A DNA stretch of 64,000 bases, taken from positions 1,104 through 65,103 of the forward strand of contig CAZZJI010000004.1 of NCBI GenBank assembly GCA_964654485.1, read 5' to 3'. Within the stretch, counting starts at the first letter, position 1. Each line of letters opens with the position of its first letter. Both the position numbers and the translations under genes were made by a program. The notes under the pieces are model-generated. The model saw only the letters and a list, made by a program, of their open reading frames with translations. It made no database searches and was not told the DNA's origin. Origin of the DNA: an uncultured Gammaproteobacteria bacterium (GTDB taxonomy: Bacteria > Pseudomonadota > Gammaproteobacteria > SG8-11). Below, one piece after another: positions 1 to 64,000 of this stretch.

Positions 1-2048
1 ACGCCAAATTCCCGGGCTCGCTCTGCATCAATCTCCTCATTAAAACCGGACCACATAATCGCTTTCATATTAGGCTGGCTCTGTTTAACCGCATGCAGCA
101 ACTCAGCCCCATTCATACCCGGCATGGTATAATCTGTAATGATCAAATCAAAGAATCCTACCTTTTCTTTCGCTATCAATAGCGCTTCTTGTACTGAGGA
201 TACCGCTATAACTTCACAACCCCAGGATTCCAAGAATTCCTCGGCAAGCCGCATCAAAGAAACTTCATCATCAATAACCAGTACTTTACCTGTTAAGGAC
301 GCGTAATTTCCTTTCGTCGAAACAGGCTCATCAATAGTATGCTCACCTGCATTGCCCTCATCCCTTGGAAATAACAAGCGGAACGTTGCCCCCTCTCCGG
401 GCCTCGACTCCACCAGTATGTGACCTCCGGCCTCATGCATAATGCCATGCACAGTCGATAAGCCCATCCCCGTGCCTTTGCCCGCGTCCTTGGTGGTAAA
501 AAAATTATCAAACATTCTTTCCATGACTTCAGATTTAATGCCCTGCGCGCCATCAGTTACTGAAAGTTCCAGATATTCGGCGGCGATCAACTCGTGACAT
601 GAGGCACAATACTGTTGCGTATAGCTGCCTTTTGATATACGAATATTAATACAACCATGCCCTTCTAATGCATCCCGGGCATTAACACACAAGTTAATCA
701 CAAGTTGATGCAGATGAACCGGGTCACACAAAATTGCAGGCAGGTTTTCTTCGCAATCCAATACAATATCAACCGTTGCCGGAATCGATGCGCGCAGCAT
801 CTTTATGATTTCTTTGACTTGGGGAGCAACCTCCAGTACGCGGGGCTTGCTAATACTGCCACGGCTATATACCAGCATTTGCGCGATCAGGTCTCGTGCA
901 CGACGACTGGCCAGTAATATTTCGTTTAGATATTCCGACATGCTGTTGTCATCGCCCCTGCAGGCTTCCAAAGACAACTCGGTAAATCCCAATACCGCGG
1001 CAAGAATATTGTTAAAATCGTGCGCAATACCGCCTGTTAACTGCCCGATCGCTTCTATTTTTTGCGCTTGTTGCAACTGTTGGCGTAATTGTTTTGGAAA
1101 AGTGATATCACTGATAGAACCTACCATGCGTAACGGTTTGCCATCGCCCTCATCCCATAAGGCCTGGCCCTTGGCATGAAACCAGCGGTAATCATCATGA
1201 TCCGTGTGCACACGAAGTTCAATATCATAGGGCTTTCTATCTTGCAAATGAGCTTGTAGCGCGACTTGCGCAATATCAACATCATCAAGGTGAATGCGAT
1301 TCTCAAAAAACGAACGGGACTTCTCCGCACCACTCGCCTCGCCGACATCCACACCAAGCAATTCCATGAACTGAGGTGAATAATAAACTTCATCCGTCAC
1401 GGTGTTCCAGTCCCAAATACCATCACTGGAACCTCTGACAGCCAAGTCAAATCGCTCTTCGCTGAGGCGAACCGCCGCTTGCGCCCTGACGCTCTCTTGC
1501 AACTTTAATTCCAACTCTTTATTAAGCGCACTCAAGGCGGCTTCCTTTTTTAATAGTACATTATTTTTTTGTTCAAGGTCCGCGGCTTTTTTTTCCAGTT
1601 TTTGAACCAGGGTCTTGCTATATTTCTCATAAAAATCGTCACCTTCCAATTTAGGTGGTTGCGGATGATGATGTGTCGCAACTCCAGAGTGTATTACATC
1701 AATTATTTCTTCAGCCAATTGTTGATGCTCTAACGGTTTTATCAAAAACCGGTCTGCACCCAGACTGAGAGCCAACGCCCTGTCGTCGGATTCAACATAG
1801 GTGGCAGTGTAAAACACAAACGGGATATGACGTAAATCCGGATCAGTTTTCCATTGTCGACACAACTTGAAACCATCCATAACGGGCATGAGAATGTCGC
1901 TGACGATAAGCTCTGGTTGCTGCTGCTTGGCACAATCCAGCGCTTCCTCTCCGTTTGAGGCGACGGCAACGTCATAACCCTCACTTTCCAACAACACGCT
2001 TAGCATGTATCGATTTTGTTCTATGTCATCGACAACCAAAATACTCAC
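1..2048 (-). CDS. Hybrid sensor histidine kinase with N-terminal receiver, PAS, HisKA, HATPase_c and C-terminal receiver domains. The C-terminus runs off the window start. Probable GTG start near 2048.
   Basis: A continuous minus-strand reading frame from position 1 to a GTG at 2046-2048 translates as VSILVVDDIEQNRYML...DILMPVMDG (receiver), a PAS-like segment, the H-box IAHDFNNILAAV, a HATPase_c segment (...GKGTGMGLSTVHGIMHEAGGHILVESRPGEGATF), then a second receiver GKVLVIDDEV...ITDYTMPGMNG. It is absent from the ORF track because no stop codon lies inside the window. Confidence 0.7.
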   Translation of the reverse strand, partial: MSILVVDDIEQNRYMLSVLLESEGYDVAVASNGEEALDCAKQQQPELIVSDILMPVMDGFKLCRQWKTDPDLRHIPFVFYTATYVESDDRALALSLGADRFLIKPLEHQQLAEEIIDVIHSGVATHHHPQPPKLEGDDFYEKYSKTLVQKLEKKAADLEQKNNVLLKKEAALSALNKELELKLQESVRAQAAVRLSEERFDLAVRGSSDGIWDWNTVTDEVYYSPQFMELLGVDVGEASGAEKSRSFFENRIHLDDVDIAQVALQAHLQDRKPYDIELRVHTDHDDYRWFHAKGQALWDEGDGKPLRMVGSISDITFPKQLRQQLQQAQKIEAIGQLTGGIAHDFNNILAAVLGFTELSLEACRGDDNSMSEYLNEILLASRRARDLIAQMLVYSRGSISKPRVLEVAPQVKEIIKMLRASIPATVDIVLDCEENLPAILCDPVHLHQLVINLCVNARDALEGHGCINIRISKGSYTQQYCASCHELIAAEYLELSVTDGAQGIKSEVMERMFDNFFTTKDAGKGTGMGLSTVHGIMHEAGGHILVESRPGEGATFRLLFPRDEGNAGEHTIDEPVSTKGNYASLTGKVLVIDDEVSLMRLAEEFLESWGCEVIAVSSVQEALLIAKEKVGFFDLIITDYTMPGMNGAELLHAVKQSQPNMKAIMWSGFNEEIDAERAREFG

Positions 2049-2085
2049 ACTATATTCCTTTCATAATTTGTGTATTAAGCAATAC

Positions 2086-2448
2086 CTACCCAGCAATTAA
2101 ATAATCTTCGATTTGATCGACAAATTTTTGTGGATCTATCGGCTTTTCAATATAGCCATCGCAGCCTGAGGCCAGAATTTCATCTCGATCACCTGCCATG
2201 GCTTTTGCCGTTAACGCGATAACCCTGAGCGCAGCATTGTTCTGCTTAATCAATTTTGTGGCATCAAGGCCGTTCATCACCGGCATCTGAATGTCCATTA
2301 ATATCAATTCAAAGGCGTGCTGTCTGGCCGCACCCACCGCTTCTTTCCCATCATGTGCTTCCTTTATTGAATGACCGCGCTGCTCAAGTAAAAAACGAGC
2401 AAGATATAGATTCTGTGCATTATCGTCGGCTATTAAGATAAGGCTCAT
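2086..2448 (-). CDS. Single-domain CheY-like response regulator (receiver only)
   Basis: 120 aa. ILIADDNAQN...LMDIQMPVMNGLDATKLIK...ALTAKAMAGDRDEILASGCDGYIEKPI is the classic receiver-fold signature. It is co-directional with the flanking kinases. Confidence 0.85.
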   Translation of the reverse strand: MSLILIADDNAQNLYLARFLLEQRGHSIKEAHDGKEAVGAARQHAFELILMDIQMPVMNGLDATKLIKQNNAALRVIALTAKAMAGDRDEILASGCDGYIEKPIDPQKFVDQIEDYLIAG

Positions 2449-2466
2449 ACCATGTCACCTTTTCAA

Positions 2467-2503
2467 CTAGTACACCGTCAAGGCTATTTTGACGGTGTAC
2501 TAG
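2467..2503. repeat. Perfect 15-bp inverted repeat (ctagtacaccgtcaa ggctatt ttgacggtgtactag) overlapping the kinase stop codon. It resembles a REP-like palindromic element or a transcript-stabilising hairpin.
   Basis: Read directly. The arms are 2467-2481 and 2489-2503 and the loop is 7 nt. The kinase stop codon (2484-2486) lies in the loop. The left arm plus loop recurs at 14055-14077. Confidence 0.8.
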
Positions 2504-5174
2504 AACTCACTGTGAAACTTGGACGGGTCAACACCTGACCCACCTCATGCAACATATCTTGGCGATTAAATTCTCCTTTGCTAAGCACCTGTCCAACATT
2601 TGTGTATAAATAATCCTTCTCGGCTTCGCTCAGGGCTTTCGCACTAACTACAATAAGTGGAATATCTCTGGTTTGTGTTTTCTCTTTTAAGCGCCGGATA
2701 ATTTCAAAACCACTCATGCCCGGCATCATCAAATCAAGCAAAATAATGCCTGGTTTCTTTTTATCCACCATGCCCAAGGCCAAATCACCACTTGTCGCAT
2801 GGCGCACCTGATAACCCTCAGGTTCCAGCATCGACCTGAGCAGTTCGGCATCTTGGCTATGGTCCTCTACAACGAGCACATCGTTGGCCACATCCAACCT
2901 TATTTCATTTAATGCATCAATTAAACGCCCGGACTCAACCGGCTTTCGTATAAAATCCACCGCACCCAATGACAGTCCAAGATTTCGTTCATCAAGAATC
3001 GATATAATAATAACCGGAATATCGAACGTGGCTGGGTCGCCCTTCAGAGACGCCAGTGTTGCCCAACCGTTTTGCCCAGGCATAAAGATATCCAGCGTAA
3101 TAGCAAACGGCTTGTGTTCCTGCGCCAAAGCCAGAGCTTCTCCTCCACTTTTTGTAAGTATTGTTCTATAACCTTCGTTATGCAGATAACTGCGTAACAA
3201 CTCCAGCGCATCTGGCTGGTCATCCACCACCAGCACTAAACGACCTTCGCTTTCGTCACCAACACCATGACCAACACGTCTGGGTGCAATTATTTTATGT
3301 GTATGGCCAAACGAATCAACCGCAAAGGGTAAACAAATTGTAAATATTGAACCCTGCCCGACTTGACTTTCTACTTTGATCTCACCACCCAGCAATGAAA
3401 GAAATTCCTTACAAATAGCCAGACCCAAACCTGTCCCCTGATGTACACGTGTATCACTACTTTCCACCTGACGAAATGCATCAAATACGCCCTCAAGATG
3501 TTCAGTATCGATACCAACCCCGGTGTCTTTAACAACGAAAATTGCATCTTCGCCCTGCTGCCTGCATGAAAGTGTCACGCAACCCTGCTCGGTAAACTTC
3601 AGCGCATTACTCAATAAATTAACCAACACCTGGCGCAGTTTATTTTTATCGGTATATAACGTGGTCGGCGCTTTTTCTGCCTCTACAATCAATTGCAGCC
3701 CCTTCGCCTGCGCTTGCACTGACATCAGTTCCTCTAGCTCTTCGAGCAAAGACTGGATATCTAATTGCGAATTGTTTATGTCAAGTTTCCCGGCCTCCAC
3801 CTTGGAAAGATCGAGCACTTCATTGATCAATTCCAGCAAGTGTTTAGCGCTGTCGTAGACCATACCCAGTTGTTTCTTTTGTTCCTCATTTACCGGTCCG
3901 ACAACACCATCCTTGATGATGCCGCTAAAACCTATTATAGAATTTAACGGGGTACGTAGTTCATGGCTCATGTTGGCCAGAAATTCAGACTTCGCCTGTG
4001 TGGCAGCAAGTGCAGCATCACGCGCCTGCGCCAATTCTTTTGTGCGTTCCTCGACTAGTTCTTCGAGATTATCACGGTGTTGCTTGAGTTCGATCTCGGC
4101 CAGCTTACGATCCGTAATATCAATAAAAGTCACCACCGCACCCACCAGTTCGTTTGCTTGATAAATAGGATGCGACCAATATTCAACCGCAAAACTCGTA
4201 TTATTCTTGCGCCACAGTATCTTACTTTCGATATGTGTCGTCTCCCCTTGTGTAGCGGACCGATATATATGGCAATCTTCAACCGCGTGATGCACACCAT
4301 CCTTGCGGGTGTGATGGATCAACTGATGCGCATCCTGGCCAAGCAAATCGTTTATATTGTCGTAACCCAACATTTCGAGACAGGACCGATTAGCAAATGT
4401 GCATCTACCTTGCCCATCCATACCATAGATAGCCTCAGCCGTTGAATCCATTAATAGCTGCACCTGATCCTGGCTCGCCTTTAATGCCACAAAGGATTGG
4501 TTGATATTACTTTGCATTTCATTTATAGCGTCTACTACAAAATCAAGCTCGTCCACTTGGTTATCATCATTCGCTTTGCGATCAAGCAATAATTTTTTTT
4601 CATTATTAACGTCAAATGTGCGAGTAAAATTTGCGATGCGGATTAAATGCCGGGTAGTCAATTTGTAGAAAACAAAAAGAATAAACCCGGCCACCAAAAA
4701 AGTCTTAATGCCATTGTTAATCAATATAACCCAAACCTTGTCAATCAGGCGTTGATATACACCCGAAAGGCTAGCGACAATGGTCAAGGTGCCAATTTCG
4801 ATATCCCGACCACGGTGCGTATACACCATCGGATATTTCCGGGAAATAGCGTTGTTAACCTGTCGATCTCCGATGGACACCCATACTTTATCCTGATCCC
4901 TGATTTCCAGAAACTGTATATCACGGCGCTGTGAAATACCATCCAAGTGTGTTTTTAATTCCTTGGCATCAGACACCCAAAGCGTCGCCGTTAGACTTTT
5001 TAAATGAACCGTTTCGGTTTCTTGCAATTGCTGTTCGATCAGACTGATATCGCTGTTATAGTCCCGATACAACTGAATTGTGGTTGTTAATAATGTAATA
5101 CAAGAGCTAAACAGCACCACATAAATAATAAGTTTACGGGCAACACCAGACCTGATTTCCAGACGATTATTCAC
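2484..5174 (-). CDS. Hybrid sensor histidine kinase with a TM/periplasmic sensor, PAS, HisKA, HATPase_c and two C-terminal receiver domains
   Basis: 896 aa. N-terminal TM helices are followed by the PAS-like MDSTAEAIYGMDGQGRCTFAN, the H-box MSHELRTPLNSIIGFSG, and a HATPase_c segment with DTGVGI...GTGLGLAICK. Two receivers follow (LVLVVDDQPD...DIFMPGQNG and VLVVEDHSQD...LDLMMPGMSG). Confidence 0.85.
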   Translation of the reverse strand: MNNRLEIRSGVARKLIIYVVLFSSCITLLTTTIQLYRDYNSDISLIEQQLQETETVHLKSLTATLWVSDAKELKTHLDGISQRRDIQFLEIRDQDKVWVSIGDRQVNNAISRKYPMVYTHRGRDIEIGTLTIVASLSGVYQRLIDKVWVILINNGIKTFLVAGFILFVFYKLTTRHLIRIANFTRTFDVNNEKKLLLDRKANDDNQVDELDFVVDAINEMQSNINQSFVALKASQDQVQLLMDSTAEAIYGMDGQGRCTFANRSCLEMLGYDNINDLLGQDAHQLIHHTRKDGVHHAVEDCHIYRSATQGETTHIESKILWRKNNTSFAVEYWSHPIYQANELVGAVVTFIDITDRKLAEIELKQHRDNLEELVEERTKELAQARDAALAATQAKSEFLANMSHELRTPLNSIIGFSGIIKDGVVGPVNEEQKKQLGMVYDSAKHLLELINEVLDLSKVEAGKLDINNSQLDIQSLLEELEELMSVQAQAKGLQLIVEAEKAPTTLYTDKNKLRQVLVNLLSNALKFTEQGCVTLSCRQQGEDAIFVVKDTGVGIDTEHLEGVFDAFRQVESSDTRVHQGTGLGLAICKEFLSLLGGEIKVESQVGQGSIFTICLPFAVDSFGHTHKIIAPRRVGHGVGDESEGRLVLVVDDQPDALELLRSYLHNEGYRTILTKSGGEALALAQEHKPFAITLDIFMPGQNGWATLASLKGDPATFDIPVIIISILDERNLGLSLGAVDFIRKPVESGRLIDALNEIRLDVANDVLVVEDHSQDAELLRSMLEPEGYQVRHATSGDLALGMVDKKKPGIILLDLMMPGMSGFEIIRRLKEKTQTRDIPLIVVSAKALSEAEKDYLYTNVGQVLSKGEFNRQDMLHEVGQVLTRPSFTVSSSTPSK

Positions 5175-6001
5175 CTACCCGCCCCCCAAATCAATGGCAA
5201 CAATATGCGCTGATAAGCACGTTGGTAGCTTCCATCTGCTTTGAGTGCGCGCAACGCAGCAGCCAATTTTGGCACTAATTGCTGGTGTTTTTTGTGTAGA
5301 TACACATACATGCTACTGCGATCCAGTGGCGGCTCAAGAATTCTTATGTCCTTCATCTGATACTGGTTGATATAATCCAACCCCGCCCATCGCGAATAAA
5401 CGATCACATCCACCCGGTCTTTTTGTAACATGGTAAAAAGCTGATAGACATTTTTGACTTTTGTCAGTTCAACCACGTGAGTAATATTTCGCTCCAGAAT
5501 TTTCCAACCGGTGATAATAGAAACAGAATACGCATTCAAACTTTGCCAATTGCTAATTGGCGATGCAACATGTTTAGTAAACACCACAAATTCAAGATCG
5601 ATGATCGGTTCCGGCACTTGGATCAAATTGGGATAGGTTTTCTGCAGCCCACCGATACGCAGTAAATCGCCATCATCGATACCGGCATTCGCATTAATTA
5701 ATGCGCGTTCAGCCGGTAATTTAACTGATTTTAATTTATACCCGATACGTTCTAAAGCGTCTCCTACAATAACATCGACAAAGCCATTTTGTGCGTCGTT
5801 AGTTAACGGGGTCGTAAGCGCAGTGTTCAACACCAAACTTTCGGTCGCAAAAACTAAACCAGAAAAACTACTGACGCTCAGCAGCCAGCACAACAACAAA
5901 AAACGAAATTTTGTTTTATTGCAGCATCGTATTTTATCGTGGCATTGGCACAGTGATACGCATTCATCGCATATCATTTTCCATATTGGCACTATGTTCA
6001 T
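5171..6001 (-). CDS. Periplasmic solute-binding protein, family 3 (amino-acid/ligand-binding type), probably a sensor-associated binding protein. The start is uncertain: the ORF-track start at 6166 overlaps the upstream kinase gene.
   Basis: The signal-peptide-like FLLLCWLLSVSSFSGLVFA is followed by a two-lobe SBP-like sequence (GFVDVIVGDALERIGYKLK...VDVIVYSRWAGLDY). The likely start is an internal Met near 5977-6001, because the kinase gene ends at 6066. Confidence 0.55.
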   Translation of the reverse strand: MNIVPIWKMICDECVSLCQCHDKIRCCNKTKFRFLLLCWLLSVSSFSGLVFATESLVLNTALTTPLTNDAQNGFVDVIVGDALERIGYKLKSVKLPAERALINANAGIDDGDLLRIGGLQKTYPNLIQVPEPIIDLEFVVFTKHVASPISNWQSLNAYSVSIITGWKILERNITHVVELTKVKNVYQLFTMLQKDRVDVIVYSRWAGLDYINQYQMKDIRILEPPLDRSSMYVYLHKKHQQLVPKLAAALRALKADGSYQRAYQRILLPLIWGAGR

Positions 6002-6065
6002 TCTGATCTCCGCTCTGATCTCAGCTCTGATTTCACTCATTGTGAGCTTGTTTAGCCGTCCTTTT

Positions 6066-7634
6066 TTACACCGTCTGCTTGCTGATTTCGGATTCCACAA
6101 CCGCATTCGGTAAGCAAACTGTAAAAACCGAGCCCCGCCCTGGCTCGCTTTGAGCACTGATTTCACCCCCTAATAATGCAACAAATTCTTTGCAAATAGT
6201 CAGACCCAGACCGGTTCCCTGATGTTGTCGGGCAGCTCCCCTCTGTTCCTGGTAAAACGCATTGAAAACTTCCTCTAATTGACCTCTATTTATACCCACC
6301 CCGGTATCTTTTACTGAAAAATAAACTGCTTTTTTTTGCTGCCAGCACGAAAGAGTCACAGTCCCCCGCTCAGTAAATTTAACGGCATTACCTAGCAGAT
6401 TAACCAATACTTGCTTGATTTTGCTTTGATCAGTAAACAAGACTTGCGGCGCGTTGCTTGCTTCAACACGCAAACTTAAGCCCTTTCTATCTGCTTGTAA
6501 GTACAACATATCCTGTAATTCCGCTAACATGGGTTCCAATAAAAACTGTGACTTACTCGCTACCGACATTCCAGCCTCTATTTTAGACAGGTTCAGCACG
6601 TCATTTATTAACTGCAGCAGGTGTTGAGCACTATCAAACACCATACCAAGTTGTTTCTTTTGTTCTTCATTAACAGGTCCGGCTATACCATCCTTGATTA
6701 GCCCACTGAAACCAATAATGGAATTTAATGGAGTACGTAACTCATGGCTCATTTTCGCCAAAAATACGGATTTGGCAGAAACTGCTTCAAGTGCTTCATC
6801 ACGCGCATTTTTTAACTCATTCAACTCACGCATACGCTCTTCTACAAGCTCCTGCAAATGTTTACGCTTACTAATATCATGAACTATGACCAACACTGTC
6901 GGCCGGCCTTGCCAGAGAGTTTTCGCCGCTGTCAATTCCACCGGAATATTTTTACCAAGCTTGTTTACCAACACCGTCTCATAACGATTTCGTACATTTT
7001 CTCCGGCCATACGCCGTTTAAATTGACTCAGGACAAATTCGTATTGATCCGGATGAATCAAATCCTTTATACCGGTTTGATATATTTCTTCTTCACTGTA
7101 GCCCGTCATATCCAGAATATATTGATTGGCAAACGTACAGCGGCCATCCGCGTCAATGCCGTAGATTGCCTCGGCGGTGGAATCAAGCAACAACCGAACC
7201 TGATCTTCACTTTTGTTCGGCGTGTCTTTTGTTTCCTGGTGTGCCTTAACTAGCGTAAGTAACTGGCGATTAATTTTAGACAAAGAAACATACCGCCAAA
7301 TAAACATAACAACCATGGACAGCAACACAAGTGCGCCCATAGAAATCAATACACGTTCTACCGTCCAAAAAATGGGTTGCCCACCATACCATTGAACAAA
7401 ACCTTTGGTATTGCCTTCATCATCGAGACCGTAGAGAGGGGGAGAATTGGCGGGCACAATTGCAACAACATCAAGGGTGTTTTGACGGGTGTTCTGTTGA
7501 TCATCTGCAATATCAGCTGCAGGTGACAACAACGACATAAACAGCAGCGAAAAAAAAGTGATGCTTATGACAACAAGCAAAAACGCGGTTCTTGAGTCAT
7601 ATCGCCAGGTTGGTAAATCGAGTCCACATTTCAC
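6066..7634 (-). CDS. Membrane sensor histidine kinase (TM, PAS, HisKA, HATPase_c; no receiver). It is a paralog of the kinase at 2484-5174.
   Basis: 522 aa. The PAS-like LDSTAEAIYGIDADGRCTFAN, H-box MSHELRTPLNSIIGFSGLIKDG and G-boxes are near-identical to the 896-aa kinase. Confidence 0.85.
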   Translation of the reverse strand: MKCGLDLPTWRYDSRTAFLLVVISITFFSLLFMSLLSPAADIADDQQNTRQNTLDVVAIVPANSPPLYGLDDEGNTKGFVQWYGGQPIFWTVERVLISMGALVLLSMVVMFIWRYVSLSKINRQLLTLVKAHQETKDTPNKSEDQVRLLLDSTAEAIYGIDADGRCTFANQYILDMTGYSEEEIYQTGIKDLIHPDQYEFVLSQFKRRMAGENVRNRYETVLVNKLGKNIPVELTAAKTLWQGRPTVLVIVHDISKRKHLQELVEERMRELNELKNARDEALEAVSAKSVFLAKMSHELRTPLNSIIGFSGLIKDGIAGPVNEEQKKQLGMVFDSAQHLLQLINDVLNLSKIEAGMSVASKSQFLLEPMLAELQDMLYLQADRKGLSLRVEASNAPQVLFTDQSKIKQVLVNLLGNAVKFTERGTVTLSCWQQKKAVYFSVKDTGVGINRGQLEEVFNAFYQEQRGAARQHQGTGLGLTICKEFVALLGGEISAQSEPGRGSVFTVCLPNAVVESEISKQTV

Positions 7635-7861
7635 AAGCAGCCATTCCCATAACAGATGAAAAAGTTACCCGATATGCAAGCGGCCAAGCACACCACCAAA
7701 AAATGACCATTTATATGTCAGGCACACAACAAGCAGAGTAAGCTTCCAGTTACGCCAACAACAAAGATTATAGACCTATTCCAATACAGAGCAAATTTAC
7801 CGATACATCACTTAAAACCAGTACCAAACGACAAACTTATTCAAACAGGCATATCATCGCG

Positions 7862-9082
7862 CTAACCAGTAATCGAAACACGAGCAAAGCGACGTTTACC
7901 TACCTGATAGACATGCGTACTACCAGACTTTATTGTCAGCTTATTATCAACTATACGCTCACCATCTATTTTTACCGCACCCTGTTTAATCATACGGTTC
8001 GCCTCAGAAGTACTGGATGTTAATGCGGCATCTTTCAGTAAATTAGCGATGAGGTAACGCCCCTCCTTTGGATCAAGCTCTATCTCTGGCATTTCGTCAG
8101 GCATGGCGCCTTTCTGAAACCGGGCGATAAAATTTTCCCGGGCTTTTGTCGCACAAGTTGCGTCATGGAATCGCGTAATAATTTCTTCTGCTAGTAAAAA
8201 TTTGATATCACGTGGATTAGCACCAATGGATACTTCATTTTTGAATCTTTCTATTTCCGGCAAAGGCCGAAAGCTCAGTAATTCAAAGTAACGCCACATT
8301 AGCTCATCTGAGACAGACATGATCTTGCCAAACATCTCATCTGGCGCTTCGTTGATTCCTATGTAGTTATTAAGCGACTTTGACATTTTTTGAACACCGT
8401 CCAGGCCTTCCAAGATCGGCATTGTCAACACAACTTGTGACTTTTGCTTGTAATGTTTTTGCAACTCGCGCCCCACCAACATATTAAACTTCTGGTCAGT
8501 TCCGCCCAGCTCAACGTCGGCCTTCATTTCGACAGAATCGTACCCTTGTATTAATGGGTATAAAAACTCATGAATGGCGATCGGCTGTCCACCTGAATAA
8601 CGCTTGTTGAAGTCATCTCGTTCCAACATACGCGCCACAGTGTGCTTTGCCGCCAGTTGCACCAAATCAGACGCACTCATTTGGCCCATCCAGCTTGAAT
8701 TGAACATCACCTGTGTTTTTTCAGGGTCAAGTATTTTGTAAATCTGCGATTCGTAACTACGTGCATTTTCGACAACATCTTCGCGGGTTAATGCGGGACG
8801 CGTGGTGTTTTTACCTGTCGGGTCGCCAATCATGCCGGTAAAATCACCGATCAGAAAAAGGATCTGGTGCCCCAGGTCCTGGAAATGACGTAATTTGTTA
8901 ATCAGCACAGTATGCCCCAGATGCAAATCCGGCGCGGTAGGATCAAATCCGGCCTTGATTCTAAGGGGATGGCCAGATTCAAGTTTTTTAACCAACTCAT
9001 CTTCAAGCAGTATTTCCTGAGCACCCCTTTTTATGAGGTCCAATGATTCATTTAGCGATGGCATAGACTTTTTCTTATTCAC
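7862..9082 (-). CDS. tyrS: Tyrosine--tRNA ligase
   Basis: 406 aa. It has the HIGH-type motif ([12 protein letters not shown]), the KMSKS motif, and a C-terminal S4-like domain. Confidence 0.93.
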
Positions 9083-9445
9083 AATATCCCTTCGAAATCT
9101 CTTTTGACTATAACTTTTGATTACAAAAAGGCAAGATTAACACACTACTGCGGAATAAAAGGACCAGATACACACCCTCGTTGGCCGCCTAAGTGACTTA
9201 AAACAAAAACAAAATTAGGAAATATAGCGTATTGTGCTACATTTAACATGATTTATATTGTAATGAAAAATCAACTTGTCATCATTTTTGGCCGATATAC
9301 TATAAAGCAGTAAAAATAAGGTTTAGGAAGTATGGGCGGCTGTATTTGCGCGCAATTTCCGCACATAAGGATTGATCAGGCATTTCGAGTTCTTGCATTT
9401 TCGAACTTTATTCGAACTTTTAGGGAGCACGATTAACTAACACGT

Positions 9446-10957
9446 ATGTCAAAATACACACCGATAAATCGCGACTATAAAAACCTTCCCTCCCAGAATA
9501 ACCGTATTGCTTCGCCAATATCGAGTAAATATTGGGCGTTAATAACAACCGGGATGGGCTTGGTCGTCGGCGCCATAACCCTTTTTTCGTTAAATACGCC
9601 TTTAACCACAATTCAAACGCCACAGATAAGCATAACGCCTCACTCAACAACAGAAGAACCCGCGTTAGAGAAGCTCACCGCTTTAGAGCCGACGACCATG
9701 CCGACGACGACATCAACATCTGATTCGGCATTTACTTCGACAATTGCTTCTACATCTGCCAAAACGCCTGTTCCAGCAAAACGAAGAGTGTCATTGGCAT
9801 TGCCCCAATTAAATGAAAGCAAAACCAATATTGATCAACTGACACCCAACAGCGAATACTGGCGAACCGTTAAAGTGCGTAAAGGAGACAATCTCGCCCG
9901 CATTTTTTCGCGTTTAGATCTGGACCCAACGCTTTTACAGCGTATTTTATCTTCGGGCAAAAAAGCGCGGCGTCTAAAACACTTGAAACCAGGACAAAAA
10001 ATAAAATTTCTATTCACCGATTATGAATTTACATCGCTAATTCATGAAATTAGCAAAACGAAACATATACGGATTGATAAAAAAGGCATTGATTTTGTCG
10101 CCACTGACATCAAACGCGTACCGGAATCACATATTACACATGCCACGGGCGAAATAACGTCTTCGCTTTTTCGCTCGGCAAAAAAAGCAGGCTTATCAGA
10201 AAATCTGATCATGGATATGGCTAATATCTTTGGTTGGGATATCGATTTTGCGTTGGACTTACGCAAAGGTGATTCTTTTATCGTAGCTTATGAGGAACTG
10301 TTTCTCGATGGAGAAAAAATCAGCAATGGCAAAATCGTCGCCGCCGAATTTATAAATGACCAAAAAACGTTTCGCGCCGTAAGTTACACAGACCCGGCTA
10401 GAAAAACCGGCTATTACACACCCGAAGGCCGCAATATGCGCAAAGCATTTTTAAGATCACCTGTCGATTTTACCCGCATCAGCTCGCGGTTTGGTAAACG
10501 CCGTCACCCAATACTCAACCGTATGCGTGTACACAAGGGGGTGGATTATGCCGCGCCCAGGGGCACACCCATTAGAACAACGGGCGACGGCAAAATCTTT
10601 TTTAAAGGTAGAAAAGGCGGCTATGGAAAAACAATCATCGTGCAACATGGCAGTGGCAAACAAACCTTGTATGCACATATGTCGGGGTATAAGCGCGGCA
10701 TTAAACGCGGTAAACACGTCAAACAGGGGCAAACTATTGGGTTTGTTGGCAGCACCGGCCGTACAACCGGACCGCATTTGCATTACGAATTTCGAATTAA
10801 CGGTGTACACCGTAATCCATTAAAACTGAAATTTGCCAACGCAAAACCGGTCCCAAAAAAATTTGAAGATGACTTTAATCATAAAACCAGCGGATACATC
10901 GCGTTACTGGATGTGTTGGGCAATCGCAACGTCGCACTAACGTCACATTTAAAGTAG
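9446..10957 (+). CDS. Peptidoglycan DD-metalloendopeptidase of the M23 family, with an N-terminal membrane anchor and an OapA/LysM-like region
   Basis: 503 aa. The C-terminal M23 signature is HKGVDYAAPRGTPI...GYGKTIIVQHG...GSTGRTTGPHLHYE. The position between tyrS and anmK matches known gammaproteobacterial synteny. Confidence 0.85.
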   Translation: MSKYTPINRDYKNLPSQNNRIASPISSKYWALITTGMGLVVGAITLFSLNTPLTTIQTPQISITPHSTTEEPALEKLTALEPTTMPTTTSTSDSAFTSTIASTSAKTPVPAKRRVSLALPQLNESKTNIDQLTPNSEYWRTVKVRKGDNLARIFSRLDLDPTLLQRILSSGKKARRLKHLKPGQKIKFLFTDYEFTSLIHEISKTKHIRIDKKGIDFVATDIKRVPESHITHATGEITSSLFRSAKKAGLSENLIMDMANIFGWDIDFALDLRKGDSFIVAYEELFLDGEKISNGKIVAAEFINDQKTFRAVSYTDPARKTGYYTPEGRNMRKAFLRSPVDFTRISSRFGKRRHPILNRMRVHKGVDYAAPRGTPIRTTGDGKIFFKGRKGGYGKTIIVQHGSGKQTLYAHMSGYKRGIKRGKHVKQGQTIGFVGSTGRTTGPHLHYEFRINGVHRNPLKLKFANAKPVPKKFEDDFNHKTSGYIALLDVLGNRNVALTSHLK

Positions 10958-10964
10958 CAACATC

Positions 10965-12083
10965 ATGTCCAAATATTACTTGGGTCTCATGTCCGGCACC
11001 AGCATCGACGCAATCGATGCCGCTGTAGTCGATTTAGGTCAACGTACTGCGACGATCATTCATACACATTCACACCCCTATGCAAATGAAATCCGTGAAA
11101 AGATATTGGCATTGTGTCAGACCGGGCAAAATGAAATAGAACGAATGGGGCAACTCGATATGCAAGTGGGCCACGCGTTCGCTAATGCGGCCCGCACCTT
11201 GTTATCGAAAGCGAATATAGCCGCAACCGACATTATTGCAATAGGCAGTCACGGACAAACCATCAGGCATTTACCTAATGCAAACAATCCATTCAGTTTA
11301 CAGATTGGCAACCCGTCCACAATCGCATTACAAACCGGCATTACCACTGTTGCTGACTTTCGTAATGCGGACATCGCTGCGGGCGGCCAGGGTGCGCCGC
11401 TGGTACCCGCATTTCATCACCACGTTTTTGGTTCAAGCGGCGTTAATCGGGTCATACTTAACATTGGCGGCATCGCCAACCTAACGATTCTGGACGCAAA
11501 AGAACCACACCAGGTTTCTGGTTTTGATACGGGTCCGGGCAACATTTTAATGGATGCATGGACACAGGAATACTTCAATCTATCGTTCGATGATGATGGT
11601 GAACTCGCGCATCGAGGAACCGTTAATAGCGGCCTGTTAAAAATGTTGCTAACTGATCCCTATTTCACAGAACCTCCACCTAAGAGTACCGGGCGAGAAT
11701 ATTTTAATATGAATTGGCTTACTGATTATCTAGGAAATCTAAATAAACCATTCGAGCCAATTGATATCCTGTCAACACTTAACCAATTGACCGTCTCAAC
11801 AATCATTGCTGATGTAAATAAGTACGCCGCCGATACCACCGAGTTACTTGTCTGTGGCGGCGGCGCAAAAAACAAAACACTAATGAACAAATTGGCGTCC
11901 GAATTGAACAACTGTAATGTAGCAACAACTGAAAAATACGGTCTTGATCCCGATTGGGTCGAAGCAGCAGCATTCGCCTGGCTGGCAAAAATGGCCGTGG
12001 ATGGTAACCCGGGAAATATTCCTGCTGTTACAGGTGCGAAACGCAGTATCGTTTTGGGGGGGATATATAAAGGTAGTGGTTAA
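10965..12083 (+). CDS. anmK: Anhydro-N-acetylmuramic acid kinase
   Basis: 372 aa. The N-terminus YLGLMSGTSIDAIDAA and the overall length are typical of AnmK. The stop of the M23 gene and this start are 8 nt apart. Confidence 0.9.
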   Translation: MSKYYLGLMSGTSIDAIDAAVVDLGQRTATIIHTHSHPYANEIREKILALCQTGQNEIERMGQLDMQVGHAFANAARTLLSKANIAATDIIAIGSHGQTIRHLPNANNPFSLQIGNPSTIALQTGITTVADFRNADIAAGGQGAPLVPAFHHHVFGSSGVNRVILNIGGIANLTILDAKEPHQVSGFDTGPGNILMDAWTQEYFNLSFDDDGELAHRGTVNSGLLKMLLTDPYFTEPPPKSTGREYFNMNWLTDYLGNLNKPFEPIDILSTLNQLTVSTIIADVNKYAADTTELLVCGGGAKNKTLMNKLASELNNCNVATTEKYGLDPDWVEAAAFAWLAKMAVDGNPGNIPAVTGAKRSIVLGGIYKGSG

Positions 12084-12116
12084 AAAATTAGATATCAGTA
12101 ACTTAACTTATGAAGT

Positions 12117-12506
12117 CTAGACAGAAAAAGACGAACCACAACCGCAGGTGGTAGTCGCATTTGGATTTTTAATAATAAATTGTGCACCTTCAAGATCTTC
12201 TTTGTAATCTATTTCAGCACCCATCAGATACTGAAAACTCATCGGGTCTATCAACAAGGTCACACCAACATTCTCAACCAGTGTATCGCCTTCACTGACT
12301 TTTTCATCAAAGGTGAATCCATACTGAAAACCGGAACAGCCGCCACCAGAAATAAATACACGTAACTTAAGATTATCGTTACCTTCCTCAGCGATGAGCT
12401 GTGCTACCTTATTTGCGGCATTATCAGTAAAAACAATGGTGCTTTCCGATTTCACAGTAGAACTAGCGGCAGAATTAACCGTTGGGTCAGTTACAGATTG
12501 GTTCAT
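12117..12506 (-). CDS. erpA: Iron-sulfur cluster insertion protein, ErpA/IscA family
   Basis: 129 aa with conserved cysteines in [12 protein letters not shown] and a C-terminal CGCGSSFSV. Confidence 0.85.
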
Positions 12507-12728
12507 TTCTATTTACCTCATTAAAACTAATCTATCGCGTGCTTGACTCTATTTTAAGCTACAAAGTAACTTGATTAAAGCTCTCTCCTCGATAACTTTC
12601 CTATAGACAACAAAATTATCCTATTCCAAAGCAAAATAGTCAAGAATTGCCACGAATTAATAGCCCGAATAATCGAAAATTAATCTATGTCGGGCCAGCA
12701 AATAACTAAAAGAATGCCGTTTGTTTTT

Positions 12729-13178
12729 TTACTTTTGCGTTGCTTGATCCAGCATTATTGGTATCGCGACGTCTGCGACATTATCGGAACTATTATCAGA
12801 CGTAGCAAACGCTTCTGTGTCAATTTGATGAACCAGATTGCCATTCACCTCCGATCCCATGGCCATTTCTATCAAATTGTAATAAACATTGCCTGTCACC
12901 CGGGCATTCGGTGCCAACTCAACACGCTCCAACGCGTAAACATTGCCAATAACAGTACCATTTAAAATAATGTAAGAGACACGTACATCACCTTCCACCA
13001 CGCCCTGTTCACTCACCGATAACATGGACATATCATCCGAATCAGCAATCACATTCCCTTTGACGACACCATCGATATGTAAACCGCCACTGTAGTTGAC
13101 ATCGCCAACCACTTCAGTATTACTGCCTACCAAAGAATCAATTTTGGTATTTTTACGTTTACCGCTACTTTTAAACAT
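12729..13178 (-). CDS. Bactofilin-family polymer-forming cytoskeletal protein
   Basis: 149 aa of repetitive beta-helical bactofilin-type sequence (GDVNYSGGLHIDGVVKGNVIADS...VEGDVRVSYIILNGTVIGNVYA...VTGNVYYN). Confidence 0.75.
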   Translation of the reverse strand: MFKSSGKRKNTKIDSLVGSNTEVVGDVNYSGGLHIDGVVKGNVIADSDDMSMLSVSEQGVVEGDVRVSYIILNGTVIGNVYALERVELAPNARVTGNVYYNLIEMAMGSEVNGNLVHQIDTEAFATSDNSSDNVADVAIPIMLDQATQK

Positions 13179-13190
13179 ATCAATAACACC

Positions 13191-13934
13191 TCATTTCAAA
13201 ATCGCTGTCCAATCATACGCTTTCTCGATCTTGGTTAATTTTTTACCGACGGGCTTCACTTCCAGAAAAACCCGTGTTGGTAGAAATCCGTCCGGAAAAA
13301 CAACATTTCCGACAATTGTTTGGAAATATTTAAACTTCAAATCCAAATTTAGCTTAGCACCACCTGAAGCTTGCTTAATCGAAATTTTCTGCAATTTCCC
13401 CGCATTGACACCTTCAAACGCCAGTTCGATTTTACCTCTGACAACCCGTTGATTTTTCATAACCTGTGTTAACACAAGTTTAAACTGGTAAACGCCCTCT
13501 CGCGGTGTTTCCTCAATATTAAAACTTTGGATATTTAATCCACCAGCCGACTCACGTGAAGAAACAATTCCTCTATAAAACGCAACTTCCTCTTTTAACT
13601 CAAGTATTTCCTGCTGAAGCTCCTGTAACCGGGTATCAACTTCGGCGTAAGCACCACTTTCTACCTGGCGCGAGCGCTCTAACATTGCGACCTGTTCCTT
13701 TAAATTGTCATTATCGCCTTTCAGTTCATCGCGCCGCTCGGTCAGCTGCGCAATTTCTTTGCCAAGATCGACATTGCTGTAACCCGCCTGAACCAGACCA
13801 AAACTATACAAAATCCAACTAATTCCAAATGCAATCGCACCATAAGCAATAACCAAAAACCATGTTTTTGCCGGTTGATGTTGCTTTATGATGAGTTGTG
13901 TAGATCTCTTCGACATCTGACGTGGTGCGTTCAA
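13191..13934 (-). CDS. Membrane-anchored coiled-coil protein of unknown function (single TM, coiled coil, C-terminal beta domain)
   Basis: 247 aa. It has a hydrophobic TM helix (WFLVIAYGAIAFGISWILYSF) and a heptad-rich segment (LKEQVAMLERSRQ...LQELQQEILELKEEV). Confidence 0.5.
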   Translation of the reverse strand: MNAPRQMSKRSTQLIIKQHQPAKTWFLVIAYGAIAFGISWILYSFGLVQAGYSNVDLGKEIAQLTERRDELKGDNDNLKEQVAMLERSRQVESGAYAEVDTRLQELQQEILELKEEVAFYRGIVSSRESAGGLNIQSFNIEETPREGVYQFKLVLTQVMKNQRVVRGKIELAFEGVNAGKLQKISIKQASGGAKLNLDLKFKYFQTIVGNVVFPDGFLPTRVFLEVKPVGKKLTKIEKAYDWTAILK

Positions 13935-14054
13935 TATTTCACTTCAAAACAAAAAATTTGGAGCAGGGCGATATAATTAATCATCGGCATATGGATACAT
14001 TACTTTAAAAGAGTTTTTCACTTTTTCACAAGACCAGCTAATTACAATACAACC

Positions 14055-14077
14055 TAGTACACCGTCAAGGCTATTTA
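14055..14077. repeat. Half-copy of the 2467-2503 palindromic element (23 nt identical to its left arm plus loop). The right arm is degenerate.
   Basis: ctagtacaccgtcaaggctattt is identical to 2467-2489. It lies immediately downstream of the argC stop. Confidence 0.75.
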
Positions 14078-14087
14078 GGACAACGCT

Positions 14088-15134
14088 TTATGGCAACACG
14101 GGCACATACACCAAGCCGGCTGATTCATCCAGACCAAACATAATGTTGAAATTTTGTACTGCTTGTCCGGCGGCGCCCTTCATCAAATTATCTATAACGG
14201 ACAAAACCACAACAACTTTACTGTTTTGAGGCTGGTGTACCGCCAGTCGACAAACGTTGGCACCACTGACACTGCGTGTCTCCGGATGCGCGCCTTGCGG
14301 CATAACATCGACAAATACCGCATTTTTATAGTAGTTTTCAAACAACGCCTGTAAATCCACCCCCTCTTTGATCAACGGTGCATAGAGTGTCGCGTACATT
14401 CCCCTGATCATGGGCGTTAAATGTGGAACAAAAGTCAGATTAAGCGCCTTTCCTGAAGCCGCGATTAATCCTTGGCGTATCTCTGGCAGGTGACGATGCC
14501 CATCAACCCCATAGGCTTTGAAATTTTCTTGTGTTTCACAAAACAACATATCCACCGTTGCCTTCCGGCCAGCACCGCTGACACCCGACTTAGTATCTGC
14601 GATAAGGTTGGATAAGTCGATAAGATCATGCTCGATCAACGGCATAAAACCAAGCTGCACCGCCGTCGGATAACAACCTGGGTTAGCAATCAGTTTAGCC
14701 GTTTTTATCGCATCACGATTGATTTCGGATAAGCCGTAAACCGCTTCTTCCAATAATTCAGGGCAGGCGTGCGCCATGCCATACCACTTTTCCCACTCAG
14801 TTTTGTCCTTGATCCTGAAATCAGCGGCAAGATCAATGACTTTGACACCAGTTCGCAACAATTGCGGCACCATTTTCATCGCCGTCCCGTTTGGGGTAGC
14901 AAAAAAAACGGCATCACAAGCGCTTAAAACAGCGGGATCGGGTTTACTGTATTGAATATCGAGATGCCCCCGAAGATTCGGAAACAACTCTGCTACAAAT
15001 CTACCTGACTCTGACCTGGACGTCACAATCTCGATCTTCACGTCGGGGTGAGTAACAAGCAATCGAAGTAATTCAACGCCGGTATAACCTGTCGCGCCGA
15101 CTATGCCTACTTTAATCATAAGAATTATTACCAA
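14088..15134 (-). CDS. argC: N-acetyl-gamma-glutamyl-phosphate reductase
   Basis: 348 aa. The NAD-binding N-terminus is [18 protein letters not shown]. The catalytic Cys is in the NPGCYPT context. Confidence 0.9.
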
Positions 15135-15237
15135 TAATTTGTTGCCGGAGAATCTCTGATGTTAAGGATTATTCGGCAATAAATGAAGCAAAAAAACAAA
15201 ACCTTCAAGATCCTAGGCTCTTTCGATTAAAAAATCT

Positions 15238-16104
15238 TTATTGAATGTGAGTAGATTGTTTCTCATTTTGTAACTGCTCATCATTTTGACGTTTTTCATT
15301 GTGAATGAAGGCTTTCATTACATACTTAACAATAGCCTGAATCTGCTCTTCATTTAATACCGATTTCCACGCAGACATCGTCGTACCGGGCAACCCATCC
15401 CGAATGACCTGGGTTAATTGTTCCACAGTGACTGATTTCATGCTGACTGAGGTTAAATCTCTCGGGTGGGCATCTAAAAAACTGCCAATCCAGTTTTTAC
15501 CGGTACCATCTGCGCTATGGCAAAATGCACAATTTTGTTGAAACAATCGTTCGCCTTGTTTTTCCTGCTCGCTTAACGACGCTATTACCGGTGCAATTTC
15601 ATGCACGGAATACGGCGTCGCGCCAGACTTTGCATCCACTTTCCTTGGCGCTTTATGAGAATAATTATTCCGCGGATAAGACAAGGGTCTGGATTCCCAA
15701 ACGGCACCCTCGGACTCGACACGCGCTCTATCATGACACGTCACACAGGCAGACATAAAAAGCCGTTTTCCTTTCTGTTGCAGTGGCGTTAATTCGTCCC
15801 AGGGCCTATCCAATGGCACCTCATTCAGGGCAAAGGGAAACGCGACTGCATATTGTTCATGGTTTTCCCAGCCGTTTTCTATTGTATGGTACGTCGTGTT
15901 GATTTTTTTATCCGTCATAAATTCCTGCCGGACAAAATCCACCACGGCTTCAATTTCCTTCGCATTCAAAATACTGCTGAATCCCTTCATCGCAGTATCA
16001 GATTTACCTTGGCTTACCGCAATAATCATAGCATCGCGCTTAAGCTGATCAGGTGACGTGAGCGTAAAATCACGCGGCGGCGGCGACACAAAGGAACTTG
16101 CCAA
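15238..16104 (-). CDS. Class I c-type cytochrome. The annotated TTG start lies after the first heme motif. The real product is probably diheme and may be fused to the upstream gene by a frameshift (see findings).
   Basis: CVTCH and CAFCH occur inside the annotated ORF. A further in-frame CYFCHG is encoded at 16129-16143, upstream of the TTG at 16102-16104, in an open frame (16104-16323) with no canonical start codon and no signal peptide. Confidence 0.65.
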   Translation of the reverse strand: MASSFVSPPPRDFTLTSPDQLKRDAMIIAVSQGKSDTAMKGFSSILNAKEIEAVVDFVRQEFMTDKKINTTYHTIENGWENHEQYAVAFPFALNEVPLDRPWDELTPLQQKGKRLFMSACVTCHDRARVESEGAVWESRPLSYPRNNYSHKAPRKVDAKSGATPYSVHEIAPVIASLSEQEKQGERLFQQNCAFCHSADGTGKNWIGSFLDAHPRDLTSVSMKSVTVEQLTQVIRDGLPGTTMSAWKSVLNEEQIQAIVKYVMKAFIHNEKRQNDEQLQNEKQSTHIQ

Positions 16105-16268
16105 TGTTTTGGCATTTCCAGAATAGCCATGGCAAAAATAACAGCGAAAATTATAAATTTTACGCCCTAATTCGTGATTTGAAAGCGATTGCGGCTGGCT
16201 TTTTGTTGGGCTTGTTTTTATTTTCTGAACAGTATTAGCAGCGTGAATAATGTGAGTCGTTGTTGTAG

Positions 16269-17723
16269 TTACTTCGTTTGATTGACCACTGGCTCTGTTA
16301 CTTTTTTTTTCTCCTCTTTGTTCTCATTGTTCTCATTGTTCTCAGCAATATTCTCAGCGTTCTTTTCTTCACTTTTTTCTTCAATTTTGGCAACGTTGAC
16401 GCCATCATTCACATTAGTAAGCTCTGAGGTTTTTTCTTTGTCAGCGTCTTTGGACGCATCTTTGGAATCACTCTCGGGTTGAATGAATGTTTTAAATACA
16501 AACTCAGTCACATCGGCAATTTGTTGCTCATTTAACACTTTATCCCAAGCCGGCATCACCGTCCCTATTTTGCCTTTTTGTATAGAATCAAACAAACGCG
16601 GTCGATTAAATATTTGGCGAGAAGCGTCACTGGTAAAATTTCTGGGGCGCGGTATAATAAAATGCGATCGGGGTCCTTTTCCATCACCCTTGGTGCCGTG
16701 GCAGACGTGACAATTAGTCAAAAAGAAACCCTCGCCTTTAGAAAAATCACCCCTCAGACCGTTGGGCATGACAGCATCCATATCCACAGCGGCATGCTGC
16801 TGGTCTGGCGTTACTTCTGGCGCAGCGGACTTGGGTGCCGCCGCCGTTGCAGCCGATTTGCTTAGTTCTTTTTCAGGCGCACTTTGTTGTTTTGCGGCAG
16901 CTTCAGCTACGTTATTAGCAACATTAGTACCACTATTATTCGCACCGCCACTATCAGCGATTTGCATGAACGCAGTGCGGATATAGGATACAACCGCTTC
17001 AATATCTGCAGCGGACAACCTGGACGAAAAGGACACCATGGCTGTGCCTGGGCGACCATTGGTAACTGAATCAATCATGCGTTGATGCGAAAGTTCAACT
17101 CTTGCATGTGGCGCAGTGAAGTCCCGCGGTGGCGGATTCAGACCACTTCGAGCCCAAACGGCAGTGGTACCTCTGTCACCATGGCAAGATGAGCAATTCT
17201 TTTCAAAAATTTCTCTACCTAATTCGTTTCCTTTGGTATCTACTGTTAACGCGTTGCCTGGCGGATTTTTCTCGCTACTGGCACTTTGCTCGCTGACGGC
17301 AGCCATTTCATTACTGGCTACTTCTGGCACTTGTGGAAATTTCATAAAATTGTCTCGTATATAATCTACGATCGATGCTATTTCATCGGTGCTCAACGTG
17401 CGTGTGTGTGCCACCATGGCGGTACCCGGCCGACCATTGACAACAGCATCAATCATGCGCTCGCGAGTTAACTCCTGCACTGCTTGTGCGTTGGTAAAAT
17501 CGCGTGGTGGCGGAATCATGCTTCTTACTACCCGTGTTTTGCCCTTGCCATCTTCACCATGGCAAATAGAACAGTATTTCTGAAAAAGCACCTCTGGCGA
17601 AGCCCCTTTTGCGGTTGCGGATGCAGTATTAGTCTCGCTTTGTGCTGCGAAACTGAAACTGGTGAAAACTAAACCTGAGATAAGCAGCAATAACAAGCAG
17701 ATTAATTTGAATTTGATCTTCAT
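16269..17723 (-). CDS. Triheme c-type cytochrome (three class I cytochrome c domains) with a signal peptide and an acidic low-complexity C-terminal tail
   Basis: 484 aa. The heme motifs are CSICHGEDGKG, CSSCHGDRGTT and CHVCHGTKGDG. Each is followed by a PPPRDFT...NGRPGTAM module. The tail is EEKSEEKNAENIAENNENNENKEEKKK. Confidence 0.8.
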   Translation of the reverse strand: MKIKFKLICLLLLLISGLVFTSFSFAAQSETNTASATAKGASPEVLFQKYCSICHGEDGKGKTRVVRSMIPPPRDFTNAQAVQELTRERMIDAVVNGRPGTAMVAHTRTLSTDEIASIVDYIRDNFMKFPQVPEVASNEMAAVSEQSASSEKNPPGNALTVDTKGNELGREIFEKNCSSCHGDRGTTAVWARSGLNPPPRDFTAPHARVELSHQRMIDSVTNGRPGTAMVSFSSRLSAADIEAVVSYIRTAFMQIADSGGANNSGTNVANNVAEAAAKQQSAPEKELSKSAATAAAPKSAAPEVTPDQQHAAVDMDAVMPNGLRGDFSKGEGFFLTNCHVCHGTKGDGKGPRSHFIIPRPRNFTSDASRQIFNRPRLFDSIQKGKIGTVMPAWDKVLNEQQIADVTEFVFKTFIQPESDSKDASKDADKEKTSELTNVNDGVNVAKIEEKSEEKNAENIAENNENNENKEEKKKVTEPVVNQTK

Positions 17724-18246
17724 AATTGACTAAACCATTGACTAAATTAAATTACATTTCGAAATAGAGTGATATTTTGAAATTAAAAGTTGAAAAATCA
17801 AGCCCTTAATGAACTGAACATAAAAATTCAGAAATTTCCAGGCACGCCGATATATACTATAAGGAAATACACTGAGAACGTGTTTAATACATTAATTACC
17901 TTCACCCGACAAATAGCGTGATTTTATTACACAAAATTATATCTAGATACAGAATTTTTCTGTTACAGTAGTTAAAGAGGGTGAAAATCAACCAAGTGGG
18001 TAAATTCAGCAAAATATAACTTGTATTAAAGAGTAAATTATATAAATCTATTATTTATTATAAGTTTACGCTAATTTAGCCTACCTCGATATGTATTATA
18101 CATATATTTATAAATAGGATTAATTGCTATAGGCACTATTTTTTAGCGTCTTTACGAATATATTTATCTCGTAGAATATTACAAATAGCATATTACAAAG
18201 TATATTAAAGAAGCATATAGCTAAAAACCACACAACTGGTGTTCAG
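17724..18246. promoter_or_regulatory. AT-rich, 523-bp divergent intergenic region between the triheme cytochrome gene (minus strand) and the pentaheme cytochrome gene (plus strand). Probable divergent promoters and operator sites.
   Basis: It is very AT-rich compared with its flanks. The direct repeat atattacaaa occurs twice (near 18175 and 18190), and there are many TATA-like stretches. No ORF of 60 aa or more is present. Confidence 0.4.
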
Positions 18247-19059
18247 ATGAAGGAATATAAGGTCAGTCAGCTGTTTTACACAGCAGTACCTGTGATCACC
18301 CTCCTCCTTATCGGGGGGATCTGGGCATCCACAACATTTGCTGAAACAATCATTGGTGATCCAGTATTAGGCGCCAACGACCCTATTCTCGGCTCCAAGC
18401 ATGATTTTACAGGCCTCAACGAACGTGCCGGGGTCGCTGCAATGGCAGGCGTCGCATTTTCTGATTATGGCTATTCCTGCGTCTATTGCCACATACCACC
18501 TGAAGAAACCGGCGCAAATCCCGCTGATTTTGGCGGTATAACGGACTGGAACCGATTCGAACCCGCGACTGAAAACTACAAACTCTATCGAAGCCAGACG
18601 CTTGATTCGATTACTGGCAAACCCAACCCAATCAGCATGTTATGCTTGTCATGTCACGATGGCACAATGGCGGTCGATATGGTGGTTTTCAAACCCGCCA
18701 CATTTGATAGCGCCGCTGATGAAGCAATGCATATGAAACTCAATAACACTGACAATATAGAAAACTGTGGCAAATGCCATAATGGTCAAATAGCCCACGA
18801 TATTTCAGCTAAAGTAATTGGCACCGATTTAAACAATGACCACCCGATCTCGATGCGTTATGCTGGCCTGGATACAGGGCGCGGCATCCTGGATGTAGAC
18901 TTCAGACCCCCTGATCACGCGGCTGGATTTGATAATGGTGTTAAACTTTATAATGGTAATGTAGAATGCGCCACATGCCACAATGTACACAACCCAACAA
19001 ACGAGTTGCTATTACGAACCGAAGCCGAAACACTGTGCTTTACTTGCCATCTGAAGTGA
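18247..19059 (+). CDS. Pentaheme c-type cytochrome of the doubled-CXXCH type, secreted
   Basis: 270 aa with a signal peptide. The heme motifs are CVYCH, CLSCH, CGKCH, CATCH and CFTCH. It is a paralog of the 20665-21723 gene and shares the HNF...CVYCH.P and TCLSCHDGT signatures. Confidence 0.85.
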   Translation: MKEYKVSQLFYTAVPVITLLLIGGIWASTTFAETIIGDPVLGANDPILGSKHDFTGLNERAGVAAMAGVAFSDYGYSCVYCHIPPEETGANPADFGGITDWNRFEPATENYKLYRSQTLDSITGKPNPISMLCLSCHDGTMAVDMVVFKPATFDSAADEAMHMKLNNTDNIENCGKCHNGQIAHDISAKVIGTDLNNDHPISMRYAGLDTGRGILDVDFRPPDHAAGFDNGVKLYNGNVECATCHNVHNPTNELLLRTEAETLCFTCHLK

Positions 19060-19112
19060 CTTGTAATTCCAACTTGTAATTTCAAATATAAAAAATCAGT
19101 AAGAACCATAAG

Positions 19113-20225
19113 ATGATGAGACGCATTGCACCTGTATTGCCAGTATTTTTTGTAATCATTTTTGTCGCCACATCGCTCTCTGGATGCGGCGGCAGTCGAT
19201 CAGCACGTGAGTTCGTCCCCCCTGTCTATCCTGCTCCACCGGAAAAACCTCGATTTGTTTATGAACGTACTTTTCGTTCAAGCCTTGATGTAAAGGAAAT
19301 AACCGGAATGGATCGTTTTAAACAAGCGGTCACTGGCACAATGAGTTCAGGCCGGGGAATAGCGAAACCGTATGGTATTGCGGTATATCAGGGGCGCGTT
19401 TACGTCACCGACACCGTATCTCGCGCAATACTAATGTTTGACGTCCCGGGTAAGGATTTTAAGGCAATCGGCGTAGAGGGTCCGGGTACAATTACTAAAC
19501 CCATCGGCATTACCGTCTCTAACCAGGGTGAATTATATGTTGCTGACCATACCTCGAAAAGAATCATGGTTTATAACAAAGACGGTGATTTTTTGCGTGC
19601 CATTGGTGGCAGTGAGTATATGCGAAAACCTTCTGGCGTTGCGGTGAGTCCTGATGGCAGTCGACTCTATGTCATTGACACTGGCGGCGTGGATAACCGC
19701 GAAAACCACCGTATGACTATATGGGATGCGCAAACAGGTACCCTTATTAAATCCGTGGGTAGTCGGGGTACCGAGCCTGGGAATTTTAATTTACCACTAC
19801 AAGCCTCGGTCGCACCAGATGGTACCGTCTATGTCGTCGATGGCGGCAATTTTCGGGTACAGGCGTTTACCGCTGATGGTGATTACCTCAAAAGTATTGG
19901 CACAATAGGTCGGCGCGGGGGCCAGTTTTCCCGACCTAAAGGTATCGGAACGGATCCGCAGGGTAATATTTATGTTGTTGATACCGCATTTGGTAACACA
20001 CAAATTTTCAGCCCAGATGGCGAATTTCTCATGTGGGTAGGCAACCGCGGTAACAGCGGGCGACCTGGCGAATATATGTTACCTGCGGGTGTCACCGTTG
20101 ATGAAGACGGCCGAATTTACATGGTCGATCAATTCTTTAAAAAGGTCGATGTCTATCGACCTTACGAACTCAAGGAAAATGAAGGCTGGTTATCCAGTAT
20201 ACGAAAAGAGAAAAAAGAAAAATAA
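19113..20225 (+). CDS. NHL-repeat six-bladed beta-propeller lipoprotein
   Basis: 370 aa. The lipobox is SLSGCGG. Six blades end in YV.D-type strands (YVTDTVSRAILMFD, YVADHTSKRIMVYN, YVIDTGG, YVVDGGNFRVQAF, YVVDTAFGNTQIF, YMVDQFFKKVDVY). Confidence 0.85.
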   Translation: MMRRIAPVLPVFFVIIFVATSLSGCGGSRSAREFVPPVYPAPPEKPRFVYERTFRSSLDVKEITGMDRFKQAVTGTMSSGRGIAKPYGIAVYQGRVYVTDTVSRAILMFDVPGKDFKAIGVEGPGTITKPIGITVSNQGELYVADHTSKRIMVYNKDGDFLRAIGGSEYMRKPSGVAVSPDGSRLYVIDTGGVDNRENHRMTIWDAQTGTLIKSVGSRGTEPGNFNLPLQASVAPDGTVYVVDGGNFRVQAFTADGDYLKSIGTIGRRGGQFSRPKGIGTDPQGNIYVVDTAFGNTQIFSPDGEFLMWVGNRGNSGRPGEYMLPAGVTVDEDGRIYMVDQFFKKVDVYRPYELKENEGWLSSIRKEKKEK

Positions 20226-20400
20226 TAATATCTTTGTATTAAAGTCCACTATTGCGGCCATTTAAAATTCCGCAGCAATTCCGCTAATAAGCTTCAACTG
20301 CCTAATAAATACTCAAAAAATAGTATTAAAAACAACCACCTAGTTACTTAAAAATTTGACACGGACTCAGTAATTGGGTACTTTATTCCAATATGCTTAT

Positions 20401-20530
20401 GTAGTAATTAGATAGAATTAATTACTACATGAACATGAGCAATTGTAAGAAATTTAATTAAGTCTCATTTGCATGGCTAGGAAGCCCGACGTATTACCTT
20501 ATCTAATTACTAACACTAGACTAGATAAGG
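20401..20530. promoter_or_regulatory. Cluster of AT-rich palindromes upstream of the pentaheme cytochrome gene at 20665; candidate operator sites
   Basis: The inverted repeat gtagtaatta (8-nt spacer) taattactac lies at 20401-20428. A second inverted repeat, ccttatcta (16-nt spacer) tagataagg, lies at 20497-20530. TAATTA motifs recur. Confidence 0.4.
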
Positions 20531-20664
20531 GTTAGATCATTAATTAGCAAACACAAGTCAGTAGCTGGTAATGATTTATAAAAAGATACGGATTGCCCCA
20601 TTTGTAAGGCCAGGTTTGTCAAATAAGAGCCACAGTTTTAGCTATTAAGGAAGAAGGGGGTAGT

Positions 20665-21723
20665 GTGAACAAAAGGCTAATATTATGCGTAGTTGCGCTT
20701 ATAACAGTTTTATCTTTGAATACGGCAATTGCCGATAACCATGGTGGTGAAGGGTGGGATCCGCAGTCGCGTGCCTCAGCCCAAGGTTCTATATTTAATA
20801 CTCGGCACAATTTCTCGATGCTTTATAGCTCGGCTGAGTTGGAATTGATGGGGGCGGTATCAATGAATCTTTACCCCGAGGTTTGTGTGTACTGTCACAC
20901 ACCTCACGGGGCTAACTCACAAATCGCTGCACCCATTTGGAACCGCACAATTAACACCAGTCAATACACAGTATTTGACAAGCCCAGGATGATAAACCAA
21001 CCCATTACACAACCGGGTCCAGGTTCATTAACCTGCCTTTCATGCCATGATGGCACGATTTCGACCGACTCCGTTATTAACATGCCTGGCTCGGGGCGCT
21101 ACAATAAAGCGGGTGAGACCGTTTGGGATCCTGCTTTTCTCGATCGTTGGAGTGCAGAATTTGGTGGCATTGGCCCTGCGTTTACCGGACCAACTTCTCA
21201 TAAACGAATGCGGCGCGGTGATACTAGTGCAGAAAGTTGTATGGCTTGCCACAATCCCAATGAAGTGGCAGCAGGTGCTGCCCCAGCGCCTGACTTTACT
21301 GTGTTCGGTATCGAAGAAGATCTACGAGATGATCACCCAATCGGTATCTTGTTTCCTTACCTATTCGGCGAATCCTTAATTCCAGGCACCGACTTTTGGG
21401 TGCCTACTGGCACTTTCACTACTCCGTCTGGAGAGGGAAAAATGGACTTCTTCGACACCGATGGAGACGGCAGGCCAGATACAAACGAAGTTCGCATGTA
21501 TGACACTGGCGACGGACCAGAAGTAGAATGTTCTTCATGTCATGATCCACACGGTATTCCTTCAGCAGGTAAAGGTTCGCGCTTTAACCCCAGTTTTCTT
21601 CGCGTGAACAATCTCAGCCCGGCTGGCAATAATGGCGGACCCGGTGTAGCCGGCATCGCCCCGTCAGTCACGGCTCAAGGGTTAACCGAGAGTGCGCTTT
21701 GTTTAACTTGCCATGATAAATAA
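20665..21723 (+). CDS. Pentaheme c-type cytochrome of the doubled-CXXCH type, secreted
   Basis: 352 aa with a signal peptide. The heme motifs are CVYCHTPHG, CLSCHDGT, CMACH, CSSCH and CLTCH. Confidence 0.85.
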   Translation: MNKRLILCVVALITVLSLNTAIADNHGGEGWDPQSRASAQGSIFNTRHNFSMLYSSAELELMGAVSMNLYPEVCVYCHTPHGANSQIAAPIWNRTINTSQYTVFDKPRMINQPITQPGPGSLTCLSCHDGTISTDSVINMPGSGRYNKAGETVWDPAFLDRWSAEFGGIGPAFTGPTSHKRMRRGDTSAESCMACHNPNEVAAGAAPAPDFTVFGIEEDLRDDHPIGILFPYLFGESLIPGTDFWVPTGTFTTPSGEGKMDFFDTDGDGRPDTNEVRMYDTGDGPEVECSSCHDPHGIPSAGKGSRFNPSFLRVNNLSPAGNNGGPGVAGIAPSVTAQGLTESALCLTCHDK

Positions 21724-21744
21724 GTTTTAATATTTTATGATAAA

Positions 21745-21780
21745 AAAAGGCCTCGCATCGCGGGGCTTTTTTTTACGTTA
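21745..21780 (+). terminator. Rho-independent terminator candidate after the pentaheme cytochrome gene
   Basis: A GC-rich hairpin (ggcctcgcatcgcggggc) is followed by a T8 run, directly after the stop codon at 21723. Confidence 0.55.
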
Positions 21781-21861
21781 ATTTTCTGTCGATTAAACCT
21801 AAATAATAAGGTGCTGAGTCTAAAAGACTTTTTGTACTACTATTTTGGACGAAAGCGTATC

Positions 21862-21960
21862 GCCTACAGGGAAATAGGCGAAGCTTCCGCTCCTGCTCAC
21901 GCCCCTCGCCTACTTCCCTGTAGGGCGGTCAACATGTTCTGAAAAATCCTTTATTTTTGT
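21862..21960. repeat. Composite palindromic element. An 11-bp perfect inverted repeat (cctacagggaa ... ttccctgtagg) encloses nested short hairpins. On the minus strand it is preceded by a Shine-Dalgarno plus ATG mini-ORF that copies the ccmA translation-initiation region.
   Basis: The arms are 21863-21873 and 21914-21924. The 27-mer aacatgttctgaaaaatcctttattt (21931-21957) matches 33980-34004 at the ccmA start with 2 mismatches. It encodes the 12-codon minus-strand ORF MLTALQGSRRGA. Confidence 0.5.
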
Positions 21961-22079
21961 GCGTTAGGCGTCCGCACTGCATGGACGCAGAGCAGTTGCC
22001 GAGTAGGTTCAACTGATTTTAAGGAGGAGAATAAGTTCGGCTGATTGTAGCGGAAGAAATTATCAGCTACACATTCACA

Positions 22080-23471
22080 TCAATCTGCGATTTGAATCGT
22101 GCCGACAAAAAGCACAGTGGGAAAATTACGTTGCAGTTCTTTACTGAAAAAATTCGACATAAATACGCCGGTGCTATACTGAATTTTCGTCCCAGTGTTT
22201 AATTTGGTCTTTGGACCCGCTATCCAGATCAAACCATTTTTGGAGTCCAGAACTTGTATATAGTTGTATGCCGTCGCTTCGATCACTTTTCTAACTGTTC
22301 CTTCATTGGGTAAAATTAATTTCTTGTTTTTACGCTCTTGCAGCTTGGTTTTATAGGTTTGTGCTTGTTGTTTGCTGCCCCAAAAACCAATATCCCCTTC
22401 TTTGTTAAACGTAGCGTACACAACACTGTTTAAATACCCTTCGCGATTGGTGCCACCCAACAGATAAATCCAGTCTTTATAAACCAATGCGCTAAATGTC
22501 GCTCTGGGCCGAATCATTGCGGTGGTGTCACGCCACTCGCCTAACCCACTGTCTGAACCCTTGCTTTTTTCGATACTGTCCAGATATTCAGCCCCTGTCA
22601 ATCCACCCAAAGCATACACATAATCACCATGCGCTGCGGTCGCCAGACCATAACGGCCGGTTTGCAACGAGTTAGTAGTTTGCCATTTCTGCATACCACT
22701 CGAAGCAGCAGCGCCAAGTGACCATTCAACATCGGTAATACCGACGCCCTTAGTTTGATCATGACCACCAATAACATAGGCCTTGTTTTGCCACTTTCTC
22801 ACACCCGTGACATAACGTGGTATGGTCAATTTCTCGTTATCCACTTTCCAGGCACTCAAACTACCGTCGGCATTAAATGTGCTGTATTCCACGCTATCCA
22901 GTAAAGCGCCCCCGAAACCACCAAGCGCATAGAGTGCATCATCGAGAATCATCACTTTGCTACAACGACGTGGTAACGCCATTTTTGATTCTACCACCCA
23001 GGGTCCTAAACTGCCGTCCGCAAGAATCTGCGCGCGTTCCACCGTACTCAAATAATTTTCGCCATTCGGGCCATTACCACCACCCACTACATAGATAAAG
23101 CCATTACGTACCGCCGCATCAATGAATACACGCTCTTCTAACAGATTCGGGCCTTGCTGCCATTCACCAACGGAACCATCTTTATTGATACGCGCATAAA
23201 TCGAATCTCTAAAAATTTCCCGGCCTGCAACACCCCCTAATAGATAAATAACGTCGTTATATACGACTGCCGCACCACCCGCACGCGGCGTCGGCATCGC
23301 CATCGTTTCTTGCCAACCCGGCACCCAAACAGAAGCTGAACTCGAATCAGCACTCATATCAGAGCTAATAGTAGAATCAGAACTCTGTTGTTTGTCGGCT
23401 TGCTTATCGCCGCAAGCAAACAATATCGAGAACATAGAAACAATGATTAATCTTGTTATTAGATTATGCAT
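22080..23471 (-). CDS. Kelch-repeat beta-propeller lipoprotein with an extra C-terminal domain
   Basis: 463 aa. The lipobox is LFACGDK. Kelch-type blades are present (VIYLLGG, FIYVVGGG, ALYALGG, KAYVIGG, YVYALGG, WIYLLGG). A roughly 90-aa C-terminal domain has unknown function. Confidence 0.75.
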   Translation of the reverse strand: MHNLITRLIIVSMFSILFACGDKQADKQQSSDSTISSDMSADSSSASVWVPGWQETMAMPTPRAGGAAVVYNDVIYLLGGVAGREIFRDSIYARINKDGSVGEWQQGPNLLEERVFIDAAVRNGFIYVVGGGNGPNGENYLSTVERAQILADGSLGPWVVESKMALPRRCSKVMILDDALYALGGFGGALLDSVEYSTFNADGSLSAWKVDNEKLTIPRYVTGVRKWQNKAYVIGGHDQTKGVGITDVEWSLGAAASSGMQKWQTTNSLQTGRYGLATAAHGDYVYALGGLTGAEYLDSIEKSKGSDSGLGEWRDTTAMIRPRATFSALVYKDWIYLLGGTNREGYLNSVVYATFNKEGDIGFWGSKQQAQTYKTKLQERKNKKLILPNEGTVRKVIEATAYNYIQVLDSKNGLIWIAGPKTKLNTGTKIQYSTGVFMSNFFSKELQRNFPTVLFVGTIQIAD

Positions 23472-23598
23472 AATTGAATTAAATATTAGAGAATAGAAGC
23501 ATTGAGTTTAATCGTGAAGGCACAAAGTACACAAAGAAATATTTTAAACCTTTGCGTACTTTGTGGTGAATAATATTACCTAAGTCCGACTGGCTGAC

Positions 23599-24891
23599 TT
23601 AGAGCTTATAATTAGATATCCGTGCTACACCACCAAAGCTACCCACCCACAGAGTGCCATCAGACGCCTTTGTTAGGGAAAAGACATTATCTGCAAACAA
23701 ACCATCAGTTTTCGTCATGATAGAAAAACCGTTACCATCAGCATTGGGTCTGGCTAAACCTTTATTTGTACCAATCCAAAGGCGGCGATCTTTCTCATCT
23801 AACTGAAGTGTAAAAATATGATTTCCCGGCAATCCGTCTTTTACAGTATAATTTTTCCAGTTGGTACCATCGAAGCGCGATAGTCCACCCCCCCAGGTAC
23901 CACACCAGACGATACCATCGTCATCAACAACTATTGAAACGATATAGTTCGGATTGAAACCAACCTCAATATCACTGCCCGCTTCCGCCGCCTGTGCCGC
24001 ATGATGTTGTGATACCTTTGAAGGATCATTTCTATAAGGAATATCGGCTTGCACTAATTCGTATTTTGCACCAAGACCATCTTTATGCTGCCAATTGCTC
24101 CACTTACCCTCTTTTAGTCTGGCAAGCCCGCCTTCGGTGGCAAACCACATTTCTCCGTTTTTACCAGCCTCTACGCCGTAAACCCAATCATTGGGTAATC
24201 CACCACCGGTATTTTCAGTTGTATAGTTCGACCACTTGGATGGATCATCTAAATCACCTCCCTTAACGAAGTTAGCACCAGACCAAGTCGCTATCCAGAC
24301 ATCGCCATTTCCATCTCTAAGCACATCGTAAACAAACTGATCTGCCAGTCCATCAGGAATATTATAATTTTTCCATTTTTTAGTCGTCAGATCAAAAGTA
24401 GACATGCCGCCACCATAGGTACCCACCATAATGCGATTGTCCAGCTTACTTACATGAAATACGCCGTTTGACAGCAAGCTTTTATTCTTAACATCATATA
24501 ATTCGTACTGATCAGATTTCAGATCATACTGAATAATACCGCCTGAAGTGCCTACCCACACTTTGTCACCATCCGCAAGCATACCTTTAACATTGCGGTT
24601 ACCGACACGAAAATGCGCGAAACCAACACCTTTCTCATTAGCCCGGGCCATCGTTGACTCGGTCCCCCCAGTAGGGTGATTGGGCGGCAAATTCTCTGTC
24701 GGGTTCTGTCCCGAGAGGCCAGGCAAGCTTGTACGACCCGGAGTAGATGGACTTGACCCACTCGCGCTGTTTGAACTACTTGTAACAACGGGCTGTTGCC
24801 CGCCTTGTTTCACGCCTAAAGAAAATGCGCCCGCGACAACTACACCAACGACGATAATTAAAATTGCCAATCCTTTAAAATCAAGCTTCAC
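23599..24891 (-). CDS. Beta-propeller protein with two-component-regulator-propeller (Reg_prop)-type repeats, a TM anchor and a Ser/Pro-rich linker
   Basis: 430 aa. It has recurrent W.GT.GG and KDGL repeats (WVGTSGGIIQY, WIATWSGANF, WFATEGGLARL, WCGTWGGGLSRF, WIGTNKGLAR, WVGSFGGVARI). Confidence 0.7.
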   Translation of the reverse strand: MKLDFKGLAILIIVVGVVVAGAFSLGVKQGGQQPVVTSSSNSASGSSPSTPGRTSLPGLSGQNPTENLPPNHPTGGTESTMARANEKGVGFAHFRVGNRNVKGMLADGDKVWVGTSGGIIQYDLKSDQYELYDVKNKSLLSNGVFHVSKLDNRIMVGTYGGGMSTFDLTTKKWKNYNIPDGLADQFVYDVLRDGNGDVWIATWSGANFVKGGDLDDPSKWSNYTTENTGGGLPNDWVYGVEAGKNGEMWFATEGGLARLKEGKWSNWQHKDGLGAKYELVQADIPYRNDPSKVSQHHAAQAAEAGSDIEVGFNPNYIVSIVVDDDGIVWCGTWGGGLSRFDGTNWKNYTVKDGLPGNHIFTLQLDEKDRRLWIGTNKGLARPNADGNGFSIMTKTDGLFADNVFSLTKASDGTLWVGSFGGVARISNYKL

Positions 24892-24955
24892 TTCAAAACC
24901 TCCGGAGTTAATCAGTGCTAAAAAATCACACCTTACCTTAAATTGTTAACCTTTT

Positions 24956-26122
24956 TTATTTCCCCAATAAAACAACACCTGCTCGTCCACCAACCCAGAC
25001 ACCACCGTCGGACGATAATGCAATAGTATAAATATTGTTATCAAGCAGCCCGTCTTTCATTGTAAACGTATACCAGTTTTTCCCATCATAGCGAGACAGC
25101 CCATTGTTAGTGCCAAACCAGATACTGCCGTCTTTTTTATCTATCGCTAGCGCAAAAACAATATCGCCGGCCAAACCTTGCTCTTGCGTATAATTAGTCC
25201 ACTTTTTGCCGTCAAAGTGACTTGCACCACCGCCCCAGGTCCCCGCCCAAACAGTATCATCTGCGGCGACTTCGAGCGTAAATATATAATTTGGATTATA
25301 GGTCGTTCGCCCTTCTAACATGACACTTAAATCGTGACGCGATCGTGTGCCCAGGCCTGTGTTTTCACTTACTGACAACCCCCCTTTGTTTGCTGCACCT
25401 AGTCCATCCTCATGTGTCCAAGTCAGCCAATTGCTACCATCAAACATGTTCACACCGCCTTCGGTGCCAATCCAAACCTGATCTTTAGAATCCACTGCCA
25501 AACCATAAACCCATTCATTAACCAACTCAGTTAAATAGGTATTAAATTCCTCTGTTTTTACATCATAGGTATTTAACCCGTACCAGGTGCCAATCCAGAT
25601 CGTGCCGTTTGCCTGTTCAGCAAAGGCATACACCCAATAATCGGCCAAACCATGCATCGGGAAATAAGTTTTCCAATTACCATCTTTTAAATATGAGACA
25701 CCACCGCCATTTGTGCCGAACCACTTGCCACCGTGACTGTCCGCCATAATGCCAAAGATATATTCGTTCGCAAAACCAGTATCACGCGTGTAAGTATTGA
25801 GCATATTTCGTGATGCGATATCAACTTGTAACGCACCGACCGTTGTGCCAATCCAAATTTCGTTCTTCGATTCATCGATAGCCAAGGACCGTACAAAGAC
25901 AGTCTCACCCACATCAAATGTTTCCAACACTTTATAACCACTGGCGTTCGCCGCTTTTTCAGGGACTTTTTCAGGGAAGAGCGAAGGAGAAAGCGCAGAA
26001 GACGGTGGCGTCGCAGTGGGTTGTGGTTTCGACGATGATGTTTCGTCTTGTTCCCGATCATCGCCACAGGCATTCAAACCAACCATCGCGCTCAGTATTA
26101 AAAATATTAATGCATTTTTCAT
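24956..26122 (-). CDS. Reg_prop-type beta-propeller lipoprotein; paralog of the 23599-24891 gene
   Basis: 388 aa. The lipobox is LNACGDD. The repeats are WIGTTVGALQV, WFGTNGGGVSYL, WIGTWYGLNTY, WIGTEGGVNMF, WAGTWGGGASHF, WFGTNNGLSRY and WVGGRAGV. Confidence 0.7.
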   Translation of the reverse strand: MKNALIFLILSAMVGLNACGDDREQDETSSSKPQPTATPPSSALSPSLFPEKVPEKAANASGYKVLETFDVGETVFVRSLAIDESKNEIWIGTTVGALQVDIASRNMLNTYTRDTGFANEYIFGIMADSHGGKWFGTNGGGVSYLKDGNWKTYFPMHGLADYWVYAFAEQANGTIWIGTWYGLNTYDVKTEEFNTYLTELVNEWVYGLAVDSKDQVWIGTEGGVNMFDGSNWLTWTHEDGLGAANKGGLSVSENTGLGTRSRHDLSVMLEGRTTYNPNYIFTLEVAADDTVWAGTWGGGASHFDGKKWTNYTQEQGLAGDIVFALAIDKKDGSIWFGTNNGLSRYDGKNWYTFTMKDGLLDNNIYTIALSSDGGVWVGGRAGVVLLGK

Positions 26123-26146
26123 TTGTTTATTCTTTTAATTAATTAA

Positions 26147-26485
26147 CTAAAATATATTTCTTATGTAGGTGATAACATCCATAATTTGTTCATCTTTAAG
26201 AATGCCGTTATATCCTGGCATAATCCCTTTTCCGTTTTTTATGATCACCAGTAATTGTTGATCAGTTGCCATGAGGCCTTCTCTTTTTTTGAAATTTGGC
26301 GCATTTAACATAGGAGTACTACCACTGCTTTCATGACAATCAAAGCAATATTTATAATATATCGGCCTACCATCAAATGGGTTACCCGCAACAGCCTTTC
26401 CCGAGACCAACAGCCCGGTAGTCAACAATGTGGCTGTGAAAAAAACCAGTATGGTAAAATTTTGATTCAACGCTTTTAACTTCAT
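26147..26485 (-). CDS. Small monoheme class I c-type cytochrome, secreted
   Basis: 112 aa with a signal peptide and a single CFDCHESSG heme motif. It is the last gene downstream of ccmI. Confidence 0.8.
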   Translation of the reverse strand: MKLKALNQNFTILVFFTATLLTTGLLVSGKAVAGNPFDGRPIYYKYCFDCHESSGSTPMLNAPNFKKREGLMATDQQLLVIIKNGKGIMPGYNGILKDEQIMDVITYIRNIF

Positions 26486-26564
26486 TTTAATCAGCCTTGA
26501 TTGTCGTTATATTTATTCTTTTATTAAGTATTTTTGTTAAGAGTTAAAATTATTATTTGAATAC

Positions 26565-27875
26565 CTATGGTCTAACTGAGTTTATCAACAATGGTATTTC
26601 GGTAGTGCCAACAGAAATGACCGGGCTTTTGCCCTCAAAGTCTCCACTTTGTGGTGTCGCATTGCCGCTCTTAGAAATCCTGGCACCGACTATAACATCT
26701 TTAAATTTCGACAGTTTAAATGCTGGATTCATTGATGACGAATCATCCAATACAAAAGTAATCGGCAAATCTTTTACTTGTTTCTTCAATATAGCTAGCG
26801 GCATACGCGGACCAGTCGCTGCTCTGGCGAAGATGAAAACTGTATCGGTCGGCGCGGCGCTGCTCGCAAAAACAGGTGCAATTGTCACTACACCACTGAC
26901 GCTGCTGGCTCCCGCCGCCGCGCCCGGTGCCGTAGGAAGTGCCGTAGAAAGTACAGCAGACGATTTTTCAGAGGGCGTCGCGGCAGAACCACCAGATGCA
27001 GTTGGTGATGGAACGGACATACCGCGCAACACCATCAATTCTTTTACTTCCCCAATATTACGCTGAATCTGTTGAGCGCTATCTGACTCGGGCGGAAAAA
27101 GAGATACTAATTTTTCCCAGTAGGCAAGCGCCGCTGGAAAATCTTCTGCTTGATATGCGCCTGTTCCCGCTAACCAGAGTGATTTTTGGTGAAACGGTTG
27201 TAATGTGAGTGCTTTCTTGACCAGCTCATAGGGTCGGCCTGCCATCTGCCGATTATTCGCAACTGCAAGTGTGTCAGCAAAATCAGCCAGTAAATCCGGG
27301 TTGTTTTCACCAGATAATTTTATCGCTTCACCATATGCTTTACTGGCTTCAAGATGACGTTTTTGAAAATAATAAGTACGCCCTAACATAATCCATCCTT
27401 CTACATCGCTTGGATTTGATGCCAAACGCTGCTGCAGCCCTAGGATCACATCGTCGATAGACCCTTCGTGACCTTCAGAACTTGCTACTACTGAGGGGTC
27501 ATTAGGTGAAATCGCGGCCAGCCCCCCGCCTATCTCGTTGTAAATAAGTACTGCTGCCAATGGAATACCTAAACCAATTACGATGGCTGTGGTACTGCCT
27601 TTGGAAACTTGTTGTGAATGCGGGTCATCCGGTTCTTTTACATCTTCCAATAAACTTCGATCAAGTTCTTTGCGAGCACTATCGAACTGTTCATCGGTTA
27701 GTACACCATTTTTTAAATCTTCATCCAACTCGGCTATTTTATCTTTATGAATAGCAATATTAATCTTGTCGCGCTTTACATCTTCCTGCCTTTTACCCGC
27801 GTACAATAAGGGGGGCAATAAAAATAATAATCCTGCAACTAACAATAATACAGCGACAATCCAAAATACTGTCAT
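26565..27875 (-). CDS. ccmI: Cytochrome c-type biogenesis protein CcmI (TM anchor, TPR repeats, long Ala/Ser-rich C-terminal extension)
   Basis: 436 aa. It is the last gene of the ccm operon. The N-terminal TM helix, KRDKINIAIHKDKIAELDEDL and the TPR-like region are typical of CcmI/CycH. Confidence 0.75.
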   Translation of the reverse strand: MTVFWIVAVLLLVAGLLFLLPPLLYAGKRQEDVKRDKINIAIHKDKIAELDEDLKNGVLTDEQFDSARKELDRSLLEDVKEPDDPHSQQVSKGSTTAIVIGLGIPLAAVLIYNEIGGGLAAISPNDPSVVASSEGHEGSIDDVILGLQQRLASNPSDVEGWIMLGRTYYFQKRHLEASKAYGEAIKLSGENNPDLLADFADTLAVANNRQMAGRPYELVKKALTLQPFHQKSLWLAGTGAYQAEDFPAALAYWEKLVSLFPPESDSAQQIQRNIGEVKELMVLRGMSVPSPTASGGSAATPSEKSSAVLSTALPTAPGAAAGASSVSGVVTIAPVFASSAAPTDTVFIFARAATGPRMPLAILKKQVKDLPITFVLDDSSSMNPAFKLSKFKDVIVGARISKSGNATPQSGDFEGKSPVISVGTTEIPLLINSVRP

Positions 27876-28414
27876 GACTTATCCTTTTCTCCAGCACCTT
27901 TTTCTTCAGCGCGCAATAATTCGTTCACTTGCTTGCTTTCGTCATCTGATAGCGTAGGTGAGCTAACAACTTGTTTACTGCGCCGTTTTAAATTTATAAA
28001 AAGTAGTGTGCCACCAATCACAAGAAACAGTGCAGGTCCAAACCAAAGTAACATGGTGGTTGCTTTAATAGGCGGTCGATAACGCACAAAATCACCATAT
28101 CGTTCCACCATATAATCAATAACTTGAACTTCTGTTTTACCAGACGAGAGCATCTCCCGTACCTGATTCTTCAGGTCAACGGCTAACGCAGCGTCGGAAT
28201 CGGCTATCGTCTGATTTTGACAAACCAAACAACGTAATTCAGCGGAAACGGTGTTTACCTTTTCTTCCAATACCGGATCCTTAGCCATTGGCGTGGCTTC
28301 CTTGGCTAATACCGGATTGCTTACCATTATTTCAAGCAAAATAGTCCCAATCAAGACCCCAAGCAAAACTTGTGCGGTTAGGAAAAATTCAACATTTTTG
28401 ATTAGATGTTTCAT
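27872..28414 (-). CDS. ccmH: Cytochrome c-type biogenesis protein CcmH
   Basis: 180 aa. It has the LRCLVCQNQ redox motif and a C-terminal TM helix. The start and stop overlap those of ccmG and ccmI. Confidence 0.85.
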   Translation of the reverse strand: MKHLIKNVEFFLTAQVLLGVLIGTILLEIMVSNPVLAKEATPMAKDPVLEEKVNTVSAELRCLVCQNQTIADSDAALAVDLKNQVREMLSSGKTEVQVIDYMVERYGDFVRYRPPIKATTMLLWFGPALFLVIGGTLLFINLKRRSKQVVSSPTLSDDESKQVNELLRAEEKGAGEKDKS

Positions 28415-28947
28415 CCTTTTTCCAACTCCTTAAGCAATGGCATCACATCTTCTACTAATGATTGTCTAGTCACAGGTCCAATCACTTTGTGCCGAATAAT
28501 GCCTTGTTTATCTATCACAAACGTTTCAGGGACGCCGTATACACCATAATCAATGCCGACTCTACCATCATAATCCACAACACTTAATTTATAAGGATTA
28601 CCATGTTGCTGCAACCATTGCTTCGCGTCTTTGGGCACATCCTTGTAATTCAAGCCATACAAAGGCACATCTCCGCGACGCGCAAATTCCATCAACAATG
28701 GGTGTTCAGCAAGGCACGCTACACACCATGAAGCCCAAACATTTAATAACCATACCTTGCCACGCATTTCCTCTGGTGAAAATGACAACTGAAAATCATG
28801 TAGCTGAGAAAGCTTAAACGCCGGCGCCGCTTTATTAATAAACGGAGACGGCACTTCTCTGGGCTTAAGACTTAAACCCTTCCACAAAAATCCAACCATC
28901 ACAGCAAAAATAATGAGTGGCAGTAAAAACTTAATATAACGTGCCAT
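28411..28947 (-). CDS. ccmG: Thiol:disulfide interchange protein CcmG/DsbE
   Basis: 178 aa. It has a thioredoxin fold with the WCVAC active site and an N-terminal TM anchor. Confidence 0.85.
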   Translation of the reverse strand: MARYIKFLLPLIIFAVMVGFLWKGLSLKPREVPSPFINKAAPAFKLSQLHDFQLSFSPEEMRGKVWLLNVWASWCVACLAEHPLLMEFARRGDVPLYGLNYKDVPKDAKQWLQQHGNPYKLSVVDYDGRVGIDYGVYGVPETFVIDKQGIIRHKVIGPVTRQSLVEDVMPLLKELEKG

Positions 28948-29031
28948 TAAAATACTCCGTTCATCTACCTACCCGTATTAATGCAAACAATGAACCAGGC
29001 AAATAGGGTAAAAATATCGCAAATTAGTGTA

Positions 29032-31056
29032 TTATTCAGTCGCGCCCAAACCCTTTGGATCAGCTTTAGGGCCAGCCAGCACTTCACTTTCTTTCTTCAC
29101 TTCCGGTTGTCCAACCTTACGCCGTGCCAAACGATAGCGACGATCTGAAATTGCAAGAAAACCACCTAAAGTCATAAAAACGGCTCCACCCCAAATCCAG
29201 CCTACAAAGGGCTTATAATATACACGCACACTCCAGGCACCGCCCGCAAGTGGTTCACCCAGGGAGACATAAAGATCCCTGAATAAACCGCTATCGATAC
29301 CCGCTTCGGTCATCGGCATGCGTTGTACGGTATACAATCGTTTTTCAGGCTTGAGTATAGTTTCGAACTCACCGTTTTTTGTTACATAAATTAGTCCCTG
29401 GCTGGCGGTATAATTAGGGCCTTGTATATCCTGCGCGCCATCAAAACGAAAAACATACGGACCGATACCAATGGTGTCACCTATTTCCATTCTAACATCC
29501 TGTTCGGATTCATAATTAACAACACAGGTGATACCAATAATCGTCACCGCAACGCCAAAGTGTGCGAGATTGTGGCCATAATAGCTTCTTGGCAACTTTT
29601 TCAATTTGTGCAACACACTGCCCTTATAGGCGGACACCGATACGCGTTGGTAAATATTGGCAATCACACTAAAAATAATCCAATAAGCCATTAGCAAGCC
29701 CAGGCTGACCAAAGCGGACCATTCACCCGCCAAAAATGGAACAACCAAAGCACTTATCACTGAAGCAATAAAAGGAATGCGCATTTGCTTAAGCAAATCT
29801 GCTGTGTTGGTCTGCTTCCAGCGAGCAACGGGACCTATTCCCATCATAGCAACCAGCACGACGACCAAAGGCACAAATACCGCATTAAAATACGGAGGAC
29901 CCACCGAAATTTTCCCCATACCCAGAGCATCGAGCAATAATGGATAGGTTGTCCCTAATAAAACCGACCCGCAGGCAACCACCAACACAACGTTAGCAAT
30001 AAGCAACATGGTTTCCCTGGAAACTAACTTGAACTCACCGCCTAACCCAACTTTAGGTGCGCGCCAGGCAAACAAAGCGAGTGAAGTGCCAATCGTCACT
30101 AACAAAAAGATAAGAATAAATAAACCACGTTCAGGATCAGTTGCAAACGCGTGCACTGACGTCAACACACCCGACCTCACCAAAAACGTACCTAACAAAC
30201 TAAGTGAAAACGTAAAAATAGCTAACAACACCGTCCAGTTTTTAAAGGTACCGCGTTTTTCTGTTACCGCCAGTGAGTGAATTAACGCAGTCCCCATTAT
30301 CCATGGCATAAATGACGCATTTTCTACCGGATCCCAGAACCACCAACCACCCCAACCTAATTCGTAATAAGCCCACCAGCTTCCTAATGCGATGCCGAGG
30401 GTCAAAAATGCCCAGGCAATGGTTGTCCAGGGACGCGACCAACGAGCCCACGCAGCATCAAAACGTCCACTTAATAACGCCGCGATCGCAAATGCAAACG
30501 CAACTGAAAAACCAACATACCCCATATACAACATCGGCGGATGAATTATTAATCCGAAATCCTGGAGCAAGGGGTTTAAATCTCGCCCGTCTACTGCAGC
30601 CGGTAATAATCTGTCAAAAGGATTGGAAGTAAAAATCATAAAGGACAAAAAGCCTACTGAAATCAGGCTCATTACACCCAGCACTCTGGCGACCATATCC
30701 AACGGTAGATTTTTGCTGAAAATGGATACCGCGTACGCCCAGCCCGCTAACATCAGCATCCACAATAACAATGAGCCTTCATGACCACCCCAGATAGCTG
30801 CGATTTTATACTGTATCGGCATGGCAGAATTTGAATTGGTCGCGACATAAGTCACAGAAAAATCATCATTTAAAAACGCATAAGCCAGGCAGGCGAATGC
30901 CACCGCAACAAACATAAATTGAGCCTGGGCACCAGGGCGAGACATCGCCATCCAGGAATAATCACCTCTGGCAGCACCCGCAATGGATAACACGCCTTGT
31001 ACCAACGCAATGCATAGCGCTATAATTAATGCAAAATGACCGATCTCTGGTATCAT
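29032..31056 (-). CDS. ccmF: Cytochrome c heme lyase subunit CcmF
   Basis: 674 aa polytopic membrane protein. It has the WGGWWFWDPVEN tryptophan-rich motif. Confidence 0.9.
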   Translation of the reverse strand: MIPEIGHFALIIALCIALVQGVLSIAGAARGDYSWMAMSRPGAQAQFMFVAVAFACLAYAFLNDDFSVTYVATNSNSAMPIQYKIAAIWGGHEGSLLLWMLMLAGWAYAVSIFSKNLPLDMVARVLGVMSLISVGFLSFMIFTSNPFDRLLPAAVDGRDLNPLLQDFGLIIHPPMLYMGYVGFSVAFAFAIAALLSGRFDAAWARWSRPWTTIAWAFLTLGIALGSWWAYYELGWGGWWFWDPVENASFMPWIMGTALIHSLAVTEKRGTFKNWTVLLAIFTFSLSLLGTFLVRSGVLTSVHAFATDPERGLFILIFLLVTIGTSLALFAWRAPKVGLGGEFKLVSRETMLLIANVVLVVACGSVLLGTTYPLLLDALGMGKISVGPPYFNAVFVPLVVVLVAMMGIGPVARWKQTNTADLLKQMRIPFIASVISALVVPFLAGEWSALVSLGLLMAYWIIFSVIANIYQRVSVSAYKGSVLHKLKKLPRSYYGHNLAHFGVAVTIIGITCVVNYESEQDVRMEIGDTIGIGPYVFRFDGAQDIQGPNYTASQGLIYVTKNGEFETILKPEKRLYTVQRMPMTEAGIDSGLFRDLYVSLGEPLAGGAWSVRVYYKPFVGWIWGGAVFMTLGGFLAISDRRYRLARRKVGQPEVKKESEVLAGPKADPKGLGATE

Positions 31057-31157
31057 AATCCCTCTCTTGAATCCCTATTCTTTCTGCAGTTGCTAACTTA
31101 TGTTTTTGATTTGAATATGTTTCCTAACGACCTTGCTAACATAAGGTTTGGCTAAAA

Positions 31158-31619
31158 CTATTCTGCCAGGTTTGTAGTATTCATTTTTGCTTTTGCTTTT
31201 TCCGCTTTGTCCAGCGCATCCTGAACCTCGGGTGGCATATAAGTCTCATCGTGCTTGGCGAGCACTTCTTTGGCATAAAAGCTGCCACTATCGTCAAGTT
31301 TGCCTTGTGCAACAACCCCCTGACCTTCCTGAAATAAATCCGGTAAAATACCTTTATAAGTAACGTCAATGGTCTGTAATTTGTCAGTCACTTTAAAATG
31401 CACGGTCAAACCATCATCTTCTCGTTGCAAACTACCTTCTTCCACCATGCCGCCTACTCGAATGGTTTTACCACGCGGCGCTTCATTAGACTTAACTTCT
31501 GTAGGACTGTAAAAAAATGAAACATTGCTATTCAATGCATTCAACACCAATCCAGCAGCAACAGCCAATCCGGATACACCAATCACTACAAACATTAAAC
31601 GCTTATTTCTTGCCTTCAT
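31158..31619 (-). CDS. ccmE: Heme chaperone CcmE
   Basis: 153 aa. It has an N-terminal TM anchor, an OB fold, and a C-terminal LAKHDETYMPPEV carrying the heme-binding His. Confidence 0.9.
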   Translation of the reverse strand: MKARNKRLMFVVIGVSGLAVAAGLVLNALNSNVSFFYSPTEVKSNEAPRGKTIRVGGMVEEGSLQREDDGLTVHFKVTDKLQTIDVTYKGILPDLFQEGQGVVAQGKLDDSGSFYAKEVLAKHDETYMPPEVQDALDKAEKAKAKMNTTNLAE

Positions 31620-31644
31620 ATTCGATAATCCTGTTTCTCTAATA

Positions 31645-31833
31645 TTACTCTGTAGTCTGGTTGCGTTTGTTAGCTCGAATCAAGCGAAACAAACGTTGCA
31701 CTAATGTGCGTCGGCGTCGACTCAGCAAAATCAATTCACCAACCATAAAGGCGGCCGTAACGCCATATGACCACCAAACGAAACTGGCGTAGCCACCCAT
31801 GTGTATAAACTCGGACCAACTGGACCAGTTCAT
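31645..31833 (-). CDS. ccmD: Heme exporter protein CcmD
   Basis: 62 aa single-TM protein located between ccmC and ccmE. Confidence 0.75.
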   Translation of the reverse strand: MNWSSWSEFIHMGGYASFVWWSYGVTAAFMVGELILLSRRRRTLVQRLFRLIRANKRNQTTE

Positions 31834-32627
31834 GCACTGCCCCCTTCTCTCTGGACAGATTTCTGTTGCTCTGTCTTGTCTTGTACAGGACCATCCAGTA
31901 AATCAGCGACCCAAGATGCATTTTTTTCGCGCTCAAGAATTTCACAACGAACGCGCATCAGCGCCACCACGATTGCATACGCCCAGAACGCAAACACCAT
32001 AATCATCATCGTCCATAACATCGTCGGGTCGATTTTCGATTCTTGACCCGGCGCAACCGAGAAAGGTTGATGCAAAGTATTCCACCATTTCACCGAAAAA
32101 TAGATGATAGGCACGTTAACCGCACCCACAATGGCTAACAATGCGCTGGCTTTTGATGCACGTCGTGGATCATCAATCGCCGAGCGTAATGCAATAAACC
32201 CCATATAAAGAAAAAGCATCACCAGGTAGGTAGTTAGTCTTGCATCCCATACCCAATAAGTACCCCATGTAGGTTGGCCCCACAACGCACCCGTCCATAA
32301 TCCAACAAAAGTAAACATCGCACCAGTGGGTGCCAGTGCACCTGCCATCATCTCTGCGAGCTTTACATTCCAGATAAGTCCAACTGCGGCCCAGCCCGCC
32401 ATCACCATATAAATCAACATCGACATCCACACCGCAGGCACGTGGATATAGATAATGCGATAACTGTCACCCATTCGGTAATCGGGAGGCGTGACCAATA
32501 ATCCTAAATACAAACCAATCGCCGTGAGAACAACAGCAATACCCATACACCAAGGTATAATTTTACCGGCAGCCGGATAAAATGTTTTTGGTGATGAGAA
32601 ATACAACCAGAATCGTGATGTGGCCAT
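31830..32627 (-). CDS. ccmC: Heme exporter protein CcmC
   Basis: 265 aa. It has the WGTYWVWDARL WWD motif. Confidence 0.9.
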   Translation of the reverse strand: MATSRFWLYFSSPKTFYPAAGKIIPWCMGIAVVLTAIGLYLGLLVTPPDYRMGDSYRIIYIHVPAVWMSMLIYMVMAGWAAVGLIWNVKLAEMMAGALAPTGAMFTFVGLWTGALWGQPTWGTYWVWDARLTTYLVMLFLYMGFIALRSAIDDPRRASKASALLAIVGAVNVPIIYFSVKWWNTLHQPFSVAPGQESKIDPTMLWTMMIMVFAFWAYAIVVALMRVRCEILEREKNASWVADLLDGPVQDKTEQQKSVQREGGSA

Positions 32628-32659
32628 AAACTAATACTTCTCTATTATTCCGCGCTGAT

Positions 32660-33367
32660 CTATTCAACGCTAATTCTTAAAGCAACACTGGTTGCTAACG
32701 GTGCAAACACAATAGATGCCACTAAAAACGCACCCAGTAACGATAAATGCCCATCGATACTGATGCCCGCGCTATACGCCTCCACCGCACCGGCACCAAA
32801 TATCAGCACTGGTATAAACAACGGCAACACTAACAGCGACAACAATATACCACCTCCGCGCACACCCAATGTAAGTGCCGCGCCGATGGACCCAATTAAA
32901 CTTAAAACAGGTGTACCTAACAACAAGGTAATCACCAATATCTGTATCGTATCTGCACTTAACCCCAACTGCATACCTAACAGGGGTGAGAGCAATGCGA
33001 GTGGCACACCGGTCAACAGCCAATGTGCAAATAATTTTGCTAGTACCAAAACAGACAATGGGTATGGCGCGATCACCATCTGTTCCAATGTGCCATCTTC
33101 AAAATCACTGGCGAACAACGTGCTTAATGACAACATTGAGGCCAATAGCGCGGCAACCCAGATAACACCTGGCGCCATCGTGCGCAACAGTTCCATTTCC
33201 GGACCTACACCCAATGGAAACAGTGTGACGGCAATTATAAAGAAAAACAGCGTCGTAAACACATCCGTACGCCGTCGCATCGCCAGAGTCAGGTCACGTA
33301 CCACCATAAAGCGGAAGGCAGCAATTAACCCCATTTCACCTGTGGATTCTGCCACTGCGTCGCTCAC
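32660..33367 (-). CDS. ccmB: Heme exporter permease CcmB
   Basis: 235 aa polytopic membrane protein, downstream of ccmA with overlapping start and stop. Confidence 0.85.
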   Translation of the reverse strand: MSDAVAESTGEMGLIAAFRFMVVRDLTLAMRRRTDVFTTLFFFIIAVTLFPLGVGPEMELLRTMAPGVIWVAALLASMLSLSTLFASDFEDGTLEQMVIAPYPLSVLVLAKLFAHWLLTGVPLALLSPLLGMQLGLSADTIQILVITLLLGTPVLSLIGSIGAALTLGVRGGGILLSLLVLPLFIPVLIFGAGAVEAYSAGISIDGHLSLLGAFLVASIVFAPLATSVALRISVE

Positions 33368-33984
33368 GAATCCAGATTAATTTGTCGAGCTTGTTTGCCC
33401 GTTGTCAGAGCAACATCCTGGTGTGTAGTTAATATCACCATCCCACCATTTTCGAGATGTGTTCTTATTAATCCTTGCAATAATTCCACAGCCGCAACAT
33501 CCAAGGCGCTAAAAGGCTCGTCCAGAATCCATAATTTTGTCTCGCTGACCAGTAACCTGGCCAAAGCAACACGGCGCTTTTGTCCTTGCGATAAAAATCG
33601 GGTGGGTAAATCCTCTCGACCCATTAGCCCCATTTTTTCCAGGGACTCAAGTGCTCGCGCTTCAGATAATTCGATGCCCGCGAGCTTACTGGAAATCCTC
33701 AAATTTTCAATGCCGGTTAGCTCATCCTTGATCGCATTTAGATGGCCAAAATAGCTAAGTTCCTGATAATACTCCTCACGCAACTCACTTATATTTTCGT
33801 TTTCCCAAAAAACTTCACCCTCAGTGGGCATAAATAAACCACATAAAATCCTCAATAAACTGGTTTTTCCACTGCCATTGGATCCGCGCAAATAAACAAG
33901 TTCCCCGGCGCTAACAGAAAAGCCTAAATTTCTAAATAAAACATGGTCTCCTCGAGTACATTCGAGATTCCGGGCCTCTAACAT
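33364..33984 (-). CDS. ccmA: Heme exporter ATP-binding protein CcmA
   Basis: 206 aa. The Walker A motif is GSNGSGKTSLL, the ABC signature is LSQGQKRRVALARLL, and the Walker B motif is ILDEP. Confidence 0.9.
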   Translation of the reverse strand: MLEARNLECTRGDHVLFRNLGFSVSAGELVYLRGSNGSGKTSLLRILCGLFMPTEGEVFWENENISELREEYYQELSYFGHLNAIKDELTGIENLRISSKLAGIELSEARALESLEKMGLMGREDLPTRFLSQGQKRRVALARLLVSETKLWILDEPFSALDVAAVELLQGLIRTHLENGGMVILTTHQDVALTTGKQARQINLDS

Positions 33985-34265
33985 GTTGTGAAAAATCCTT
34001 AATTCTTATCTCACAAATACAACTTATCATTATCACCAACACCCAAATATCTAATTTTATTGAGGTTAATGGGCGTATCGCGGCCAAGTTTATCACATCC
34101 GATGTGCAGGCCATAGGACATCAAAATAGCAAAATAATGAAGCCCGTTACCAATAACCTAATAAAATAACGGTTAAGCGCCGCGCAACTCTTGCTCACGA
34201 CGAACTATCCACTAAATACTACTCCCTATTTGCTTAATGGCACATGAACGGGGTTCGCAATATTT

Positions 34266-34790
34266 TTATTGTTTGTATAACTGGTTAATTTTTACGACTA
34301 ATTCAGGACTATCCCATTCTCGCCATCCCCAGATAATTTCCTGAATGATGCCGTCTGAACCCACCAGATAAGTTGCGGGATAAACGCGAACACCAAGCAC
34401 ATCATTTGCAATAATTGAGTCGATATCCAAAAAATTTGGGTAGCTGACCTTTTGCTCAATTAAAAACTCACGCACCAGATGTTCATCGTAATCCACCGAT
34501 ATACCAATAACATCAAATTTTTCATCATCCAGTTTGGATTTTAGGCGCTGCAAGCTGGGCAATTCATGCCGACATGGGCCACACCAAGTCGCCCAAATAT
34601 TGATAACCCGTGCTTTTCCCGAAGATGAATCAAGTGAAACATCGTTACCTTCAAGATCTTTCACAACAATATCCGGAAAAGATTGGCCCGAAGCAACAAC
34701 GTTTAACGGTGCCAAGGTTTTATCTTCACAAGCGGGCAATACCGATACCACCAGGATAATGATAAAAAAATAGTTCAAAGAAGATTGCAT
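34266..34790 (-). CDS. TlpA/ResA-like thiol-disulfide oxidoreductase lipoprotein (System II-associated thioredoxin). The start is probably an internal Met; the ORF-track start overlaps the upstream gene.
   Basis: It has a thioredoxin fold with WATWCGPCRHELP and the lipobox-like VLPACEDK. Confidence 0.75.
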   Translation of the reverse strand: MQSSLNYFFIIILVVSVLPACEDKTLAPLNVVASGQSFPDIVVKDLEGNDVSLDSSSGKARVINIWATWCGPCRHELPSLQRLKSKLDDEKFDVIGISVDYDEHLVREFLIEQKVSYPNFLDIDSIIANDVLGVRVYPATYLVGSDGIIQEIIWGWREWDSPELVVKINQLYKQ

Positions 34791-34804
34791 CAAGCACGTC
34801 TGAA

Positions 34805-35443
34805 TTAATTCGATTCGCTCTTTAATGTCCCATCTGGCTGCTCTTTTACACCCTCTATACGCCCTAACCTGGCTTCCCATTCCCATAATGCCGAACGTGC
34901 TTTTGGTAAAAACGGATCATCAGGAGTTGATAAATGAATATAAGATCGCATCGCACCCAATGCGGCTTCATAATCTTTCAACCCTTCCAGTGACAAGGCC
35001 AGACCCCAGTACGCATTAGTTTGATCTACCTTGAGTTCAGTGGCTTTATTAAAAGCATTACCTGCACTTTCATATTGTTCCAGACCTAACAACGCAAACC
35101 CCATATTGACATAAGCTTCCGGTAACTTTGGGGCTAACGCAATCACCTGGTCTAATGCGGTAACGGCATATTCATATTGCTTCGCATGCAGTAGCGCAAT
35201 CGCTTGATCAAAGCGAACTTGTAATTCATGCAATCGTCTATCGCCCGCTTGATTTGCAGGCGACGCATTCTTATTTAACAAAGCAGGTTGTGTAGCAGGA
35301 ACCAAATCAGAATTATTGATTAAAAATGAAACCAAACCGATAATGATAAGCACCACCGCAACAGACAGCGTGGACACAATATTTTCAGAATTGTTTGCTA
35401 AATCAATGCGTTCACTCCCCGTCTCAATTGACTCGCTGTTCAT
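34805..35443 (-). CDS. TPR-repeat protein with an N-terminal TM anchor. The probable start is the Met whose ATG overlaps the ccsA stop (ATGA).
   Basis: TPR-like helices are present (YEYAVTALDQVIALAPKLPEAYVNMGFALLGLEQYESAGNAFNKATEL...AYWGLALSLEGLKDYEAAL). Confidence 0.65.
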   Translation of the reverse strand: MNSESIETGSERIDLANNSENIVSTLSVAVVLIIIGLVSFLINNSDLVPATQPALLNKNASPANQAGDRRLHELQVRFDQAIALLHAKQYEYAVTALDQVIALAPKLPEAYVNMGFALLGLEQYESAGNAFNKATELKVDQTNAYWGLALSLEGLKDYEAALGAMRSYIHLSTPDDPFLPKARSALWEWEARLGRIEGVKEQPDGTLKSESN

Positions 35444-36330
35444 ACCATTCCCTTGTGCGCAGAAGCGCTCAAATACGGTACGCCAAAATAGGTTGTAAAC
35501 GCCAAAATAAAAATGCCGATGATCATCGCACCACTCAGCCAGGCAGGAATTCGGTAAGTCAATCGCAAATGCAAGCCCAGCGCTAGCGCAAGCCAGGTAA
35601 GAAATGCCGATGTCTCCAACGGATCCCAGGACCAATAACGACCCCAGGCATCCTGCGCCCAAACCGCACCCGCGATCAACATCAAACTATCAAATACCAG
35701 CGCCAACATCATAAAACGCCAAGCAATCTTATCCAGAATTTCGTTTGCCGGCATACGTTCGAAATAAACCACAGTGCGTTTAAACTGTCGCAATATCATT
35801 ACACCGGAAAGCCCGACACCGAGTAACAGCAACGCTAGATACACCTTGCCCAGCAACACATGCGCCCATTTCCATTGATTGTAATATGTCGCTGGAAAAT
35901 GGCTCGCTTTTGGTTCAAGCAACAGCACCCAAGTTCCCAGTATCCATAAAATTGGCAGCGCAATGACTGCGCTGGCGCGCAGCCCCGGCAAACGCCAATA
36001 AGCAAGGGTAAAAATCACTCCCAAACTTAATAATTGACTCATGAGTAATTCAAATAAACTAATCCACGGGCCATGGCCAATACGCACCCACCGCATTGCG
36101 ATTGCAATCGTCAAAAATATTAATGCGCTAACTAAAAGAGCAAGTATCAACCTCTCATGTTGATTACCGCTCGTATTACTATTACCTGCTTCATTGATAC
36201 CCCCGATATTATTCATACCAATTTGGTGACGAGGCACCACACCCCAAATAGCAACAAACGTCGCCAACGCATACGCGGCCAACCCAGACCACAACCAGGG
36301 CAATTCTGCAACTATATCAGTGGAATTCAA
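35440..36330 (-). CDS. ccsA: System II cytochrome c biogenesis protein CcsA/ResC-like
   Basis: 296 aa polytopic membrane protein. It has the tryptophan-rich WAQDAWGRYWSWDPLET WWD domain and conserved His residues. Confidence 0.8.
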   Translation of the reverse strand: MNSTDIVAELPWLWSGLAAYALATFVAIWGVVPRHQIGMNNIGGINEAGNSNTSGNQHERLILALLVSALIFLTIAIAMRWVRIGHGPWISLFELLMSQLLSLGVIFTLAYWRLPGLRASAVIALPILWILGTWVLLLEPKASHFPATYYNQWKWAHVLLGKVYLALLLLGVGLSGVMILRQFKRTVVYFERMPANEILDKIAWRFMMLALVFDSLMLIAGAVWAQDAWGRYWSWDPLETSAFLTWLALALGLHLRLTYRIPAWLSGAMIIGIFILAFTTYFGVPYLSASAHKGMV

Positions 36331-37361
36331 ACAACATCTCCTTGCATCTTAGCCGCTGTAGATTTTTCTTTGGATTCTTCTTTGGAATGTTTAACACCGT
36401 CAGGCCATGGCCTGGACGCCATTTTTTCCCAGTAATGCCAACTAAGCCCAAATACACTAATTAAAGAAACAATAAACAACAATTGGATAGTCGGATTATA
36501 AAAAACTTTATAGCCCATCCAGGTGAGCAACTTGTCATATCGCAACTGACCACCGACGATCGGAATTGTATCACCTGGTTGCAACTCAATTCGCTGCTTA
36601 TTTTGTGAGACAACCAAAACACCCGATGAGTTCCTGCCATCCAGACGCCAAGCTTCATCCGCCGTCATACCGGTTTGTAATTGCAGCCAAAACTTTATTT
36701 CCTGATTATTTGGCGTTGTCCAGGTATTACCTTGTTTGTAATCAAATAACGGGTAAGAAGGCATATTAACCGTCCCCGTAACGGGTGACCCTTGTTCGGG
36801 AATCCAGGTTAGCAGCACGGAAAACCCCTTGTTAAATGTAGTGTAAAACCGAAACCCCTCGATGATCAGCGGCCGATCATCTCCAACAACTTTTTTTACC
36901 AGATTCCCCTGTTCATCAGGTATAAACACCTGACTAAAGGTCAACCCCCTGAGCATCCCTGCTCCATAATCCACAGTAAAGGGGCCTTGAATAAAATGCA
37001 CCTTCTCTAATGAGCCAGAGAACAGGGGACCCTTGAATTCTTCGGTTAGCTGACTCGGATCAAACGGTTGGGATTCCACTATTTCTATATGTGCATCCAG
37101 ATAAATCAAACGTCCTATTGCGGCAAGTACTACTATACCCAATAAGGCCAGATGAAAAGTCAGCAGGCCGGGCTGGGAATTAATGCGTGAATTAGAAAAA
37201 ATGGCTGCCAGCAGATTAATGGCTAACAAAGCCAGCGGAATTACAACCACCCAAACCACCGCACCCGGCTGATTGTCATAGGACAACGCAGCTCCAATGC
37301 CTAACAAAACAAAGCCTACCAAAGTAACTTTTAATGAGGCTATGGCCCTTATTATCTTCAT
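36327..37361 (-). CDS. ccsB: System II cytochrome c biogenesis protein ResB/CcsB-like (short form)
   Basis: 344 aa. It has an N-terminal TM helix, a periplasmic domain and a C-terminal TM helix. It is translationally coupled to ccsA by a 4-nt overlap. Confidence 0.65.
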   Translation of the reverse strand: MKIIRAIASLKVTLVGFVLLGIGAALSYDNQPGAVVWVVVIPLALLAINLLAAIFSNSRINSQPGLLTFHLALLGIVVLAAIGRLIYLDAHIEIVESQPFDPSQLTEEFKGPLFSGSLEKVHFIQGPFTVDYGAGMLRGLTFSQVFIPDEQGNLVKKVVGDDRPLIIEGFRFYTTFNKGFSVLLTWIPEQGSPVTGTVNMPSYPLFDYKQGNTWTTPNNQEIKFWLQLQTGMTADEAWRLDGRNSSGVLVVSQNKQRIELQPGDTIPIVGGQLRYDKLLTWMGYKVFYNPTIQLLFIVSLISVFGLSWHYWEKMASRPWPDGVKHSKEESKEKSTAAKMQGDVV

Positions 37362-37708
37362 GCTATCTTCATATTAATATTAGCTTCAAGTAAGCTTCAT
37401 CTTAACAAGTATTTATAGGCACCAGCCCAAACTGCATCCTTGTAATAAACTACTAATAAACTATAACCTAAATCCCGAATTCAGGTTATAGTGAAAACAG
37501 TCTAGCAAAAATTCGTCTTTTTTTCAGCTATATCAAGGCACTAAATACGATCTAAGCGGGAATCAACCGAAAATCATGCGGAAATCTAACGAAAACCAGG
37601 GGAAATTCAATTATTGTTACTTTCGCCGTAAATTACGTTACAAATCTGCCATTGTGCAATCTATAAGCTGAAAAAAAGAACGTCATAAGATATTTAGTAC
37701 CGCATAAT

Positions 37709-38983
37709 TTGCTATTAAATATGAACAAAAATATTTCGCCACATACCTATGTCCTGTCTACGTTATTTGTTGTTGCGGCAACATTGCTTTTTTTTGAATA
37801 TTATGGTTTCAAAGAACAGTATTTTTATATTCCTGTTTTCTCACTCGCAATAATTTATGCTGCCCTCAATTTTATACGTCAACGAAGAGGACTGAGTGCA
37901 TTCTCTACGGATAAAAAAATCAATTTAGCAACGCTAGTTAAAAAATCAATCGCTCGTTATATTGTGTGGCTGACAATCATCTATCTTGCCTACACATTTT
38001 TCAGGCTAGCACCATTTTATGGTTTACCCCCTTACTCTGCGAGCACAGTCAGAGCTAACACAGTATTTTTTGAATATTTTTTAAATATTTACCTCATTGC
38101 TGGATTGCCCTATTTTATTTTAACAAACAAATTCAAAGCATCACGCGTAGAAGACTATTACGATCCCGCAATACGTATCATACACATGTTAAAGCAGGTT
38201 TTTTTACGCACGTTACGGGGTGATAATGTAAACTCAATATTTAGAGTATTTAGAAAAAAATACAATAGAAAAGTGTTGCTAAGCTTTTTGATGCGCACCT
38301 ACTTCGTCCCCATCATGGTCGTTCAGGTTTATAGTTACACGGTATACTCAGTGAATTTTCTGAATAACCCAGTTAACAACTACCAACTATTGTCCATATT
38401 GTTCGGAATTACCGGGATACTGTGGCTTGCCGATACGATAAATGCCAGTCTTAGTTATTGCATAGAATCGAGATGGATGGAAAACCGCACCCGCTCCATC
38501 GATCTGACGCTGGGCGGCTGGTTTGTTTGTTTGATCTGTTACACCCCGCTCAATGAGATCCCTTCTTATTTTTTCTTTTTTGCGCCGACAGTGGTTACAA
38601 ACAATGAAAGCCAGCTAATTATCGAAAATATTAATTTCTTATATACCATAAAAATAATTGAAATACTATTACTGGCCACTCACATTTACATAGACATTTC
38701 CCTTGGACCCTCTGTTGCCAATATAACGCTTAAAAAACTGCAAACAAAGGGTTTTTATGGGTTAATACGTCACCCGGGCACTACATTCAAATTGCTTTTC
38801 TGGCTTATACAATCTGTTTTTTATAAACGCTTCTGGAGCCTAAAAATTATTTTTGGTTATTTTATGTGGGCAACAATATACGTGTTGCGTGCACTCACCG
38901 AAGAACGCCACCTTAGCCAACATGAAGAATATATCGAATACAAAAAGAAAGTAAAATACCGGTTTTTCCCAAAATTATTCTAG
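37709..38983 (+). CDS. Polytopic membrane protein with a C-terminal isoprenylcysteine-carboxyl/phospholipid methyltransferase (ICMT/PEMT-like) domain
   Basis: 424 aa. The C-terminal LIRHPGTTFKLL...TEERHLSQHEEYIEYKKKV matches the RHP...EE..L family signature. It is strongly AT-rich compared with its neighbours. Confidence 0.55.
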   Translation: MLLNMNKNISPHTYVLSTLFVVAATLLFFEYYGFKEQYFYIPVFSLAIIYAALNFIRQRRGLSAFSTDKKINLATLVKKSIARYIVWLTIIYLAYTFFRLAPFYGLPPYSASTVRANTVFFEYFLNIYLIAGLPYFILTNKFKASRVEDYYDPAIRIIHMLKQVFLRTLRGDNVNSIFRVFRKKYNRKVLLSFLMRTYFVPIMVVQVYSYTVYSVNFLNNPVNNYQLLSILFGITGILWLADTINASLSYCIESRWMENRTRSIDLTLGGWFVCLICYTPLNEIPSYFFFFAPTVVTNNESQLIIENINFLYTIKIIEILLLATHIYIDISLGPSVANITLKKLQTKGFYGLIRHPGTTFKLLFWLIQSVFYKRFWSLKIIFGYFMWATIYVLRALTEERHLSQHEEYIEYKKKVKYRFFPKLF

Positions 38984-39000
38984 CGATCTGATGTATTAAG

Positions 39001-39762
39001 TTAAAACGCTTTACGCTTAATGATATACACCATCATTTCCTTTTTATAAACTAGCGACGTTTGCATCTTCATTTCCATTATCTGCAAGCCGTTTTTTTCT
39101 ACCATTTCCTGTATTCTGGGAAAATTAAATAAAAACCCTGATGCATAAATTATTCTGCCATTATGTTTCAAATACTTAGATATTTGCCTAAAAAACCGTT
39201 CATGAACTTCCCACAAAGGATCATCGCTATTGTCCAGGTGTTCAGGATAGTTAATATTATTAATGATGACATCAAATTTTTCGCCGGACTTAACAGGTTC
39301 AAACAAATCACCTAAACGCACATCAATTTTATTCTCCAAACCGAATCGCTTTATATTAATATTTGCGCTTTTAATAGCATCCTCACCAATATCCGTCGCC
39401 ACGATCCAACTTGCTTTATTAGCAGCAAAAATCGCCTGAATACCCGAACCTGTACCAATATCCAGCACCGCTTCACCTTCATTTATCACACTGTTTTCAA
39501 GCAAGAACATACTCTGAATAGAAGGCCGTACAGCCTTACCATAGACATGAAATGTCTTTTGATTCGCGGACACAATAAACGGCTGATCAACTTTGCCTGG
39601 CCGTTGCGAATAATACAGCGTCATTTCGCCCGGATAATCAATGCGGACAAAATTCTTGCCAGGGTCTTTTTGATGTGTGCAAGCTAATAAAAAACCCAGT
39701 GCCATAGCTAAAAATAAATACTTAATTCCCTGTAGCCGTAACACAAGCGATAATCCATTCAT
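39001..39762 (-). CDS. Secreted or lipoprotein class I SAM-dependent methyltransferase (small-domain MTase)
   Basis: 253 aa. It has a signal and lipobox (LLACTHQ), motif I VLDIGTGSGIQAI, and a motif IV-like VIINNINYPE. Confidence 0.6.
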   Translation of the reverse strand: MNGLSLVLRLQGIKYLFLAMALGFLLACTHQKDPGKNFVRIDYPGEMTLYYSQRPGKVDQPFIVSANQKTFHVYGKAVRPSIQSMFLLENSVINEGEAVLDIGTGSGIQAIFAANKASWIVATDIGEDAIKSANINIKRFGLENKIDVRLGDLFEPVKSGEKFDVIINNINYPEHLDNSDDPLWEVHERFFRQISKYLKHNGRIIYASGFLFNFPRIQEMVEKNGLQIMEMKMQTSLVYKKEMMVYIIKRKAF

Positions 39763-39819
39763 ATGTAATCAATCCTTTCCAGTCAATTCTGTTATTATTT
39801 AAACTGCGACAATAGATTA

Positions 39820-40818
39820 TTGTACCTCCATTTATACTGGTTGTCGCAAAACACGGTTTTCGTAGATTGGGATGAGGCGCGAAATCCAAGCTACAAATTA
39901 GAGAATAAGACTATTACCGAACCCATCTCTGAATATAGCTCTCACATCCTCGGCGGCATAGCTGCACTTGGGTCCGCATTGCTATGGGCAATCTCGGCTA
40001 TTCTATTTAAAAAAATCGGCAATAACATGCAACCCATTGCCATGAATTTTACCAAGGGAATCGTTGCGATACTCTGTCTTACGGTTCTTATAATACCCAG
40101 TGATCTTTTGTCGCTAGATAAAACCAGCCTGATGATGCTTGCAATAAGTGGCATTATTGGTATAAGCCTGGGTGATACATTTTATTTCGCAACCCTGGTG
40201 CGTATGGGTCCACGAATTACTCTGCTAATCGGCACATTGATACCCGTTTGCGTAGCCATTATTTCAGTTTTATTTTTACATGAAAAAATAACCTCTATCG
40301 CATGGATTGGCATCACGCTGACCATTGCAGGTGTCGCCACTGTCCTGTGGGAACAATCACCGCACACCGAGGCGCCTAAACACATTGGTCGCGGTGTAAT
40401 ATTCGCGCTGATTTTCATCTTGGCAAATGCGCTTGGCATCATTCTTACAAAATTGGGCGTTGCAAATATTCCCACCCTGGAAGCAACGTTAATACGCGAA
40501 TCAGCGGCAGTGATGGGACTCGCTGTCTGGGGAGCAATGTCGCATTCGTTACTGAAATGGGTCAAGCCACTTAAAAATTTGCAGCTATTAGGCTGGCTTA
40601 CATTCGCCGCAATTATTGGCACATTTTTGGGCACCTGGTTATCCGTTATCGCTCTAAAATACACCTACACTTCTGTCGCCGCAACACTTAACTCCACCAG
40701 CCCTATTTTTATTCTGCCTTTAATCGCTTTTTTCCTCAAAGAACATGTTTCTCTAAAAGCGACCGCAGGTGCATTGATGGCAGTTGGCGGTATAGCCCTA
40801 TATTTTTTCACGCTTTAA
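39820..40818 (+). CDS. DMT/EamA-family transporter. The N-terminal roughly 40 aa of the ORF are probably not translated.
   Basis: It has ten predicted TM helices and two EamA-like halves. Confidence 0.7.
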   Translation: MYLHLYWLSQNTVFVDWDEARNPSYKLENKTITEPISEYSSHILGGIAALGSALLWAISAILFKKIGNNMQPIAMNFTKGIVAILCLTVLIIPSDLLSLDKTSLMMLAISGIIGISLGDTFYFATLVRMGPRITLLIGTLIPVCVAIISVLFLHEKITSIAWIGITLTIAGVATVLWEQSPHTEAPKHIGRGVIFALIFILANALGIILTKLGVANIPTLEATLIRESAAVMGLAVWGAMSHSLLKWVKPLKNLQLLGWLTFAAIIGTFLGTWLSVIALKYTYTSVAATLNSTSPIFILPLIAFFLKEHVSLKATAGALMAVGGIALYFFTL

Positions 40819-40992
40819 CCTTTAAGCTGCCACCAAAGAATATAAGGCACATGATTTAGATCATGTTTATTTTTTTATCAACAGTTTTTTATGAGCATTT
40901 TTTTATTAGCATAGTATAATAGTCCACGCTCTGCACAAGGCTTAGTAATAAAGTCGCAGTCAGTTTTTGTGATGGTTTGAGTGTAATTAAAG

Positions 40993-41038
40993 ATGGGGGG
41001 TAATAAAAATGGGTGTAATAAAGATGGGTGTAATAAAA
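40993..41038 (+). repeat. 15-bp tandem repeat, 3 copies (atggg(g)gtaataaa(a/g)), overlapping the solute-binding-protein start. Each unit carries an ATG.
   Basis: Read directly. Unit 1 has an extra G, which puts it in a different frame (the 78-aa ORF 40993-41229). Units 2 and 3 give the N-terminus MGVIKMGVIK. Confidence 0.8.
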
Positions 41039-42094
41039 AGGGGAGTGGTAAAATTAAATGCAGTAAAACTGTGCTCGCATTTGCTTCATTCTTTTTTATT
41101 CTTGTTGTTCGGGATTTTCATCCCGTTAAACAGCGCATTTGCAAAAGAGCTGTTCGAAGTCTCGGTGGGTATATCACCTGTTATGAGTTCGTCGGCAATG
41201 TTTATTGCCAAAGAACGCGGTTATTTTGAAGAACAAGGAATCAAAGTAATTATCAACCCGTTTAAAGCCTCTGGCGCTAAAATGGTTCCTTTTCTGGCTA
41301 CCGGGCAACTAATGGTAGGCGGCGGAAATATCAGTGCTGGCATGTATAACGCGATTGCCAATGATATTCCAATAAAAATTGTGTCGGACAAAGGCACAGT
41401 AACGCCAGGTCATGGATATCTTGCGCTTATTGTTCGAGCCGATCACATCAAAAGCAGACGATACAGCGGGTTTGCTGATTTGAAAGGTATGACTATGGCC
41501 GTCACCGCAAAGGGTGTATCTCAGGAAATTGTCACAGAACGATTTTTGAAGAAAGCAGGGCTAACCCTCAAAGATATAAAATTGGTAACGCTCGCCTATT
41601 CTGATATCAACATAGCATTGGCAAACAAATCCATTGATGCCTCTATCCAGATTGAACCCTTTGTCGCAGCTGCTGTTGAAAACAATATCGCTATTCGGGT
41701 TGCCGGAAACGACCTGGTTTATCCGAACCAACAAAGCGCAGCGATTATGTATTCACCTGTGTTTATTGAAAAACACCCTGAACAAGCTAAAGCCTTCATG
41801 GTAGCTTATGTCAAGGGTCTACGCGATTACAACGATGCATTTGAAAAAAACATAGGAAAAGATACCGTCATCTCTATGCTGGCAAAAAGCACTCGAATAA
41901 AAAACCGCAAAATATATGAAAAAGTGGTACCTGTTGGCCTGGATCCGAATGGAAAAGTGAATATAGAAAGCCTTAGAAATGATGCACGCTGGTACTTTGA
42001 ACATGGTTATGTTAAAAAATTACCGGATATTGATTCCATTGTCGATCTAAGTTTTGCAGAATATGCGGTAAAGAAACTGGGCAGCTATAAATAA
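41009..42094 (+). CDS. ABC transporter periplasmic substrate-binding protein, NMT1/SsuA/TauA-like (nitrate/sulfonate/bicarbonate family)
   Basis: 361 aa with a signal peptide. The family assignment rests on the overall SsuA-like pattern and its position ahead of a matching ATPase and permease. Confidence 0.7.
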   Translation: MGVIKMGVIKRGVVKLNAVKLCSHLLHSFLFLLFGIFIPLNSAFAKELFEVSVGISPVMSSSAMFIAKERGYFEEQGIKVIINPFKASGAKMVPFLATGQLMVGGGNISAGMYNAIANDIPIKIVSDKGTVTPGHGYLALIVRADHIKSRRYSGFADLKGMTMAVTAKGVSQEIVTERFLKKAGLTLKDIKLVTLAYSDINIALANKSIDASIQIEPFVAAAVENNIAIRVAGNDLVYPNQQSAAIMYSPVFIEKHPEQAKAFMVAYVKGLRDYNDAFEKNIGKDTVISMLAKSTRIKNRKIYEKVVPVGLDPNGKVNIESLRNDARWYFEHGYVKKLPDIDSIVDLSFAEYAVKKLGSYK

Positions 42095-42170
42095 AACACG
42101 CGAAATCAAAAACAAGCCCCCCAATTTGCTAATATTTTGTACGTGAATCTCACAGGAAATTCAATATCAC

Positions 42171-42999
42171 AACTAACGCTATTATTGTTGCAGAAAATTT
42201 AAGCAAAGAATTCTGCAACAACGACAATAAAATAACCGCGTTCCAGGGTTTAAACTTTCAGGTTAATTCTGGTGAATTTCTTTGTTTGCTTGGTCCCAGT
42301 GGTTGCGGTAAATCCACCATTTTGAACACCATCTGCGGACTGGAATCTCCCACGACCGGAGATTTAATCATTGACGATGGTGGTAGCAATACAAAAACAA
42401 AAATAAGTATGGTGTTCCAGGAACACGGGCTATTCCCCTGGATGTCTTTAAAGGACAACATTGCATTTCCGTTAAAAAATGACACCTCTTTCGGGGATAA
42501 CTCTTTCCGTAAAAAAAGTTTCCGTAAAAAAAGTATCGAGCAACTTAGCATACAATTTTTAGAAAAAGTCGGCTTATTGAAATTCGCTAACTTTTTTCCG
42601 CACCAGGTTTCAGGCGGCATGCGGCAACGTATCAGTATCGCAAGAAGCTTTGCTGTTAATCCTGATATTTTATTGATGGACGAACCGTTTGTTTTTCTGG
42701 ATTATCAAAACAGACTGCTATTGCAAGAGTTATTATTGACACTTTGGCAAGACTCGAACAAGACCGTTCTATTTGTTACCCACAATATCAATGAAGCGGT
42801 ATCCCTGTCGGACCGTATTCTAGTAATGACCGCCCACCCCGGTTCAATGAAAGCAAATATAAAAATCAAATTATCTCGCCCCAGAGATATGTTTGAAATC
42901 AGAAAATCGACTGCATTCAGCAATTATGTAAATGACATTACTGATCTGATCAAGCATGAAATAATCGCATCACAGCAACAAACACAAATTGATATTTAA
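42171..42999 (+). CDS. ABC transporter ATP-binding protein (NitT/TauT family). The start is uncertain: the ORF-track TTG at 42286 sits directly on the Walker A motif. The homologous N-terminal strand is encoded upstream with no canonical start codon.
   Basis: The Walker A motif LLGPSGCGKST is at the ORF start. Upstream, the in-frame NAIIVAENLSKEFCNNDNKITAFQGLNFQVNSGEF is ABC-like. The signature is LSGGMRQR and the Walker B motif is LLMDEP. There is an in-frame 15-bp tandem duplication (SFRKKSFRKK). Confidence 0.7.
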
Positions 43000-43009
43000 A
43001 TGAGCAACA

Positions 43010-43753
43010 ATGAAAAGCAACGCAATTAAACTTATGTCCCCTGCTTTACTATTTCTCATTTGGGAAATATGCAGTCAAACCGGTTTAATAGATGTGCGTT
43101 TTTTCCCTCCCCCCAGCTCTATATTTTACCATTTAATTTTTATCAGCCCCGACGAGGGCATTATCACTGATATTTTTGCGACACTTAATCGTATCACTTG
43201 GGGCTATTTGTTTGGCTCTTTAGCGGGTATCGCATTAGGTGTCAGCATGGGGCTGTCCAAAACCACCAGAGCCTTCCTATACCCGCTAGTGGCAATGCTG
43301 TACCCCATTCCAAAAATCGCAATACTGCCCCTCATTATGCTAATTTTTGGCATTGGTGAAATGTCAAAAATTGTCGTAGTATTCATTGGTAGTTTTTTTT
43401 TAGTGCTATTGAATACACTTTATGGTGTAAGCAACTTGCAAAAAATCTATCATGATGTCTCATATGTGTACCGTATAAAAAAAACCAATTTTATTTTTCA
43501 CGTAGTGCTACCCGGTGCGCTGCCTGCGATTTTCACAGGATTAAAGCTGGCTATTGGCTATAGCCTTGTTATCGTCGTTGCAGCAGAATTTTCCGGTGCT
43601 GATGCTGGAATAGGTTATCTGATATGGCAATCCTGGGAAACATTTTCTATAAAAGCAATGTATGCAGGAATATTTGTGATAGGCACATTAGGGTTTATAT
43701 TTGCTCATACCTTAGAATATATCGAACGAAAACTTATTCCCTGGAAACAATAA
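43010..43753 (+). CDS. ABC transporter permease (SsuC/TauC-like)
   Basis: 247 aa with six TM helices. It has an EAA-like loop region. Confidence 0.75.
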   Translation: MKSNAIKLMSPALLFLIWEICSQTGLIDVRFFPPPSSIFYHLIFISPDEGIITDIFATLNRITWGYLFGSLAGIALGVSMGLSKTTRAFLYPLVAMLYPIPKIAILPLIMLIFGIGEMSKIVVVFIGSFFLVLLNTLYGVSNLQKIYHDVSYVYRIKKTNFIFHVVLPGALPAIFTGLKLAIGYSLVIVVAAEFSGADAGIGYLIWQSWETFSIKAMYAGIFVIGTLGFIFAHTLEYIERKLIPWKQ

Positions 43754-43835
43754 TAGATGTAAGTCATCTACTTTAACCTGAGGTATAATGCAGGACGCCC
43801 AACAATCAAACAGAATATAACATTTAAAAAAACAA

Positions 43836-44951
43836 ATGGTTAGAACAGGAACGAGTACTACTAAACAACAAATGATTATAAAACACGCATCACACCGCCT
43901 TTTTTTGTCGCAAATATTACTCATATTATTGTTAATAGTCGGGTTCTTTTTGAGCTTCGGCAGCGTAATTGCCGAAGATGCCGCCGCTACCAATGATAAA
44001 AAGACACTCGTAGATACCCACCATAAGCGCTCTCGACAATGCTTCGAATGCCATTTGGATGTTGAAAGTCCGGCGTTCAAAACAATCTTGAAAAATAATT
44101 GTATTGAATGCCATAAATCCGGCTGGGTGAAGGGAAAGCTGGAGCAATTAGCTAAAGAACCCGACATGTCCAATTCGTTAGCCACTGAAAAAGCCAGTGG
44201 ACAGGGTCCTGGTATGAACGTGCCGATGTACTATGAAAATAGCAAACTTGGCGATAAACTCAACGAATTAATATTGATTCCTGCGGGTGATTTTATTCGC
44301 GGGACAAATAATAGGCTACCCGATGAAGGGCCTCAGCATGTCGTGAATGTGAAGGCATTTTATATCGACAAATACGAAGTAACCAATCTTCAATACAAAA
44401 AATTTCTGGATTCAACGGGACATATACCACCTAGTTTATTTATCCAAGGAATGCCCCCAAAAGGCAAAGTAGACCACCCAGTCGTTTATGTTTCCTGGTT
44501 TGATGCTAAAAAATATTGTGGCTGGGCTGGCAAGCGCTTACCTGATGATAAGGAGTGGGAAAAAGCCGCACGTGGTACCGATGGGCGCAGTTACCCCTGG
44601 GGTGACGAATTCAGTATTGAACGTGTCAACTCACCTGTTAGATGGTCAAATTTGAATCTGATCGGTGATACAACGCCCGCAGGGGCCTTTGATGGCGGGG
44701 TAAGTCCATACGGGCTACACGACACGTCAGGTAACGTATGGGAATGGACCTCTTCCCGCTATGAAGCCTATCCTGGCAATAAGCGAAAATCTGAAAATTA
44801 CGGTGGTAATTATCGCACACTTAAAGGCGGTTCATGGTGGGATTGTTCTTTTTATCAATGTGGTATCTCCGCACCACTGTATAATCGCAGCTTCTTTCAT
44901 CCAAAAACAAAAAATAACAGTTTTGGTTTTCGTTGTGCAAAAGATGGATAA
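43836..44951 (+). CDS. Fusion of an N-terminal diheme c-type cytochrome module with a formylglycine-generating-enzyme (FGE-sulfatase/SUMF1/PvdO/NirV-like) domain
   Basis: 371 aa with a signal/TM segment. The heme motifs are CFECH and CIECH. The FGE domain follows (IPAGDFIRG...YEVTNLQY...GNVWEWTSS...GGSW... and C-terminal FGFRCA). Confidence 0.8.
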   Translation: MVRTGTSTTKQQMIIKHASHRLFLSQILLILLLIVGFFLSFGSVIAEDAAATNDKKTLVDTHHKRSRQCFECHLDVESPAFKTILKNNCIECHKSGWVKGKLEQLAKEPDMSNSLATEKASGQGPGMNVPMYYENSKLGDKLNELILIPAGDFIRGTNNRLPDEGPQHVVNVKAFYIDKYEVTNLQYKKFLDSTGHIPPSLFIQGMPPKGKVDHPVVYVSWFDAKKYCGWAGKRLPDDKEWEKAARGTDGRSYPWGDEFSIERVNSPVRWSNLNLIGDTTPAGAFDGGVSPYGLHDTSGNVWEWTSSRYEAYPGNKRKSENYGGNYRTLKGGSWWDCSFYQCGISAPLYNRSFFHPKTKNNSFGFRCAKDG

Positions 44952-45006
44952 CATTGTTTCATAACACCAAATTACAAAAATCAAACCCCAAACACCAAGG
45001 GAAATT

Positions 45007-45891
45007 ATGAGAAAACAATTTTTTGAGCCTATTTTTCCTATTTTTCTTAGTGCGTGTTTAACCCTTGCCGCATGCAGCAAGGATGATGGCTCGCAACAAA
45101 AAAATTCCTCGCCTACGGCGTCACAACTTACGTTACAAACAAAACAAACTGCGCCAACGATAACCGGCATGGTCTACATCCCAGCAGGGGAATTTGTAAT
45201 GGGCAGTAATGATGTTGATGCAAGTGGTAAATCCGAAGAATTCGGGTTTAACGAACCCTGGTATTTGAACGAACATCCACAACACACGGTTTTTCTGGAT
45301 GCATTTTATATTGATAAAAATGAAGTCACCAATGGGAATTATAAATCTTTTCTGCTGTTAACTGGTCAATACAATACAGAGCAAATAAACGATATCCTGA
45401 AAAAATTTAACCTGGCAGAAAGCAAAGAACCTTTGAGGAACGTCAATTGGCACGATGCTAGCAGCTTCTGCAAAATAATAGGAAAGCGATTGCCTACTGA
45501 GGCAGAGTGGGAAAAAGCAGCACGTGGACCTGATGGACTGGAATTTCCCTGGGGCAATGAATGGAAGCCTGACTACCTAAATGCCGGCGGTGAAGAAATT
45601 GATGTGATGCCAGTAGGGTCATATGAAAAAGGCAAATCTCCTTACGGCGTATACGATATGGCAGGCAACCTAATGGAATGGGTTGAAGACTGGTACCAAG
45701 CATACCCTGGCGCGGATTATAAAAGCCCGCGCTATGGCAAACAACGAAAAGTGGCTCGTGGCGGTAGTTGGGGTGGCATCGGCCATTACGTGATACCTCA
45801 TTATTTCCGTACGGCGTATCGATATAATTATCCTGCGGACAAGGCTTTTAATGATATCGGGTTTCGTTGTGCAAAGGATGTATCTAAATAA
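45007..45891 (+). CDS. FGE-sulfatase (SUMF1-like) domain lipoprotein
   Basis: 294 aa. The lipobox is LAACSKD. The FGE signature is MVYIPAGEFVMGS...NEVTNGNY...GNLMEWVED...RGGSW...IGFRCA. Confidence 0.8.
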   Translation: MRKQFFEPIFPIFLSACLTLAACSKDDGSQQKNSSPTASQLTLQTKQTAPTITGMVYIPAGEFVMGSNDVDASGKSEEFGFNEPWYLNEHPQHTVFLDAFYIDKNEVTNGNYKSFLLLTGQYNTEQINDILKKFNLAESKEPLRNVNWHDASSFCKIIGKRLPTEAEWEKAARGPDGLEFPWGNEWKPDYLNAGGEEIDVMPVGSYEKGKSPYGVYDMAGNLMEWVEDWYQAYPGADYKSPRYGKQRKVARGGSWGGIGHYVIPHYFRTAYRYNYPADKAFNDIGFRCAKDVSK

Positions 45892-45897
45892 ATTCGT

Positions 45898-46728
45898 ATG
45901 CCCCTATTAGCTTTTTTTTTCTACTTTTTATTCAGTGCCTCTGCCCTGGCAAAAGAAAACAATACCACTATAGAAATTAATTATTTCACAGACAAATTGA
46001 CTGATGGCACTGATGGCCCTGAAATGGTTTGGATACCCGCGGGTAATTTTACGATGGGCGACATACAAGGCGTTGGATTGGATGATGAAGTGCCGCCTCA
46101 TAAAATAAATATTAAAAAACGTTTTGCTCTTGGAAAATACCCGATCACATTTTTAGAATATGATTTGTTTTGTGAAAAAACAAACCGTACTAAAGCATAT
46201 GATCATGGCTGGGGAAGAGGCAAGCGGCCTGTTATTCATATTAACTGGTTAGATGCGATAGCCTATACTGAGTGGTTAAGCCAGCAAACAGGAAAAAAGT
46301 ATCGCTTACCAACGGAAGCGGAATGGGAATATGCAGCCCGGGCTGGATCGAAAACGAACTACTGGTGGGGAAACAAAATGCTGCCAGGCATGGCATATTG
46401 TTTTAAATGCGGTGACACAATAGAAAAAAACCAAACAATTACTGTAGGCCGCTTTCCAGCTAACTCATTTGGACTATATGATGTCGTCGGCAACGTTTGG
46501 GAATGGACGGCGTCAAAATGGACTCAAACGTATTTTGGAGAAGAATTAAAACAAATTAACAACAATGAAGTTGTAATTGCTGCTAACCATCTAGAAGCAG
46601 CACAACTCGCCATGCGCGGGGGCGCCTGGAACCTCCAGGAAAAATTTAACCGTTCTTCATCTCGGTATTATGGCGCACCGAAGGCGCGTAACATGAACTT
46701 AGGTTTTAGAATTGCCCGATCGGAATAA
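45898..46728 (+). CDS. FGE-sulfatase (SUMF1-like) domain protein, secreted
   Basis: 276 aa with a signal peptide. The signature is MVWIPAGNFTMGD...GNVWEWTAS...RGGAW...LGFRIA. Confidence 0.8.
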   Translation: MPLLAFFFYFLFSASALAKENNTTIEINYFTDKLTDGTDGPEMVWIPAGNFTMGDIQGVGLDDEVPPHKINIKKRFALGKYPITFLEYDLFCEKTNRTKAYDHGWGRGKRPVIHINWLDAIAYTEWLSQQTGKKYRLPTEAEWEYAARAGSKTNYWWGNKMLPGMAYCFKCGDTIEKNQTITVGRFPANSFGLYDVVGNVWEWTASKWTQTYFGEELKQINNNEVVIAANHLEAAQLAMRGGAWNLQEKFNRSSSRYYGAPKARNMNLGFRIARSE

Positions 46729-46770
46729 AATTACTCGGCGTAGAAAACAAACCCTACGAAGACAGTAAAT

Positions 46771-47700
46771 TTATTTTGTTCTTGCCACACGAAACCCGAC
46801 TGTACTCCACGCTTCGTGCGGCAGTATTACGCCTCTATTTGCAGATCGCATATCTACAATAAAATTATACCAGGAACCACCGCGGATAACCCTTACGCCT
46901 TCATCAAGCCCTTTATTTGAACTAACCAGCTCACTACCGTCATAGAACCCCACATAGTCTGACGCGACCCACTCCCAAACATTTCCGCTAACATCATATA
47001 ACCCGAATGGGTTCGCTAAATAGCTGCCCACAGGCACGGTCTCAACTGTACGCCAATGCGCAAAAAAAAACCGACACCTGGCTTGTTGGCAATCGCCGCT
47101 GTTACCGTTACCCCACCAGTAGCTCGTTTCAGTGCCACCACGAGCGGCATACTCCCATTCCGCTTCCGTTGGCAAACGGTATTGCTTTTCTGTTTGCTGA
47201 CTTAACCAATTGATATATGCAATTGCATCACCCCAGGACACACAAACAACCGGGTGATTATCCTTCTGCCGAAAAAGAGGATTATACCATGCGGCTTCTT
47301 TTTGCTCATGCCACACGACTTTGCGTGCAATGCAACCATCGTTCAACTCGGCTCTTGTTCGATAACCGGTTTTTTCCACAAACAATCGAAATTCTGCCAC
47401 CGTCGTTTCATATTTCGCTAACGCAAAGGGCTGTGACATTTTCACCGAGCGAATAGGCTCTTCATCGCCATCTGTCTGGTCGCTACTAATGTTCCCCATA
47501 CGAAAAATACCTGATGGTATCCACACCATTTCAGGCCCCTGCAGCCCTATATTTAACTTATCTCTAAATACAGAACCGGTATCCGCATCCCAAACAATTT
47601 TTACTGTCGTGCAGGCCGTATTTAACGAGAAAAAGACACATAATTGGAGAATTAAATAACATTTATTGAATAAATTTCCAAGCGTGAATATCTTCTCCAT
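46771..47700 (-). CDS. FGE-sulfatase (SUMF1-like) domain protein, secreted. It is the last gene of the long minus-strand array.
   Basis: 309 aa. The signature is MVWIPSGIFRMGN...GNVWEWVAS...RGGSW...VGFRVA. Confidence 0.8.
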   Translation of the reverse strand: MEKIFTLGNLFNKCYLILQLCVFFSLNTACTTVKIVWDADTGSVFRDKLNIGLQGPEMVWIPSGIFRMGNISSDQTDGDEEPIRSVKMSQPFALAKYETTVAEFRLFVEKTGYRTRAELNDGCIARKVVWHEQKEAAWYNPLFRQKDNHPVVCVSWGDAIAYINWLSQQTEKQYRLPTEAEWEYAARGGTETSYWWGNGNSGDCQQARCRFFFAHWRTVETVPVGSYLANPFGLYDVSGNVWEWVASDYVGFYDGSELVSSNKGLDEGVRVIRGGSWYNFIVDMRSANRGVILPHEAWSTVGFRVARTK

Positions 47701-47763
47701 ACTGGACTACCTTGTCATCACATTCAATTCGCAAAAACGACAAAGGATTATAAAAATGCCAAA

Positions 47764-49173
47764 TCAGGACGCATGAGCCAACTCAGGAAACGGCAAATAC
47801 TTTTTATTAAAAAACTGCATTGCCACTTCATCCGCAAAAAATCGACCACGTGGTGTCAAGAAAACTTTTTCATCATCTTCACCCAGCAAGCCCAATTTTT
47901 TCAGGCGAGCAATTGTGTCGCCAAAAAACGCTTCCACGGTCTCGCCTGTAGCCCGGTTAAATGATTGTTTATGTACAAAACTGTTTTTCAACGGCAAAAT
48001 AAATCGTCTGCGTATCTCATCATCGTGCGTTCTGACCATCCCGCGATTAACAGATACCTTACCCTCATCCACAAGCTGATAATAATTTTCTAAGTTATCA
48101 TCACCCACATTGAGCGAAAACACACCGCGCAGGTTCGACCAGGAAGAAACACCGACTCCTATTACATCGGAAAGATGGCAACATGAATCGCGCAAATAAT
48201 GCGATATATCTTTTTCCTTTTTGGCAAAAATTCGCGTTTGCCGCTCGTCAAATCCATTATCTCTTGAAATAATCAGGCCTAACATTTTCATAACATAGAT
48301 ATCATCAACTTGCGGAAATGTATTCGCTTTTTTATTATAAACTTTTAATATATTCCCCGGCCTGTCACCATGCGGTTTAATACGCAATCGATATAATTGA
48401 TAACCCTCAATATCCAAAGTAACAGCTTCTTGCATTGTCTCAACCCACTGCAGCAAATTTTGCTCAGGGTAACCATAGATAAGATCAATGAATATATTGT
48501 CGATACCCGCTTTACGAATCTGCTCTATGGCCTTCAACGTATCCGCATGAGTGTGAACGCGCCCCATGCGCGCCAATATTGAGTCATCAAATGATTGCAC
48601 ACCCATACTCAATCTATTTACACCGTAATCCTTCATTATTTTTAATTTTTCCAGACCATCTTCACCCAGTATTGTTGTTGGCTCCGGCTCCAGAGAAAAC
48701 TGGGTACAATTGGTTAAATCAAAATGAGTGGTAAATGCTTTTAAAAATCTCTCCATTTGTTTAGCAGATAAATAGGAGGGTGTACCACCGCCTATCAGTA
48801 CTGCATCCACCGGAATTTGCTCCATACCCAATTTTGAGCGGTATAAACCCATCTCTTTCTCCAAGTGGTCAAGATAATTATCCACTTCCTCCGGGCGACT
48901 TTTGGTTTTTGTAATCCAGTGGCAAAAAGTACAACGTGACGGACAAAACGGTATATGCACATAGGCAATCATAGGATTAGCGGGGCGTTCATTTATCTCG
49001 GCAAGAATTGGTTTTTCATCCATTTGCGGATACATTGTCAACGGCGGATAGCCGATAACAGGAAAAAATTTCCCGTCTGTAGGCAGAATGCCAGATGTTT
49101 TTACCTTATCAAGGCCCAGTTCACCCAATTCCATCTTAGCTTTTTCAATCCAGTTTTGTACATCCATAATCAA
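47764..49173 (-). CDS. Radical SAM enzyme of the HemN-like family (oxygen-independent coproporphyrinogen oxidase/HemW/ChuW-like)
   Basis: 469 aa. It has the CPSRCTFC radical SAM cysteine triad inside YVHIPFCPSRCTFCHW, the GGGTPS motif, and a HemN-like C-terminal domain. It lies 20 nt downstream of the double-propeller gene. Confidence 0.75.
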   Translation of the reverse strand: MIMDVQNWIEKAKMELGELGLDKVKTSGILPTDGKFFPVIGYPPLTMYPQMDEKPILAEINERPANPMIAYVHIPFCPSRCTFCHWITKTKSRPEEVDNYLDHLEKEMGLYRSKLGMEQIPVDAVLIGGGTPSYLSAKQMERFLKAFTTHFDLTNCTQFSLEPEPTTILGEDGLEKLKIMKDYGVNRLSMGVQSFDDSILARMGRVHTHADTLKAIEQIRKAGIDNIFIDLIYGYPEQNLLQWVETMQEAVTLDIEGYQLYRLRIKPHGDRPGNILKVYNKKANTFPQVDDIYVMKMLGLIISRDNGFDERQTRIFAKKEKDISHYLRDSCCHLSDVIGVGVSSWSNLRGVFSLNVGDDNLENYYQLVDEGKVSVNRGMVRTHDDEIRRRFILPLKNSFVHKQSFNRATGETVEAFFGDTIARLKKLGLLGEDDEKVFLTPRGRFFADEVAMQFFNKKYLPFPELAHAS

Positions 49174-49192
49174 CCTTTCAACTTAACGCTTA

Positions 49193-51310
49193 TTATTGCT
49201 TAATTTCGGACGTCATCACCAATGCGACTGGTTTCGGCCCGGTATTTATTTCACCCACACGCTGCAAGTCACCATTTACTTTATTTAATCTAAAAATCAT
49301 AATGTTTCTTGAACCTTCATTTATGACATAGACATAATCCCCTGCAGGGCCAATAACAATATCGACCGGATCTTTACCCACAATCACTTTTTTAGAATTC
49401 TTTTTTATCAACCCAGTGGTAGTATCTACCTGATAAATAGAGACAGAACCAGATCCTTTATTTACCACGTAAATAAAGGATCCATCATGCGTTAGAGCGA
49501 TAGACACCGGTTCTTTTTCTGTCATCGTCGACCCTTCCAAGCTACGTAAACCTCCAGACTGAACATGTATTTCATAAGCCGTCAGTGTATTTGATTCTGC
49601 AGAAACAACATATGCGTACCGTCCATTGGGGTCAATCGCCATCGCATTAGCTCCATTTTTTATTTCGACAGGTGAACCAAACTCACTTGCAATCACCAAA
49701 GGTCCATCGTCATAATAATTAAAAAATGAAATATCGTTTGTTAGCGCATTTATAATATACGAATTACGCGCAGACGGATGTAATAATAACTTACTAGGTT
49801 GGCGTTCTAGTTTATATGGGGACGCGTAATACAGCCCGGTTTGTTTTAGCTCCGTTAAAGAACCGTTAGTCGCATCTATTTCAAAAACAGACATCGTGTT
49901 CGATTTAGAATTTAATGTGTAGACATATCTCCCATTGTAATCAACTGCAATTGAGTGGGGCTGTTCGCCAGTTCGATATGGCGAACCAGCAATTTCCTTT
50001 AATTTGCCGTCACGTCGGTTAATCATAAAAGCGGAGATGGTGTTTGATTTTAAATTGGCTACATATAAAAATCGATTTAGTGGATCCAGAGCAAGGGATT
50101 CCGGTGCCAAACCAGTTTTTGCTTTGGCAATTGACTTAAGCGCCCCTGTTTTATTATTAACTTTATATACACTAACCGAATCTGAATCAAAATCGGCCAG
50201 GTAAGCAAAACGTGAGGAAAATTCTACTGGCTTATCACCCATAACAAATGCAATTGACCGGGGACCAGAACGTGCCATTGTGGTCTCACCGATAGACAAT
50301 ACACCCGTTTGCTGGTTCACGGAATAAACCGTGACATGATTACTATCATAATTTGTAACAAAGGCAAAATTCCCGCCCGACTCTACTTCTACTTGAACAT
50401 TCAGACTTCCTACATTGACAAACGGTGAACCGGGGATAGGCATTAACTCACCCGTGAGCATATCGATGGAGAAACCATATGTGCCGCCAAACCAGTTTGC
50501 AACATAGAGAAATTTCCCATTCGGATGAATGGTTAAACCAAAGGGGAATACCCCCTCGCCCAATGGCAAAATATGTTTTTCCAGCAAAGCGCCACTGTCA
50601 TTGTTTATTTCAAATACGATAATTTCCCTACTATTCCAACTGCTCACAAAGGCATACTTACCCGCAGAATGTACTTTTATATACTGCGGTGCGTCTCCTG
50701 CGATAAAGGGTGAACCAGGTATATTGCTCAGTTCACCCGTTGTGCTATTCACGCGATACCCAGACACAGTGTCATCGTTGATATTCGTCATATACACGAA
50801 TCGGTCAGAGGGATGAACCGCAACAGAACGCGGTAAATACCCGCCGGGATAAGGTGACCCCTTAACTAAACTTAATGCACCGGTCTGAGAATCAATTTCC
50901 ATTACAGCAACAGCGTTGGAATTTCTACCCGCGATATATAAATATTCCCCATCTTTGTCTAATGCTGACCAAAAAGGAGAAACCACTTGCGGATCAAAAG
51001 GCGAACCCGGGAGTTCTATCAATCTCCCGGTTGAATGATTAACGCTAAACGCAGAAACTTTCATTCCAGTCTGCTCAGTAACGTAAACAAAACGACCACT
51101 AGGGTGGGCAACAACAGATGAAGGAAATCTGCCGGTGTCCACATGACCATTGTGACGTAACCGACCGGTAACACTGTCTACTGTGTACATCGAAACAGTA
51201 CTGTCATAGGCGTTTACGACATAAGCAAATTTAGGCACCACTGCATTAGCGAGCTGATATTCAAACAACACCGACAGCAAAACAATACTAGATAAACTTG
51301 ATAATCGCAT
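49193..51310 (-). CDS. Secreted tandem (double) 7-bladed beta-propeller of the lactonase / YVTN-like family
   Basis: 705 aa with a signal peptide. It has about 14 repeats of the .Y(V/I).N..S..VSV(F/Y)..(D/N)..TG.L type (YVVNAYDSTVSMYTVDSVTGRL, LYIAGRNSNAVAVMEIDSQTGAL, LYVANLKSNTISAFMINRRDGKL and others). Confidence 0.7.
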   Translation of the reverse strand: MRLSSLSSIVLLSVLFEYQLANAVVPKFAYVVNAYDSTVSMYTVDSVTGRLRHNGHVDTGRFPSSVVAHPSGRFVYVTEQTGMKVSAFSVNHSTGRLIELPGSPFDPQVVSPFWSALDKDGEYLYIAGRNSNAVAVMEIDSQTGALSLVKGSPYPGGYLPRSVAVHPSDRFVYMTNINDDTVSGYRVNSTTGELSNIPGSPFIAGDAPQYIKVHSAGKYAFVSSWNSREIIVFEINNDSGALLEKHILPLGEGVFPFGLTIHPNGKFLYVANWFGGTYGFSIDMLTGELMPIPGSPFVNVGSLNVQVEVESGGNFAFVTNYDSNHVTVYSVNQQTGVLSIGETTMARSGPRSIAFVMGDKPVEFSSRFAYLADFDSDSVSVYKVNNKTGALKSIAKAKTGLAPESLALDPLNRFLYVANLKSNTISAFMINRRDGKLKEIAGSPYRTGEQPHSIAVDYNGRYVYTLNSKSNTMSVFEIDATNGSLTELKQTGLYYASPYKLERQPSKLLLHPSARNSYIINALTNDISFFNYYDDGPLVIASEFGSPVEIKNGANAMAIDPNGRYAYVVSAESNTLTAYEIHVQSGGLRSLEGSTMTEKEPVSIALTHDGSFIYVVNKGSGSVSIYQVDTTTGLIKKNSKKVIVGKDPVDIVIGPAGDYVYVINEGSRNIMIFRLNKVNGDLQRVGEINTGPKPVALVMTSEIKQ

Positions 51311-51466
51311 TATCCGGTTAAACCACCGTATAGTTGTTGAAACACGTACGCACGTAAATCAGTTGCGACACTAACTCGGGTAAGTAGCAGAAAACAGATC
51401 TTGGTTTAGAAAGAAGGAACAAAAAGAGTACCTAAAAACTAATTAAATACTAAAAACAATAAATGT

Positions 51467-54265
51467 TTACGGCACATTAGTACACGCCTCACTACTCATC
51501 GCCATCCAAAACACACCCGTAGCCCCGTTACCTGGCGCTCCGACTGAACCACAATTGGCTACCGTCCAGTTACCACTGAGTGCAAAACTAGTGACCTTTA
51601 ATACAGCTCTATTATAATAGGGACCATTAAAATACCCTGCTCTACCATCACCTGCGGGACCATTTCGAACCTGGACGCCCGATCTGTTAAATCCACCTTC
51701 AAATCCAACGTCATTTAGATTGACAAGAAAAGCCTTGTTTTTCCAACCATGCGGGACTGCAATATGACATAAATTACAGCGAAAGTTTGACACAGCATTC
51801 GCATGAAAAGTATGTAAATTCTGCGTATTCGGCATACACATCATTCCACCGCCACCACCGCTCATACGACCGCCGCCCATGCCGCCGCCGCCCATGCCAC
51901 CGCCGCCCATCATACACATACCACCACCACCACCCAGTGAAAACCCACTATTTTGAGGAAAAGCCGGTGACGGATTGCCGTATTGATTATATCGATGGCA
52001 TTTAAAACATAAATGCGTTGGCTGGCCGATACCGGTTCCGGTTGTGCGTCCACCACTCCACGGACCTTTTAACAGAAAATCATTCTCTGAACCATGCGGT
52101 CCCCAGACACGTCCATCATCACCTGCACCACCACCGCCGGTATTGCCCGTTGGAACTGATGTGCCGTTGTTGGTATCAGAACCATGGCAATCCGTGCAAT
52201 ACATGGTTTGCACACCCACAGCCAGATTAAACGGTGAGGTCCAATTGAGTTGGTTTGCATCACGAATCGCAGGTGTTCTGCCGGTGGACCTAACAACCGG
52301 ATGCCAACTACGATGATTGTTTATAGCAAATGCAGCGCCAGCGCCACTGTTAGGGGCGGTGCCTTCACCCTGATGTTCGACAGGAGAATTATATTCGCTC
52401 GCCTGATTGGTGTACTGCGTCATTTCGTTAGTACCAGATGGGGTACCACCGACAAATGAACCCAACATCGGCGGTGTATTGCCATACGCATAATTTGAGT
52501 GACACTTAAAACAAACCTGGTACTCGCGTGTTACGTAAGGGCTGGAGGTACCATCGTCACCGGGTGGCGCATCAATCGGTGGGCTGCCTCTTTTAATCGC
52601 GAAAGTAATCTGCGCATTAGGAACAGCATTAAAATTGGGGCCTGCGTAAATGGGTTCGACGCCCCATATACCCCTTAAAACACCGGAAGCGACATTAGTA
52701 TGCATTCTAACACCTCCAACAACTGCAAGGTCCGCGTCATTATGCGGGTGTGTGCCCGCTGGACCGGGATTAGCTGGGTCAGCGTTAAATAAACGATTTT
52801 TGATCACGCGGTGCGGATTATGGCAATCGGTACATTCGGCATGTCGATTAGCCAAACGCGTTTGGCTCTCGATAAAATCTTTACCGGCCTGCGGGATGCC
52901 GGGTGCATCACCTATATTGTGAACCTCTTCTGGACTATTCACCCCGAGAGACTGGTCGTCGGTGGTAATCGGCATGCGTGTTGCCAATGTAGTAAAGTCA
53001 GTTTTAATATCCGGCACTTCTGTACCAAGACCTTGGGCGGTTAATGTATTACCATCTGATGAGTGACAGGCGTAACAAGTTTGTTCAATCGCAGGTCGGC
53101 CACCCTGTTTAACCAGGTAACCACCAACAGAAACAGTAGGTCCATCTGTGCCTTCGCGCGTCAGACGTCGTGCACCCTGTACAGTGTGAGTATCATGGCA
53201 TGCAAGACAAGCCGATTCCCATGTTCGTGTACCCAATGGGAATTCTCGTACATTGGCCGCCGCATCCGTGTATATCTCATCAGCGACATCAGGATTAGCA
53301 TGTGCAGAATCAACCCAACCTGCTTTGAGGTGACAGGCAATACAGATAATATCGGCGTTAGTTCCGACGGGTGTACCTGGATTAAACCCAACATCCGCAG
53401 GTCGAGTCGATTGCAATCGGCTCAAACGTAAAAACTTAATATTCTGCTCTAATGTATCATCTCGAATATGCGGATCATGGCAGGTATTACATTGAACCTG
53501 CCCTTGCCCACCAGAATCATCCTGTAGAGGAACGATAGGCGCTGGTTGCCCACGAACCCGGGTACCAAGATGTGACTCTACTGCCGGGTCACGCATTTCA
53601 CCGTCTGCTGCCGCGAGCGCACTATCATACGTCATCGAAATGGGGTGATCATTTGTCAAATCAGTGCCAAGAAAACGAGTAAAACCAGAAAGCCGCCCAC
53701 TGGGGCCTTCAGCGATGGCACCACCCGCAATGGTGCCCGTCATCGCTATATCCTCTGTGGTACCGATTCGATCAGTAAAACGACCTTCAAATACATTGAC
53801 CGCGCCCACAGCCATTGTGCCATCATGGCACGACAGACACAGTTTCGAGATACCTGTCGGTTGTTGTAATGGCTGGCCCGGGCCAATCGCCGAATCCAGC
53901 GATCCTGAACTATAGGTAGGATACTGCGCACCAGATAATTCGCGGTTCCACAATGGACCCTCACTTACCGTGCCACCATGCGGGGCATGGCAAAAAACAC
54001 AAATTTGATTTTCTGTTACTGCCGAGACAACTCGACTTGCCCCCCCAGGCAGTTTTGGAGCAAAATCCGCAGAAAAATTATGTTTGGTATTGGAAATGTC
54101 AGAGATTCGCGCTGCGTGCGCATCAATTGAAAAAGTGGGTACGATACAAATAGCCGCCGTATAGACTAAAATCGCAGTTAATAAAACCGGGAAATATCCA
54201 TTGAAATAAGCATTTAGCTTGGCGCCGCCATAGGAAGAACGACTAAAAATCTTGCACACCCTCAT
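51467..54265 (-). CDS. Giant 11-heme c-type cytochrome (doubled-CXXCH family N-terminus) with a Met/Gly-rich insert
   Basis: 932 aa with an N-terminal TM/signal segment and 11 CXXCH motifs (CVFCH, CLSCH, CNTCH, CIACH, CLACH, CYACH, CTDCH x2, CFKCH x2, CNLCH). The N-terminus shares the HNF...C.FCH.PH / LCLSCHDGT module with the pentaheme paralogs. The insert is GGGGGMCMMGGGGMGGGGMGGGRMSGGGGGMMCM. Confidence 0.85.
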   Translation of the reverse strand: MRVCKIFSRSSYGGAKLNAYFNGYFPVLLTAILVYTAAICIVPTFSIDAHAARISDISNTKHNFSADFAPKLPGGASRVVSAVTENQICVFCHAPHGGTVSEGPLWNRELSGAQYPTYSSGSLDSAIGPGQPLQQPTGISKLCLSCHDGTMAVGAVNVFEGRFTDRIGTTEDIAMTGTIAGGAIAEGPSGRLSGFTRFLGTDLTNDHPISMTYDSALAAADGEMRDPAVESHLGTRVRGQPAPIVPLQDDSGGQGQVQCNTCHDPHIRDDTLEQNIKFLRLSRLQSTRPADVGFNPGTPVGTNADIICIACHLKAGWVDSAHANPDVADEIYTDAAANVREFPLGTRTWESACLACHDTHTVQGARRLTREGTDGPTVSVGGYLVKQGGRPAIEQTCYACHSSDGNTLTAQGLGTEVPDIKTDFTTLATRMPITTDDQSLGVNSPEEVHNIGDAPGIPQAGKDFIESQTRLANRHAECTDCHNPHRVIKNRLFNADPANPGPAGTHPHNDADLAVVGGVRMHTNVASGVLRGIWGVEPIYAGPNFNAVPNAQITFAIKRGSPPIDAPPGDDGTSSPYVTREYQVCFKCHSNYAYGNTPPMLGSFVGGTPSGTNEMTQYTNQASEYNSPVEHQGEGTAPNSGAGAAFAINNHRSWHPVVRSTGRTPAIRDANQLNWTSPFNLAVGVQTMYCTDCHGSDTNNGTSVPTGNTGGGGAGDDGRVWGPHGSENDFLLKGPWSGGRTTGTGIGQPTHLCFKCHRYNQYGNPSPAFPQNSGFSLGGGGGMCMMGGGGMGGGGMGGGRMSGGGGGMMCMPNTQNLHTFHANAVSNFRCNLCHIAVPHGWKNKAFLVNLNDVGFEGGFNRSGVQVRNGPAGDGRAGYFNGPYYNRAVLKVTSFALSGNWTVANCGSVGAPGNGATGVFWMAMSSEACTNVP
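51836..51934. repeat. Imperfect 15-bp tandem repeat (catgccgccgccgcc-type units) that encodes the Met/Gly-rich insert of the 11-heme cytochrome
   Basis: Read directly on the plus strand: ...catacgaccgccgcccatgccgccgccgcccatgccaccgccgcccatcat... Confidence 0.75.
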
Positions 54266-54446
54266 TGCACCCTCTGACTATTTTTTTCGTGTTCGGCCTT
54301 AAATTGAGTAATTACTCATCTCATGAGCTACTCCAACCAAATAAATGCTTATTAATTTTTATAATTATTATTTAAGCTTATTATTATAAATTGATAGTTT
54401 TCTGTTATTTTTATGAGGCTTATCAAGCCTGATTAATTCTGTTTTT

Positions 54447-54505
54447 AGAAACCCATCATTTGAAACCTACTTTACTTTAGAAACCTATCATTTGAAACCT
54501 ACTTA
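54447..54505. promoter_or_regulatory. Two 27-nt direct repeats (agaaacc(c/t)atcatttgaaacctactt) with 32-bp spacing upstream of the 11-heme cytochrome gene; candidate regulator binding sites
   Basis: Copies lie at 54447-54473 and 54479-54505 with 1 mismatch. The tactttag tails are also repeated. They sit 180-260 bp upstream of the start at 54265, in an AT-rich intergenic region. Confidence 0.45.
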
Positions 54506-54556
54506 ACTCACTTTACTTTAGAAACTTAGCACTAGAATGCAATAAATAACCAGGCG

Positions 54557-55654
54557 TCATCCTGGATTATTCAAATATTGTAAAACCACAATACGTCCGT
54601 TGAACATATCTGCAACATAAATACGGTCTTGGGAATCAGACCACACACCTGCTGGCAGGTAAAATTGGCCTATACCCGAACCTGTTCCACCAACCGGAAG
54701 CAGAAATTCTCCCGAATTATTATATACTAGCAAATAATCATAGTAGGATTCTACAACGTAAATAAGGCCTTGATCATCGACCGAAATTCCCTTTGGTCGC
54801 AGCAAATCCCCTATATTTAAGCTACGTTTACCAAATTTACTAACAAAATCCCCGTCCTTATCAAAAATTTGGATCCGCGCATTCATAGAATCAGTCACAT
54901 ACAGTTGCCCCTTATAATAACTGATAAAAGTAGGGAAATTAAACTCACCGGAGCGAACGCCGCGCTGCCCGATGACACTGAGCAGTTCACCGGAATCATC
55001 AAATATCTTTATATTGTGGGCGTGGGTATCTGAGACATAGATACGACCAAATCGCGCGTCTCGAGCCAGACCCGTCGGCCGTTTAAGAAGCCCTCTACCG
55101 AATTGTCCTAACGGTATTCCGTTGCTATCCAACCTAACGACGACGCCTAGTTCAGCATCCGCAACATAAACCTCACCGTCTTTGCCTGGTACGATGCCGA
55201 TTGGCGCAAGAAAATTGCTGCCATCTTCTGAATCAGCCTTTTCCCAGATATTCAACTCGCCCAGTTTATCATCAAATACAAATACGGCCTGCCGACTAAT
55301 GTCTGTTACATAAATACGTTTGCGCTTTTCATCAACAAAACCAGTTTGCGGCCGTTGTAAAACAACTTTTTGAGACGGCTGTGAATCTATGCCAACAAAC
55401 CACTTTACAAACCGCATAAAGACACCGTCCTCTTCGGGCTTTTTATAAAAATTATTTTCCCCGGTCAACTGCCCTATATATTTATAGCGCGGCATTTCCG
55501 GTTCGGACGGCCATACCTTGGAATCATCAACTCGATAACGTAATTCACCCCGTGTATCCGCACAACTGGAGAGAAAAACTGTAAAAACAAGAAAAATGAG
55601 TAGCGAGGAAATTCGTTTATTTAACATTATTCTTGTCACAAATAGTTTATACAA
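54557..55654 (-). CDS. NHL-repeat six-bladed beta-propeller lipoprotein
   Basis: 365 aa. The lipobox is LSSCADT. The blades are IYVTDISRQAVFVFD, VYVADAELGVVVRLD, IYVSDTHAHNIKIFD, LYVTDSMNARIQIFD, IYVVESYYDYLLVYN and IYVADMFNGRIVVLQ. Confidence 0.85.
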   Translation of the reverse strand: MYKLFVTRIMLNKRISSLLIFLVFTVFLSSCADTRGELRYRVDDSKVWPSEPEMPRYKYIGQLTGENNFYKKPEEDGVFMRFVKWFVGIDSQPSQKVVLQRPQTGFVDEKRKRIYVTDISRQAVFVFDDKLGELNIWEKADSEDGSNFLAPIGIVPGKDGEVYVADAELGVVVRLDSNGIPLGQFGRGLLKRPTGLARDARFGRIYVSDTHAHNIKIFDDSGELLSVIGQRGVRSGEFNFPTFISYYKGQLYVTDSMNARIQIFDKDGDFVSKFGKRSLNIGDLLRPKGISVDDQGLIYVVESYYDYLLVYNNSGEFLLPVGGTGSGIGQFYLPAGVWSDSQDRIYVADMFNGRIVVLQYLNNPG

Positions 55655-55705
55655 AGCGTTTTTGTAAAAGTTGTAATATCAAATCCATAACAAGATAAAC
55701 GAGCG

Positions 55706-56824
55706 TTACTGAACTTTAAAAAGATTCTGATCTAATCCGTCTTCCGGAACCACATCGAAAACCTGCACCCGTCTATTTAAGCTATCAGCAACATATAATT
55801 GCTGCTCTTTTGACATCCACATATCAGTAATCGATCGAAAACGACCTGGCGCTGAACCGCTACCCCCTAGCGTCGCGATGAGTCTGATATCATCATAAAC
55901 TCTGATTGTGTTATCGGATTTATCGCTAACATAGACACGCTGTTCCTTATCCAATGCAATCGCGGTTGGCCAGATCAAATCGCCTTCACCCAGACTAAAT
56001 CTGAATCGTCCGGCTGCGCCAGGATCCAATCCCAATTCTTGCACGGGTAACTCAAGACGGTCAGCTATAAAAATACTATTACTTCTTCCTTTCGCTATTG
56101 CAGTAATCGCACGAAATTTTCCTGGTCCCGTTCCACGTGATCCAACGGCACTTAATGGAATACCTAATTTGCTAAATATCACTACGTGACTGAAACTACC
56201 ATCGGCCACATACACTTGACCCGTTAAATCATCAACCATAACATCGATTGGCCGCGATAAATTTACCAGATCACTGTACTGGCGAATTAAATTGCCCAAT
56301 TCATCAAAATACAAAACACGCTTGCCAACTGGGTCCGTTATATAAAAACTCAAATCGGATTCAACGTAAATACTCGTCGGCTCACCTTTAAGCTGCTGGC
56401 CAGCGACACCGAGAACTTCTATCGTTTCGTCAACAGTATTATATCGATAAATAGAAGAGTCACCGCCATCAACGATGTAAAGAAAATTACCGTAACCACC
56501 AACCGCGACGGGTTTTATAAATTTAACTTGCTGACCATCACCACCAACAATAATGCGAGTAAATTCGCCAACCGCACCGTCCAGCTTTAACTTACCACCG
56601 CGTATAATACCTGATGGTCTCAAGACTTCCGGCTCATCACTGCGTTTAAAACGAAGATTTGGCGACGTAGCTGCTGCTGCGGATCCGTCCTCAGATGACT
56701 GTTCACCATCTGTAACTGCTTTTTTAAATTCCGCTAAAGTACAACCAGTAGTTGCCCCAATGAACAAAAAAATTAAACTGGCAATAACGATCAGCAACGG
56801 CGTCAACGTACGTCCAGTTAACAT
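55706..56824 (-). CDS. NHL-repeat beta-propeller lipoprotein. The probable start is the Met at about 56824; the ORF-track start at 56893 overlaps the upstream gene.
   Basis: The lipobox is LFIGATTGC. The blades are LYIVDGGDSSIYRYN, FYITDPVGKRVLYFD, VYVADGSFSHVVIFS, IFIADRLELPVQ, VYVSDKSDNTIRVYD and LYVADSLNRRVQVFD. Confidence 0.8.
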   Translation of the reverse strand: MLTGRTLTPLLIVIASLIFLFIGATTGCTLAEFKKAVTDGEQSSEDGSAAAATSPNLRFKRSDEPEVLRPSGIIRGGKLKLDGAVGEFTRIIVGGDGQQVKFIKPVAVGGYGNFLYIVDGGDSSIYRYNTVDETIEVLGVAGQQLKGEPTSIYVESDLSFYITDPVGKRVLYFDELGNLIRQYSDLVNLSRPIDVMVDDLTGQVYVADGSFSHVVIFSKLGIPLSAVGSRGTGPGKFRAITAIAKGRSNSIFIADRLELPVQELGLDPGAAGRFRFSLGEGDLIWPTAIALDKEQRVYVSDKSDNTIRVYDDIRLIATLGGSGSAPGRFRSITDMWMSKEQQLYVADSLNRRVQVFDVVPEDGLDQNLFKVQ

Positions 56825-56829
56825 TATCC

Positions 56830-56870
56830 TGGTTAGCGAAGACCTACGCCTGATTAGCGAAGACCTACGC
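56830..56870. repeat. 20-bp tandem duplication (ttagcgaagacctacgc x2) covering the stop codon of the triheme cytochrome gene and the 5' UTR of the NHL gene
   Basis: Read directly as ggttagcgaagacctacgcctgattagcgaagacctacgctttcg. The second copy contains the TAA stop of the 56854-57495 gene. Confidence 0.8.
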
Positions 56871-57495
56871 TTTCGCGCGGAACACTGTGACATCGATTAC
56901 ACTCCAATGGAGGAAAGGCGACTTTGCCATGGCACACACCACAATATTCACCTTCAATTATTGCCGCCATAGTGACAAAATTACCGCCACGTTGCGGTAA
57001 AAATATTCCAGGATGGCAGTTTTTGCATGTGAGCCATTTAGTATGCGGTAAATGAGGAAATCGAACATAAGGCATAGACGCGGTATTTCGAAAAATAACA
57101 TCAAAATCCACTGAATGCATTTTCTCTTCACCAGTGATGCCGGTGCGCGGTGAAATCAGGCCTTTGTTCAGTGTTTCTACCCAATTTATGACACCACGTT
57201 TATCACGCGGGAAATTAGCCATCGCTTCAGCTGGCGGTTGCAAGATCTTAACTGCATCATTTGTTGGATCATGCACACCATCTTCAGCGATCGAAACGAC
57301 ATCCCCATGTAATTGAAAATGACCCGTGCCTTCTTCGCCAATGGCCGGGCCAAATACAAACATACACACTGTAAAAAACAATGTTGATATATACCTATAT
57401 ACAACCATACCCTTTCTCGCGCCCATTAATTCGACTTCATTCACCCATCGTGTTGTATAAAATCTTTTTGCCCTTTTACTATATATGCCATACAC
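56854..57495 (-). CDS. Small triheme c-type cytochrome, secreted (paralog family A)
   Basis: 213 aa with a signal peptide. The heme motifs are CKNCHPGIFLPQR, CGVCHGKVAFP and CNRCHS. The HTKWLTC..CHP..F.PQR..N..TMAAI..GE.CGVCHGKV.FP...C..CHS pattern is shared with the genes at 59613 and 60321. Confidence 0.85.
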   Translation of the reverse strand: MYGIYSKRAKRFYTTRWVNEVELMGARKGMVVYRYISTLFFTVCMFVFGPAIGEEGTGHFQLHGDVVSIAEDGVHDPTNDAVKILQPPAEAMANFPRDKRGVINWVETLNKGLISPRTGITGEEKMHSVDFDVIFRNTASMPYVRFPHLPHTKWLTCKNCHPGIFLPQRGGNFVTMAAIIEGEYCGVCHGKVAFPPLECNRCHSVPRESVGLR

Positions 57496-57621
57496 CTTAT
57501 ATTATATACCTTTTTCTAATTATCAGCATCCAATCAACGCTTATGTCGAAAAAACGCAAAAAATCCAGTTTTGCCATGGAAAGATTTTTTAGATCCCGCC
57601 CTTGACTTTCCCCGATAGGAA

Positions 57622-59190
57622 CTACTGACTTACCCCTGCTATGCGCAATGCACGCCTGACTTGGGTTGTAGCCGACAACATCATCGCAATAGCTGTTGGA
57701 AAATCACCTTGCTTTGCTTTTTTAATTGCATCATCGCGCTGACTTCTTCCTTTCACAACGAATCCATCCATAAGTTTCACGGCACCCGGCGCTGGTTTTT
57801 TCCTGGCAATGGCGACAGGTACTAATTCTTCATAACCGGCAAATCGCTTTAATTCATATTGATATTCTTCTTCTGCCGTTTCAAAATTCAGATCATATAC
57901 AATTGTTTGGGAATCAAGCATAACATTGATCGCACTAGTCACGATATTTTCTGCTTTTTCTAACAAAGGAATCGCCTTTAAGTATTTACGTGTATCAGCA
58001 AATGTCTTCGCTTCTTGTAGCAAAGATGTGACTTCTTTTTTGTCGTAATCAACCACTGCCTGTTTGCCACGTGTTTTAACCGTTTGATCCTTGCTTATCT
58101 TATGCGATTGCTCAAAGTTCTTTACAGAATCAAGCAATTCCATATACCGGGCATTTCTTTCCTCTAAGACCTCTTCGCTTGGCACTAACCTGGATGACGT
58201 ACCAATCAAGCGTAATACATCATCTGCAAAAGCCAACGCTTTCTCATTATCACCGGAAGAAAGGTGCTTGCGCGCTTTACCCATTTTTTCCCTAGCCGAA
58301 TTCAACATATTTTTTGCTTCTTTATTATTACTTGCATCTACGCGCTTGGTACCTTTAGACACAAGCATCATGTCAGCAAACGTCATTTTCTGCTTAAGCT
58401 TTGCGATAGAAACTTTCGCTTTTGTTGCTTTCGAGGACTTACCTGCACTTGCTGTAGAAATCTTAACACTCGCAATTAATTTATTGATTTTCGCTTCAGA
58501 TGCATCCTTGTTGACGACAAATATCTTGCCCCCCATTGCGCTGTGGTTTTGACATTGATAATAAATGACATCCGGCATCTTATTGTCAGGCGTTATTTCT
58601 ATTATACCTTTGTAGGTAAACTGCCCCTTAATCCCATCTATAACCACACCGCCACCCCAGCCTACTGGACTCGTGGAAAAATAAACGTCATGCAATACAT
58701 CAGTTCGGACATCAAATTGATAGCGTTCACCACGTCGCATGGCGATTGTTTTTCCTTGCACATCATCCAATGAAAAACCTAATATATGCCCTTTGCCAAA
58801 TGAAGGATGTGATTCATTTTTTTCCGCCACGGTGACTATATAATAATTCGGATCCAATTTTTTGGACGACACATCAGGTTTTTTTGCTTCCGCTGGCTTA
58901 TCAACGGGCGCGGGTTGAATCTCTGAAGTGACATCGGCGGGCATTTCTGTTACTTCGGGAATAGTCGTAATCGGCAACGGCTGCACCATTACAATGGGTT
59001 CATCCGGGGAAACATCATCTTCCTTCGCTTTTGCCTGTTGTTCTTTTTCTTTAGCTGAGGGTTCAACCGGAGCTTCAATGATAGTTGCTGACTGCTCGGC
59101 GGGCATCTGTTCGTTTTTATCGAGCGAGCCGCACGCGGGCACAAAAAGAAAGACTATGAAAAAAAGGGTAAATTTAATGTTCGAGTTCAT
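57622..59190 (-). CDS. Lipoprotein with an amicyanin/plastocyanin-like cupredoxin domain (predicted type 1 copper site) plus a long C-terminal helical domain of unknown function
   Basis: 522 aa. The lipobox is FVPACGS. A Pro/Glu-rich linker follows. The cupredoxin signature is GKGHILGF...YYQCQNHSAMGGKIFVV, with Cys-x2-His-x2-Met spacing as in amicyanin. Confidence 0.55.
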   Translation of the reverse strand: MNSNIKFTLFFIVFLFVPACGSLDKNEQMPAEQSATIIEAPVEPSAKEKEQQAKAKEDDVSPDEPIVMVQPLPITTIPEVTEMPADVTSEIQPAPVDKPAEAKKPDVSSKKLDPNYYIVTVAEKNESHPSFGKGHILGFSLDDVQGKTIAMRRGERYQFDVRTDVLHDVYFSTSPVGWGGGVVIDGIKGQFTYKGIIEITPDNKMPDVIYYQCQNHSAMGGKIFVVNKDASEAKINKLIASVKISTASAGKSSKATKAKVSIAKLKQKMTFADMMLVSKGTKRVDASNNKEAKNMLNSAREKMGKARKHLSSGDNEKALAFADDVLRLIGTSSRLVPSEEVLEERNARYMELLDSVKNFEQSHKISKDQTVKTRGKQAVVDYDKKEVTSLLQEAKTFADTRKYLKAIPLLEKAENIVTSAINVMLDSQTIVYDLNFETAEEEYQYELKRFAGYEELVPVAIARKKPAPGAVKLMDGFVVKGRSQRDDAIKKAKQGDFPTAIAMMLSATTQVRRALRIAGVSQ

Positions 59191-59513
59191 GGCTAATCAC
59201 CTGAGAAAATTGATCTAACGCGGGTTCATGATTGGCTTAAGCGTAGGACCATCCTGAACCTGACTACCTTATCCAGACCATATAAATATCCAGACCCATA
59301 TAAATATAATTCAGTGCATTCTCTATCTCTCCTGTTCGCACTGCCAACTTATCTTGTTATCGGCAAAAAATCGAATTGATTGATTGATACTTTCCTCTAA
59401 TAATGCATTAAAAATTGCTCTGTTGTTGCTCTATGTAAAAGTGCAACCGTCAAAACAAACCAATACTTTTAAAATGGAATTTATCAACCAAAAACTATTT
59501 ACCTCAGTTAATT

Positions 59514-59555
59514 AAGCTTAAAAATACAAACGGTGCAGGTTAAATCACCTGCACC
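59514..59555 (-). terminator. Rho-independent terminator downstream of the triheme cytochrome gene at 59613-60305
   Basis: On the minus strand a perfect 9-bp stem (GGTGCAGGT gattta ACCTGCACC) is followed by gtttgtatttttaag. Confidence 0.7.
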
Positions 59556-59612
59556 GCTGAGTTTTCTGCACTTCTTTCATCTGATAAAAGTACAGCTAGG
59601 TAAAGGTACCAA

Positions 59613-60305
59613 TTACCTCCAGGGGTTTTTAACACTCGCCTGACTCAAAGGTGGTTTCCAATTTTTTGGTTTGGGTTTGGAATGGCATTTTTTGCACGAC
59701 TTAGTGGTAACCGGAAAAGACACTTTACCGTGACACACGCCGCATTTTTCACCCAAAAGTATTGCAGACATCGTTATCTGGTTCGCATTTCTTTGTGGAA
59801 TGAAAATCTTTGGGTGGCAATTGGAACAATGCAACCATTGTGTATGCGGTTTGTGTGGAAAAACCACATCCGGCATGGATGCTTTTACTTCACGCACAAT
59901 GTCTAAATCCATAATAAGTGGCTCAACGGTAGGATCTATACGATCATAGCGAGGCTTCAAATAGCCCTTGTCGAGTGATTGCACCCAATCGACGTAATTA
60001 CCAAATGGCGTCGTTGGTAAGCCTTTGTAAGATATTTTCGGCGGTTGCAGCACATGCGTACCTTCATTAGCCGGATCATGAATACCGTCCTCCGCTGGCG
60101 GTGCATTTTTTTCCTTATCCTTTTTAAGCAGGCGATTAAAAACATTCGCCTTGGTCACATTGCCGCTTTGACCTTGAACGGGCTTTAATTTCATCGTTTT
60201 CTTTGTTGCACCGACTTCAGCCGCGTAAACATTCGCCATAGCAAATGTTAAACCAAACGCACAAACGGTACAGGCAGCCGCTAACAACCTATTGATTTTA
60301 TTCAT
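59613..60305 (-). CDS. Small triheme c-type cytochrome, secreted (paralog family A)
   Basis: 230 aa with a signal peptide. The heme motifs are CSNCHPKIFIPQR, CGVCHGKVSFP and CKKCHS. Confidence 0.85.
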   Translation of the reverse strand: MNKINRLLAAACTVCAFGLTFAMANVYAAEVGATKKTMKLKPVQGQSGNVTKANVFNRLLKKDKEKNAPPAEDGIHDPANEGTHVLQPPKISYKGLPTTPFGNYVDWVQSLDKGYLKPRYDRIDPTVEPLIMDLDIVREVKASMPDVVFPHKPHTQWLHCSNCHPKIFIPQRNANQITMSAILLGEKCGVCHGKVSFPVTTKSCKKCHSKPKPKNWKPPLSQASVKNPWR

Positions 60306-60320
60306 TTTTATTTCATCCCC

Positions 60321-60764
60321 TTATTGCGCGCTCTTTACACCACCTGGCAGCGCTTTATACTGTGGCGCGACTAAACGTTGAATCGTACTCCCGTGGATCT
60401 GTGTCGGTGTTCCAGGAATGCCCGAGTGACACATTCCACAGTTTTCCACGGACCAGGCAATTTCACCGTTATGACAGGCGCCGCAAAATTGGCCGTCAAT
60501 AATTTTAGCCATCGTGATCTTGTTTCCACCTGCTTTAAATTTAAACCCGAGATCGGCATGGCATACTTTGCAGCGAAATCTAATACGATGATACCAATGC
60601 GGAAATACGGCGGGTCGCATACCTGCGGCATCAGCATAATTATTTATTACTACATCCGCGTACTCTGCCTGTGCAGATTGTGGGATCATTATGACGCTAA
60701 GACTGCTTATTAAAGCAAATAAAATTGCCTTCCATTTCACGAGATATTCCAAAAGTGATCTCAT
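60321..60764 (-). CDS. Small triheme c-type cytochrome, secreted (shorter member of paralog family A)
   Basis: 147 aa with a signal peptide. The heme motifs are CKVCHADLGF, CGACHNGEIAW and CGMCHSG. Confidence 0.85.
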   Translation of the reverse strand: MRSLLEYLVKWKAILFALISSLSVIMIPQSAQAEYADVVINNYADAAGMRPAVFPHWYHRIRFRCKVCHADLGFKFKAGGNKITMAKIIDGQFCGACHNGEIAWSVENCGMCHSGIPGTPTQIHGSTIQRLVAPQYKALPGGVKSAQ

Positions 60765-60875
60765 ATCAACCTAACTCCCCTATTATTTATTAGAATTTAA
60801 CCAAATACTATAATTTTTCTTTACCATATTACAAGGGTAAAGCGCATTTTCTAATACCTGTGATCTTACACGACT

Positions 60876-62765
60876 CTAGAAGCTTCGTGTAGCCGAAAAG
60901 TTAACACCAAGCGTCCTTTCTCCTTCAGGAGCTTCAGTTATTCGGATATTAAGCTTGGTTGATAATAAACCAATTGCGTAGGAAAATGAATTTACCCAGG
61001 TTAGATTCCCTCTTTGTGAATCTCCATCTGCTAACAACCTTTCTTGTCTTAATGTCGAGGCATAAGTTAACGCAAATACACCAAATAACCGACTATGGCG
61101 GTAGGCAAACCGGATAGAAGCAGATTCTTCTGTATCTGAGGCCCCAGGTTCGATCGTCAAGGGATTGTCAGTTTTAGAAGCTTGATAATTAAAATTTCCG
61201 GATGCTGAACTAAGACGATTTATCCCCTGATTTCGGGCTAGTGAGAGTGAAGCTAATTGAAATACTACCCCGTCCTCTTCGAGTGTCCGTGAGTCAGAAA
61301 CAGCAACGTTGAAAATTGTGTTGCCACCCCAACCCAGGTGATTCACGCTGGTATTAAAACTTATAGAATGTGCTTTAGTCAGCTCGTCTGTTTCTGTATC
61401 CTCCGTGGATAAAGTCGAATCATTGTCATCTGGAAAACGTTTTGAAACGGCTAAATTTTCTGAAAAACCAAAATTTAAATTTCCACTGTCGAATAGCCAG
61501 GATCTGCTCGCGGCATGACCAATTGACACACTGGCGCTTTGACTACTGGTTTTCGTGTCCTCTACGGGGGGGACTGCAGCCGGATTGCCGTCCAGTTTAC
61601 TATTTGCATTACTGACACTACCGCTCAAGTTCCAGTTATAAAAAAAATCAAAAATGGTCGTCGGGGAGGAAAAAAAACCGATTGTTCCAATTTCGGAGGA
61701 ATTAAGTGACTGCCTACCTTCAGATTCACTTGAATTAGCATTAATCGTTAAATTACCACGTATTTGGCGAGAAAATATATACGACATCGTTAAACCGATG
61801 CCTACCGCACTAGTCTCGACACTGTCCCGAACGCTATTGTCGGTCGTCGTTTTGGAAAAACGCGCACCACCTGACACGGAATAGGGTTTATGCTCAGGTC
61901 GCCAAGAGGCGCTTGTGGACACCTGATTAACCGACGACTCACTACCAGAACCGCCCACCGATTCCGATTTAGACGTGGAATGGCTGAATAATGAAGTAAT
62001 CCCCATTTCTGCACTTGGTAAATACCCGTGCGTCGCGGTTAACGATAAGCTTGTGGAATTATTACCAACATCCTGTTGTTCTGTATCAATATAACTACTA
62101 TCAATACTATAACGCTGTTTAGCCCAGGATCGATTAACGCGTAACCCGGCAATGCTGGATAGAAAATTGCTAAACAATGACTCGAAATCAGATCGATTAT
62201 AGAAAAAATTGATATGCGTACGATCATATGTTGTATACGCCTGTGATATCCCTATGCGTCTGGTCTTGGTTATCAGCGTCGTGGATAACAAACCTTCCTC
62301 TGCATTTGATATACTTTCTGACTCATTTCGACTAAGCGCATAGGTTAATCGAAAAGGAAAGCGACTTAGTGGGAAAACCGCAAACGCCAGATTAACAGTA
62401 TTGGATGTAAAATTACTCTCAGGCGCGTTACTACTGGTGCTCTCACTTGTTGCCAGCCCGAAACCCAACCCTGCTGACATAGTGGCAAACCACGGTCGCC
62501 AAATAGCGCTGTTACCAGCGACATTAACCCTGATCAAATTAACTTCTGATTCCCGATTATTGGTTTTATTAAAACTGTATGTATAACCTATACTTCCGCT
62601 TAAATTTAAACCGTAGGGATCATAAAATTCAGCTCGAGCGGACGTTTGCCCAATCAAGAGCAAGGACAGCCCCAAAAAGCACAATTGAAAAAATTTCGAA
62701 TTCCTCAGTACGGGCTTGTTTACTATCACTACTCCAAACACTCCCCAAAGCGGTTGCCAATACAC
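60876..62765 (-). CDS. Large putative outer-membrane beta-barrel protein (porin-like), secreted
   Basis: 629 aa with a signal peptide (FLGLSLLLIGQTSARA). It has an amphipathic alternating pattern, is rich in Ser, Thr, Asn and Gly, and has the C-terminal aromatic residue (…ATRSF) typical of OMP beta-barrels. Confidence 0.55.
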   Translation of the reverse strand: MYWQPLWGVFGVVIVNKPVLRNSKFFQLCFLGLSLLLIGQTSARAEFYDPYGLNLSGSIGYTYSFNKTNNRESEVNLIRVNVAGNSAIWRPWFATMSAGLGFGLATSESTSSNAPESNFTSNTVNLAFAVFPLSRFPFRLTYALSRNESESISNAEEGLLSTTLITKTRRIGISQAYTTYDRTHINFFYNRSDFESLFSNFLSSIAGLRVNRSWAKQRYSIDSSYIDTEQQDVGNNSTSLSLTATHGYLPSAEMGITSLFSHSTSKSESVGGSGSESSVNQVSTSASWRPEHKPYSVSGGARFSKTTTDNSVRDSVETSAVGIGLTMSYIFSRQIRGNLTINANSSESEGRQSLNSSEIGTIGFFSSPTTIFDFFYNWNLSGSVSNANSKLDGNPAAVPPVEDTKTSSQSASVSIGHAASRSWLFDSGNLNFGFSENLAVSKRFPDDNDSTLSTEDTETDELTKAHSISFNTSVNHLGWGGNTIFNVAVSDSRTLEEDGVVFQLASLSLARNQGINRLSSASGNFNYQASKTDNPLTIEPGASDTEESASIRFAYRHSRLFGVFALTYASTLRQERLLADGDSQRGNLTWVNSFSYAIGLLSTKLNIRITEAPEGERTLGVNFSATRSF

Positions 62766-63186
62766 AAAGTCCTTTTAAAAAAGCAAAATTAAAACTGTGC
62801 CTTGCCGCTTACATTCATTTTATCTTTGGGTCTTTTGAACAGCCAACTTTCTTATATAGATAATAAATACAGTTACTCTAAATAATACGTCGCCAGAACA
62901 AAGTATACGTAACCCGGAACACCCTCAAAAACAAACCCGGGAATGATCAAGAATCTGTCCCAGGAAACTTAATATTGGCTTATTAGTTAATATTTATATA
63001 CTAATTCCACACCAACTAATCGTAAGAAAAAACATCAAATAAGTAAAAAAATCTTCGCATACAAATGATTACAATACATATGATTATTATATTAAATTAC
63101 ATAATATAGCAACGCACAACAACATGCTCGATAAATAAACAGTTCGGCGAATAAATGAGTGCGATATTAAAAAGTCGTCACTTAGG

Positions 63187-64000
63187 CTACTTCTGCACAA
63201 CCTTATATACTGACTTATCCACATCTATTTTTGTCTCAGATCTGAGTTTTTTTATCAAATCCACCCAGGCTTTTTGCCCACGCTCGCGCTTAACAAGGCC
63301 TATTACGGTATCTTTAACCCGCTCATAGCTGTTGATCGTGATTGCTATACGTTCATCAAGCCTGAAAATAGCCACGCCCTGCAGGATAACAACAGGCTCT
63401 GAGACATCTCCAGGATCCATAATATCGATAATTTCTTGTGCTGGCTTAGCGAGCATACCCTTATGTATGTAACCCATATCTCCGCCTTGTGGAGCCGAAT
63501 CATCACCGGAGTGAATTCGCGCCATTTCAGCAAAGTCGGCACCATTTCTTAATTGCGCCACCAATTCATTGGCTTGTTCCGTCGTATCTCGCCATACCTG
63601 ACTGCCTGACGAAGGATCTACTTTTAATAAAATTGTGAAAACGCGCAATTGCTCTGGAATCGTAAATTTATCAGGATTATTTTCAAAGTGAGCCTGAAGA
63701 TCTTTTTCTTGCGGAGGACCGACTTCCTTAACCTTTTTCTCCAGTAGCTTAATCAAGCTATCATGTTCATATTCTTCCCGAATGCCAGGTAAAAGTAGAT
63801 CTCTGTTCTGCTCCCAATTTTTGTCGTTTTCTTTTTTTCTTTTCGCTTCAAATCTCTCAATCTTATTATCAACCACCTCTTTATCTGGTTTAATACCCTG
63901 TCGTTTCGCTTCCCGAACCAATAAAACCCGGTTGATATATTCTTGTCCTACCTGTTCACGAAATTGTTCCATTTCTTTGTCAGGCACTTTTGCGTGAAAA
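63187..64000 (-). CDS. SurA/PpiD-like periplasmic chaperone with a parvulin-type PPIase domain. The N-terminus runs off the window end.
   Basis: The parvulin signature is GGDMGYIHKGMLAKPAQEIIDIMDPGDVSEPVVILQGVAIFRLDER. The frame stays open past the GTG at 63985-63987 to position 64000. Confidence 0.65.
   Translation of the reverse strand, partial: FHAKVPDKEMEQFREQVGQEYINRVLLVREAKRQGIKPDKEVVDNKIERFEAKRKKENDKNWEQNRDLLLPGIREEYEHDSLIKLLEKKVKEVGPPQEKDLQAHFENNPDKFTIPEQLRVFTILLKVDPSSGSQVWRDTTEQANELVAQLRNGADFAEMARIHSGDDSAPQGGDMGYIHKGMLAKPAQEIIDIMDPGDVSEPVVILQGVAIFRLDERIAITINSYERVKDTVIGLVKRERGQKAWVDLIKKLRSETKIDVDKSVYKVVQK

Follow-up and report, generated by a model that had tools for sequence, protein, structure and literature searches.

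On the minus strand of the window, by which we mean the whole stretch of 64,000 nucleotides from an uncultured gammaproteobacterium that was analysed, two cytochrome reading frames meet at a homopolymer. The upstream, 0-frame ORF (17723-16269) encodes a triheme class I c-type cytochrome of 484 amino acids with CXXCH motifs at 17573-17559, 17195-17181 and 16712-16698. By inspection of the sequence, it begins with a Sec-type N-terminal signal peptide (MKIKFKLICLLLLLISGLVFTSFSFAA, followed by QSE; 17723-17643) that comprises a K-rich n-region, approximately 15 hydrophobic residues and an SFA-A cleavage-like site. Towards the end of this ORF, a run of nine A residues (A9, 16310-16302; T9 on the plus strand) is read as AAA AAA AAA G.., with the G at 16301, and the protein terminates in ...NKEEKKKVTEPVVNQTK at a TAA (16271-16269) that lies ten codons past the run.

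An earlier note on this DNA had placed the homopolymer and the G behind it at these positions, and had described the −1 frame as open from 16323 through the run into a gene call at 15238-16104; both observations hold. The final −1-frame stop 5′ of the run is a TGA at 16326-16324, which together with the 0-frame TAA delimits the interval in which a shift could occur. The −1 frame reads EQRGEKKSNRASGQSNEVTTTTTHIIHAANTVQKIKTSPTKSQPQSLSNHELGRKIYNFRCYFCHG... and stays open to 15238, giving an ORF of 361 codons (16323-15238) that consists of a non-conserved linker of 55 codons followed by a triheme class I cytochrome module (CYFCH at 16143-16129, CVTCH and CAFCH at 15747-15733 and 15531-15517). In the +1 frame, a TAA (16300-16298) follows directly after the run, so that A8 or A11 transcripts would likewise yield the short triheme product.

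Upstream of CYFCH, the −1 frame contains no ATG, GTG or TTG, and ahead of the first heme domain it encodes no signal peptide, as the earlier note had stated, nor any hydrophobic segment. The first TTG, at 16104, is located within the heme domain after the first heme motif and is the start of a mechanically called 288-aa ORF (16104-15238), which is a gene-calling artefact; similarly truncated calls are found in relatives (P0001-P0003, P0006 and P0008). By inspection, the upstream signal peptide is the sole export signal available to both cytochrome modules. Heme ligation to CXXCH takes place after Sec export, and the genes for periplasmic System I heme attachment (ccmA, B, C, E, F, G, H and I) are present in the window at 33984-26565. 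Because the downstream module has neither a start codon nor a signal peptide and heme ligation follows export, it cannot work alone. We also considered independent translation of the downstream module through re-initiation or a non-canonical start, for which ATT/ATA codons in the linker at 16251, 16248 and 16221 could be invoked. No signal peptide follows any of these candidate starts, unexported CXXCH sites cannot obtain heme from the Ccm system, and most relatives also lack any ATG, GTG or TTG in the stretch before the first downstream heme site; we rejected this explanation, the probability of which is negligible.

The conceptual translation of an A10 version of the locus, equivalent to join(17723..16302, 16302..15238) on the minus strand, predicts a long product of 828 amino acids with the junction ...NKEEKKKSNRASGQ... 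and the junction peptide ...EEKKKSNRASGQSNE.... The earlier note had expected a diheme downstream product and a pentaheme fusion; because the downstream frame carries three CXXCH motifs, the fusion has six and is a hexaheme protein. Pfam models PF13442 (212 bits) and PF00034 (172 bits) matched the conceptual fusion above cut-off, covering five domain stretches. No specific NCBIfam family reached its cut-off, with generic cytochrome-domain matches only, and a PDB sequence search likewise returned generic CcoP-like matches only. An AlphaFold2 model of the downstream module, based on a 15-sequence alignment, was too poor for a fold search (mean pLDDT 60.5, pTM 0.41).

A run of nine A residues is by itself unremarkable, since the window contains four of them compared with 6.1 ± 3.6 in shuffled sequences. 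The cytochrome run is the only one of the window's 18 long homopolymers that falls inside an overlap of two long ORFs; the remaining 17 leave ORFs unbroken, and the three further 9-mers sit within intact Pfam domains. The features that exceed chance are its placement in the ORF overlap and its conservation across species. Some sequencing platforms are notorious for errors in long homopolymers, and a true A10 would turn the locus into one plain ORF, but A9 was recovered in all four assemblies of the same species (the window and contigs L172-L174), and L172 carries Illumina TruSeq adapter sequence. Independent JGI, ENA, NCBI and Logan assemblies, many of them with MEGAHIT or SPAdes contig names, agree on A9 as well, and the intact ORFs around the other homopolymers speak against such an error. 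We thus give practically no credence to a sequencing or assembly error and regard the sequencing indel, one of three options named in the earlier note, as excluded.

We surveyed the junction in GTDB species representatives and in JGI, ENA, Logan and NCBI contigs and obtained 60 distinct loci of the frameshift type. A metagenome scan aimed at close relatives gave only matches of at most 65% identity, which were used as independent junctions. The homologs share 57-89% amino acid identity at a GC content of 40-64%. The run is A9 in 57 of the 60 loci and A10 in three (L008, L041 and L167), a −1 shift is required in 59, codon phase 0 of the run is common to 58, and a G follows directly 3′ in 57. 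L041, with its A10, would need the opposite shift and might help to tell mechanisms apart; as it is represented by one contig and may stem from misassembly, we placed no reliance on it.

Lysine codons elsewhere in the surveyed ORFs comprise 974 AAA and 738 AAG, with AAA accounting for merely 11-19% in some loci. The A9 run is nevertheless invariant at dS values from 0.45 to more than 2 and across the whole GC range, in genes that often use AAG at other positions. The run is thus kept at the nucleotide level beyond the need of the encoded amino acids; a codon-usage calculation put a figure of 10^−52 on this conservation, which overstates independence because the loci are phylogenetically related. 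The linker codons flanking the run and the length of the linker vary freely among loci. The 0-frame stop lies exactly two codons past the run in 42 of the 60 relatives, the last −1-frame stop overlaps the first A residues of the run in four, and in several loci the interval from the last −1-frame stop to the 0-frame stop narrows to the run plus 6 nt.

Comparison of the downstream module with that of relatives gave dN/dS values of 0.06-0.11 (dS 0.45 to >2, saturated), which indicates that the module is under strong purifying selection and functional. All three downstream heme motifs are intact, and among the surveyed relatives the linker frame is open in every case. A decaying pseudogene, in which a one-base deletion broke an ancestral fused gene and silenced its downstream part, would fit the in-frame fused version found elsewhere (L171), but it would require the same lesion in about 60 species, and the intact heme motifs, low dN/dS and open linker effectively refute it; we consider it very improbable. 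These comparative data strongly support the proposal of the earlier note that the downstream cytochrome is made and exported only through a −1 shift that extends the upstream protein.

The A10 variants at the DNA level, in-frame in L101 and L170 and also found in L008, L041 and L167, indicate that some replication slippage does occur at the run. The earlier note had listed a phase-variable homopolymer among its options, that is, a contingency locus at which replication slippage toggles the DNA between A9 (fusion OFF) and A10 (ON) so that only A10 cells would make the hexaheme protein. The in-frame A10 alleles of L101 and L170 and the known proneness of homopolymers to replication slippage (PMC3711429) are in line with such switching. 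However, these are the only two in-frame A10 alleles against A9 in 57 of 60 diverged loci and in every same-species assembly, and it is difficult to see how the low dN/dS would persist with expression of the module from rare A10 cells only. The products, furthermore, are not surface antigens; they carry electrons in the periplasm of free-living bacteria from the environment. Phase variation is accordingly unlikely as the main mechanism.

Across the survey, the locus occurs in three states: the A-run overlap (n = 60), a separate downstream gene without the run (n = 94) and an in-frame fusion (L101, L170 and L171), and none of the surveyed loci is left unexplained by these. The 94 separate-gene loci, which are mostly from Betaproteobacteria, contain no A-run and encode a separate signal or lipoprotein peptide at the downstream gene, which in the betaproteobacterial orthologs also starts at an ATG of its own. 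The in-frame fusions, two through A10 alleles (L101 and L170) and one without a run (L171), are natural equivalents of the predicted long product. The single long ORF that the earlier note had proposed to look for among orthologs exists, as an in-frame hexaheme ORF, in a few lineages. Separate genes with signal peptides, which it had named as a refuting outcome, are found in the 94 loci; this criterion was ill chosen, since these loci represent an alternative evolutionary state and do not refute a fusion at the loci that carry the run.

Programmed recoding is the option of the earlier note that is left standing, and the strictly conserved nine-nucleotide run favours slippage of RNA polymerase over ribosomal frameshifting. 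From the sequence comparisons, we consider A9 to be a conserved programmed recoding site at which RNA polymerase most likely adds one A, with a probability of roughly 60%. In this mechanism, one transcription unit would give rise to two periplasmic c-type cytochromes that share the signal peptide and the N-terminal triheme module. When A9 transcripts are decoded in the standard way, translation would stop at the TAA (16271-16269) and yield the 484-aa triheme protein, while transcriptional realignment on the nine-base homopolymer would leave a fraction of the mRNAs with one additional A. Normal translation of these A10 mRNAs would then enter the −1 frame and continue through the flexible linker into the second triheme module, resulting in the 828-aa hexaheme protein. 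We infer that the shift occurs, as well as its level and efficiency; by analogy with A9 sites that have been tested, the slipped share of the mRNA could reach tens of percent. Runs of nine A or T residues lead to high-efficiency slippage of RNA polymerase, the RNA-DNA hybrid of which spans 9-10 bp (PMC5009743), and in E. coli reporters, 40% of the product from an A9 site was frameshifted (PMC3711429). The cytochrome run falls in the range of 8-9 nt or more that corresponds to this hybrid, is conserved at the nucleotide level and lies where two frames meet.

The main rival is −1 programmed ribosomal frameshifting, in which two tRNA-Lys would slip back by one base on A_AAA_AAA in an unedited A9 mRNA; it would give the identical KKK-S junction and the same two products, and we regard it as possible rather than probable. 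A_AAA_AAA is a recognised shift motif (PMC3711429; PMC4066793), it stands in the 0-frame phase in 58 of the 60 loci, and the shift is −1 in 59. The conserved codon phase and 3′ G also suit a ribosomal shift, whereas slippage of the polymerase does not require them; they may stem from common descent or from a translational component, and the ribosome may indeed contribute by slipping −1 on A_AAA_AAA, which is in phase. However, a heptamer suffices for the ribosome, which would leave the first two A residues of the run unconstrained, yet all nine are conserved while the preceding codon varies widely, which favours transcription over translation. The A10 of L041, which would need the opposite shift, likewise does not fit. 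The earlier note had pointed to A_AAA_AAG as a dnaX-type slippery heptamer; this sequence is present, but it is out of phase, and dnaX-like stimulators are not conserved.

Proven cases of ribosomal slippage on A_AAA_AAA depend on a stem-loop (PMC4066793). Folding of the 60 nt downstream of the run, where a stimulatory stem-loop or pseudoknot would be expected at a distance of some 5-9 nt, gave in 38 loci no indication of a conserved structure (mean z −0.43 compared with −0.22 for controls, Wilcoxon p = 0.6), with a dG of −3.9 and a z of +0.70 for the window itself; such scans can miss pseudoknots or long-range stimulators. The sequence 3′ of the run and its length are not conserved among loci. 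An SD-like element (GGAG, GAGG or AGGA within 20 nt upstream) was found in only 5 of 39 loci, and the GAGGAG located 2 nt upstream of the run in the window is not conserved. Neither the junction, scanned at E up to 1, nor the whole window had a match in Rfam. The lack of a conserved downstream structure, the scarcity of SD-like elements and the empty Rfam scans also favour transcription over translation. Between the two ORFs, a scan for terminators and promoters found nothing above chance, and a tRNA scan of the window found none.

The −1 ribosomal frameshift of Escherichia coli dnaX uses A_AAA_AAG together with an SD-like element and a stem-loop. The cytochrome locus resembles it in having a slippery site at lysine codons and two predicted products from one gene, and differs in that A_AAA_AAG is out of phase, the SD-like element and stem-loop are not conserved, and frameshifting would yield the longer product. 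A parallel for slippage of RNA polymerase is dnaX of Thermus thermophilus, where a nine-base homopolymer in the coding region yields two products (tau and gamma) from one gene, because the polymerase makes mixed mRNAs on the 9-nt A/T run at a set ratio without an RNA stimulator (PMC5009743; PMC3711429). In that case, the unslipped product is the long one and slippage truncates it, whereas at the cytochrome locus the unslipped product is short and slippage would extend it; the protein family and cell compartment differ as well. The type III secretion genes mxiE and spa13 of Shigella flexneri show the arrangement proposed for the cytochromes, in which homopolymer slippage joins an upstream ORF to an overlapping downstream frame; there, roughly 25-30% of molecules acquire a C-terminal extension (PMC5009743). 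These are plasmid-borne virulence genes of one genus, in contrast to the chromosomal, respiratory-type cytochrome pair that occurs in approximately 60 species-level lineages. The Mg-chelatase cluster described by Antonov et al. (2013) likewise concerns a cellular gene that is not mobile and combines a −1 transition with a poly-A run that is conserved; reporter efficiency scaled with run length (63% for A11, 40% for A9 and 10% for A7; PMC3711429). It belongs to another protein family and its run lengths vary, whereas the cytochrome run is almost always exactly nine.

To our knowledge, ordinary bacterial genes, neither mobile nor viral, have yielded few conserved recoding sites. Recoding at homopolymers is itself established, but the cytochrome A9 site was not found in the literature searched, which also held nothing relevant on recoding in c-type or multiheme cytochromes. 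If slippage at A9 takes place as proposed, the separate-gene, in-frame and slippage versions would serve as natural controls in a clean system for asking why slippage fixes the ratio of two products. More speculatively, and we hold this to be doubtful, A9 might be a tunable stoichiometry device in an extracellular-electron-uptake cluster that balances a free triheme carrier against a tethered hexaheme 'wire'. Were this true, the ratio set by A9 would fulfil the function which, in Betaproteobacteria, falls to a lipid anchor on the second module, and the triheme/hexaheme ratio might also respond to the speed of transcription or the supply of NTPs. No respiratory c-type cytochrome would have been known before to undergo conserved recoding, and A9 would rank among the most widely conserved slippage sites on chromosomes, dnaX and insertion sequences aside.

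In gene content and neighbourhood, the locus matches, by that paper's description only, the 'secondary c-type cytochrome cluster' of Candidatus Tenderia electrophaga and other Tenderiales (bioRxiv 10.1101/2022.05.06.490989). That cluster combines a type-I ccm operon with two periplasmic sensor-propeller genes and with genes for an NHL protein and four cytochromes, of which one is pentaheme, two are triheme and one has a 'partial CcoP domain'; the word 'frameshift' occurs 0 times in the paper (bioRxiv 10.1101/2022.05.06.490989). Candidate orthologs of the two triheme genes in Ca. Tenderia electrophaga are ALP54654.1 and ALP54655.1. Such cytochrome clusters have been proposed for electron uptake in Tenderiales-like bacteria. 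Current annotations, for example in Kaarinaea lacus and many MAGs, present the pair as one full and one truncated, signal-less 'c-type cytochrome', so that heme counts and models of these cytochrome clusters miss the predicted hexaheme protein.

On the minus strand, the upstream triheme cytochrome ORF runs from ATG 17723 to TAA 16271-16269 and, as read from the sequence, encodes 484 aa with a typical Sec signal peptide (MKIKFKLICLLLLLISGLVFTSFSFAA, then QSE), three CXXCH motifs (17573-17559, 17195-17181 and 16712-16698) and a long acidic low-complexity tail ending in ...NENKEEKKKVTEPVVNQTK. Near its 3′ end, nine A's (A9, 16310-16302) form the three Lys codons AAA AAA AAA, followed by a G. Starting at 16323, directly after TGA 16326-16324, the -1 frame stays open as far as TAA 15240-15238 and encodes a 55-codon non-hydrophobic linker, then HELGRKIYNFRCYFCHG... 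and three CXXCH motifs (16143-16129, 15747-15733 and 15531-15517). This frame contains no ATG, GTG or TTG 5′ of the first heme motif in the window; TTG 16104, the start of a mechanically called 288-aa ORF, falls within the first domain. The minus-strand reading bears out the A9, the triheme ORF, the open -1 frame and the missing start described in the earlier note, but the fusion it called pentaheme would be hexaheme (828 aa) given the three downstream CXXCH motifs, and its slippery heptamer A_AAA_AAG is out of phase, the in-phase heptamer being A_AAA_AAA. By Pfam, the conceptual fusion contains five class-I cytochrome c stretches. Because the +1 frame meets a TAA (16300-16298) directly 3′ of A9, A8 or A11 transcripts would likewise yield the short triheme protein; the functional products expected fall into just two classes.

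Immediately 5′ of A9, the 9-nt unit GAGAACAAT, which codes for E-N-N, is repeated in tandem, with two copies and a degenerate third in the window (16317-16343, minus strand) and five copies and a degenerate one in the same-species contig L172 (133-200), where the count comes from 1.6x coverage and may be an assembly artefact. Copy number differs in frame within the linker, with A9 unchanged.

Ccm ligates heme to CXXCH in the periplasm, on the Sec-exported apoprotein, and the window holds a complete System I maturation operon, ccmA-I, on the minus strand (33984-26565: ccmA 33364-33984, ccmB 32660-33367, ccmC 31830-32627, ccmE 31158-31619, ccmF 29032-31056, a ccmG-like redoxin 28411-28947, ccmH 27872-28414 and ccmI/cycH 26565-27875). 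Because heme ligation is periplasmic, the start-less, signal-less downstream module could mature into a holo-cytochrome only by extending the upstream protein, and independent initiation of its ORF was rejected on the same grounds. A scan for terminators and promoters between the two ORFs returned none above chance. Compared with four relatives, the module has a dN/dS of 0.06-0.11 at dS values of 0.45 to >2; judged by these substitution rates it is under strong purifying selection, and we therefore rejected a pseudogene.

The number of A9 runs in the window is unremarkable (4 vs 6.1 ± 3.6 in shuffles), and among its 18 long homopolymers only this A9 falls where two long ORFs overlap. The three other 9-nt A/T runs (43393-43401, 45912-45920 and 47062-47070) fall within full-length Pfam domains of genes that look intact, one encoding an ABC-transporter permease and two encoding FGE-sulfatase-type paralogs next to each other; by the same logic these runs should also be slippage-prone for polymerase, the outcome there being truncated products. 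A same-species lookup keyed on the downstream ORF, and hence without pre-selection of run length, recovered three further assemblies (ENA, Logan SRR6439372 and NCBI VAPM01) at 99.85-100% identity, all with A9. Because A9 recurs in all same-species assemblies and the other 9-mers lie within intact genes, the sequencing indel considered in the earlier note was rejected. One of these contigs, L172 from a public ENA metagenome, still carries Illumina TruSeq adapter (40-132): the contig begins with a T12 run and index-adapter sequence (CAAGCAGAAGACGGCATACGAGAT...GTGACTGGAGTTCAGACGTGTGCTCTTCCGATCT), a contamination in the deposited assembly.

The database proteins closest to the downstream frame are all ~275-283 aa long and represent the same truncated gene call because they begin at a common internal (M/L)ASSFVSPPPRDF; their contigs show the identical layout and A9+G. 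In Kaarinaea lacus, for instance, the upstream protein (P0141) ends in ...EKKKAP and its partner (P0030) has no signal peptide, and the two are publicly annotated as two cytochromes. We surveyed GTDB species-representative genomes, metagenome contigs and encoding contigs with one classifier, which assigned 155 of 158 distinct junctions, the remaining 3 contigs being too short upstream; none of the classifiable loci was left unexplained. Sixty loci are of the frameshift type, with A9 in 57 and A10 in 3, the downstream module in the -1 frame (59/60), the phase AAA_AAA_AAA (58/60), G as the next base (57/60) and the 0-frame stop exactly two codons past the run (42/60). These are Gammaproteobacteria MAGs, some labelled Chromatiales or Ectothiorhodospiraceae. 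Another 94 loci, mostly Betaproteobacteria (Gallionella, Noviherbaspirillum, Rhodoferax, Aromatoleum/Azoarcus and Thiobacillus), have separate genes: they lack the run, and their downstream gene has its own ATG and signal peptide (strict lipobox in 62/94). A single ORF spans both modules in three loci: the one in-frame locus of the survey, L101, an A10 allele (~373-382; ...AGKKKSPVV...RHERGRAIYNFRCYFCHG), and two hexaheme genes fetched outside the survey. Of these, L170 is an in-frame A10+T allele (...AKKKIANK...) that with A9 would read KKK-TAG, its run preceding the first heme motif of the downstream module by ~48 nt, and L171 (69% GC) is a true fusion with no A-run and the same neighbourhood. 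A neighbour-joining tree built from the downstream module (155 tips) shows only two changes between the frameshift and separate states.

In the frameshift-type loci, A9 is kept across 40% to 64% GC, with the other Lys codons of the same ORFs split into 974 AAA vs 738 AAG and AAA making up only 11-19% of Lys codons in GC-rich loci. The naive probability of every KKK being AAA-AAA-AAA is ~10^-52, which is overstated because the lineages are related. Around the run, the preceding codon, linker sequence and linker length (13-58 codons) are free to vary. In four loci the final stop of the -1 frame runs into the first A's of the tract, and the 0-frame stop usually lies two codons past the tract, which leaves the run itself as the only element that every permissible shift window has in common. 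The conserved recoding site at A9 is real, and we put the probability that programmed recoding yields both a triheme and a hexaheme protein at roughly 85%.

Polymerase slippage on A9 would add one A to the mRNA and join the frames; alternatively, the ribosome would slip by -1 at A_AAA_AAA, and both mechanisms predict the same junction, ...EEKKK-SNRASGQ.... We lean somewhat towards a transcriptional event because all nine A's are conserved, seven being enough for a ribosome, because a run of nine fits the length of the RNA-DNA hybrid (9-10 bp) as well as the classic efficient slippage length of 9 A/T (PMC5009743), and because E. coli reporters carrying an A9 site from a cellular gene made 40% shifted product, longer runs being more efficient (PMC3711429). 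Proven ribosomal A_AAA_AAA sites rely on a stem-loop (PMC4066793), and here neither a conserved downstream structure (mean z -0.43 vs -0.22 in controls, Wilcoxon p = 0.6; the window's own 60 nt, dG -3.9 and z +0.70) nor a conserved SD-like element (5/39 loci) was found, which also favours polymerase slippage; Rfam gave no match. The ribosome may contribute as well, since polymerase slippage does not account for the conservation of codon phase or of the G 3′ of the run.

One species-level MAG (L041, 3808-3817) has its A10 in a different codon phase, and fusion there would require losing one A (or a +1 shift), not a -1 shift. A real allele of this kind would fit polymerase slippage but not a -1 shift by the ribosome; an assembly error is just as possible.

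The phase-variable homopolymer raised in the earlier note is disfavoured because run length is near-invariant and a strongly selected module would be expressed from rare alleles only, although the in-frame A10 alleles of L101 and L170 show that A9/A10 slippage at the DNA level does happen occasionally.

Public annotations count the pair as two cytochromes, and no case of a recoded c-type or multiheme cytochrome appears in the review of Atkins et al. 2016, in the main text or supplements of Antonov et al. 2013, or in full-text searches. Divergently from the pair, on the plus strand, runs a cluster (18247-21723) of a 270-aa pentaheme paired-CXXCH cytochrome (18247-19059), a 370-aa NHL beta-propeller protein whose N-terminus resembles that of a lipoprotein (19113-20225) and a 352-aa multiheme cytochrome (20665-21723); the first two also adjoin the pair in the relatives L001, L002, L006, L008, L170 and L171. 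Between this cluster and the ccm operon, the minus strand encodes a Kelch-repeat protein (22080-23471) and two 'two-component regulator propeller' proteins (23599-24891 and 24956-26122). The neighbours, the ccm operon and the two sensor-propeller genes match the gene content of the 'secondary c-type cytochrome cluster' of Ca. Tenderia electrophaga and the Tenderiales (bioRxiv 10.1101/2022.05.06.490989), whose periplasmic sensor-domain genes correspond to the Kelch and propeller genes (22080-26122); that paper makes no mention of a frameshift, and we regard the link, drawn from gene content, as a lead. Further along this cytochrome-rich window, a 932-aa multiheme cytochrome (51467-54265, minus strand) matches paired-CXXCH, cytochrome c7 and MtrC/MtrF-like domains and is a further candidate for electron transfer in the periplasm or outside the cell.

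Follow-up and report, generated by a model that had tools for sequence, protein, structure and literature searches.

A divergent System II-type cytochrome c synthase module, probably belonging to the Uet cluster, beside a complete System I operon

The four genes located between positions 37361 and 34266 of the window (the whole stretch of 64,000 nucleotides that was analysed) probably form a holocytochrome c synthase module of a divergent System II type, which is part of the Uet cluster and present beside a housekeeping System I. The pairing of System I with a second, Uet-linked synthase is real and largely already known from the Tenderiales. Eddie et al. (2022, bioRxiv 10.1101/2022.05.06.490989) named the uet-ccsAB-nrfG module in Ca. 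Tenderia electrophaga and the Tenderiales, reported ccsAB-nrfG to be additional to System I and suggested maturation of the Uet cytochromes as its role; the idea of a dedicated system was thus put forward before and is not claimed as new here. Added by this analysis are a census that revealed two architectures, the observation that UetJ possesses no conserved non-canonical heme motif, and the lineage-specific occurrence of its Met-rich insert.

The module consists of the following genes:

36327..37361, minus strand: ccsB-short, ResB/CcsB-like subunit, 344 aa (PF05140, AF2, Foldseek, invariant H70)
35440..36330, minus strand: ccsA-like, ResC/CcsA heme-handling subunit, 296 aa (PF01578, alignment with 7s9y)
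34805..35443, minus strand: membrane-anchored TPR protein, 212 aa, proposed apocytochrome chaperone (generic TPR matches in Pfam)
34266..34790, minus strand: ResA/TlpA-like thioredoxin lipoprotein with WCGPC, 174 aa (AhpC-TSA, Redoxin and Thioredoxin domains)

The true start of the TPR protein is the ATG at 35443 (212 aa versus an ORF of 285 aa), and that of the thioredoxin lies at 34790, which yields 174 aa including a lipobox cysteine. The genes are tightly packed in the order ccsB-ccsA-TPR-thioredoxin. A TTGA overlap connects ccsB with ccsA and an ATGA overlap ccsA with the TPR gene, while a spacer of 14 nt precedes the thioredoxin gene; such overlaps of stop with start codons indicate an operon. 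A CcsA-like gene comes after the short ResB gene in 55/55 relatives, and a TPR gene comes after ccsA in 53/53 loci.

The products of 36327-37361 and 35440-36330 had been assigned to the ResB and CcsA families from the letters of the DNA, and profile searches supported this for CcsA and, with a borderline score, leaned towards it for ResB. The CcsA-like protein showed the features of CcsA/ResC proteins, namely PF01578 (66 bits, Pfam), a WWD motif (WGRYWSWD), two periplasmic histidines and one transmembrane histidine. It aligned with residues 666-897 of CcsBA (7s9y), with H157 corresponding to P-His1 (H761), H254 to TM-His2 (H858) and H292 to P-His2 (H897), and these ligands and the WWD motif were conserved to 95-100% in 66 homologues. 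The score against TIGR03144 (103.6 bits, NCBIfam) was below the equivalog cut-off of 187.6. The protein is a divergent paralogue and not the canonical housekeeping protein.

The ccsB-short product reached 26.4 bits against PF05140 (cut-off 24.6, Pfam), and no match was obtained in the NCBIfam search. Its AF2 model fits the topology of ResB, with four transmembrane helices and a beta-rich periplasmic domain of about 200 aa; the sole significant match in Foldseek was CcsBA, with a moderate score (TMq 0.30), and the TM-His H70 is invariant across the homologues. Sequence searches of the PDB with the protein or with its family profile did not retrieve CcsBA. Taken together, the borderline Pfam score and the moderate structural scores lean towards a ResB/CcsB subunit. 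When 1.84 billion representatives were searched with the profile of the short ResB, 445 matches were found, the best 150 of which all had lengths of 183-367 aa; short-ResB is therefore a discrete family.

The borderline ResB score, the missing match to the solved CcsBA at sequence level and a periplasmic domain far shorter than that of canonical ResB would also fit a pair that is no holocytochrome synthase, but a heme exporter, a heme-handling complex of other purpose or an inactive relic. This is very unlikely, since CcsBA is the best structural match and a thiol-reducing thioredoxin together with a TPR partner makes sense solely with apocytochrome processing. Furthermore, conservation of 95-100% was observed for each of the four heme-ligand histidines, for the WWD motif and for the CxxC of the thioredoxin (n = 66-82 homologues; 16 for CxxC). 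Purifying selection hence maintains the module as an active synthase.

The TPR protein was matched neither by the NrfG and CcmI models (NF007692, TIGR03142, PF23914) in Pfam and NCBIfam searches, nor was similarity to the CcmI of the window detected by BLASTP (E 1.9); by functional analogy, it may nevertheless act as a chaperone like NrfG and CcmI. The best NCBIfam matches of the thioredoxin were ResA (88.6 bits) and TlpA (85 bits), each below its own cut-off, and its identity to the CcmG of the neighbouring operon was 27%. Its lipobox C21 and its C70xxC73 are invariant in 16 homologues, and this WCGPC lipoprotein represents the periplasmic CxxC thiol reductase (ResA/CcsX) of the set. Neither CcdA nor DsbD was detected among the ORFs annotated in the window.

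By homology, CcsB-short and CcsA would form a membrane complex. TM-His1 (CcsB H70) and TM-His2 (CcsA H254) would line a channel by which reduced heme passes to the outside, where the heme would be kept at the periplasmic WWD site, flanked by P-His1 (H157) and P-His2 (H292). The complex would form the thioether bonds to CXXCH motifs, while the lipoprotein thioredoxin would hold the apocytochrome cysteines in the reduced state. [quoted passage not shown] This is proposed in analogy with NrfG and CcmI, TPR proteins whose binding site on their NrfA substrates is the C-terminal region (PMC12285233). A division of labour with Ccm is likewise presumed.

Beside this module, the window contains the genes of System I and of a small cytochrome:

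26565..33984, minus strand: ccmABCDEFGHI, complete System I (all nine genes strongly matched in Pfam and NCBIfam)
33984-33364, minus strand: CcmA (ABC_tran, Pfam)
33367-32660, minus strand: CcmB (252.9 bits)
32627-31830, minus strand: CcmC (Pfam/NCBIfam)
31833-31645, minus strand: CcmD (Pfam/NCBIfam)
31619-31158, minus strand: CcmE (Pfam/NCBIfam)
31056-29032, minus strand: CcmF (CcmF_C, 440 bits)
28947-28411, minus strand: CcmG/DsbE (Pfam/NCBIfam)
28414-27872, minus strand: CcmH (Pfam/NCBIfam)
27875-26565, minus strand: CcmI (Pfam/NCBIfam)
26147..26485, minus strand: monoheme cytochrome c, 112 aa, downstream of ccmI (PF13442)

The motif check of CcmA-I revealed unbroken catalytic motifs (WWD in CcmC and CcmF, LAKHDETY in CcmE, LRCLVC in CcmH and WCVAC in CcmG), and because of these the ccm genes are not pseudogenes. 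A monoheme cytochrome c occupies the equal position at four other loci (L009, L053, L067 and L075). The sequence-only reading had described a complete ccm operon directly beside a System II set on one strand, and this description holds: all 13 genes are encoded on the minus strand at the positions it gave, and the four-gene set lies upstream of ccm, separated from ccmA by 281 bp.

A thioredoxin gene is present in 18 of the 47 informative loci and defines the class to which the window belongs; this architecture was not found described in the preprint of Eddie et al. Where thioredoxin-bearing relatives offered 5 kb or more of downstream sequence, ccmA followed within 3 kb in 8/15 and within 10 kb in 12/15, so that the adjacency of the ccs set and ccm is not a matter of chance. 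The census shows two architectures. In the lineage of the window, the module has shifted from uetJ to a position directly upstream of ccmA, and this arrangement recurs in the thioredoxin-bearing class and is not a one-off.

The proposed main substrate and its cluster are located further upstream:

51467..54265, minus strand: uetJ, undecaheme cytochrome, 932 aa (11 CXXCH motifs)
54557..63987, minus strand: uetI, H, G, F, E, D, C and B (Pfam; order and homology as in the uet clusters of L004, L005, L007, L015 and others)
37709..51310, no strand assigned: block of about 14 kb between uetJ and ccsB (Pfam; gene calls in L001)

From 63987 to 51467, the genes encode a PPIase, a 629-aa putative beta-barrel, two triheme c7 cytochromes, a 522-aa protein, a third triheme c7 cytochrome, two NHL propellers and the 11-heme cytochrome. 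This order agrees with the published order of uetB-J and identifies the genes as a Uet (undecaheme electron transfer) module, a porin-cytochrome cluster; uetA is expected past the end of the window. UetJ was 47-61% identical to the cytochromes encoded immediately upstream of ccsB in relatives, and all 22 of its heme cysteines are invariant (n = 42 homologues). The block of 37709-51310 comprises genes for a 424-aa membrane protein, a methyltransferase, EamA, an NMT1/ABC transporter, four FGE-sulfatase-domain proteins, a HemN-like radical SAM protein and a lactonase-type propeller of 705 aa, and subsets of these occur at the equivalent position in other thioredoxin-bearing loci.

Genomic linkage of the short ResB to uetJ was evident from 41 informative related loci, and the set is no random second System II. 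An 11-CXXCH cytochrome of the UetJ type was found upstream within 100 bp in 27, within 600 bp in 30 and within 10 kb in 36 of them, so that the co-occurrence with the 11-heme cytochrome envisaged in the sequence-only reading was indeed observed. In the thioredoxin-less class, uetJ is adjacent to ccsB without exception (25/25); in the thioredoxin-bearing class it was adjacent in 1/12, 0.1-5 kb away in 7/12 and not seen in 4/12. The gene calls of L004, L005, L007, L009 and L094 even showed an overlap of uetJ and ccsB of 4 nt. Even among four remote family members (<50% identity), three (330, 290 and 204 bits) come immediately after an 11-CXXCH cytochrome within uet-like clusters. In L027 and L089, ccsB follows immediately after uetI without uetJ in between, and in L096 no cytochrome was found upstream of ccsB. 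In the window itself, the genes are orthologous to those of the adjacent type and the arrangement is different. This synteny with uetJ suggests a heme-attachment system dedicated to the neighbouring cytochromes, as had been supposed for this stretch.

System I is functional at lower heme levels than System II, and the two may hence complement each other. In this context, the ccs genes might be a general second maturation pathway, which provides extra capacity or operates under other heme, iron or redox conditions than Ccm, and whose association with uetJ goes back to joint inheritance, the maturation system having spread by horizontal transfer together with an electron-transfer module. Canonical CXXCH is the sole site type in UetJ, the ccs set adjoins ccm and not uetJ in the class of the window, and evidence cited in Eddie et al. 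(bioRxiv 10.1101/2022.05.06.490989) indicates that maturation systems move jointly with EET modules. This explanation is rather unlikely. Translational coupling to uetJ persists over more than 50% sequence divergence, which makes hitchhiking alone a poor explanation; the strong divergence of the family from canonical ResB/CcsA (missed NCBIfam equivalog cut-off, 445 profile matches) suggests specialisation; and an obligatory TPR partner (53/53 loci) is typical of substrate-recognising lyase systems. With regard to dedication, it should be mentioned that System I should in principle manage the canonical sites of UetJ, that a chemical need for an own lyase is not visible, and that the location of the ccs module beside ccm in the thioredoxin-bearing class fits a general role equally well.

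An unusual heme site or the Cys-flanked Met-rich insert had also been suggested as the rationale of the module, and this suggestion could not be upheld, because 11 of 11 heme motifs in UetJ are canonical CXXCH. A non-canonical site served in the manner of NrfI (CXXCK) or CcsA1 (CX15CH) might be the lone Cys810 or the Cys-flanked Met/Gly-rich loop. Among 42 close UetJ homologues, Cys810 is conserved to 98%, and the invariant H818 and H821 come after it; the thioredoxin-bearing UetJ proteins have a CX2-25C Met/Gly-rich loop here, and lyases dedicated to one motif have precedent (PMC12285233). However, neither cysteine is followed by a CH dipeptide, only the window and its closest relatives have the long Met-rich insert, and the remote UetJ homologues of L093, L094 and L095 lack both Cys810 and the loop but still have ccsB and ccsA directly downstream. 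Such a site is most improbable.

For a synthase dedicated to the Uet cytochromes, specificity for UetJ might instead be achieved by recognition at the protein level and not by the heme motif. The C-terminal tail of UetJ contains a near-invariant E-x-C-x3-P, and the TPR protein is a candidate for reading it. It is conceivable, if tentative, that a System II-type synthase is in this way dedicated to a multiheme cytochrome with canonical CXXCH in a host with a full System I. If this is true, the ccs module would be a natural, portable maturation cassette, which is required for functional expression of Uet electron-uptake conduits.

Among known systems, the uet ccsAB-nrfG module of the Tenderiales shares with the window identical gene families, the order uetB-J followed by ResB-like, CcsA-like and TPR genes, and the proposed role in maturation of the Uet cytochromes. 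A full type-I ccm is also encoded nearby, downstream of which sensor-propeller proteins and more cytochromes follow. The ResB proteins from loci of this architecture were 50-58% identical to that of the window. Unlike the Tenderiales module, the window possesses about 14 kb of other genes between uetJ and ccsB, has no bat genes separating the TPR gene from ccm and has gained the ResA/TlpA-like thioredoxin gene, so that the set abuts ccmA with a gap of 281 bp.

NrfI and CcsA1 of Wolinella succinogenes are dedicated synthases, which are also of the System II type, encoded beside one multiheme substrate and thought to be specific for it (PMC12285233). They are, however, fused CcsBA proteins of an organism possessing System II only and act on CXXCK and CX15CH, whereas the window encodes separate subunits with a short ResB, a host System I and a substrate with CXXCH only. 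NrfEFG of E. coli is, like the module described here, an extra lyase beside a housekeeping Ccm, and its TPR protein NrfG recognises the C-terminal region of the substrate (PMC12285233). In contrast, NrfE, NrfF and NrfG are paralogues of CcmF, CcmH and CcmI, while the synthase of the window is of the System II type and its TPR protein is neither matched by the NrfG model nor CcmI-like. With canonical System II (ResABC/CcdA of B. subtilis, CcsBA-DsbD-CcsX of Bordetella, CcsBA of H. hepaticus, PDB 7s9y), the module has in common the four heme-ligand histidines, the WWD domain and a ResA-like thioredoxin. It differs in its ResB of about 340 aa (the Pfam ResB model alone comprises 486 positions), in a CcsA below the TIGR03144 cut-off, in the absence of a linked CcdA and in its obligatory TPR partner.

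The region is made up of 14 genes in succession, all located on the minus strand according to the ORFs of the window:

37361-36327, minus strand: short ResB-like protein (ccsB), 344 aa (PF05140, 26.4 bits, cut-off 24.6)
36330-35440, minus strand: CcsA/ResC-like protein (ccsA), 296 aa (PF01578, 66 bits; TIGR03144, 103.6, below the cut-off of 187.6)
35443 (true start, ATG), minus strand: TPR protein, 212 aa, with one N-terminal TM helix
34790 (true start), minus strand: ResA/TlpA-like thioredoxin lipoprotein (trx), 174 aa, with a WCGPC motif
33984-26565, minus strand: ccmABCDEFGHI, an unambiguous operon of nine genes (Pfam, 46 to 440 bits)
26485-26147, minus strand: monoheme cytochrome c, next after the ccm operon

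Throughout, "CcsA-like" refers to the PF01578 protein; TIGR03144 ("ccsB" at NCBI) and the labels of the preprint on the Tenderiales swap CcsA and CcsB relative to Pfam and to ResB/ResC usage. The four-gene set lies upstream of ccm and is tightly packed, the successive junctions being a TTGA overlap, an ATGA overlap and a 14-nt spacer, and a gap of 281 bp separates it from ccm. A promoter and terminator scan of this gap between the thioredoxin gene and ccmA gave no clear signal. In the ccm operon, NCBIfam matches were obtained for CcmC, CcmF/NrfE, DsbE and CcmI. The layout described in the sequence-only reading, ccm beside a ResB/CcsA/TPR/thioredoxin set, was borne out in every particular by Pfam, NCBIfam, coordinates and junctions. 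Degeneration of the ccm genes to pseudogenes, which would have spoken against that reading, is contradicted by intact catalytic motifs (WWD in CcmC and CcmF, LAKHDETY in CcmE, LRCLVC in CcmH, WCVAC in CcmG).

Rfam and tRNA scans of the whole window revealed no RNA elements. The divergent intergenic region contains, some 100 nt before the ccsB start, a palindrome (37460-37492, minus strand) with a 15-bp stem, ACTATAACCTGAAT-TCG-GGATTTAGGTTATAGT. This hairpin, which has no Rfam match, may act as an operator or as an RNA element.

Over residues 666-897, the solved CcsBA from H. hepaticus (PDB 7s9y), a System II synthase, can be aligned with the CcsA-like protein. In this alignment H157 corresponds to P-His1 (H761), H254 to TM-His2 (H858) and H292 to P-His2 (H897), and WGRYWSWD matches the WWD heme-binding motif. 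The short ResB gave no sequence match to solved structures including CcsBA, neither with phmmer nor with a 32-sequence profile. Its AlphaFold model (pLDDT 87) has a beta-rich periplasmic domain of roughly 200 aa, preceded by three TM helices at the N terminus and followed by one at the C terminus. In the PDB, Foldseek found CcsBA (prob 1.0, E 3e-5, TMq 0.30) and no other significant match. Where sequence search gave nothing, comparison of the predicted structure points to CcsBA. Conservation was scored on homologues recovered from 90 related loci. H70 of the short ResB, H86, H157 and H254 of the CcsA-like protein, and the lipobox Cys and CxxC of the thioredoxin were conserved to 100%, H292 to 95%, and the whole WWD block was invariant. 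Such very high conservation marks a heme-handling synthase that is active and has a thiol reductase of its own; the second set is very probably an active synthase.

A profile search over 1.84 billion 50%-identity representatives yielded 445 matches to the short ResB at E <= 1e-3 and 223 at E <= 1e-30; the best 150 of the 445 all measured 183-367 aa. These few and, among the best 150, uniformly short matches show that the short ResB is a discrete family, well apart from canonical ResB. Four remote representatives were sampled for their neighbourhood. Three (database matches P0160, P0140 and P0275) come right after a gene for an 800-1000-aa cytochrome with 11 CXXCH motifs, and c7 cytochrome and NHL genes lie upstream; in the fourth (locus L096) a membrane sulfatase-domain protein precedes ResB instead.

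Three long NCBI MAG contigs show an overlap between the ResB-like gene and the stop codon of a gene for a cytochrome of about 900 aa, which is the end of a conserved cluster. Its order is: ~600-aa protein, c7, c7, ~440-aa protein, c7, NHL, NHL, multiheme cytochrome and ResB-like/CcsA-like/TPR, with triheme c7 cytochromes and NHL propellers. The same cluster is present in the window, which derives from an uncultured gammaproteobacterium (63987-51467), and closes with a 932-aa, 11-CXXCH protein, UetJ, at 54265-51467. For a wider census, 80 metagenome loci with an alignment to the short ResB and the loci from protein look-ups were combined, and 29 window proteins were mapped onto all of them by tblastn; collapse at 95% ResB identity left 71 non-self loci. 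A CcsA-like gene follows the short ResB in 55/55 loci, and a TPR gene comes next in 53/53. Among the 41 loci with at least 3 kb upstream, a UetJ homologue was located within 100 bp upstream in 27, at 100-600 bp in three and at 0.6-10 kb in six, while none was visible upstream in five. The anticipated co-occurrence of the ccs genes with the 11-heme cytochrome was therefore seen within 10 kb in 36/41 loci.

In two loci (L027 and L089) ccsB comes directly after uetI, at distances of ~100 and ~160 bp, and no uetJ intervenes. Either UetJ was lost or moved there, or other Uet cytochromes are among the substrates of the synthase as well. Furthermore, three CcsA-like proteins (P0296, P0306, P0309), 69-70% identical to that of the window, are labelled 'Kaarinaea lacus' in NCBI, which the taxonomy places in the Nostocales cyanobacteria. 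They probably stem from gammaproteobacterial contigs that contaminate the assembly of a non-axenic cyanobacterium.

The 47 informative loci fall into two cleanly separated architectures. Class A (29 loci; CcsA 52-57% identical to that of the window) has no thioredoxin gene, and uetJ is adjacent in 25/25. Class B (18 loci, the class of the window; CcsA 63-81% identical) has the thioredoxin gene, and UetJ usually lies upstream, but other genes, encoding a lactonase-type propeller, a methyltransferase, a 424-aa membrane protein or FGE-sulfatases, separate it from ccsB. The adjacency of ccs and ccm noticed from the sequence recurs in this class, where ccmA follows the set within 3 kb in 8/15 loci and within 10 kb in 12/15. 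Since ccm stands close behind the set in most of these class-B loci, the adjacency is a conserved lineage architecture. Examples are the orders uetJ, ccsB, ccsA, TPR, trx, ccmA-I, cytochrome c (L009) and uetF-G-H-I-J, lactonase, ccsB, ccsA, TPR, trx, ccmA-I (L080).

Several of the intervening genes also occur in the window. Directly downstream of uetJ lie genes for a HemN-like radical SAM protein (47764-49173; of the HemW or oxygen-independent coproporphyrinogen oxidase type) and for a seven-bladed propeller of the lactonase type with 705 aa (49193-51310). In class-B loci this propeller is again found between uetJ and ccsB; the HemN-like gene was not seen in any related locus. Four paralogous FGE-sulfatase-domain genes occupy 43836-47700, and the product of the one at 43836-44951 bears two CXXCH motifs in its N-terminal region. 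An FGE-like domain is an unusual fusion partner for a cytochrome c. FGE-sulfatase homologues are located directly upstream of ccsB in several class-B loci (L009, L011, L017, L018). At 37709-39762 a 424-aa polytopic membrane protein, whose gene is transcribed divergently from ccsB and which has a weak C-terminal match to isoprenylcysteine/phospholipid methyltransferases, is paired with a PrmA-like SAM methyltransferase; this pair is kept upstream of ccsB in many class-B loci (L011, L037, L038, L060, L061, L067, L075).

All 11 heme motifs of UetJ are CXXCH, and all 22 heme cysteines are invariant in 42 homologues. Three further cysteines (C810, C905, C928) are conserved in this set; C810 is absent from remote UetJs whose loci keep the synthase. 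An unusual heme site, for which the Cys-flanked Met-rich insert had been put forward, does not hold as the general reason for a dedicated lyase: only CXXCH occurs, Cys810 and the loop are not conserved remotely, and UetJ has no conserved non-canonical site. Any specificity must then rest on recognition at the protein level. The membrane-anchored, obligatory TPR partner would be the obvious candidate, because NrfG and CcmI use their TPR domains to bind NrfA substrates at the C-terminal region (PMC12285233) and UetJ ends in a near-invariant E-x-C-x3-P tail (42 homologues). The TPR protein does not appear to be an NrfG or CcmI paralogue, as it matched neither model and is unlike the CcmI of the operon.

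The Gly/Met-rich loop itself, bracketed by two Cys, lies between hemes 10 and 11 (residues ~775-812: MCMMGGGGMGGGGMGGGRMSGGGGGMMCM). Across class B it ranges from CX2C to CX25C (L029, L080, L053 and L061 compared) and is long only in the window, class-B loops being cut down to CX2-6C; class A has a single Cys at this position and remote homologues none. Its richness in Met may point to binding of Cu(I) or another metal.

Taken together, synteny with uetJ supports the proposal of dedicated heme attachment, and it appears likely, with moderate confidence, that the set is a Uet-associated System II-type synthase module dedicated to Uet cytochromes, which would operate beside the housekeeping System I. 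The main alternative is a second pathway, general or condition-specific, that is carried along with the uet genes. It would fit the canonical motifs in UetJ and the detachment of the set from uetJ in class B; it is considered less likely. If the synthase is needed for holo-UetJ, heterologous Uet reconstruction would fail without it, and the four-gene cassette is what would have to be co-expressed. A dedicated module would also offer a clean natural system for a current question of cytochrome c biogenesis, namely how a synthase chooses its substrate at a canonical motif. A general back-up pathway would be of taxonomic and annotation interest only.

The cluster has already been named uetABCDEFGHIJ (undecaheme electron transfer), and downstream ccsAB, nrfG and batABD were counted within the uet module (Eddie et al. 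2022, bioRxiv 10.1101/2022.05.06.490989). The same authors regard System II besides System I as unusual for Gammaproteobacteria, and their model assigns the maturation of the Uet cytochromes to CcsAB/NlpI. Later, some Gallionella (PMC10734462) and Leptothrix group 2 (PMC13386937) were also reported to have Uet clusters, and Uet is a candidate for the conduit by which cathode-oxidising and iron-oxidising bacteria take up extracellular electrons (bioRxiv 10.1101/2022.05.06.490989; PMC10734462; PMC13386937). No experimental work on the Uet-linked synthase was found in the literature, and the hosts covered by this analysis and by the Tenderiales preprint include no cultured isolate.

In Ca. Tenderia electrophaga the uet module is followed by a type-I maturation pathway of ten genes, behind which lies a second cluster of cytochromes and sensors (Eddie et al. 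2022, bioRxiv 10.1101/2022.05.06.490989). A cluster matching this 'secondary c-type cytochrome cluster' lies downstream of ccm in the window (15238-26122), with two Reg_prop propellers, a Kelch-repeat protein, an NHL protein, tri- and di-heme class I cytochromes and two pentaheme doubled-CXXCH cytochromes. The system and the hypothesis are already published, and the window has a variant arrangement; what is new is the quantification of synteny, the class that has the thioredoxin gene and abuts ccm, the conservation of catalytic residues and the negative result on unusual heme motifs. Class A has the published Tenderia layout. In that layout the bat genes stand between the two systems, in contrast to the adjacency in class B, which looks like a contraction of it.

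Follow-up and report, generated by a model that had tools for sequence, protein, structure and literature searches.

Does this locus encode an undescribed electron-transfer machine, as its preliminary description proposed, or a known one in an unfamiliar setting? Within the window, by which we mean the whole stretch of 64,000 nucleotides that was analysed, the open reading frame list together with domain and motif checks bore out the run of twelve co-directional genes on the minus strand, as well as the three FGE genes convergent to it, at the positions and with the domains first given (Table 1). The system itself, however, is not new. Judged by sequence, the minus-strand array 63987-51467, nine of the twelve genes, is uetB through uetJ of Uet (for undecaheme electron transfer), an outer-membrane cytochrome cluster of bacteria that feed on electricity or iron, which was given its name in Candidatus Tenderia electrophaga in 2022 (Eddie et al. 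2022, bioRxiv 10.1101/2022.05.06.490989 / mSphere 2022) and has also been reported from Gallionella (PMC10734462) and Leptothrix (PMC13386937). Because uetB-uetJ has been published as Uet, the core is already characterised under another name, although the data there are bioinformatic and expression data only. The uetB-uetJ core is thus what is already known; the difference from published Uet lies in a block of 14 kb that separates uetJ from ccsB. We consider it probable that the region is the uetB-uetJ part of a Uet conduit cluster, in an uncultured gammaproteobacterium allied to the Tenderiales and adjacent orders, with a lineage-specific module lying between uetJ and ccsBA.

The orthology is direct. 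The content and order of uetB to uetJ in the window are identical to the published list, and the Uet genes, together with ccsB, ccsA and the TPR gene, have one-to-one reciprocal best hits in both Ca. Tenderia sp. (L014) and SZUA-140 (L005), the products of uetB, uetH, uetF and uetC being the weaker matches to the former (Table 1). Among the 56 genome loci with enough sequence upstream of a UetJ homolog, 38 carry a co-directional B, C, D, E, I set there, so the co-directional arrangement is far from chance. This gene order is found in Gamma-, Beta- and Alphaproteobacteria, Magnetococcales and Nitrospinota. A ResB-like gene lies downstream of uetJ in 54/65 genome loci, and in most genomes ccsBA-TPR follows uetJ directly.

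Table 1. Features of the Uet region in the window, with identity of each product to its reciprocal best hit in Ca. Tenderia sp. (L014).
Feature	Position	Strand	Identity to L014	Basis and remarks
uetB, peptidyl-prolyl isomerase (SurA/PpiD-like), partial	63187..64000	-	40% (L014:1327-2334)	Pfam Rotamase (PPIC), weak SurA_N; listed ORF 63187-63987
uetC, outer-membrane beta-barrel, 629 aa	60876..62765	-	26%	AF2 pLDDT 80, 28 long antiparallel strands, C-terminal F
uetD, c7-type triheme cytochrome	60321..60764	-	78%	3 CXXCH; TIGR04257 64.9 bits (cut-off 40)
uetE, c7-type triheme cytochrome	59613..60305	-	73%	3 CXXCH; TIGR04257 63.4 bits
Terminator-like hairpin, 12-bp stem and T-run	59529..59558	-		In 422-bp uetE-uetF gap; z = -5.3
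uetF, cupredoxin-like lipoprotein, 522 aa	57622..59190	-	35%	Lipobox FVPAC; copper ligands; pseudoazurin profile
uetG, c7-type triheme cytochrome	56854..57495	-	67%	3 CXXCH; TIGR04257 61.3 bits
uetH, NHL-repeat propeller lipoprotein	55706..56893	-	40%	Pfam NHL; lipobox
uetI, NHL-repeat six-bladed propeller lipoprotein	54557..55654	-	53%	Pfam NHL and DUF5128
uetJ, undecaheme cytochrome c, 932 aa	51467..54265	-	49%	11 CXXCH
Secreted tandem double 7-bladed (lactonase-type) beta-propeller, 705 aa	49193..51310	-		Pfam Lactonase; AF2 pLDDT 92.9, pTM 0.90
Cytoplasmic HemN/HemW-like radical SAM protein	47764..49173	-		Radical_SAM and HemN_C; HemN 1olt match E = 2e-33
FGE309, FGE-fold lipoprotein, PvdO-like	46771..47700	-		PF03781; lipobox; catalytic Cys pair absent
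Secreted FGE-fold protein, PvdO-like	45898..46728	+		Without Cys pair
FGE294, FGE-fold lipoprotein, partner of the cytochrome-FGE fusion	45007..45891	+		Without Cys pair
Exported diheme cytochrome c-FGE domain fusion	43836..44951	+		2 CXXCH; copper-binding Cys pair retained
ccsB (ResB-like), ccsA, TPR (nrfG-like): system II cytochrome maturation	34805..37361	-	48-56% (L014 and L005)	Pfam

The porin-cytochrome anatomy first proposed for the array holds: a large barrel is accompanied by triheme cytochromes of the periplasm and by one large multiheme cytochrome, alongside a blue-copper lipoprotein and propellers, with CXXCH counts of 3+3+3+11 and with lipoboxes and signal peptides among the proteins. 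The 629-aa protein is a beta-barrel, as claimed, with 28 strands counted in its AF2 model. The uetC product has no Pfam or NCBIfam match, including none to MtrB_PioB, and a Foldseek search with the model returned large outer-membrane barrels only; MtrB (6r2q_B) came first with a TMq of 0.35, and the match to solved barrels is weak throughout (TM 0.35 or less). UetF combines an N-terminal blue-copper (cupredoxin-like) domain at about aa 117-225 with a conserved C-terminal helical domain at about aa 264-520. Its profile match to pseudoazurin (3tu6) is weak (E = 0.037), and the type 1 copper ligands H167, C213, H216 and M219 (C-x2-H-x2-M) are invariant across 15 homologs; only the C-terminal domain is widely conserved. 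The start of uetG is uncertain, alternative gene calls giving 184 or 213 aa.

The limits of the array had to be redrawn. The reading frame of uetB is open to base 64000, so the gene is partial, the array is truncated on its 5' side, where the window ends, and the chaperone gene cannot be taken as its opener. Nor are the gaps between genes short throughout: they range from -40 to 422 bp, two being about 420 bp and one 291 bp, and the hairpin inside the uetE-uetF gap recurs at the matching position in a related contig (L083). The cytochromes at 15-26 kb, to which the array was said to extend, are not part of one operon and match what the Uet paper calls the "secondary c-type cytochrome cluster"; these cytochromes and the ccsBA-TPR genes both belong to the published Tenderia synteny (bioRxiv 10.1101/2022.05.06.490989).

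The window therefore resembles Tenderia Uet in its 28-strand barrel, 11+3+3+3 hemes and UetF cupredoxin domain, and in having ccsB-ccsA-TPR, Ccm genes and a secondary cytochrome/NHL cluster nearby. Unlike in Tenderia, uetA is out of view where the window ends, bat genes were not found, the 14-kb block parts uetJ from ccsB, and UetJ has a long Cys-bracketed Gly/Met loop. MtrCAB, MtoAB and PioAB follow the same logic of a large outer-membrane barrel, multiheme c-type cytochromes and periplasmic relays, but Uet does not belong to them by sequence (no MtrB_PioB hit), its barrel has 28 strands as opposed to 26, and it also includes c7 cytochromes with three hemes, a cupredoxin, NHL propellers and a system II maturation module of its own. 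On the DmsE/MtrA decaheme model, whose cut-off is 192 bits, UetJ scores only 28. Multiheme cytochromes also stand beside NHL-repeat proteins in Desulfovibrio ferrophilus DFE_0448-0465 and in Geobacter outer-surface clusters, and the c7-type triheme domain (TIGR04257) is common to Uet and Geobacter GSU1996-type proteins. NHL-repeat propellers are thought to stabilise outer-membrane cytochrome complexes (via bioRxiv 10.1101/2022.05.06.490989). As described, however, the DFE_0448-0465 and Geobacter clusters use other cytochromes, belong to anaerobic Desulfobacterota and are without a cupredoxin, a UetC-type barrel or FGE.

The block downstream of uetJ sets this lineage apart. It holds the double propeller, the HemN-like radical SAM gene and four FGE-fold genes including the diheme fusion, along with ABC transporter, EamA, methyltransferase and ICMT-like genes. 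The loop of UetJ, lying between hemes 10 and 11 and containing a (GGGM)n insert at residues 778-809, is carried by the propeller-linked UetJ proteins, which are monophyletic. In at least 10 independent contigs uetJ is followed by the propeller gene, and both genes have been duplicated together, in tandem, in L004, L012, L030, L090 and L091. Sub-lineages of this clade add the HemN-like radical SAM protein, PvdO-like FGE lipoproteins and the diheme-cytochrome-FGE fusion.

Two subsets of these genes travel together, in agreement with the claim that the propeller, radical SAM and FGE genes are co-conserved with the array in related contigs. The radical SAM gene follows the propeller gene in L083, L171 and L173 (62-80% identity), and the order propeller, radical SAM, FGE309 is common to these contigs and the window; the homolog of the secreted PvdO-like gene (45898..46728) is also convergent in L171. 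In the window and in L087, L167, L169 and L170, FGE294 and the fusion gene are paired in the interval from the propeller gene to ccsB; in these contigs FGE294 homologs are 61-65% identical and fusion orthologs 68-80% identical, compared with 55-61% for UetJ itself. The cytochrome-FGE fusion, with its GGSW[YW]DCx[FY]YxCGISAP signature, also occurs in at least 8 additional clusters formed at 50% identity. Curated models place these proteins less firmly: the radical SAM protein is below every NCBIfam cut-off (HemW 191.6 vs 205.4; HemN 186 vs 325), and FGE309 scores 162 bits on the PvdO model, whose cut-off is 500.

Only part of the proposed copper association stands. The Cys pair of the fusion, in GGSWWDCSFYQC, aligns to the catalytic C336/C341 of human FGE, whereas the remaining FGE proteins of the array lack it; the wider copper theme (a Met-rich Cu(I) motif, the NirV analogy) is conjecture. 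The fusion shares with SUMF1/FGE the fold, this Cys pair and the conserved GGS, WEW and R positions, and its adjoining Cys-less paralog recalls SUMF1 and the inactive pFGE (SUMF2). Unlike SUMF1/FGE, it is exported, is joined to a diheme cytochrome c and has cytochromes and maturation genes as genomic partners, with no sulfatase or CxPxR substrate nearby: no sulfatase was found within the 64-kb window, and no Uet protein of the window carries the CxPxR target motif.

One could instead read only the core as Uet and the propeller, radical SAM and FGE genes as unrelated passengers, the FGE genes serving organosulfur/sulfatase metabolism with the SsuA-type ABC transporter and the radical SAM protein being a general HemW heme chaperone or a coproporphyrinogen dehydrogenase. 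We regard this as unlikely. The fusion gene does begin 83 bp past the ABC permease gene and may belong to a different operon, SsuA is the closest family to the binding protein of the ABC operon, the whole block is missing from Tenderia and most genomes, and the FGE domain family is huge (148,727 representatives). Yet L087, L167 and L170, which have no ABC transporter, still keep the FGE pair in that interval from propeller gene to ccsB; a single order of propeller, radical SAM and FGE309 is common to four independent contigs; and in L066 and L082, both distant loci, FGE genes come after UetJ-like cytochromes and a ResB-like gene. Moreover, all four FGE proteins are exported, in contrast to the cytoplasmic bacterial FGEs.

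The published model, in which Uet is a predicted outer-membrane electron conduit and which is built wholly on prediction and expression, fits the anatomy seen here. UetC, with its 28 strands, would span the outer membrane; UetJ, with the tetraheme UetA encoded outside the window, would move electrons across or beyond it, and in the published model the electrons would reach the cbb3 oxidase and the ACIII or bc1 complexes. UetH and UetI may act as scaffolds, UetB as an assembly chaperone and CcsBA-TPR in cytochrome maturation. For the lineage-specific module, the double propeller, always adjacent to uetJ and co-duplicated with it, behaves as a one-to-one partner of UetJ and may be a subunit that docks or shields the extracellular cytochrome; the fusion would be a periplasmic copper-dependent, O2-using FGE-type oxidase drawing electrons from its own cytochrome domain, and heme handling or maturation may be assisted by the radical SAM protein and the PvdO-like FGE lipoproteins.

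A related question is the direction of electron flow. In Tenderia, Uet is assigned to uptake from a cathode or mineral (bioRxiv 10.1101/2022.05.06.490989), and on cathodes its triheme genes are among the highest expressed, with the undecaheme cytochrome put forward as a possible route for EET (PMC5371394); by inference, the window cluster may run the same way. It is improbable that the conduit works outward, carrying respiratory electrons to extracellular acceptors (metal oxides or partner cells, for example), or bidirectionally like Mtr/Mto, even though Mto/Mtr conduits can be reversible (PMC10734462) and homologous clusters occur in organisms not recognised as lithoautotrophs (Aromatoleum evansii, Motiliproteus sediminis, Colwellia and Neptunomonas MAGs): the sole physiological data come from a cathode-oxidising organism, and the adjoining cbb3-type (CcoP-like) cytochromes and high-potential blue-copper protein fit aerobic uptake. 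Very unlikely is a redox enzyme complex, periplasmic or at the surface, whose substrate would be soluble or polymeric, with NHL/lactonase-type propellers and the FGE-type oxidase as catalysts, cytochromes as relays and the barrel as a substrate channel. In favour of it, each cluster has three to four propeller proteins and as many as four with the FGE fold, such propellers serve as heme-enzyme subunits (NCBIfam similarities to hydrazine synthase beta, QH-amine dehydrogenase beta and L-NosZ), and PvdO-like proteins are annotated as periplasmic dehydrogenases. However, these NCBIfam scores fall far under their cut-offs, the double propeller has no Cys or recognisable active site and matches only generic scaffold folds, and the barrel and multiheme architecture parallels known conduits.

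Uet as a trans-outer-membrane conduit thus remains our preferred reading, and its distribution bears on what the family does. UetJ has >5000 homologs, which occur also in heterotrophs and denitrifiers (Aromatoleum, Sphaerotilus, Motiliproteus, Colwellia MAGs), which rules out electroautotrophic uptake as the general role of Uet.

The core of the array is a Uet cluster. From its first gene down to the undecaheme cytochrome gene, the order is exactly uetB through uetJ of the uetABCDEFGHIJ system named in a comparative genomic study of the Tenderiales (Eddie et al., 2022), and reciprocal BLAST with all window ORFs gave one-to-one best hits between UetB-UetJ and proteins of Ca. Tenderia sp. (locus L014) and SZUA-140 (L005). 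Because both order and reciprocal best hits agree, the core is that named system, and the preliminary description, which had taken the arrangement to be undescribed, has to be corrected on this point. In Tenderia, uetA-J are followed by ccsAB, nrfG, and batABD (Eddie et al., 2022). The ccsB, ccsA, and TPR genes of the window, also best hits to L014/L005 ORFs, lie 14 kb from uetJ, whereas the Tenderia arrangement is directly adjoining. The defining features that the window allows to be tested were found, save that the ccs genes do not adjoin uetJ and that the bat genes are absent (no Bat or VWA domains among the scanned window ORFs), and the cluster belongs to the Uet family. Within the window, L014 UetA is matched best by a pentaheme gene that was judged unrelated (29% identity). 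The region at 15-34 kb matches the Ccm operon and the secondary c-type cytochrome cluster that follows it in Tenderiales, which holds CcoP-like, pentaheme, and triheme cytochromes, an NHL protein, and periplasmic sensor-domain proteins (Eddie et al., 2022).

Features of the window and their counterparts in the published Uet system
Feature	Position (strand)	Product in Eddie et al., 2022	Observed in the window
UetA		tetraheme cytochrome	expected position beyond base 64000, outside the window
UetB	from 63987 (-)	peptidyl-prolyl isomerase	PPIC rotamase, weak SurA_N (Pfam); reading frame runs to window end
UetC		28-strand beta-barrel	629 aa
UetD, UetE		triheme c7 cytochromes	c7-type, 3 CXXCH each
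Terminator-like hairpin	59529-59558 (-)		12-bp stem and T-run
UetF	57622-59190 (-)	cupredoxin	522-aa lipoprotein
UetG	56854-57495 (-)	triheme c7 cytochrome	c7-type, 3 CXXCH
UetH	55706-56893 (-)	NHL protein	NHL propeller (Pfam); longest ORF
UetI		NHL protein	NHL propeller (Pfam)
UetJ	to 51467 (-)	undecaheme cytochrome	932 aa, 11 CXXCH
Inserted block	37362-51466		double propeller, HemN-like radical SAM gene, FGE309, three convergent FGE genes, SsuA-type ABC transporter; EamA, methyltransferase, and ICMT-like membrane genes
Double propeller	49193-51310 (-)		705 aa; lactonase-type propeller repeats over its length (Pfam/NCBIfam)
HemN-like radical SAM protein	47764-49173 (-)		CxxxCxxC radical SAM core and HemN_C (Pfam)
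FGE309	46771-47700 (-)		PF03781
FGE276	45898-46728 (+)		PF03781
FGE294	45007-45891 (+)		PF03781
Cytochrome-FGE fusion	43836-44951 (+)		first plus-strand FGE protein; PF03781 (E = 7.5e-58), two CXXCH
Genes with no evident Uet link	37709-43753		424-aa multi-pass membrane protein with ICMT/PEMT-like C-terminus; class I methyltransferase; EamA transporter; SsuA-family ABC transporter (binding protein, ATPase, permease)
ccsB	36327-37361		
ccsA	35440-36330		
TPR gene	34805-35662		
Pentaheme gene	20665-21723		
Sensor kinase region	2484-7634		two sensor histidine kinases flanking a solute-binding-like protein; one kinase hybrid (CHASE5, PAS, two receiver domains)

The ORF tables of the window give 12 co-directional minus-strand ORFs (63987 to 46771), with three plus-strand ORFs (43836-46728) convergent to them. 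Pfam and NCBIfam profiles bore out almost all of the domain calls made earlier from the sequence. The head-to-tail order of 12 genes was likewise found, but the gaps, described as short, range from -40 to 422 bp. The SurA-like gene cannot be said to open the array: its ORF stays open up to the window end, and the array is therefore truncated at the edge. Public assemblies carry two alternative calls of uetG (184 or 213 aa), and uetG shares 40 nt with the longest uetH ORF, which leaves the true starts of both genes uncertain. No tRNA was found in the window.

All three triheme proteins score above the cut-off of TIGR04257 and are 67-78% identical to their L014 counterparts; the NHL proteins UetH and UetI are reciprocal best hits to L014. 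UetC, a reciprocal best hit to the L014 barrel at 26% identity, matched no Pfam or NCBIfam family. Its predicted structure (AF2, 13-sequence alignment, pLDDT 80) has 28 long antiparallel strands, with Phe as the C-terminal residue, and Foldseek matched it to large outer-membrane barrels only, with MtrB giving the top TM-score, in agreement with the outer-membrane beta-barrel first proposed; these matches were generic and gave no functional lead.

UetF is a reciprocal best hit to L014 at 35% identity. In its N-terminal domain H167, C213, H216, and M219 (C-x2-H-x2-M) are invariant in 15 homologs, and the domain profile weakly matches pseudoazurin (E = 0.037) over exactly this motif. UetF had no Pfam match. 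Since a plain PDB sequence search returned nothing relevant and the profile match is weak, the cupredoxin assignment rests mainly on the invariant ligands. The C-terminal helical domain (about 260 aa) is the sole part of UetF kept family-wide (compared with loci L017-L081), and the copper domain is thus a clade-specific addition. In distant uet clusters the C-terminal domain is often present as a tandem pair, with no cupredoxin domain.

UetJ is a reciprocal best hit to the Ca. Tenderia sp. protein at L014:9908-12625 (49% identity), and its identity to the nearest GTDB species representatives is only 53-54%. Between hemes 10 and 11 the protein carries a long (GGGM)n loop flanked by MCMM and MMCM. 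The loop is hypervariable and of low complexity, its conserved part being the two flanking cysteines, and these only within a subclade; we therefore rejected the idea that the loop forms a defined Cu(I) site, and any copper role of the loop is speculative.

Later papers describe Uet in Gallionella (PMC10734462) and Leptothrix (PMC13386937), a 2025 review cites it, and the published reports are limited to these genera, the Tenderiales, and neighbouring orders. A homolog search with the 932-aa UetJ gave more than 5000 matches, and a scan of GTDB species genomes found homologs in at least 585, from which 80 loci were kept and compared by tblastn with all window proteins. Loci from Gamma-, Beta-, and Alphaproteobacteria, Magnetococcales, and Nitrospinota, two Ca. 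Tenderia sp. MAGs among them, show the canonical order (A)-B-C-D-E-F-G-H-I-J-ResB-CcsA. Among the 56 loci that extend 9 kb or more upstream, 38 have genes B, C, D, E, and I co-directional, and a ResB-like gene lies downstream of uetJ in 54 of 65. Cultured carriers of UetJ homologs include Sphaerotilus mobilis DSM 10617 (L043) and Hydrogenophaga sp. RWCD_12 (L039), both with complete clusters, as well as Motiliproteus sediminis HS6 and Aromatoleum evansii KB740. MAGs among loci L003-L082 include some labelled Nitrospinota, Magnetococcales, Myxococcota, Thiodiazotropha, and Woeseiaceae. In a distant UetJ branch, L066 (9659-21363) and L082 (1-11540; A. evansii KB740) have a compact arrangement of co-directional, nearly abutting genes: an 11-heme UetJ-like cytochrome, an unassigned gene of about 460 aa, a second 11-heme UetJ-like cytochrome, a ResB-like gene, and two FGE-fold genes, with uetB-I not present.

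The 14.1-kb block that separates uetJ from ccsB, unlike in Tenderia, is co-conserved and not noise. The double-propeller gene lies directly 3' of uetJ in at least 10 independent contigs, and in a neighbor-joining tree of 91 UetJ sequences the propeller-linked UetJ form a single clade, sister to the clade containing Tenderia. In L004, L012, L030, L090, and L091, tandem duplication has copied uetJ and the propeller gene jointly, two to three times within one uet cluster, which suggests paralogous cytochrome-propeller pairs. Two sub-arrangements recur inside the propeller-linked clade, and the window unites them. The first, uetJ-propeller-rSAM-FGE309, is shared with L083, L171, and L173 (radical SAM identity 62-80%), L171 additionally carrying the convergent FGE276. 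The second, the propeller followed by the convergent FGE294 and cytochrome-FGE pair, is shared with L087, L167, L169, and L170; this pair immediately precedes ccsB-ccsA-TPR-thioredoxin and is oriented divergently to it. The recurrence of the same order in related contigs upholds the initial inclusion of the FGE, radical SAM, and propeller genes in the array, as a co-conserved extension specific to this clade. That the extension genes are unrelated passengers is unlikely, a reading weakened by the recurrence of their synteny without the ABC transporter. Radical SAM-like genes in L022 and L034 were set aside as generic HemN/HemW (28% identity, opposite strand, about 6 kb away). A metagenome scan centred on the propeller gave about six informative loci, the bulk of the matches being unrelated single lactonase propellers from soil.

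The propeller, modelled with high confidence as a tandem of 7+7 blades, contains no cysteine, and the fold search returned only generic tandem propellers and scaffold-like matches with no functional lead; we infer that it is probably a structural partner of UetJ. The radical SAM protein scores below the NCBIfam cut-offs for HemW (191.6/205.4), HemN (186.1/325), and STM4012 (210.3/380), and its PDB matches include HemN (1olt, E = 2e-33) and the class C methyltransferase NocN (1e-31). It may be a HemW/HemN-like heme-handling or maturation factor.

All four FGE-fold proteins are exported and two are lipoproteins. In the cytochrome-FGE fusion, the motif GGSWWDCSFYQC aligns with the catalytic Cys336/Cys341 of human FGE (1y1e), and identity across its contigs is 68-80%, versus 55-61% for UetJ and 44-48% for the propeller. 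The copper cysteine pair is absent from the other three, whose nearest model is PvdO, far under its cut-off. The fusion and its Cys-less partner resemble the SUMF1/SUMF2 pair and would act in the periplasm as an oxidase that depends on copper and O2 and is supplied with electrons by the cytochrome domain of the fusion. The 64-kb window encodes no sulfatase domain, and a search of the cluster proteins for C/S-x-P/A-x-R gave a lone, unconvincing match, S-A-P-G-R in UetH. An exhaustive search found at least eight further 50%-identity clusters of diheme-FGE fusions with the same signature. Family members such as P0289, P0304, P0320, P0322, P0329, P0346, and P0357 share GGSW[YW]DCx[FY]YxCGISAP, and one member carries an extra UbiA-like membrane domain. 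We found no literature linking FGE to multiheme cytochromes or extracellular electron transfer (EET), and this wider fusion family appears to be undescribed.

Uet is a named system known from comparative genomics and expression data alone. The best-supported model is the published one, an outer-membrane electron conduit predicted from architecture and expression. The barrel UetC and the extracellular undecaheme cytochrome, together with the tetraheme cytochrome, would form the conduit across the outer membrane, with the triheme cytochromes and the blue-copper protein as periplasmic relays. The NHL proteins would serve as scaffolds, the PPIase UetB as a chaperone, and the ccsBA-TPR system II module would provide dedicated cytochrome maturation. 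The working logic is like that of MtrCAB/MtoAB, but family membership is not: UetC matches no Pfam or NCBIfam family, UetJ reaches only 28.1 bits with TIGR03508, the model of MtrA/DmsE-type decaheme cytochromes, whose cut-off is 192.2, and membership in MtrAB/MtoAB/PioAB was rejected on these grounds. Electron flow that is outward or bidirectional strikes us as doubtful, and it is very unlikely that Uet is an enzyme complex and not a wire.

We treat the copper theme of the locus as a hypothesis, its solid elements being the intact FGE copper site and the T1 copper site of UetF. A more specific reading of the conduit's extension, which we consider quite improbable, is that the Uet conduit of this clade has gained a copper- and O2-dependent protein-modifying step. 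A periplasmic FGE-type oxidase would receive electrons from the Uet stream via the fused diheme domain, its target would be a Uet component, and the propeller would be a partner subunit of UetJ. The sole clade-specific cysteines are the pair bracketing the Gly/Met-rich loop of UetJ, and the long loop occurs in the contigs with the cytochrome-FGE fusion, and only in those.

In Tenderia grown on cathodes, expression of the triheme genes ranks among the highest (PMC5371394). A strong hairpin resembling a terminator (z = -5.3 for the local fold) is found some 40-55 nt past the uetE stop, within the 422 bp that separate uetE from uetF, and is conserved in sequence and position in L083 (4526-4554), whose UetJ is 75% identical. 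It may be an attenuator that keeps uetD/uetE transcripts far above those of uetF-J, and may be the reason why the triheme cytochromes are so strongly expressed. At the other end of the window, the sensor kinases may regulate neighbouring respiratory genes.

Uet is one of few candidate routes of electron uptake, from electrodes and minerals, in aerobic chemolithoautotrophs. Although its core is a rediscovery here, the UetJ family and the uet order, present in at least 585 species genomes from several proteobacterial classes, Nitrospinota, and others, are wider than published, and the cultured isolates among the carriers make genetics feasible. What is new is a clade-specific extended form of Uet with a dedicated double-propeller partner of UetJ, and the repeated linkage of UetJ-type cytochromes with exported FGE-fold proteins, including a diheme fusion with a copper site. 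If true, the proposed modifying step would give extracellular electron conduits their first described post-translational maturation or regulation, and would be a natural example of the long-sought physiological FGE reductant. Both the EET and the FGE fields gain several testable leads from the finding.
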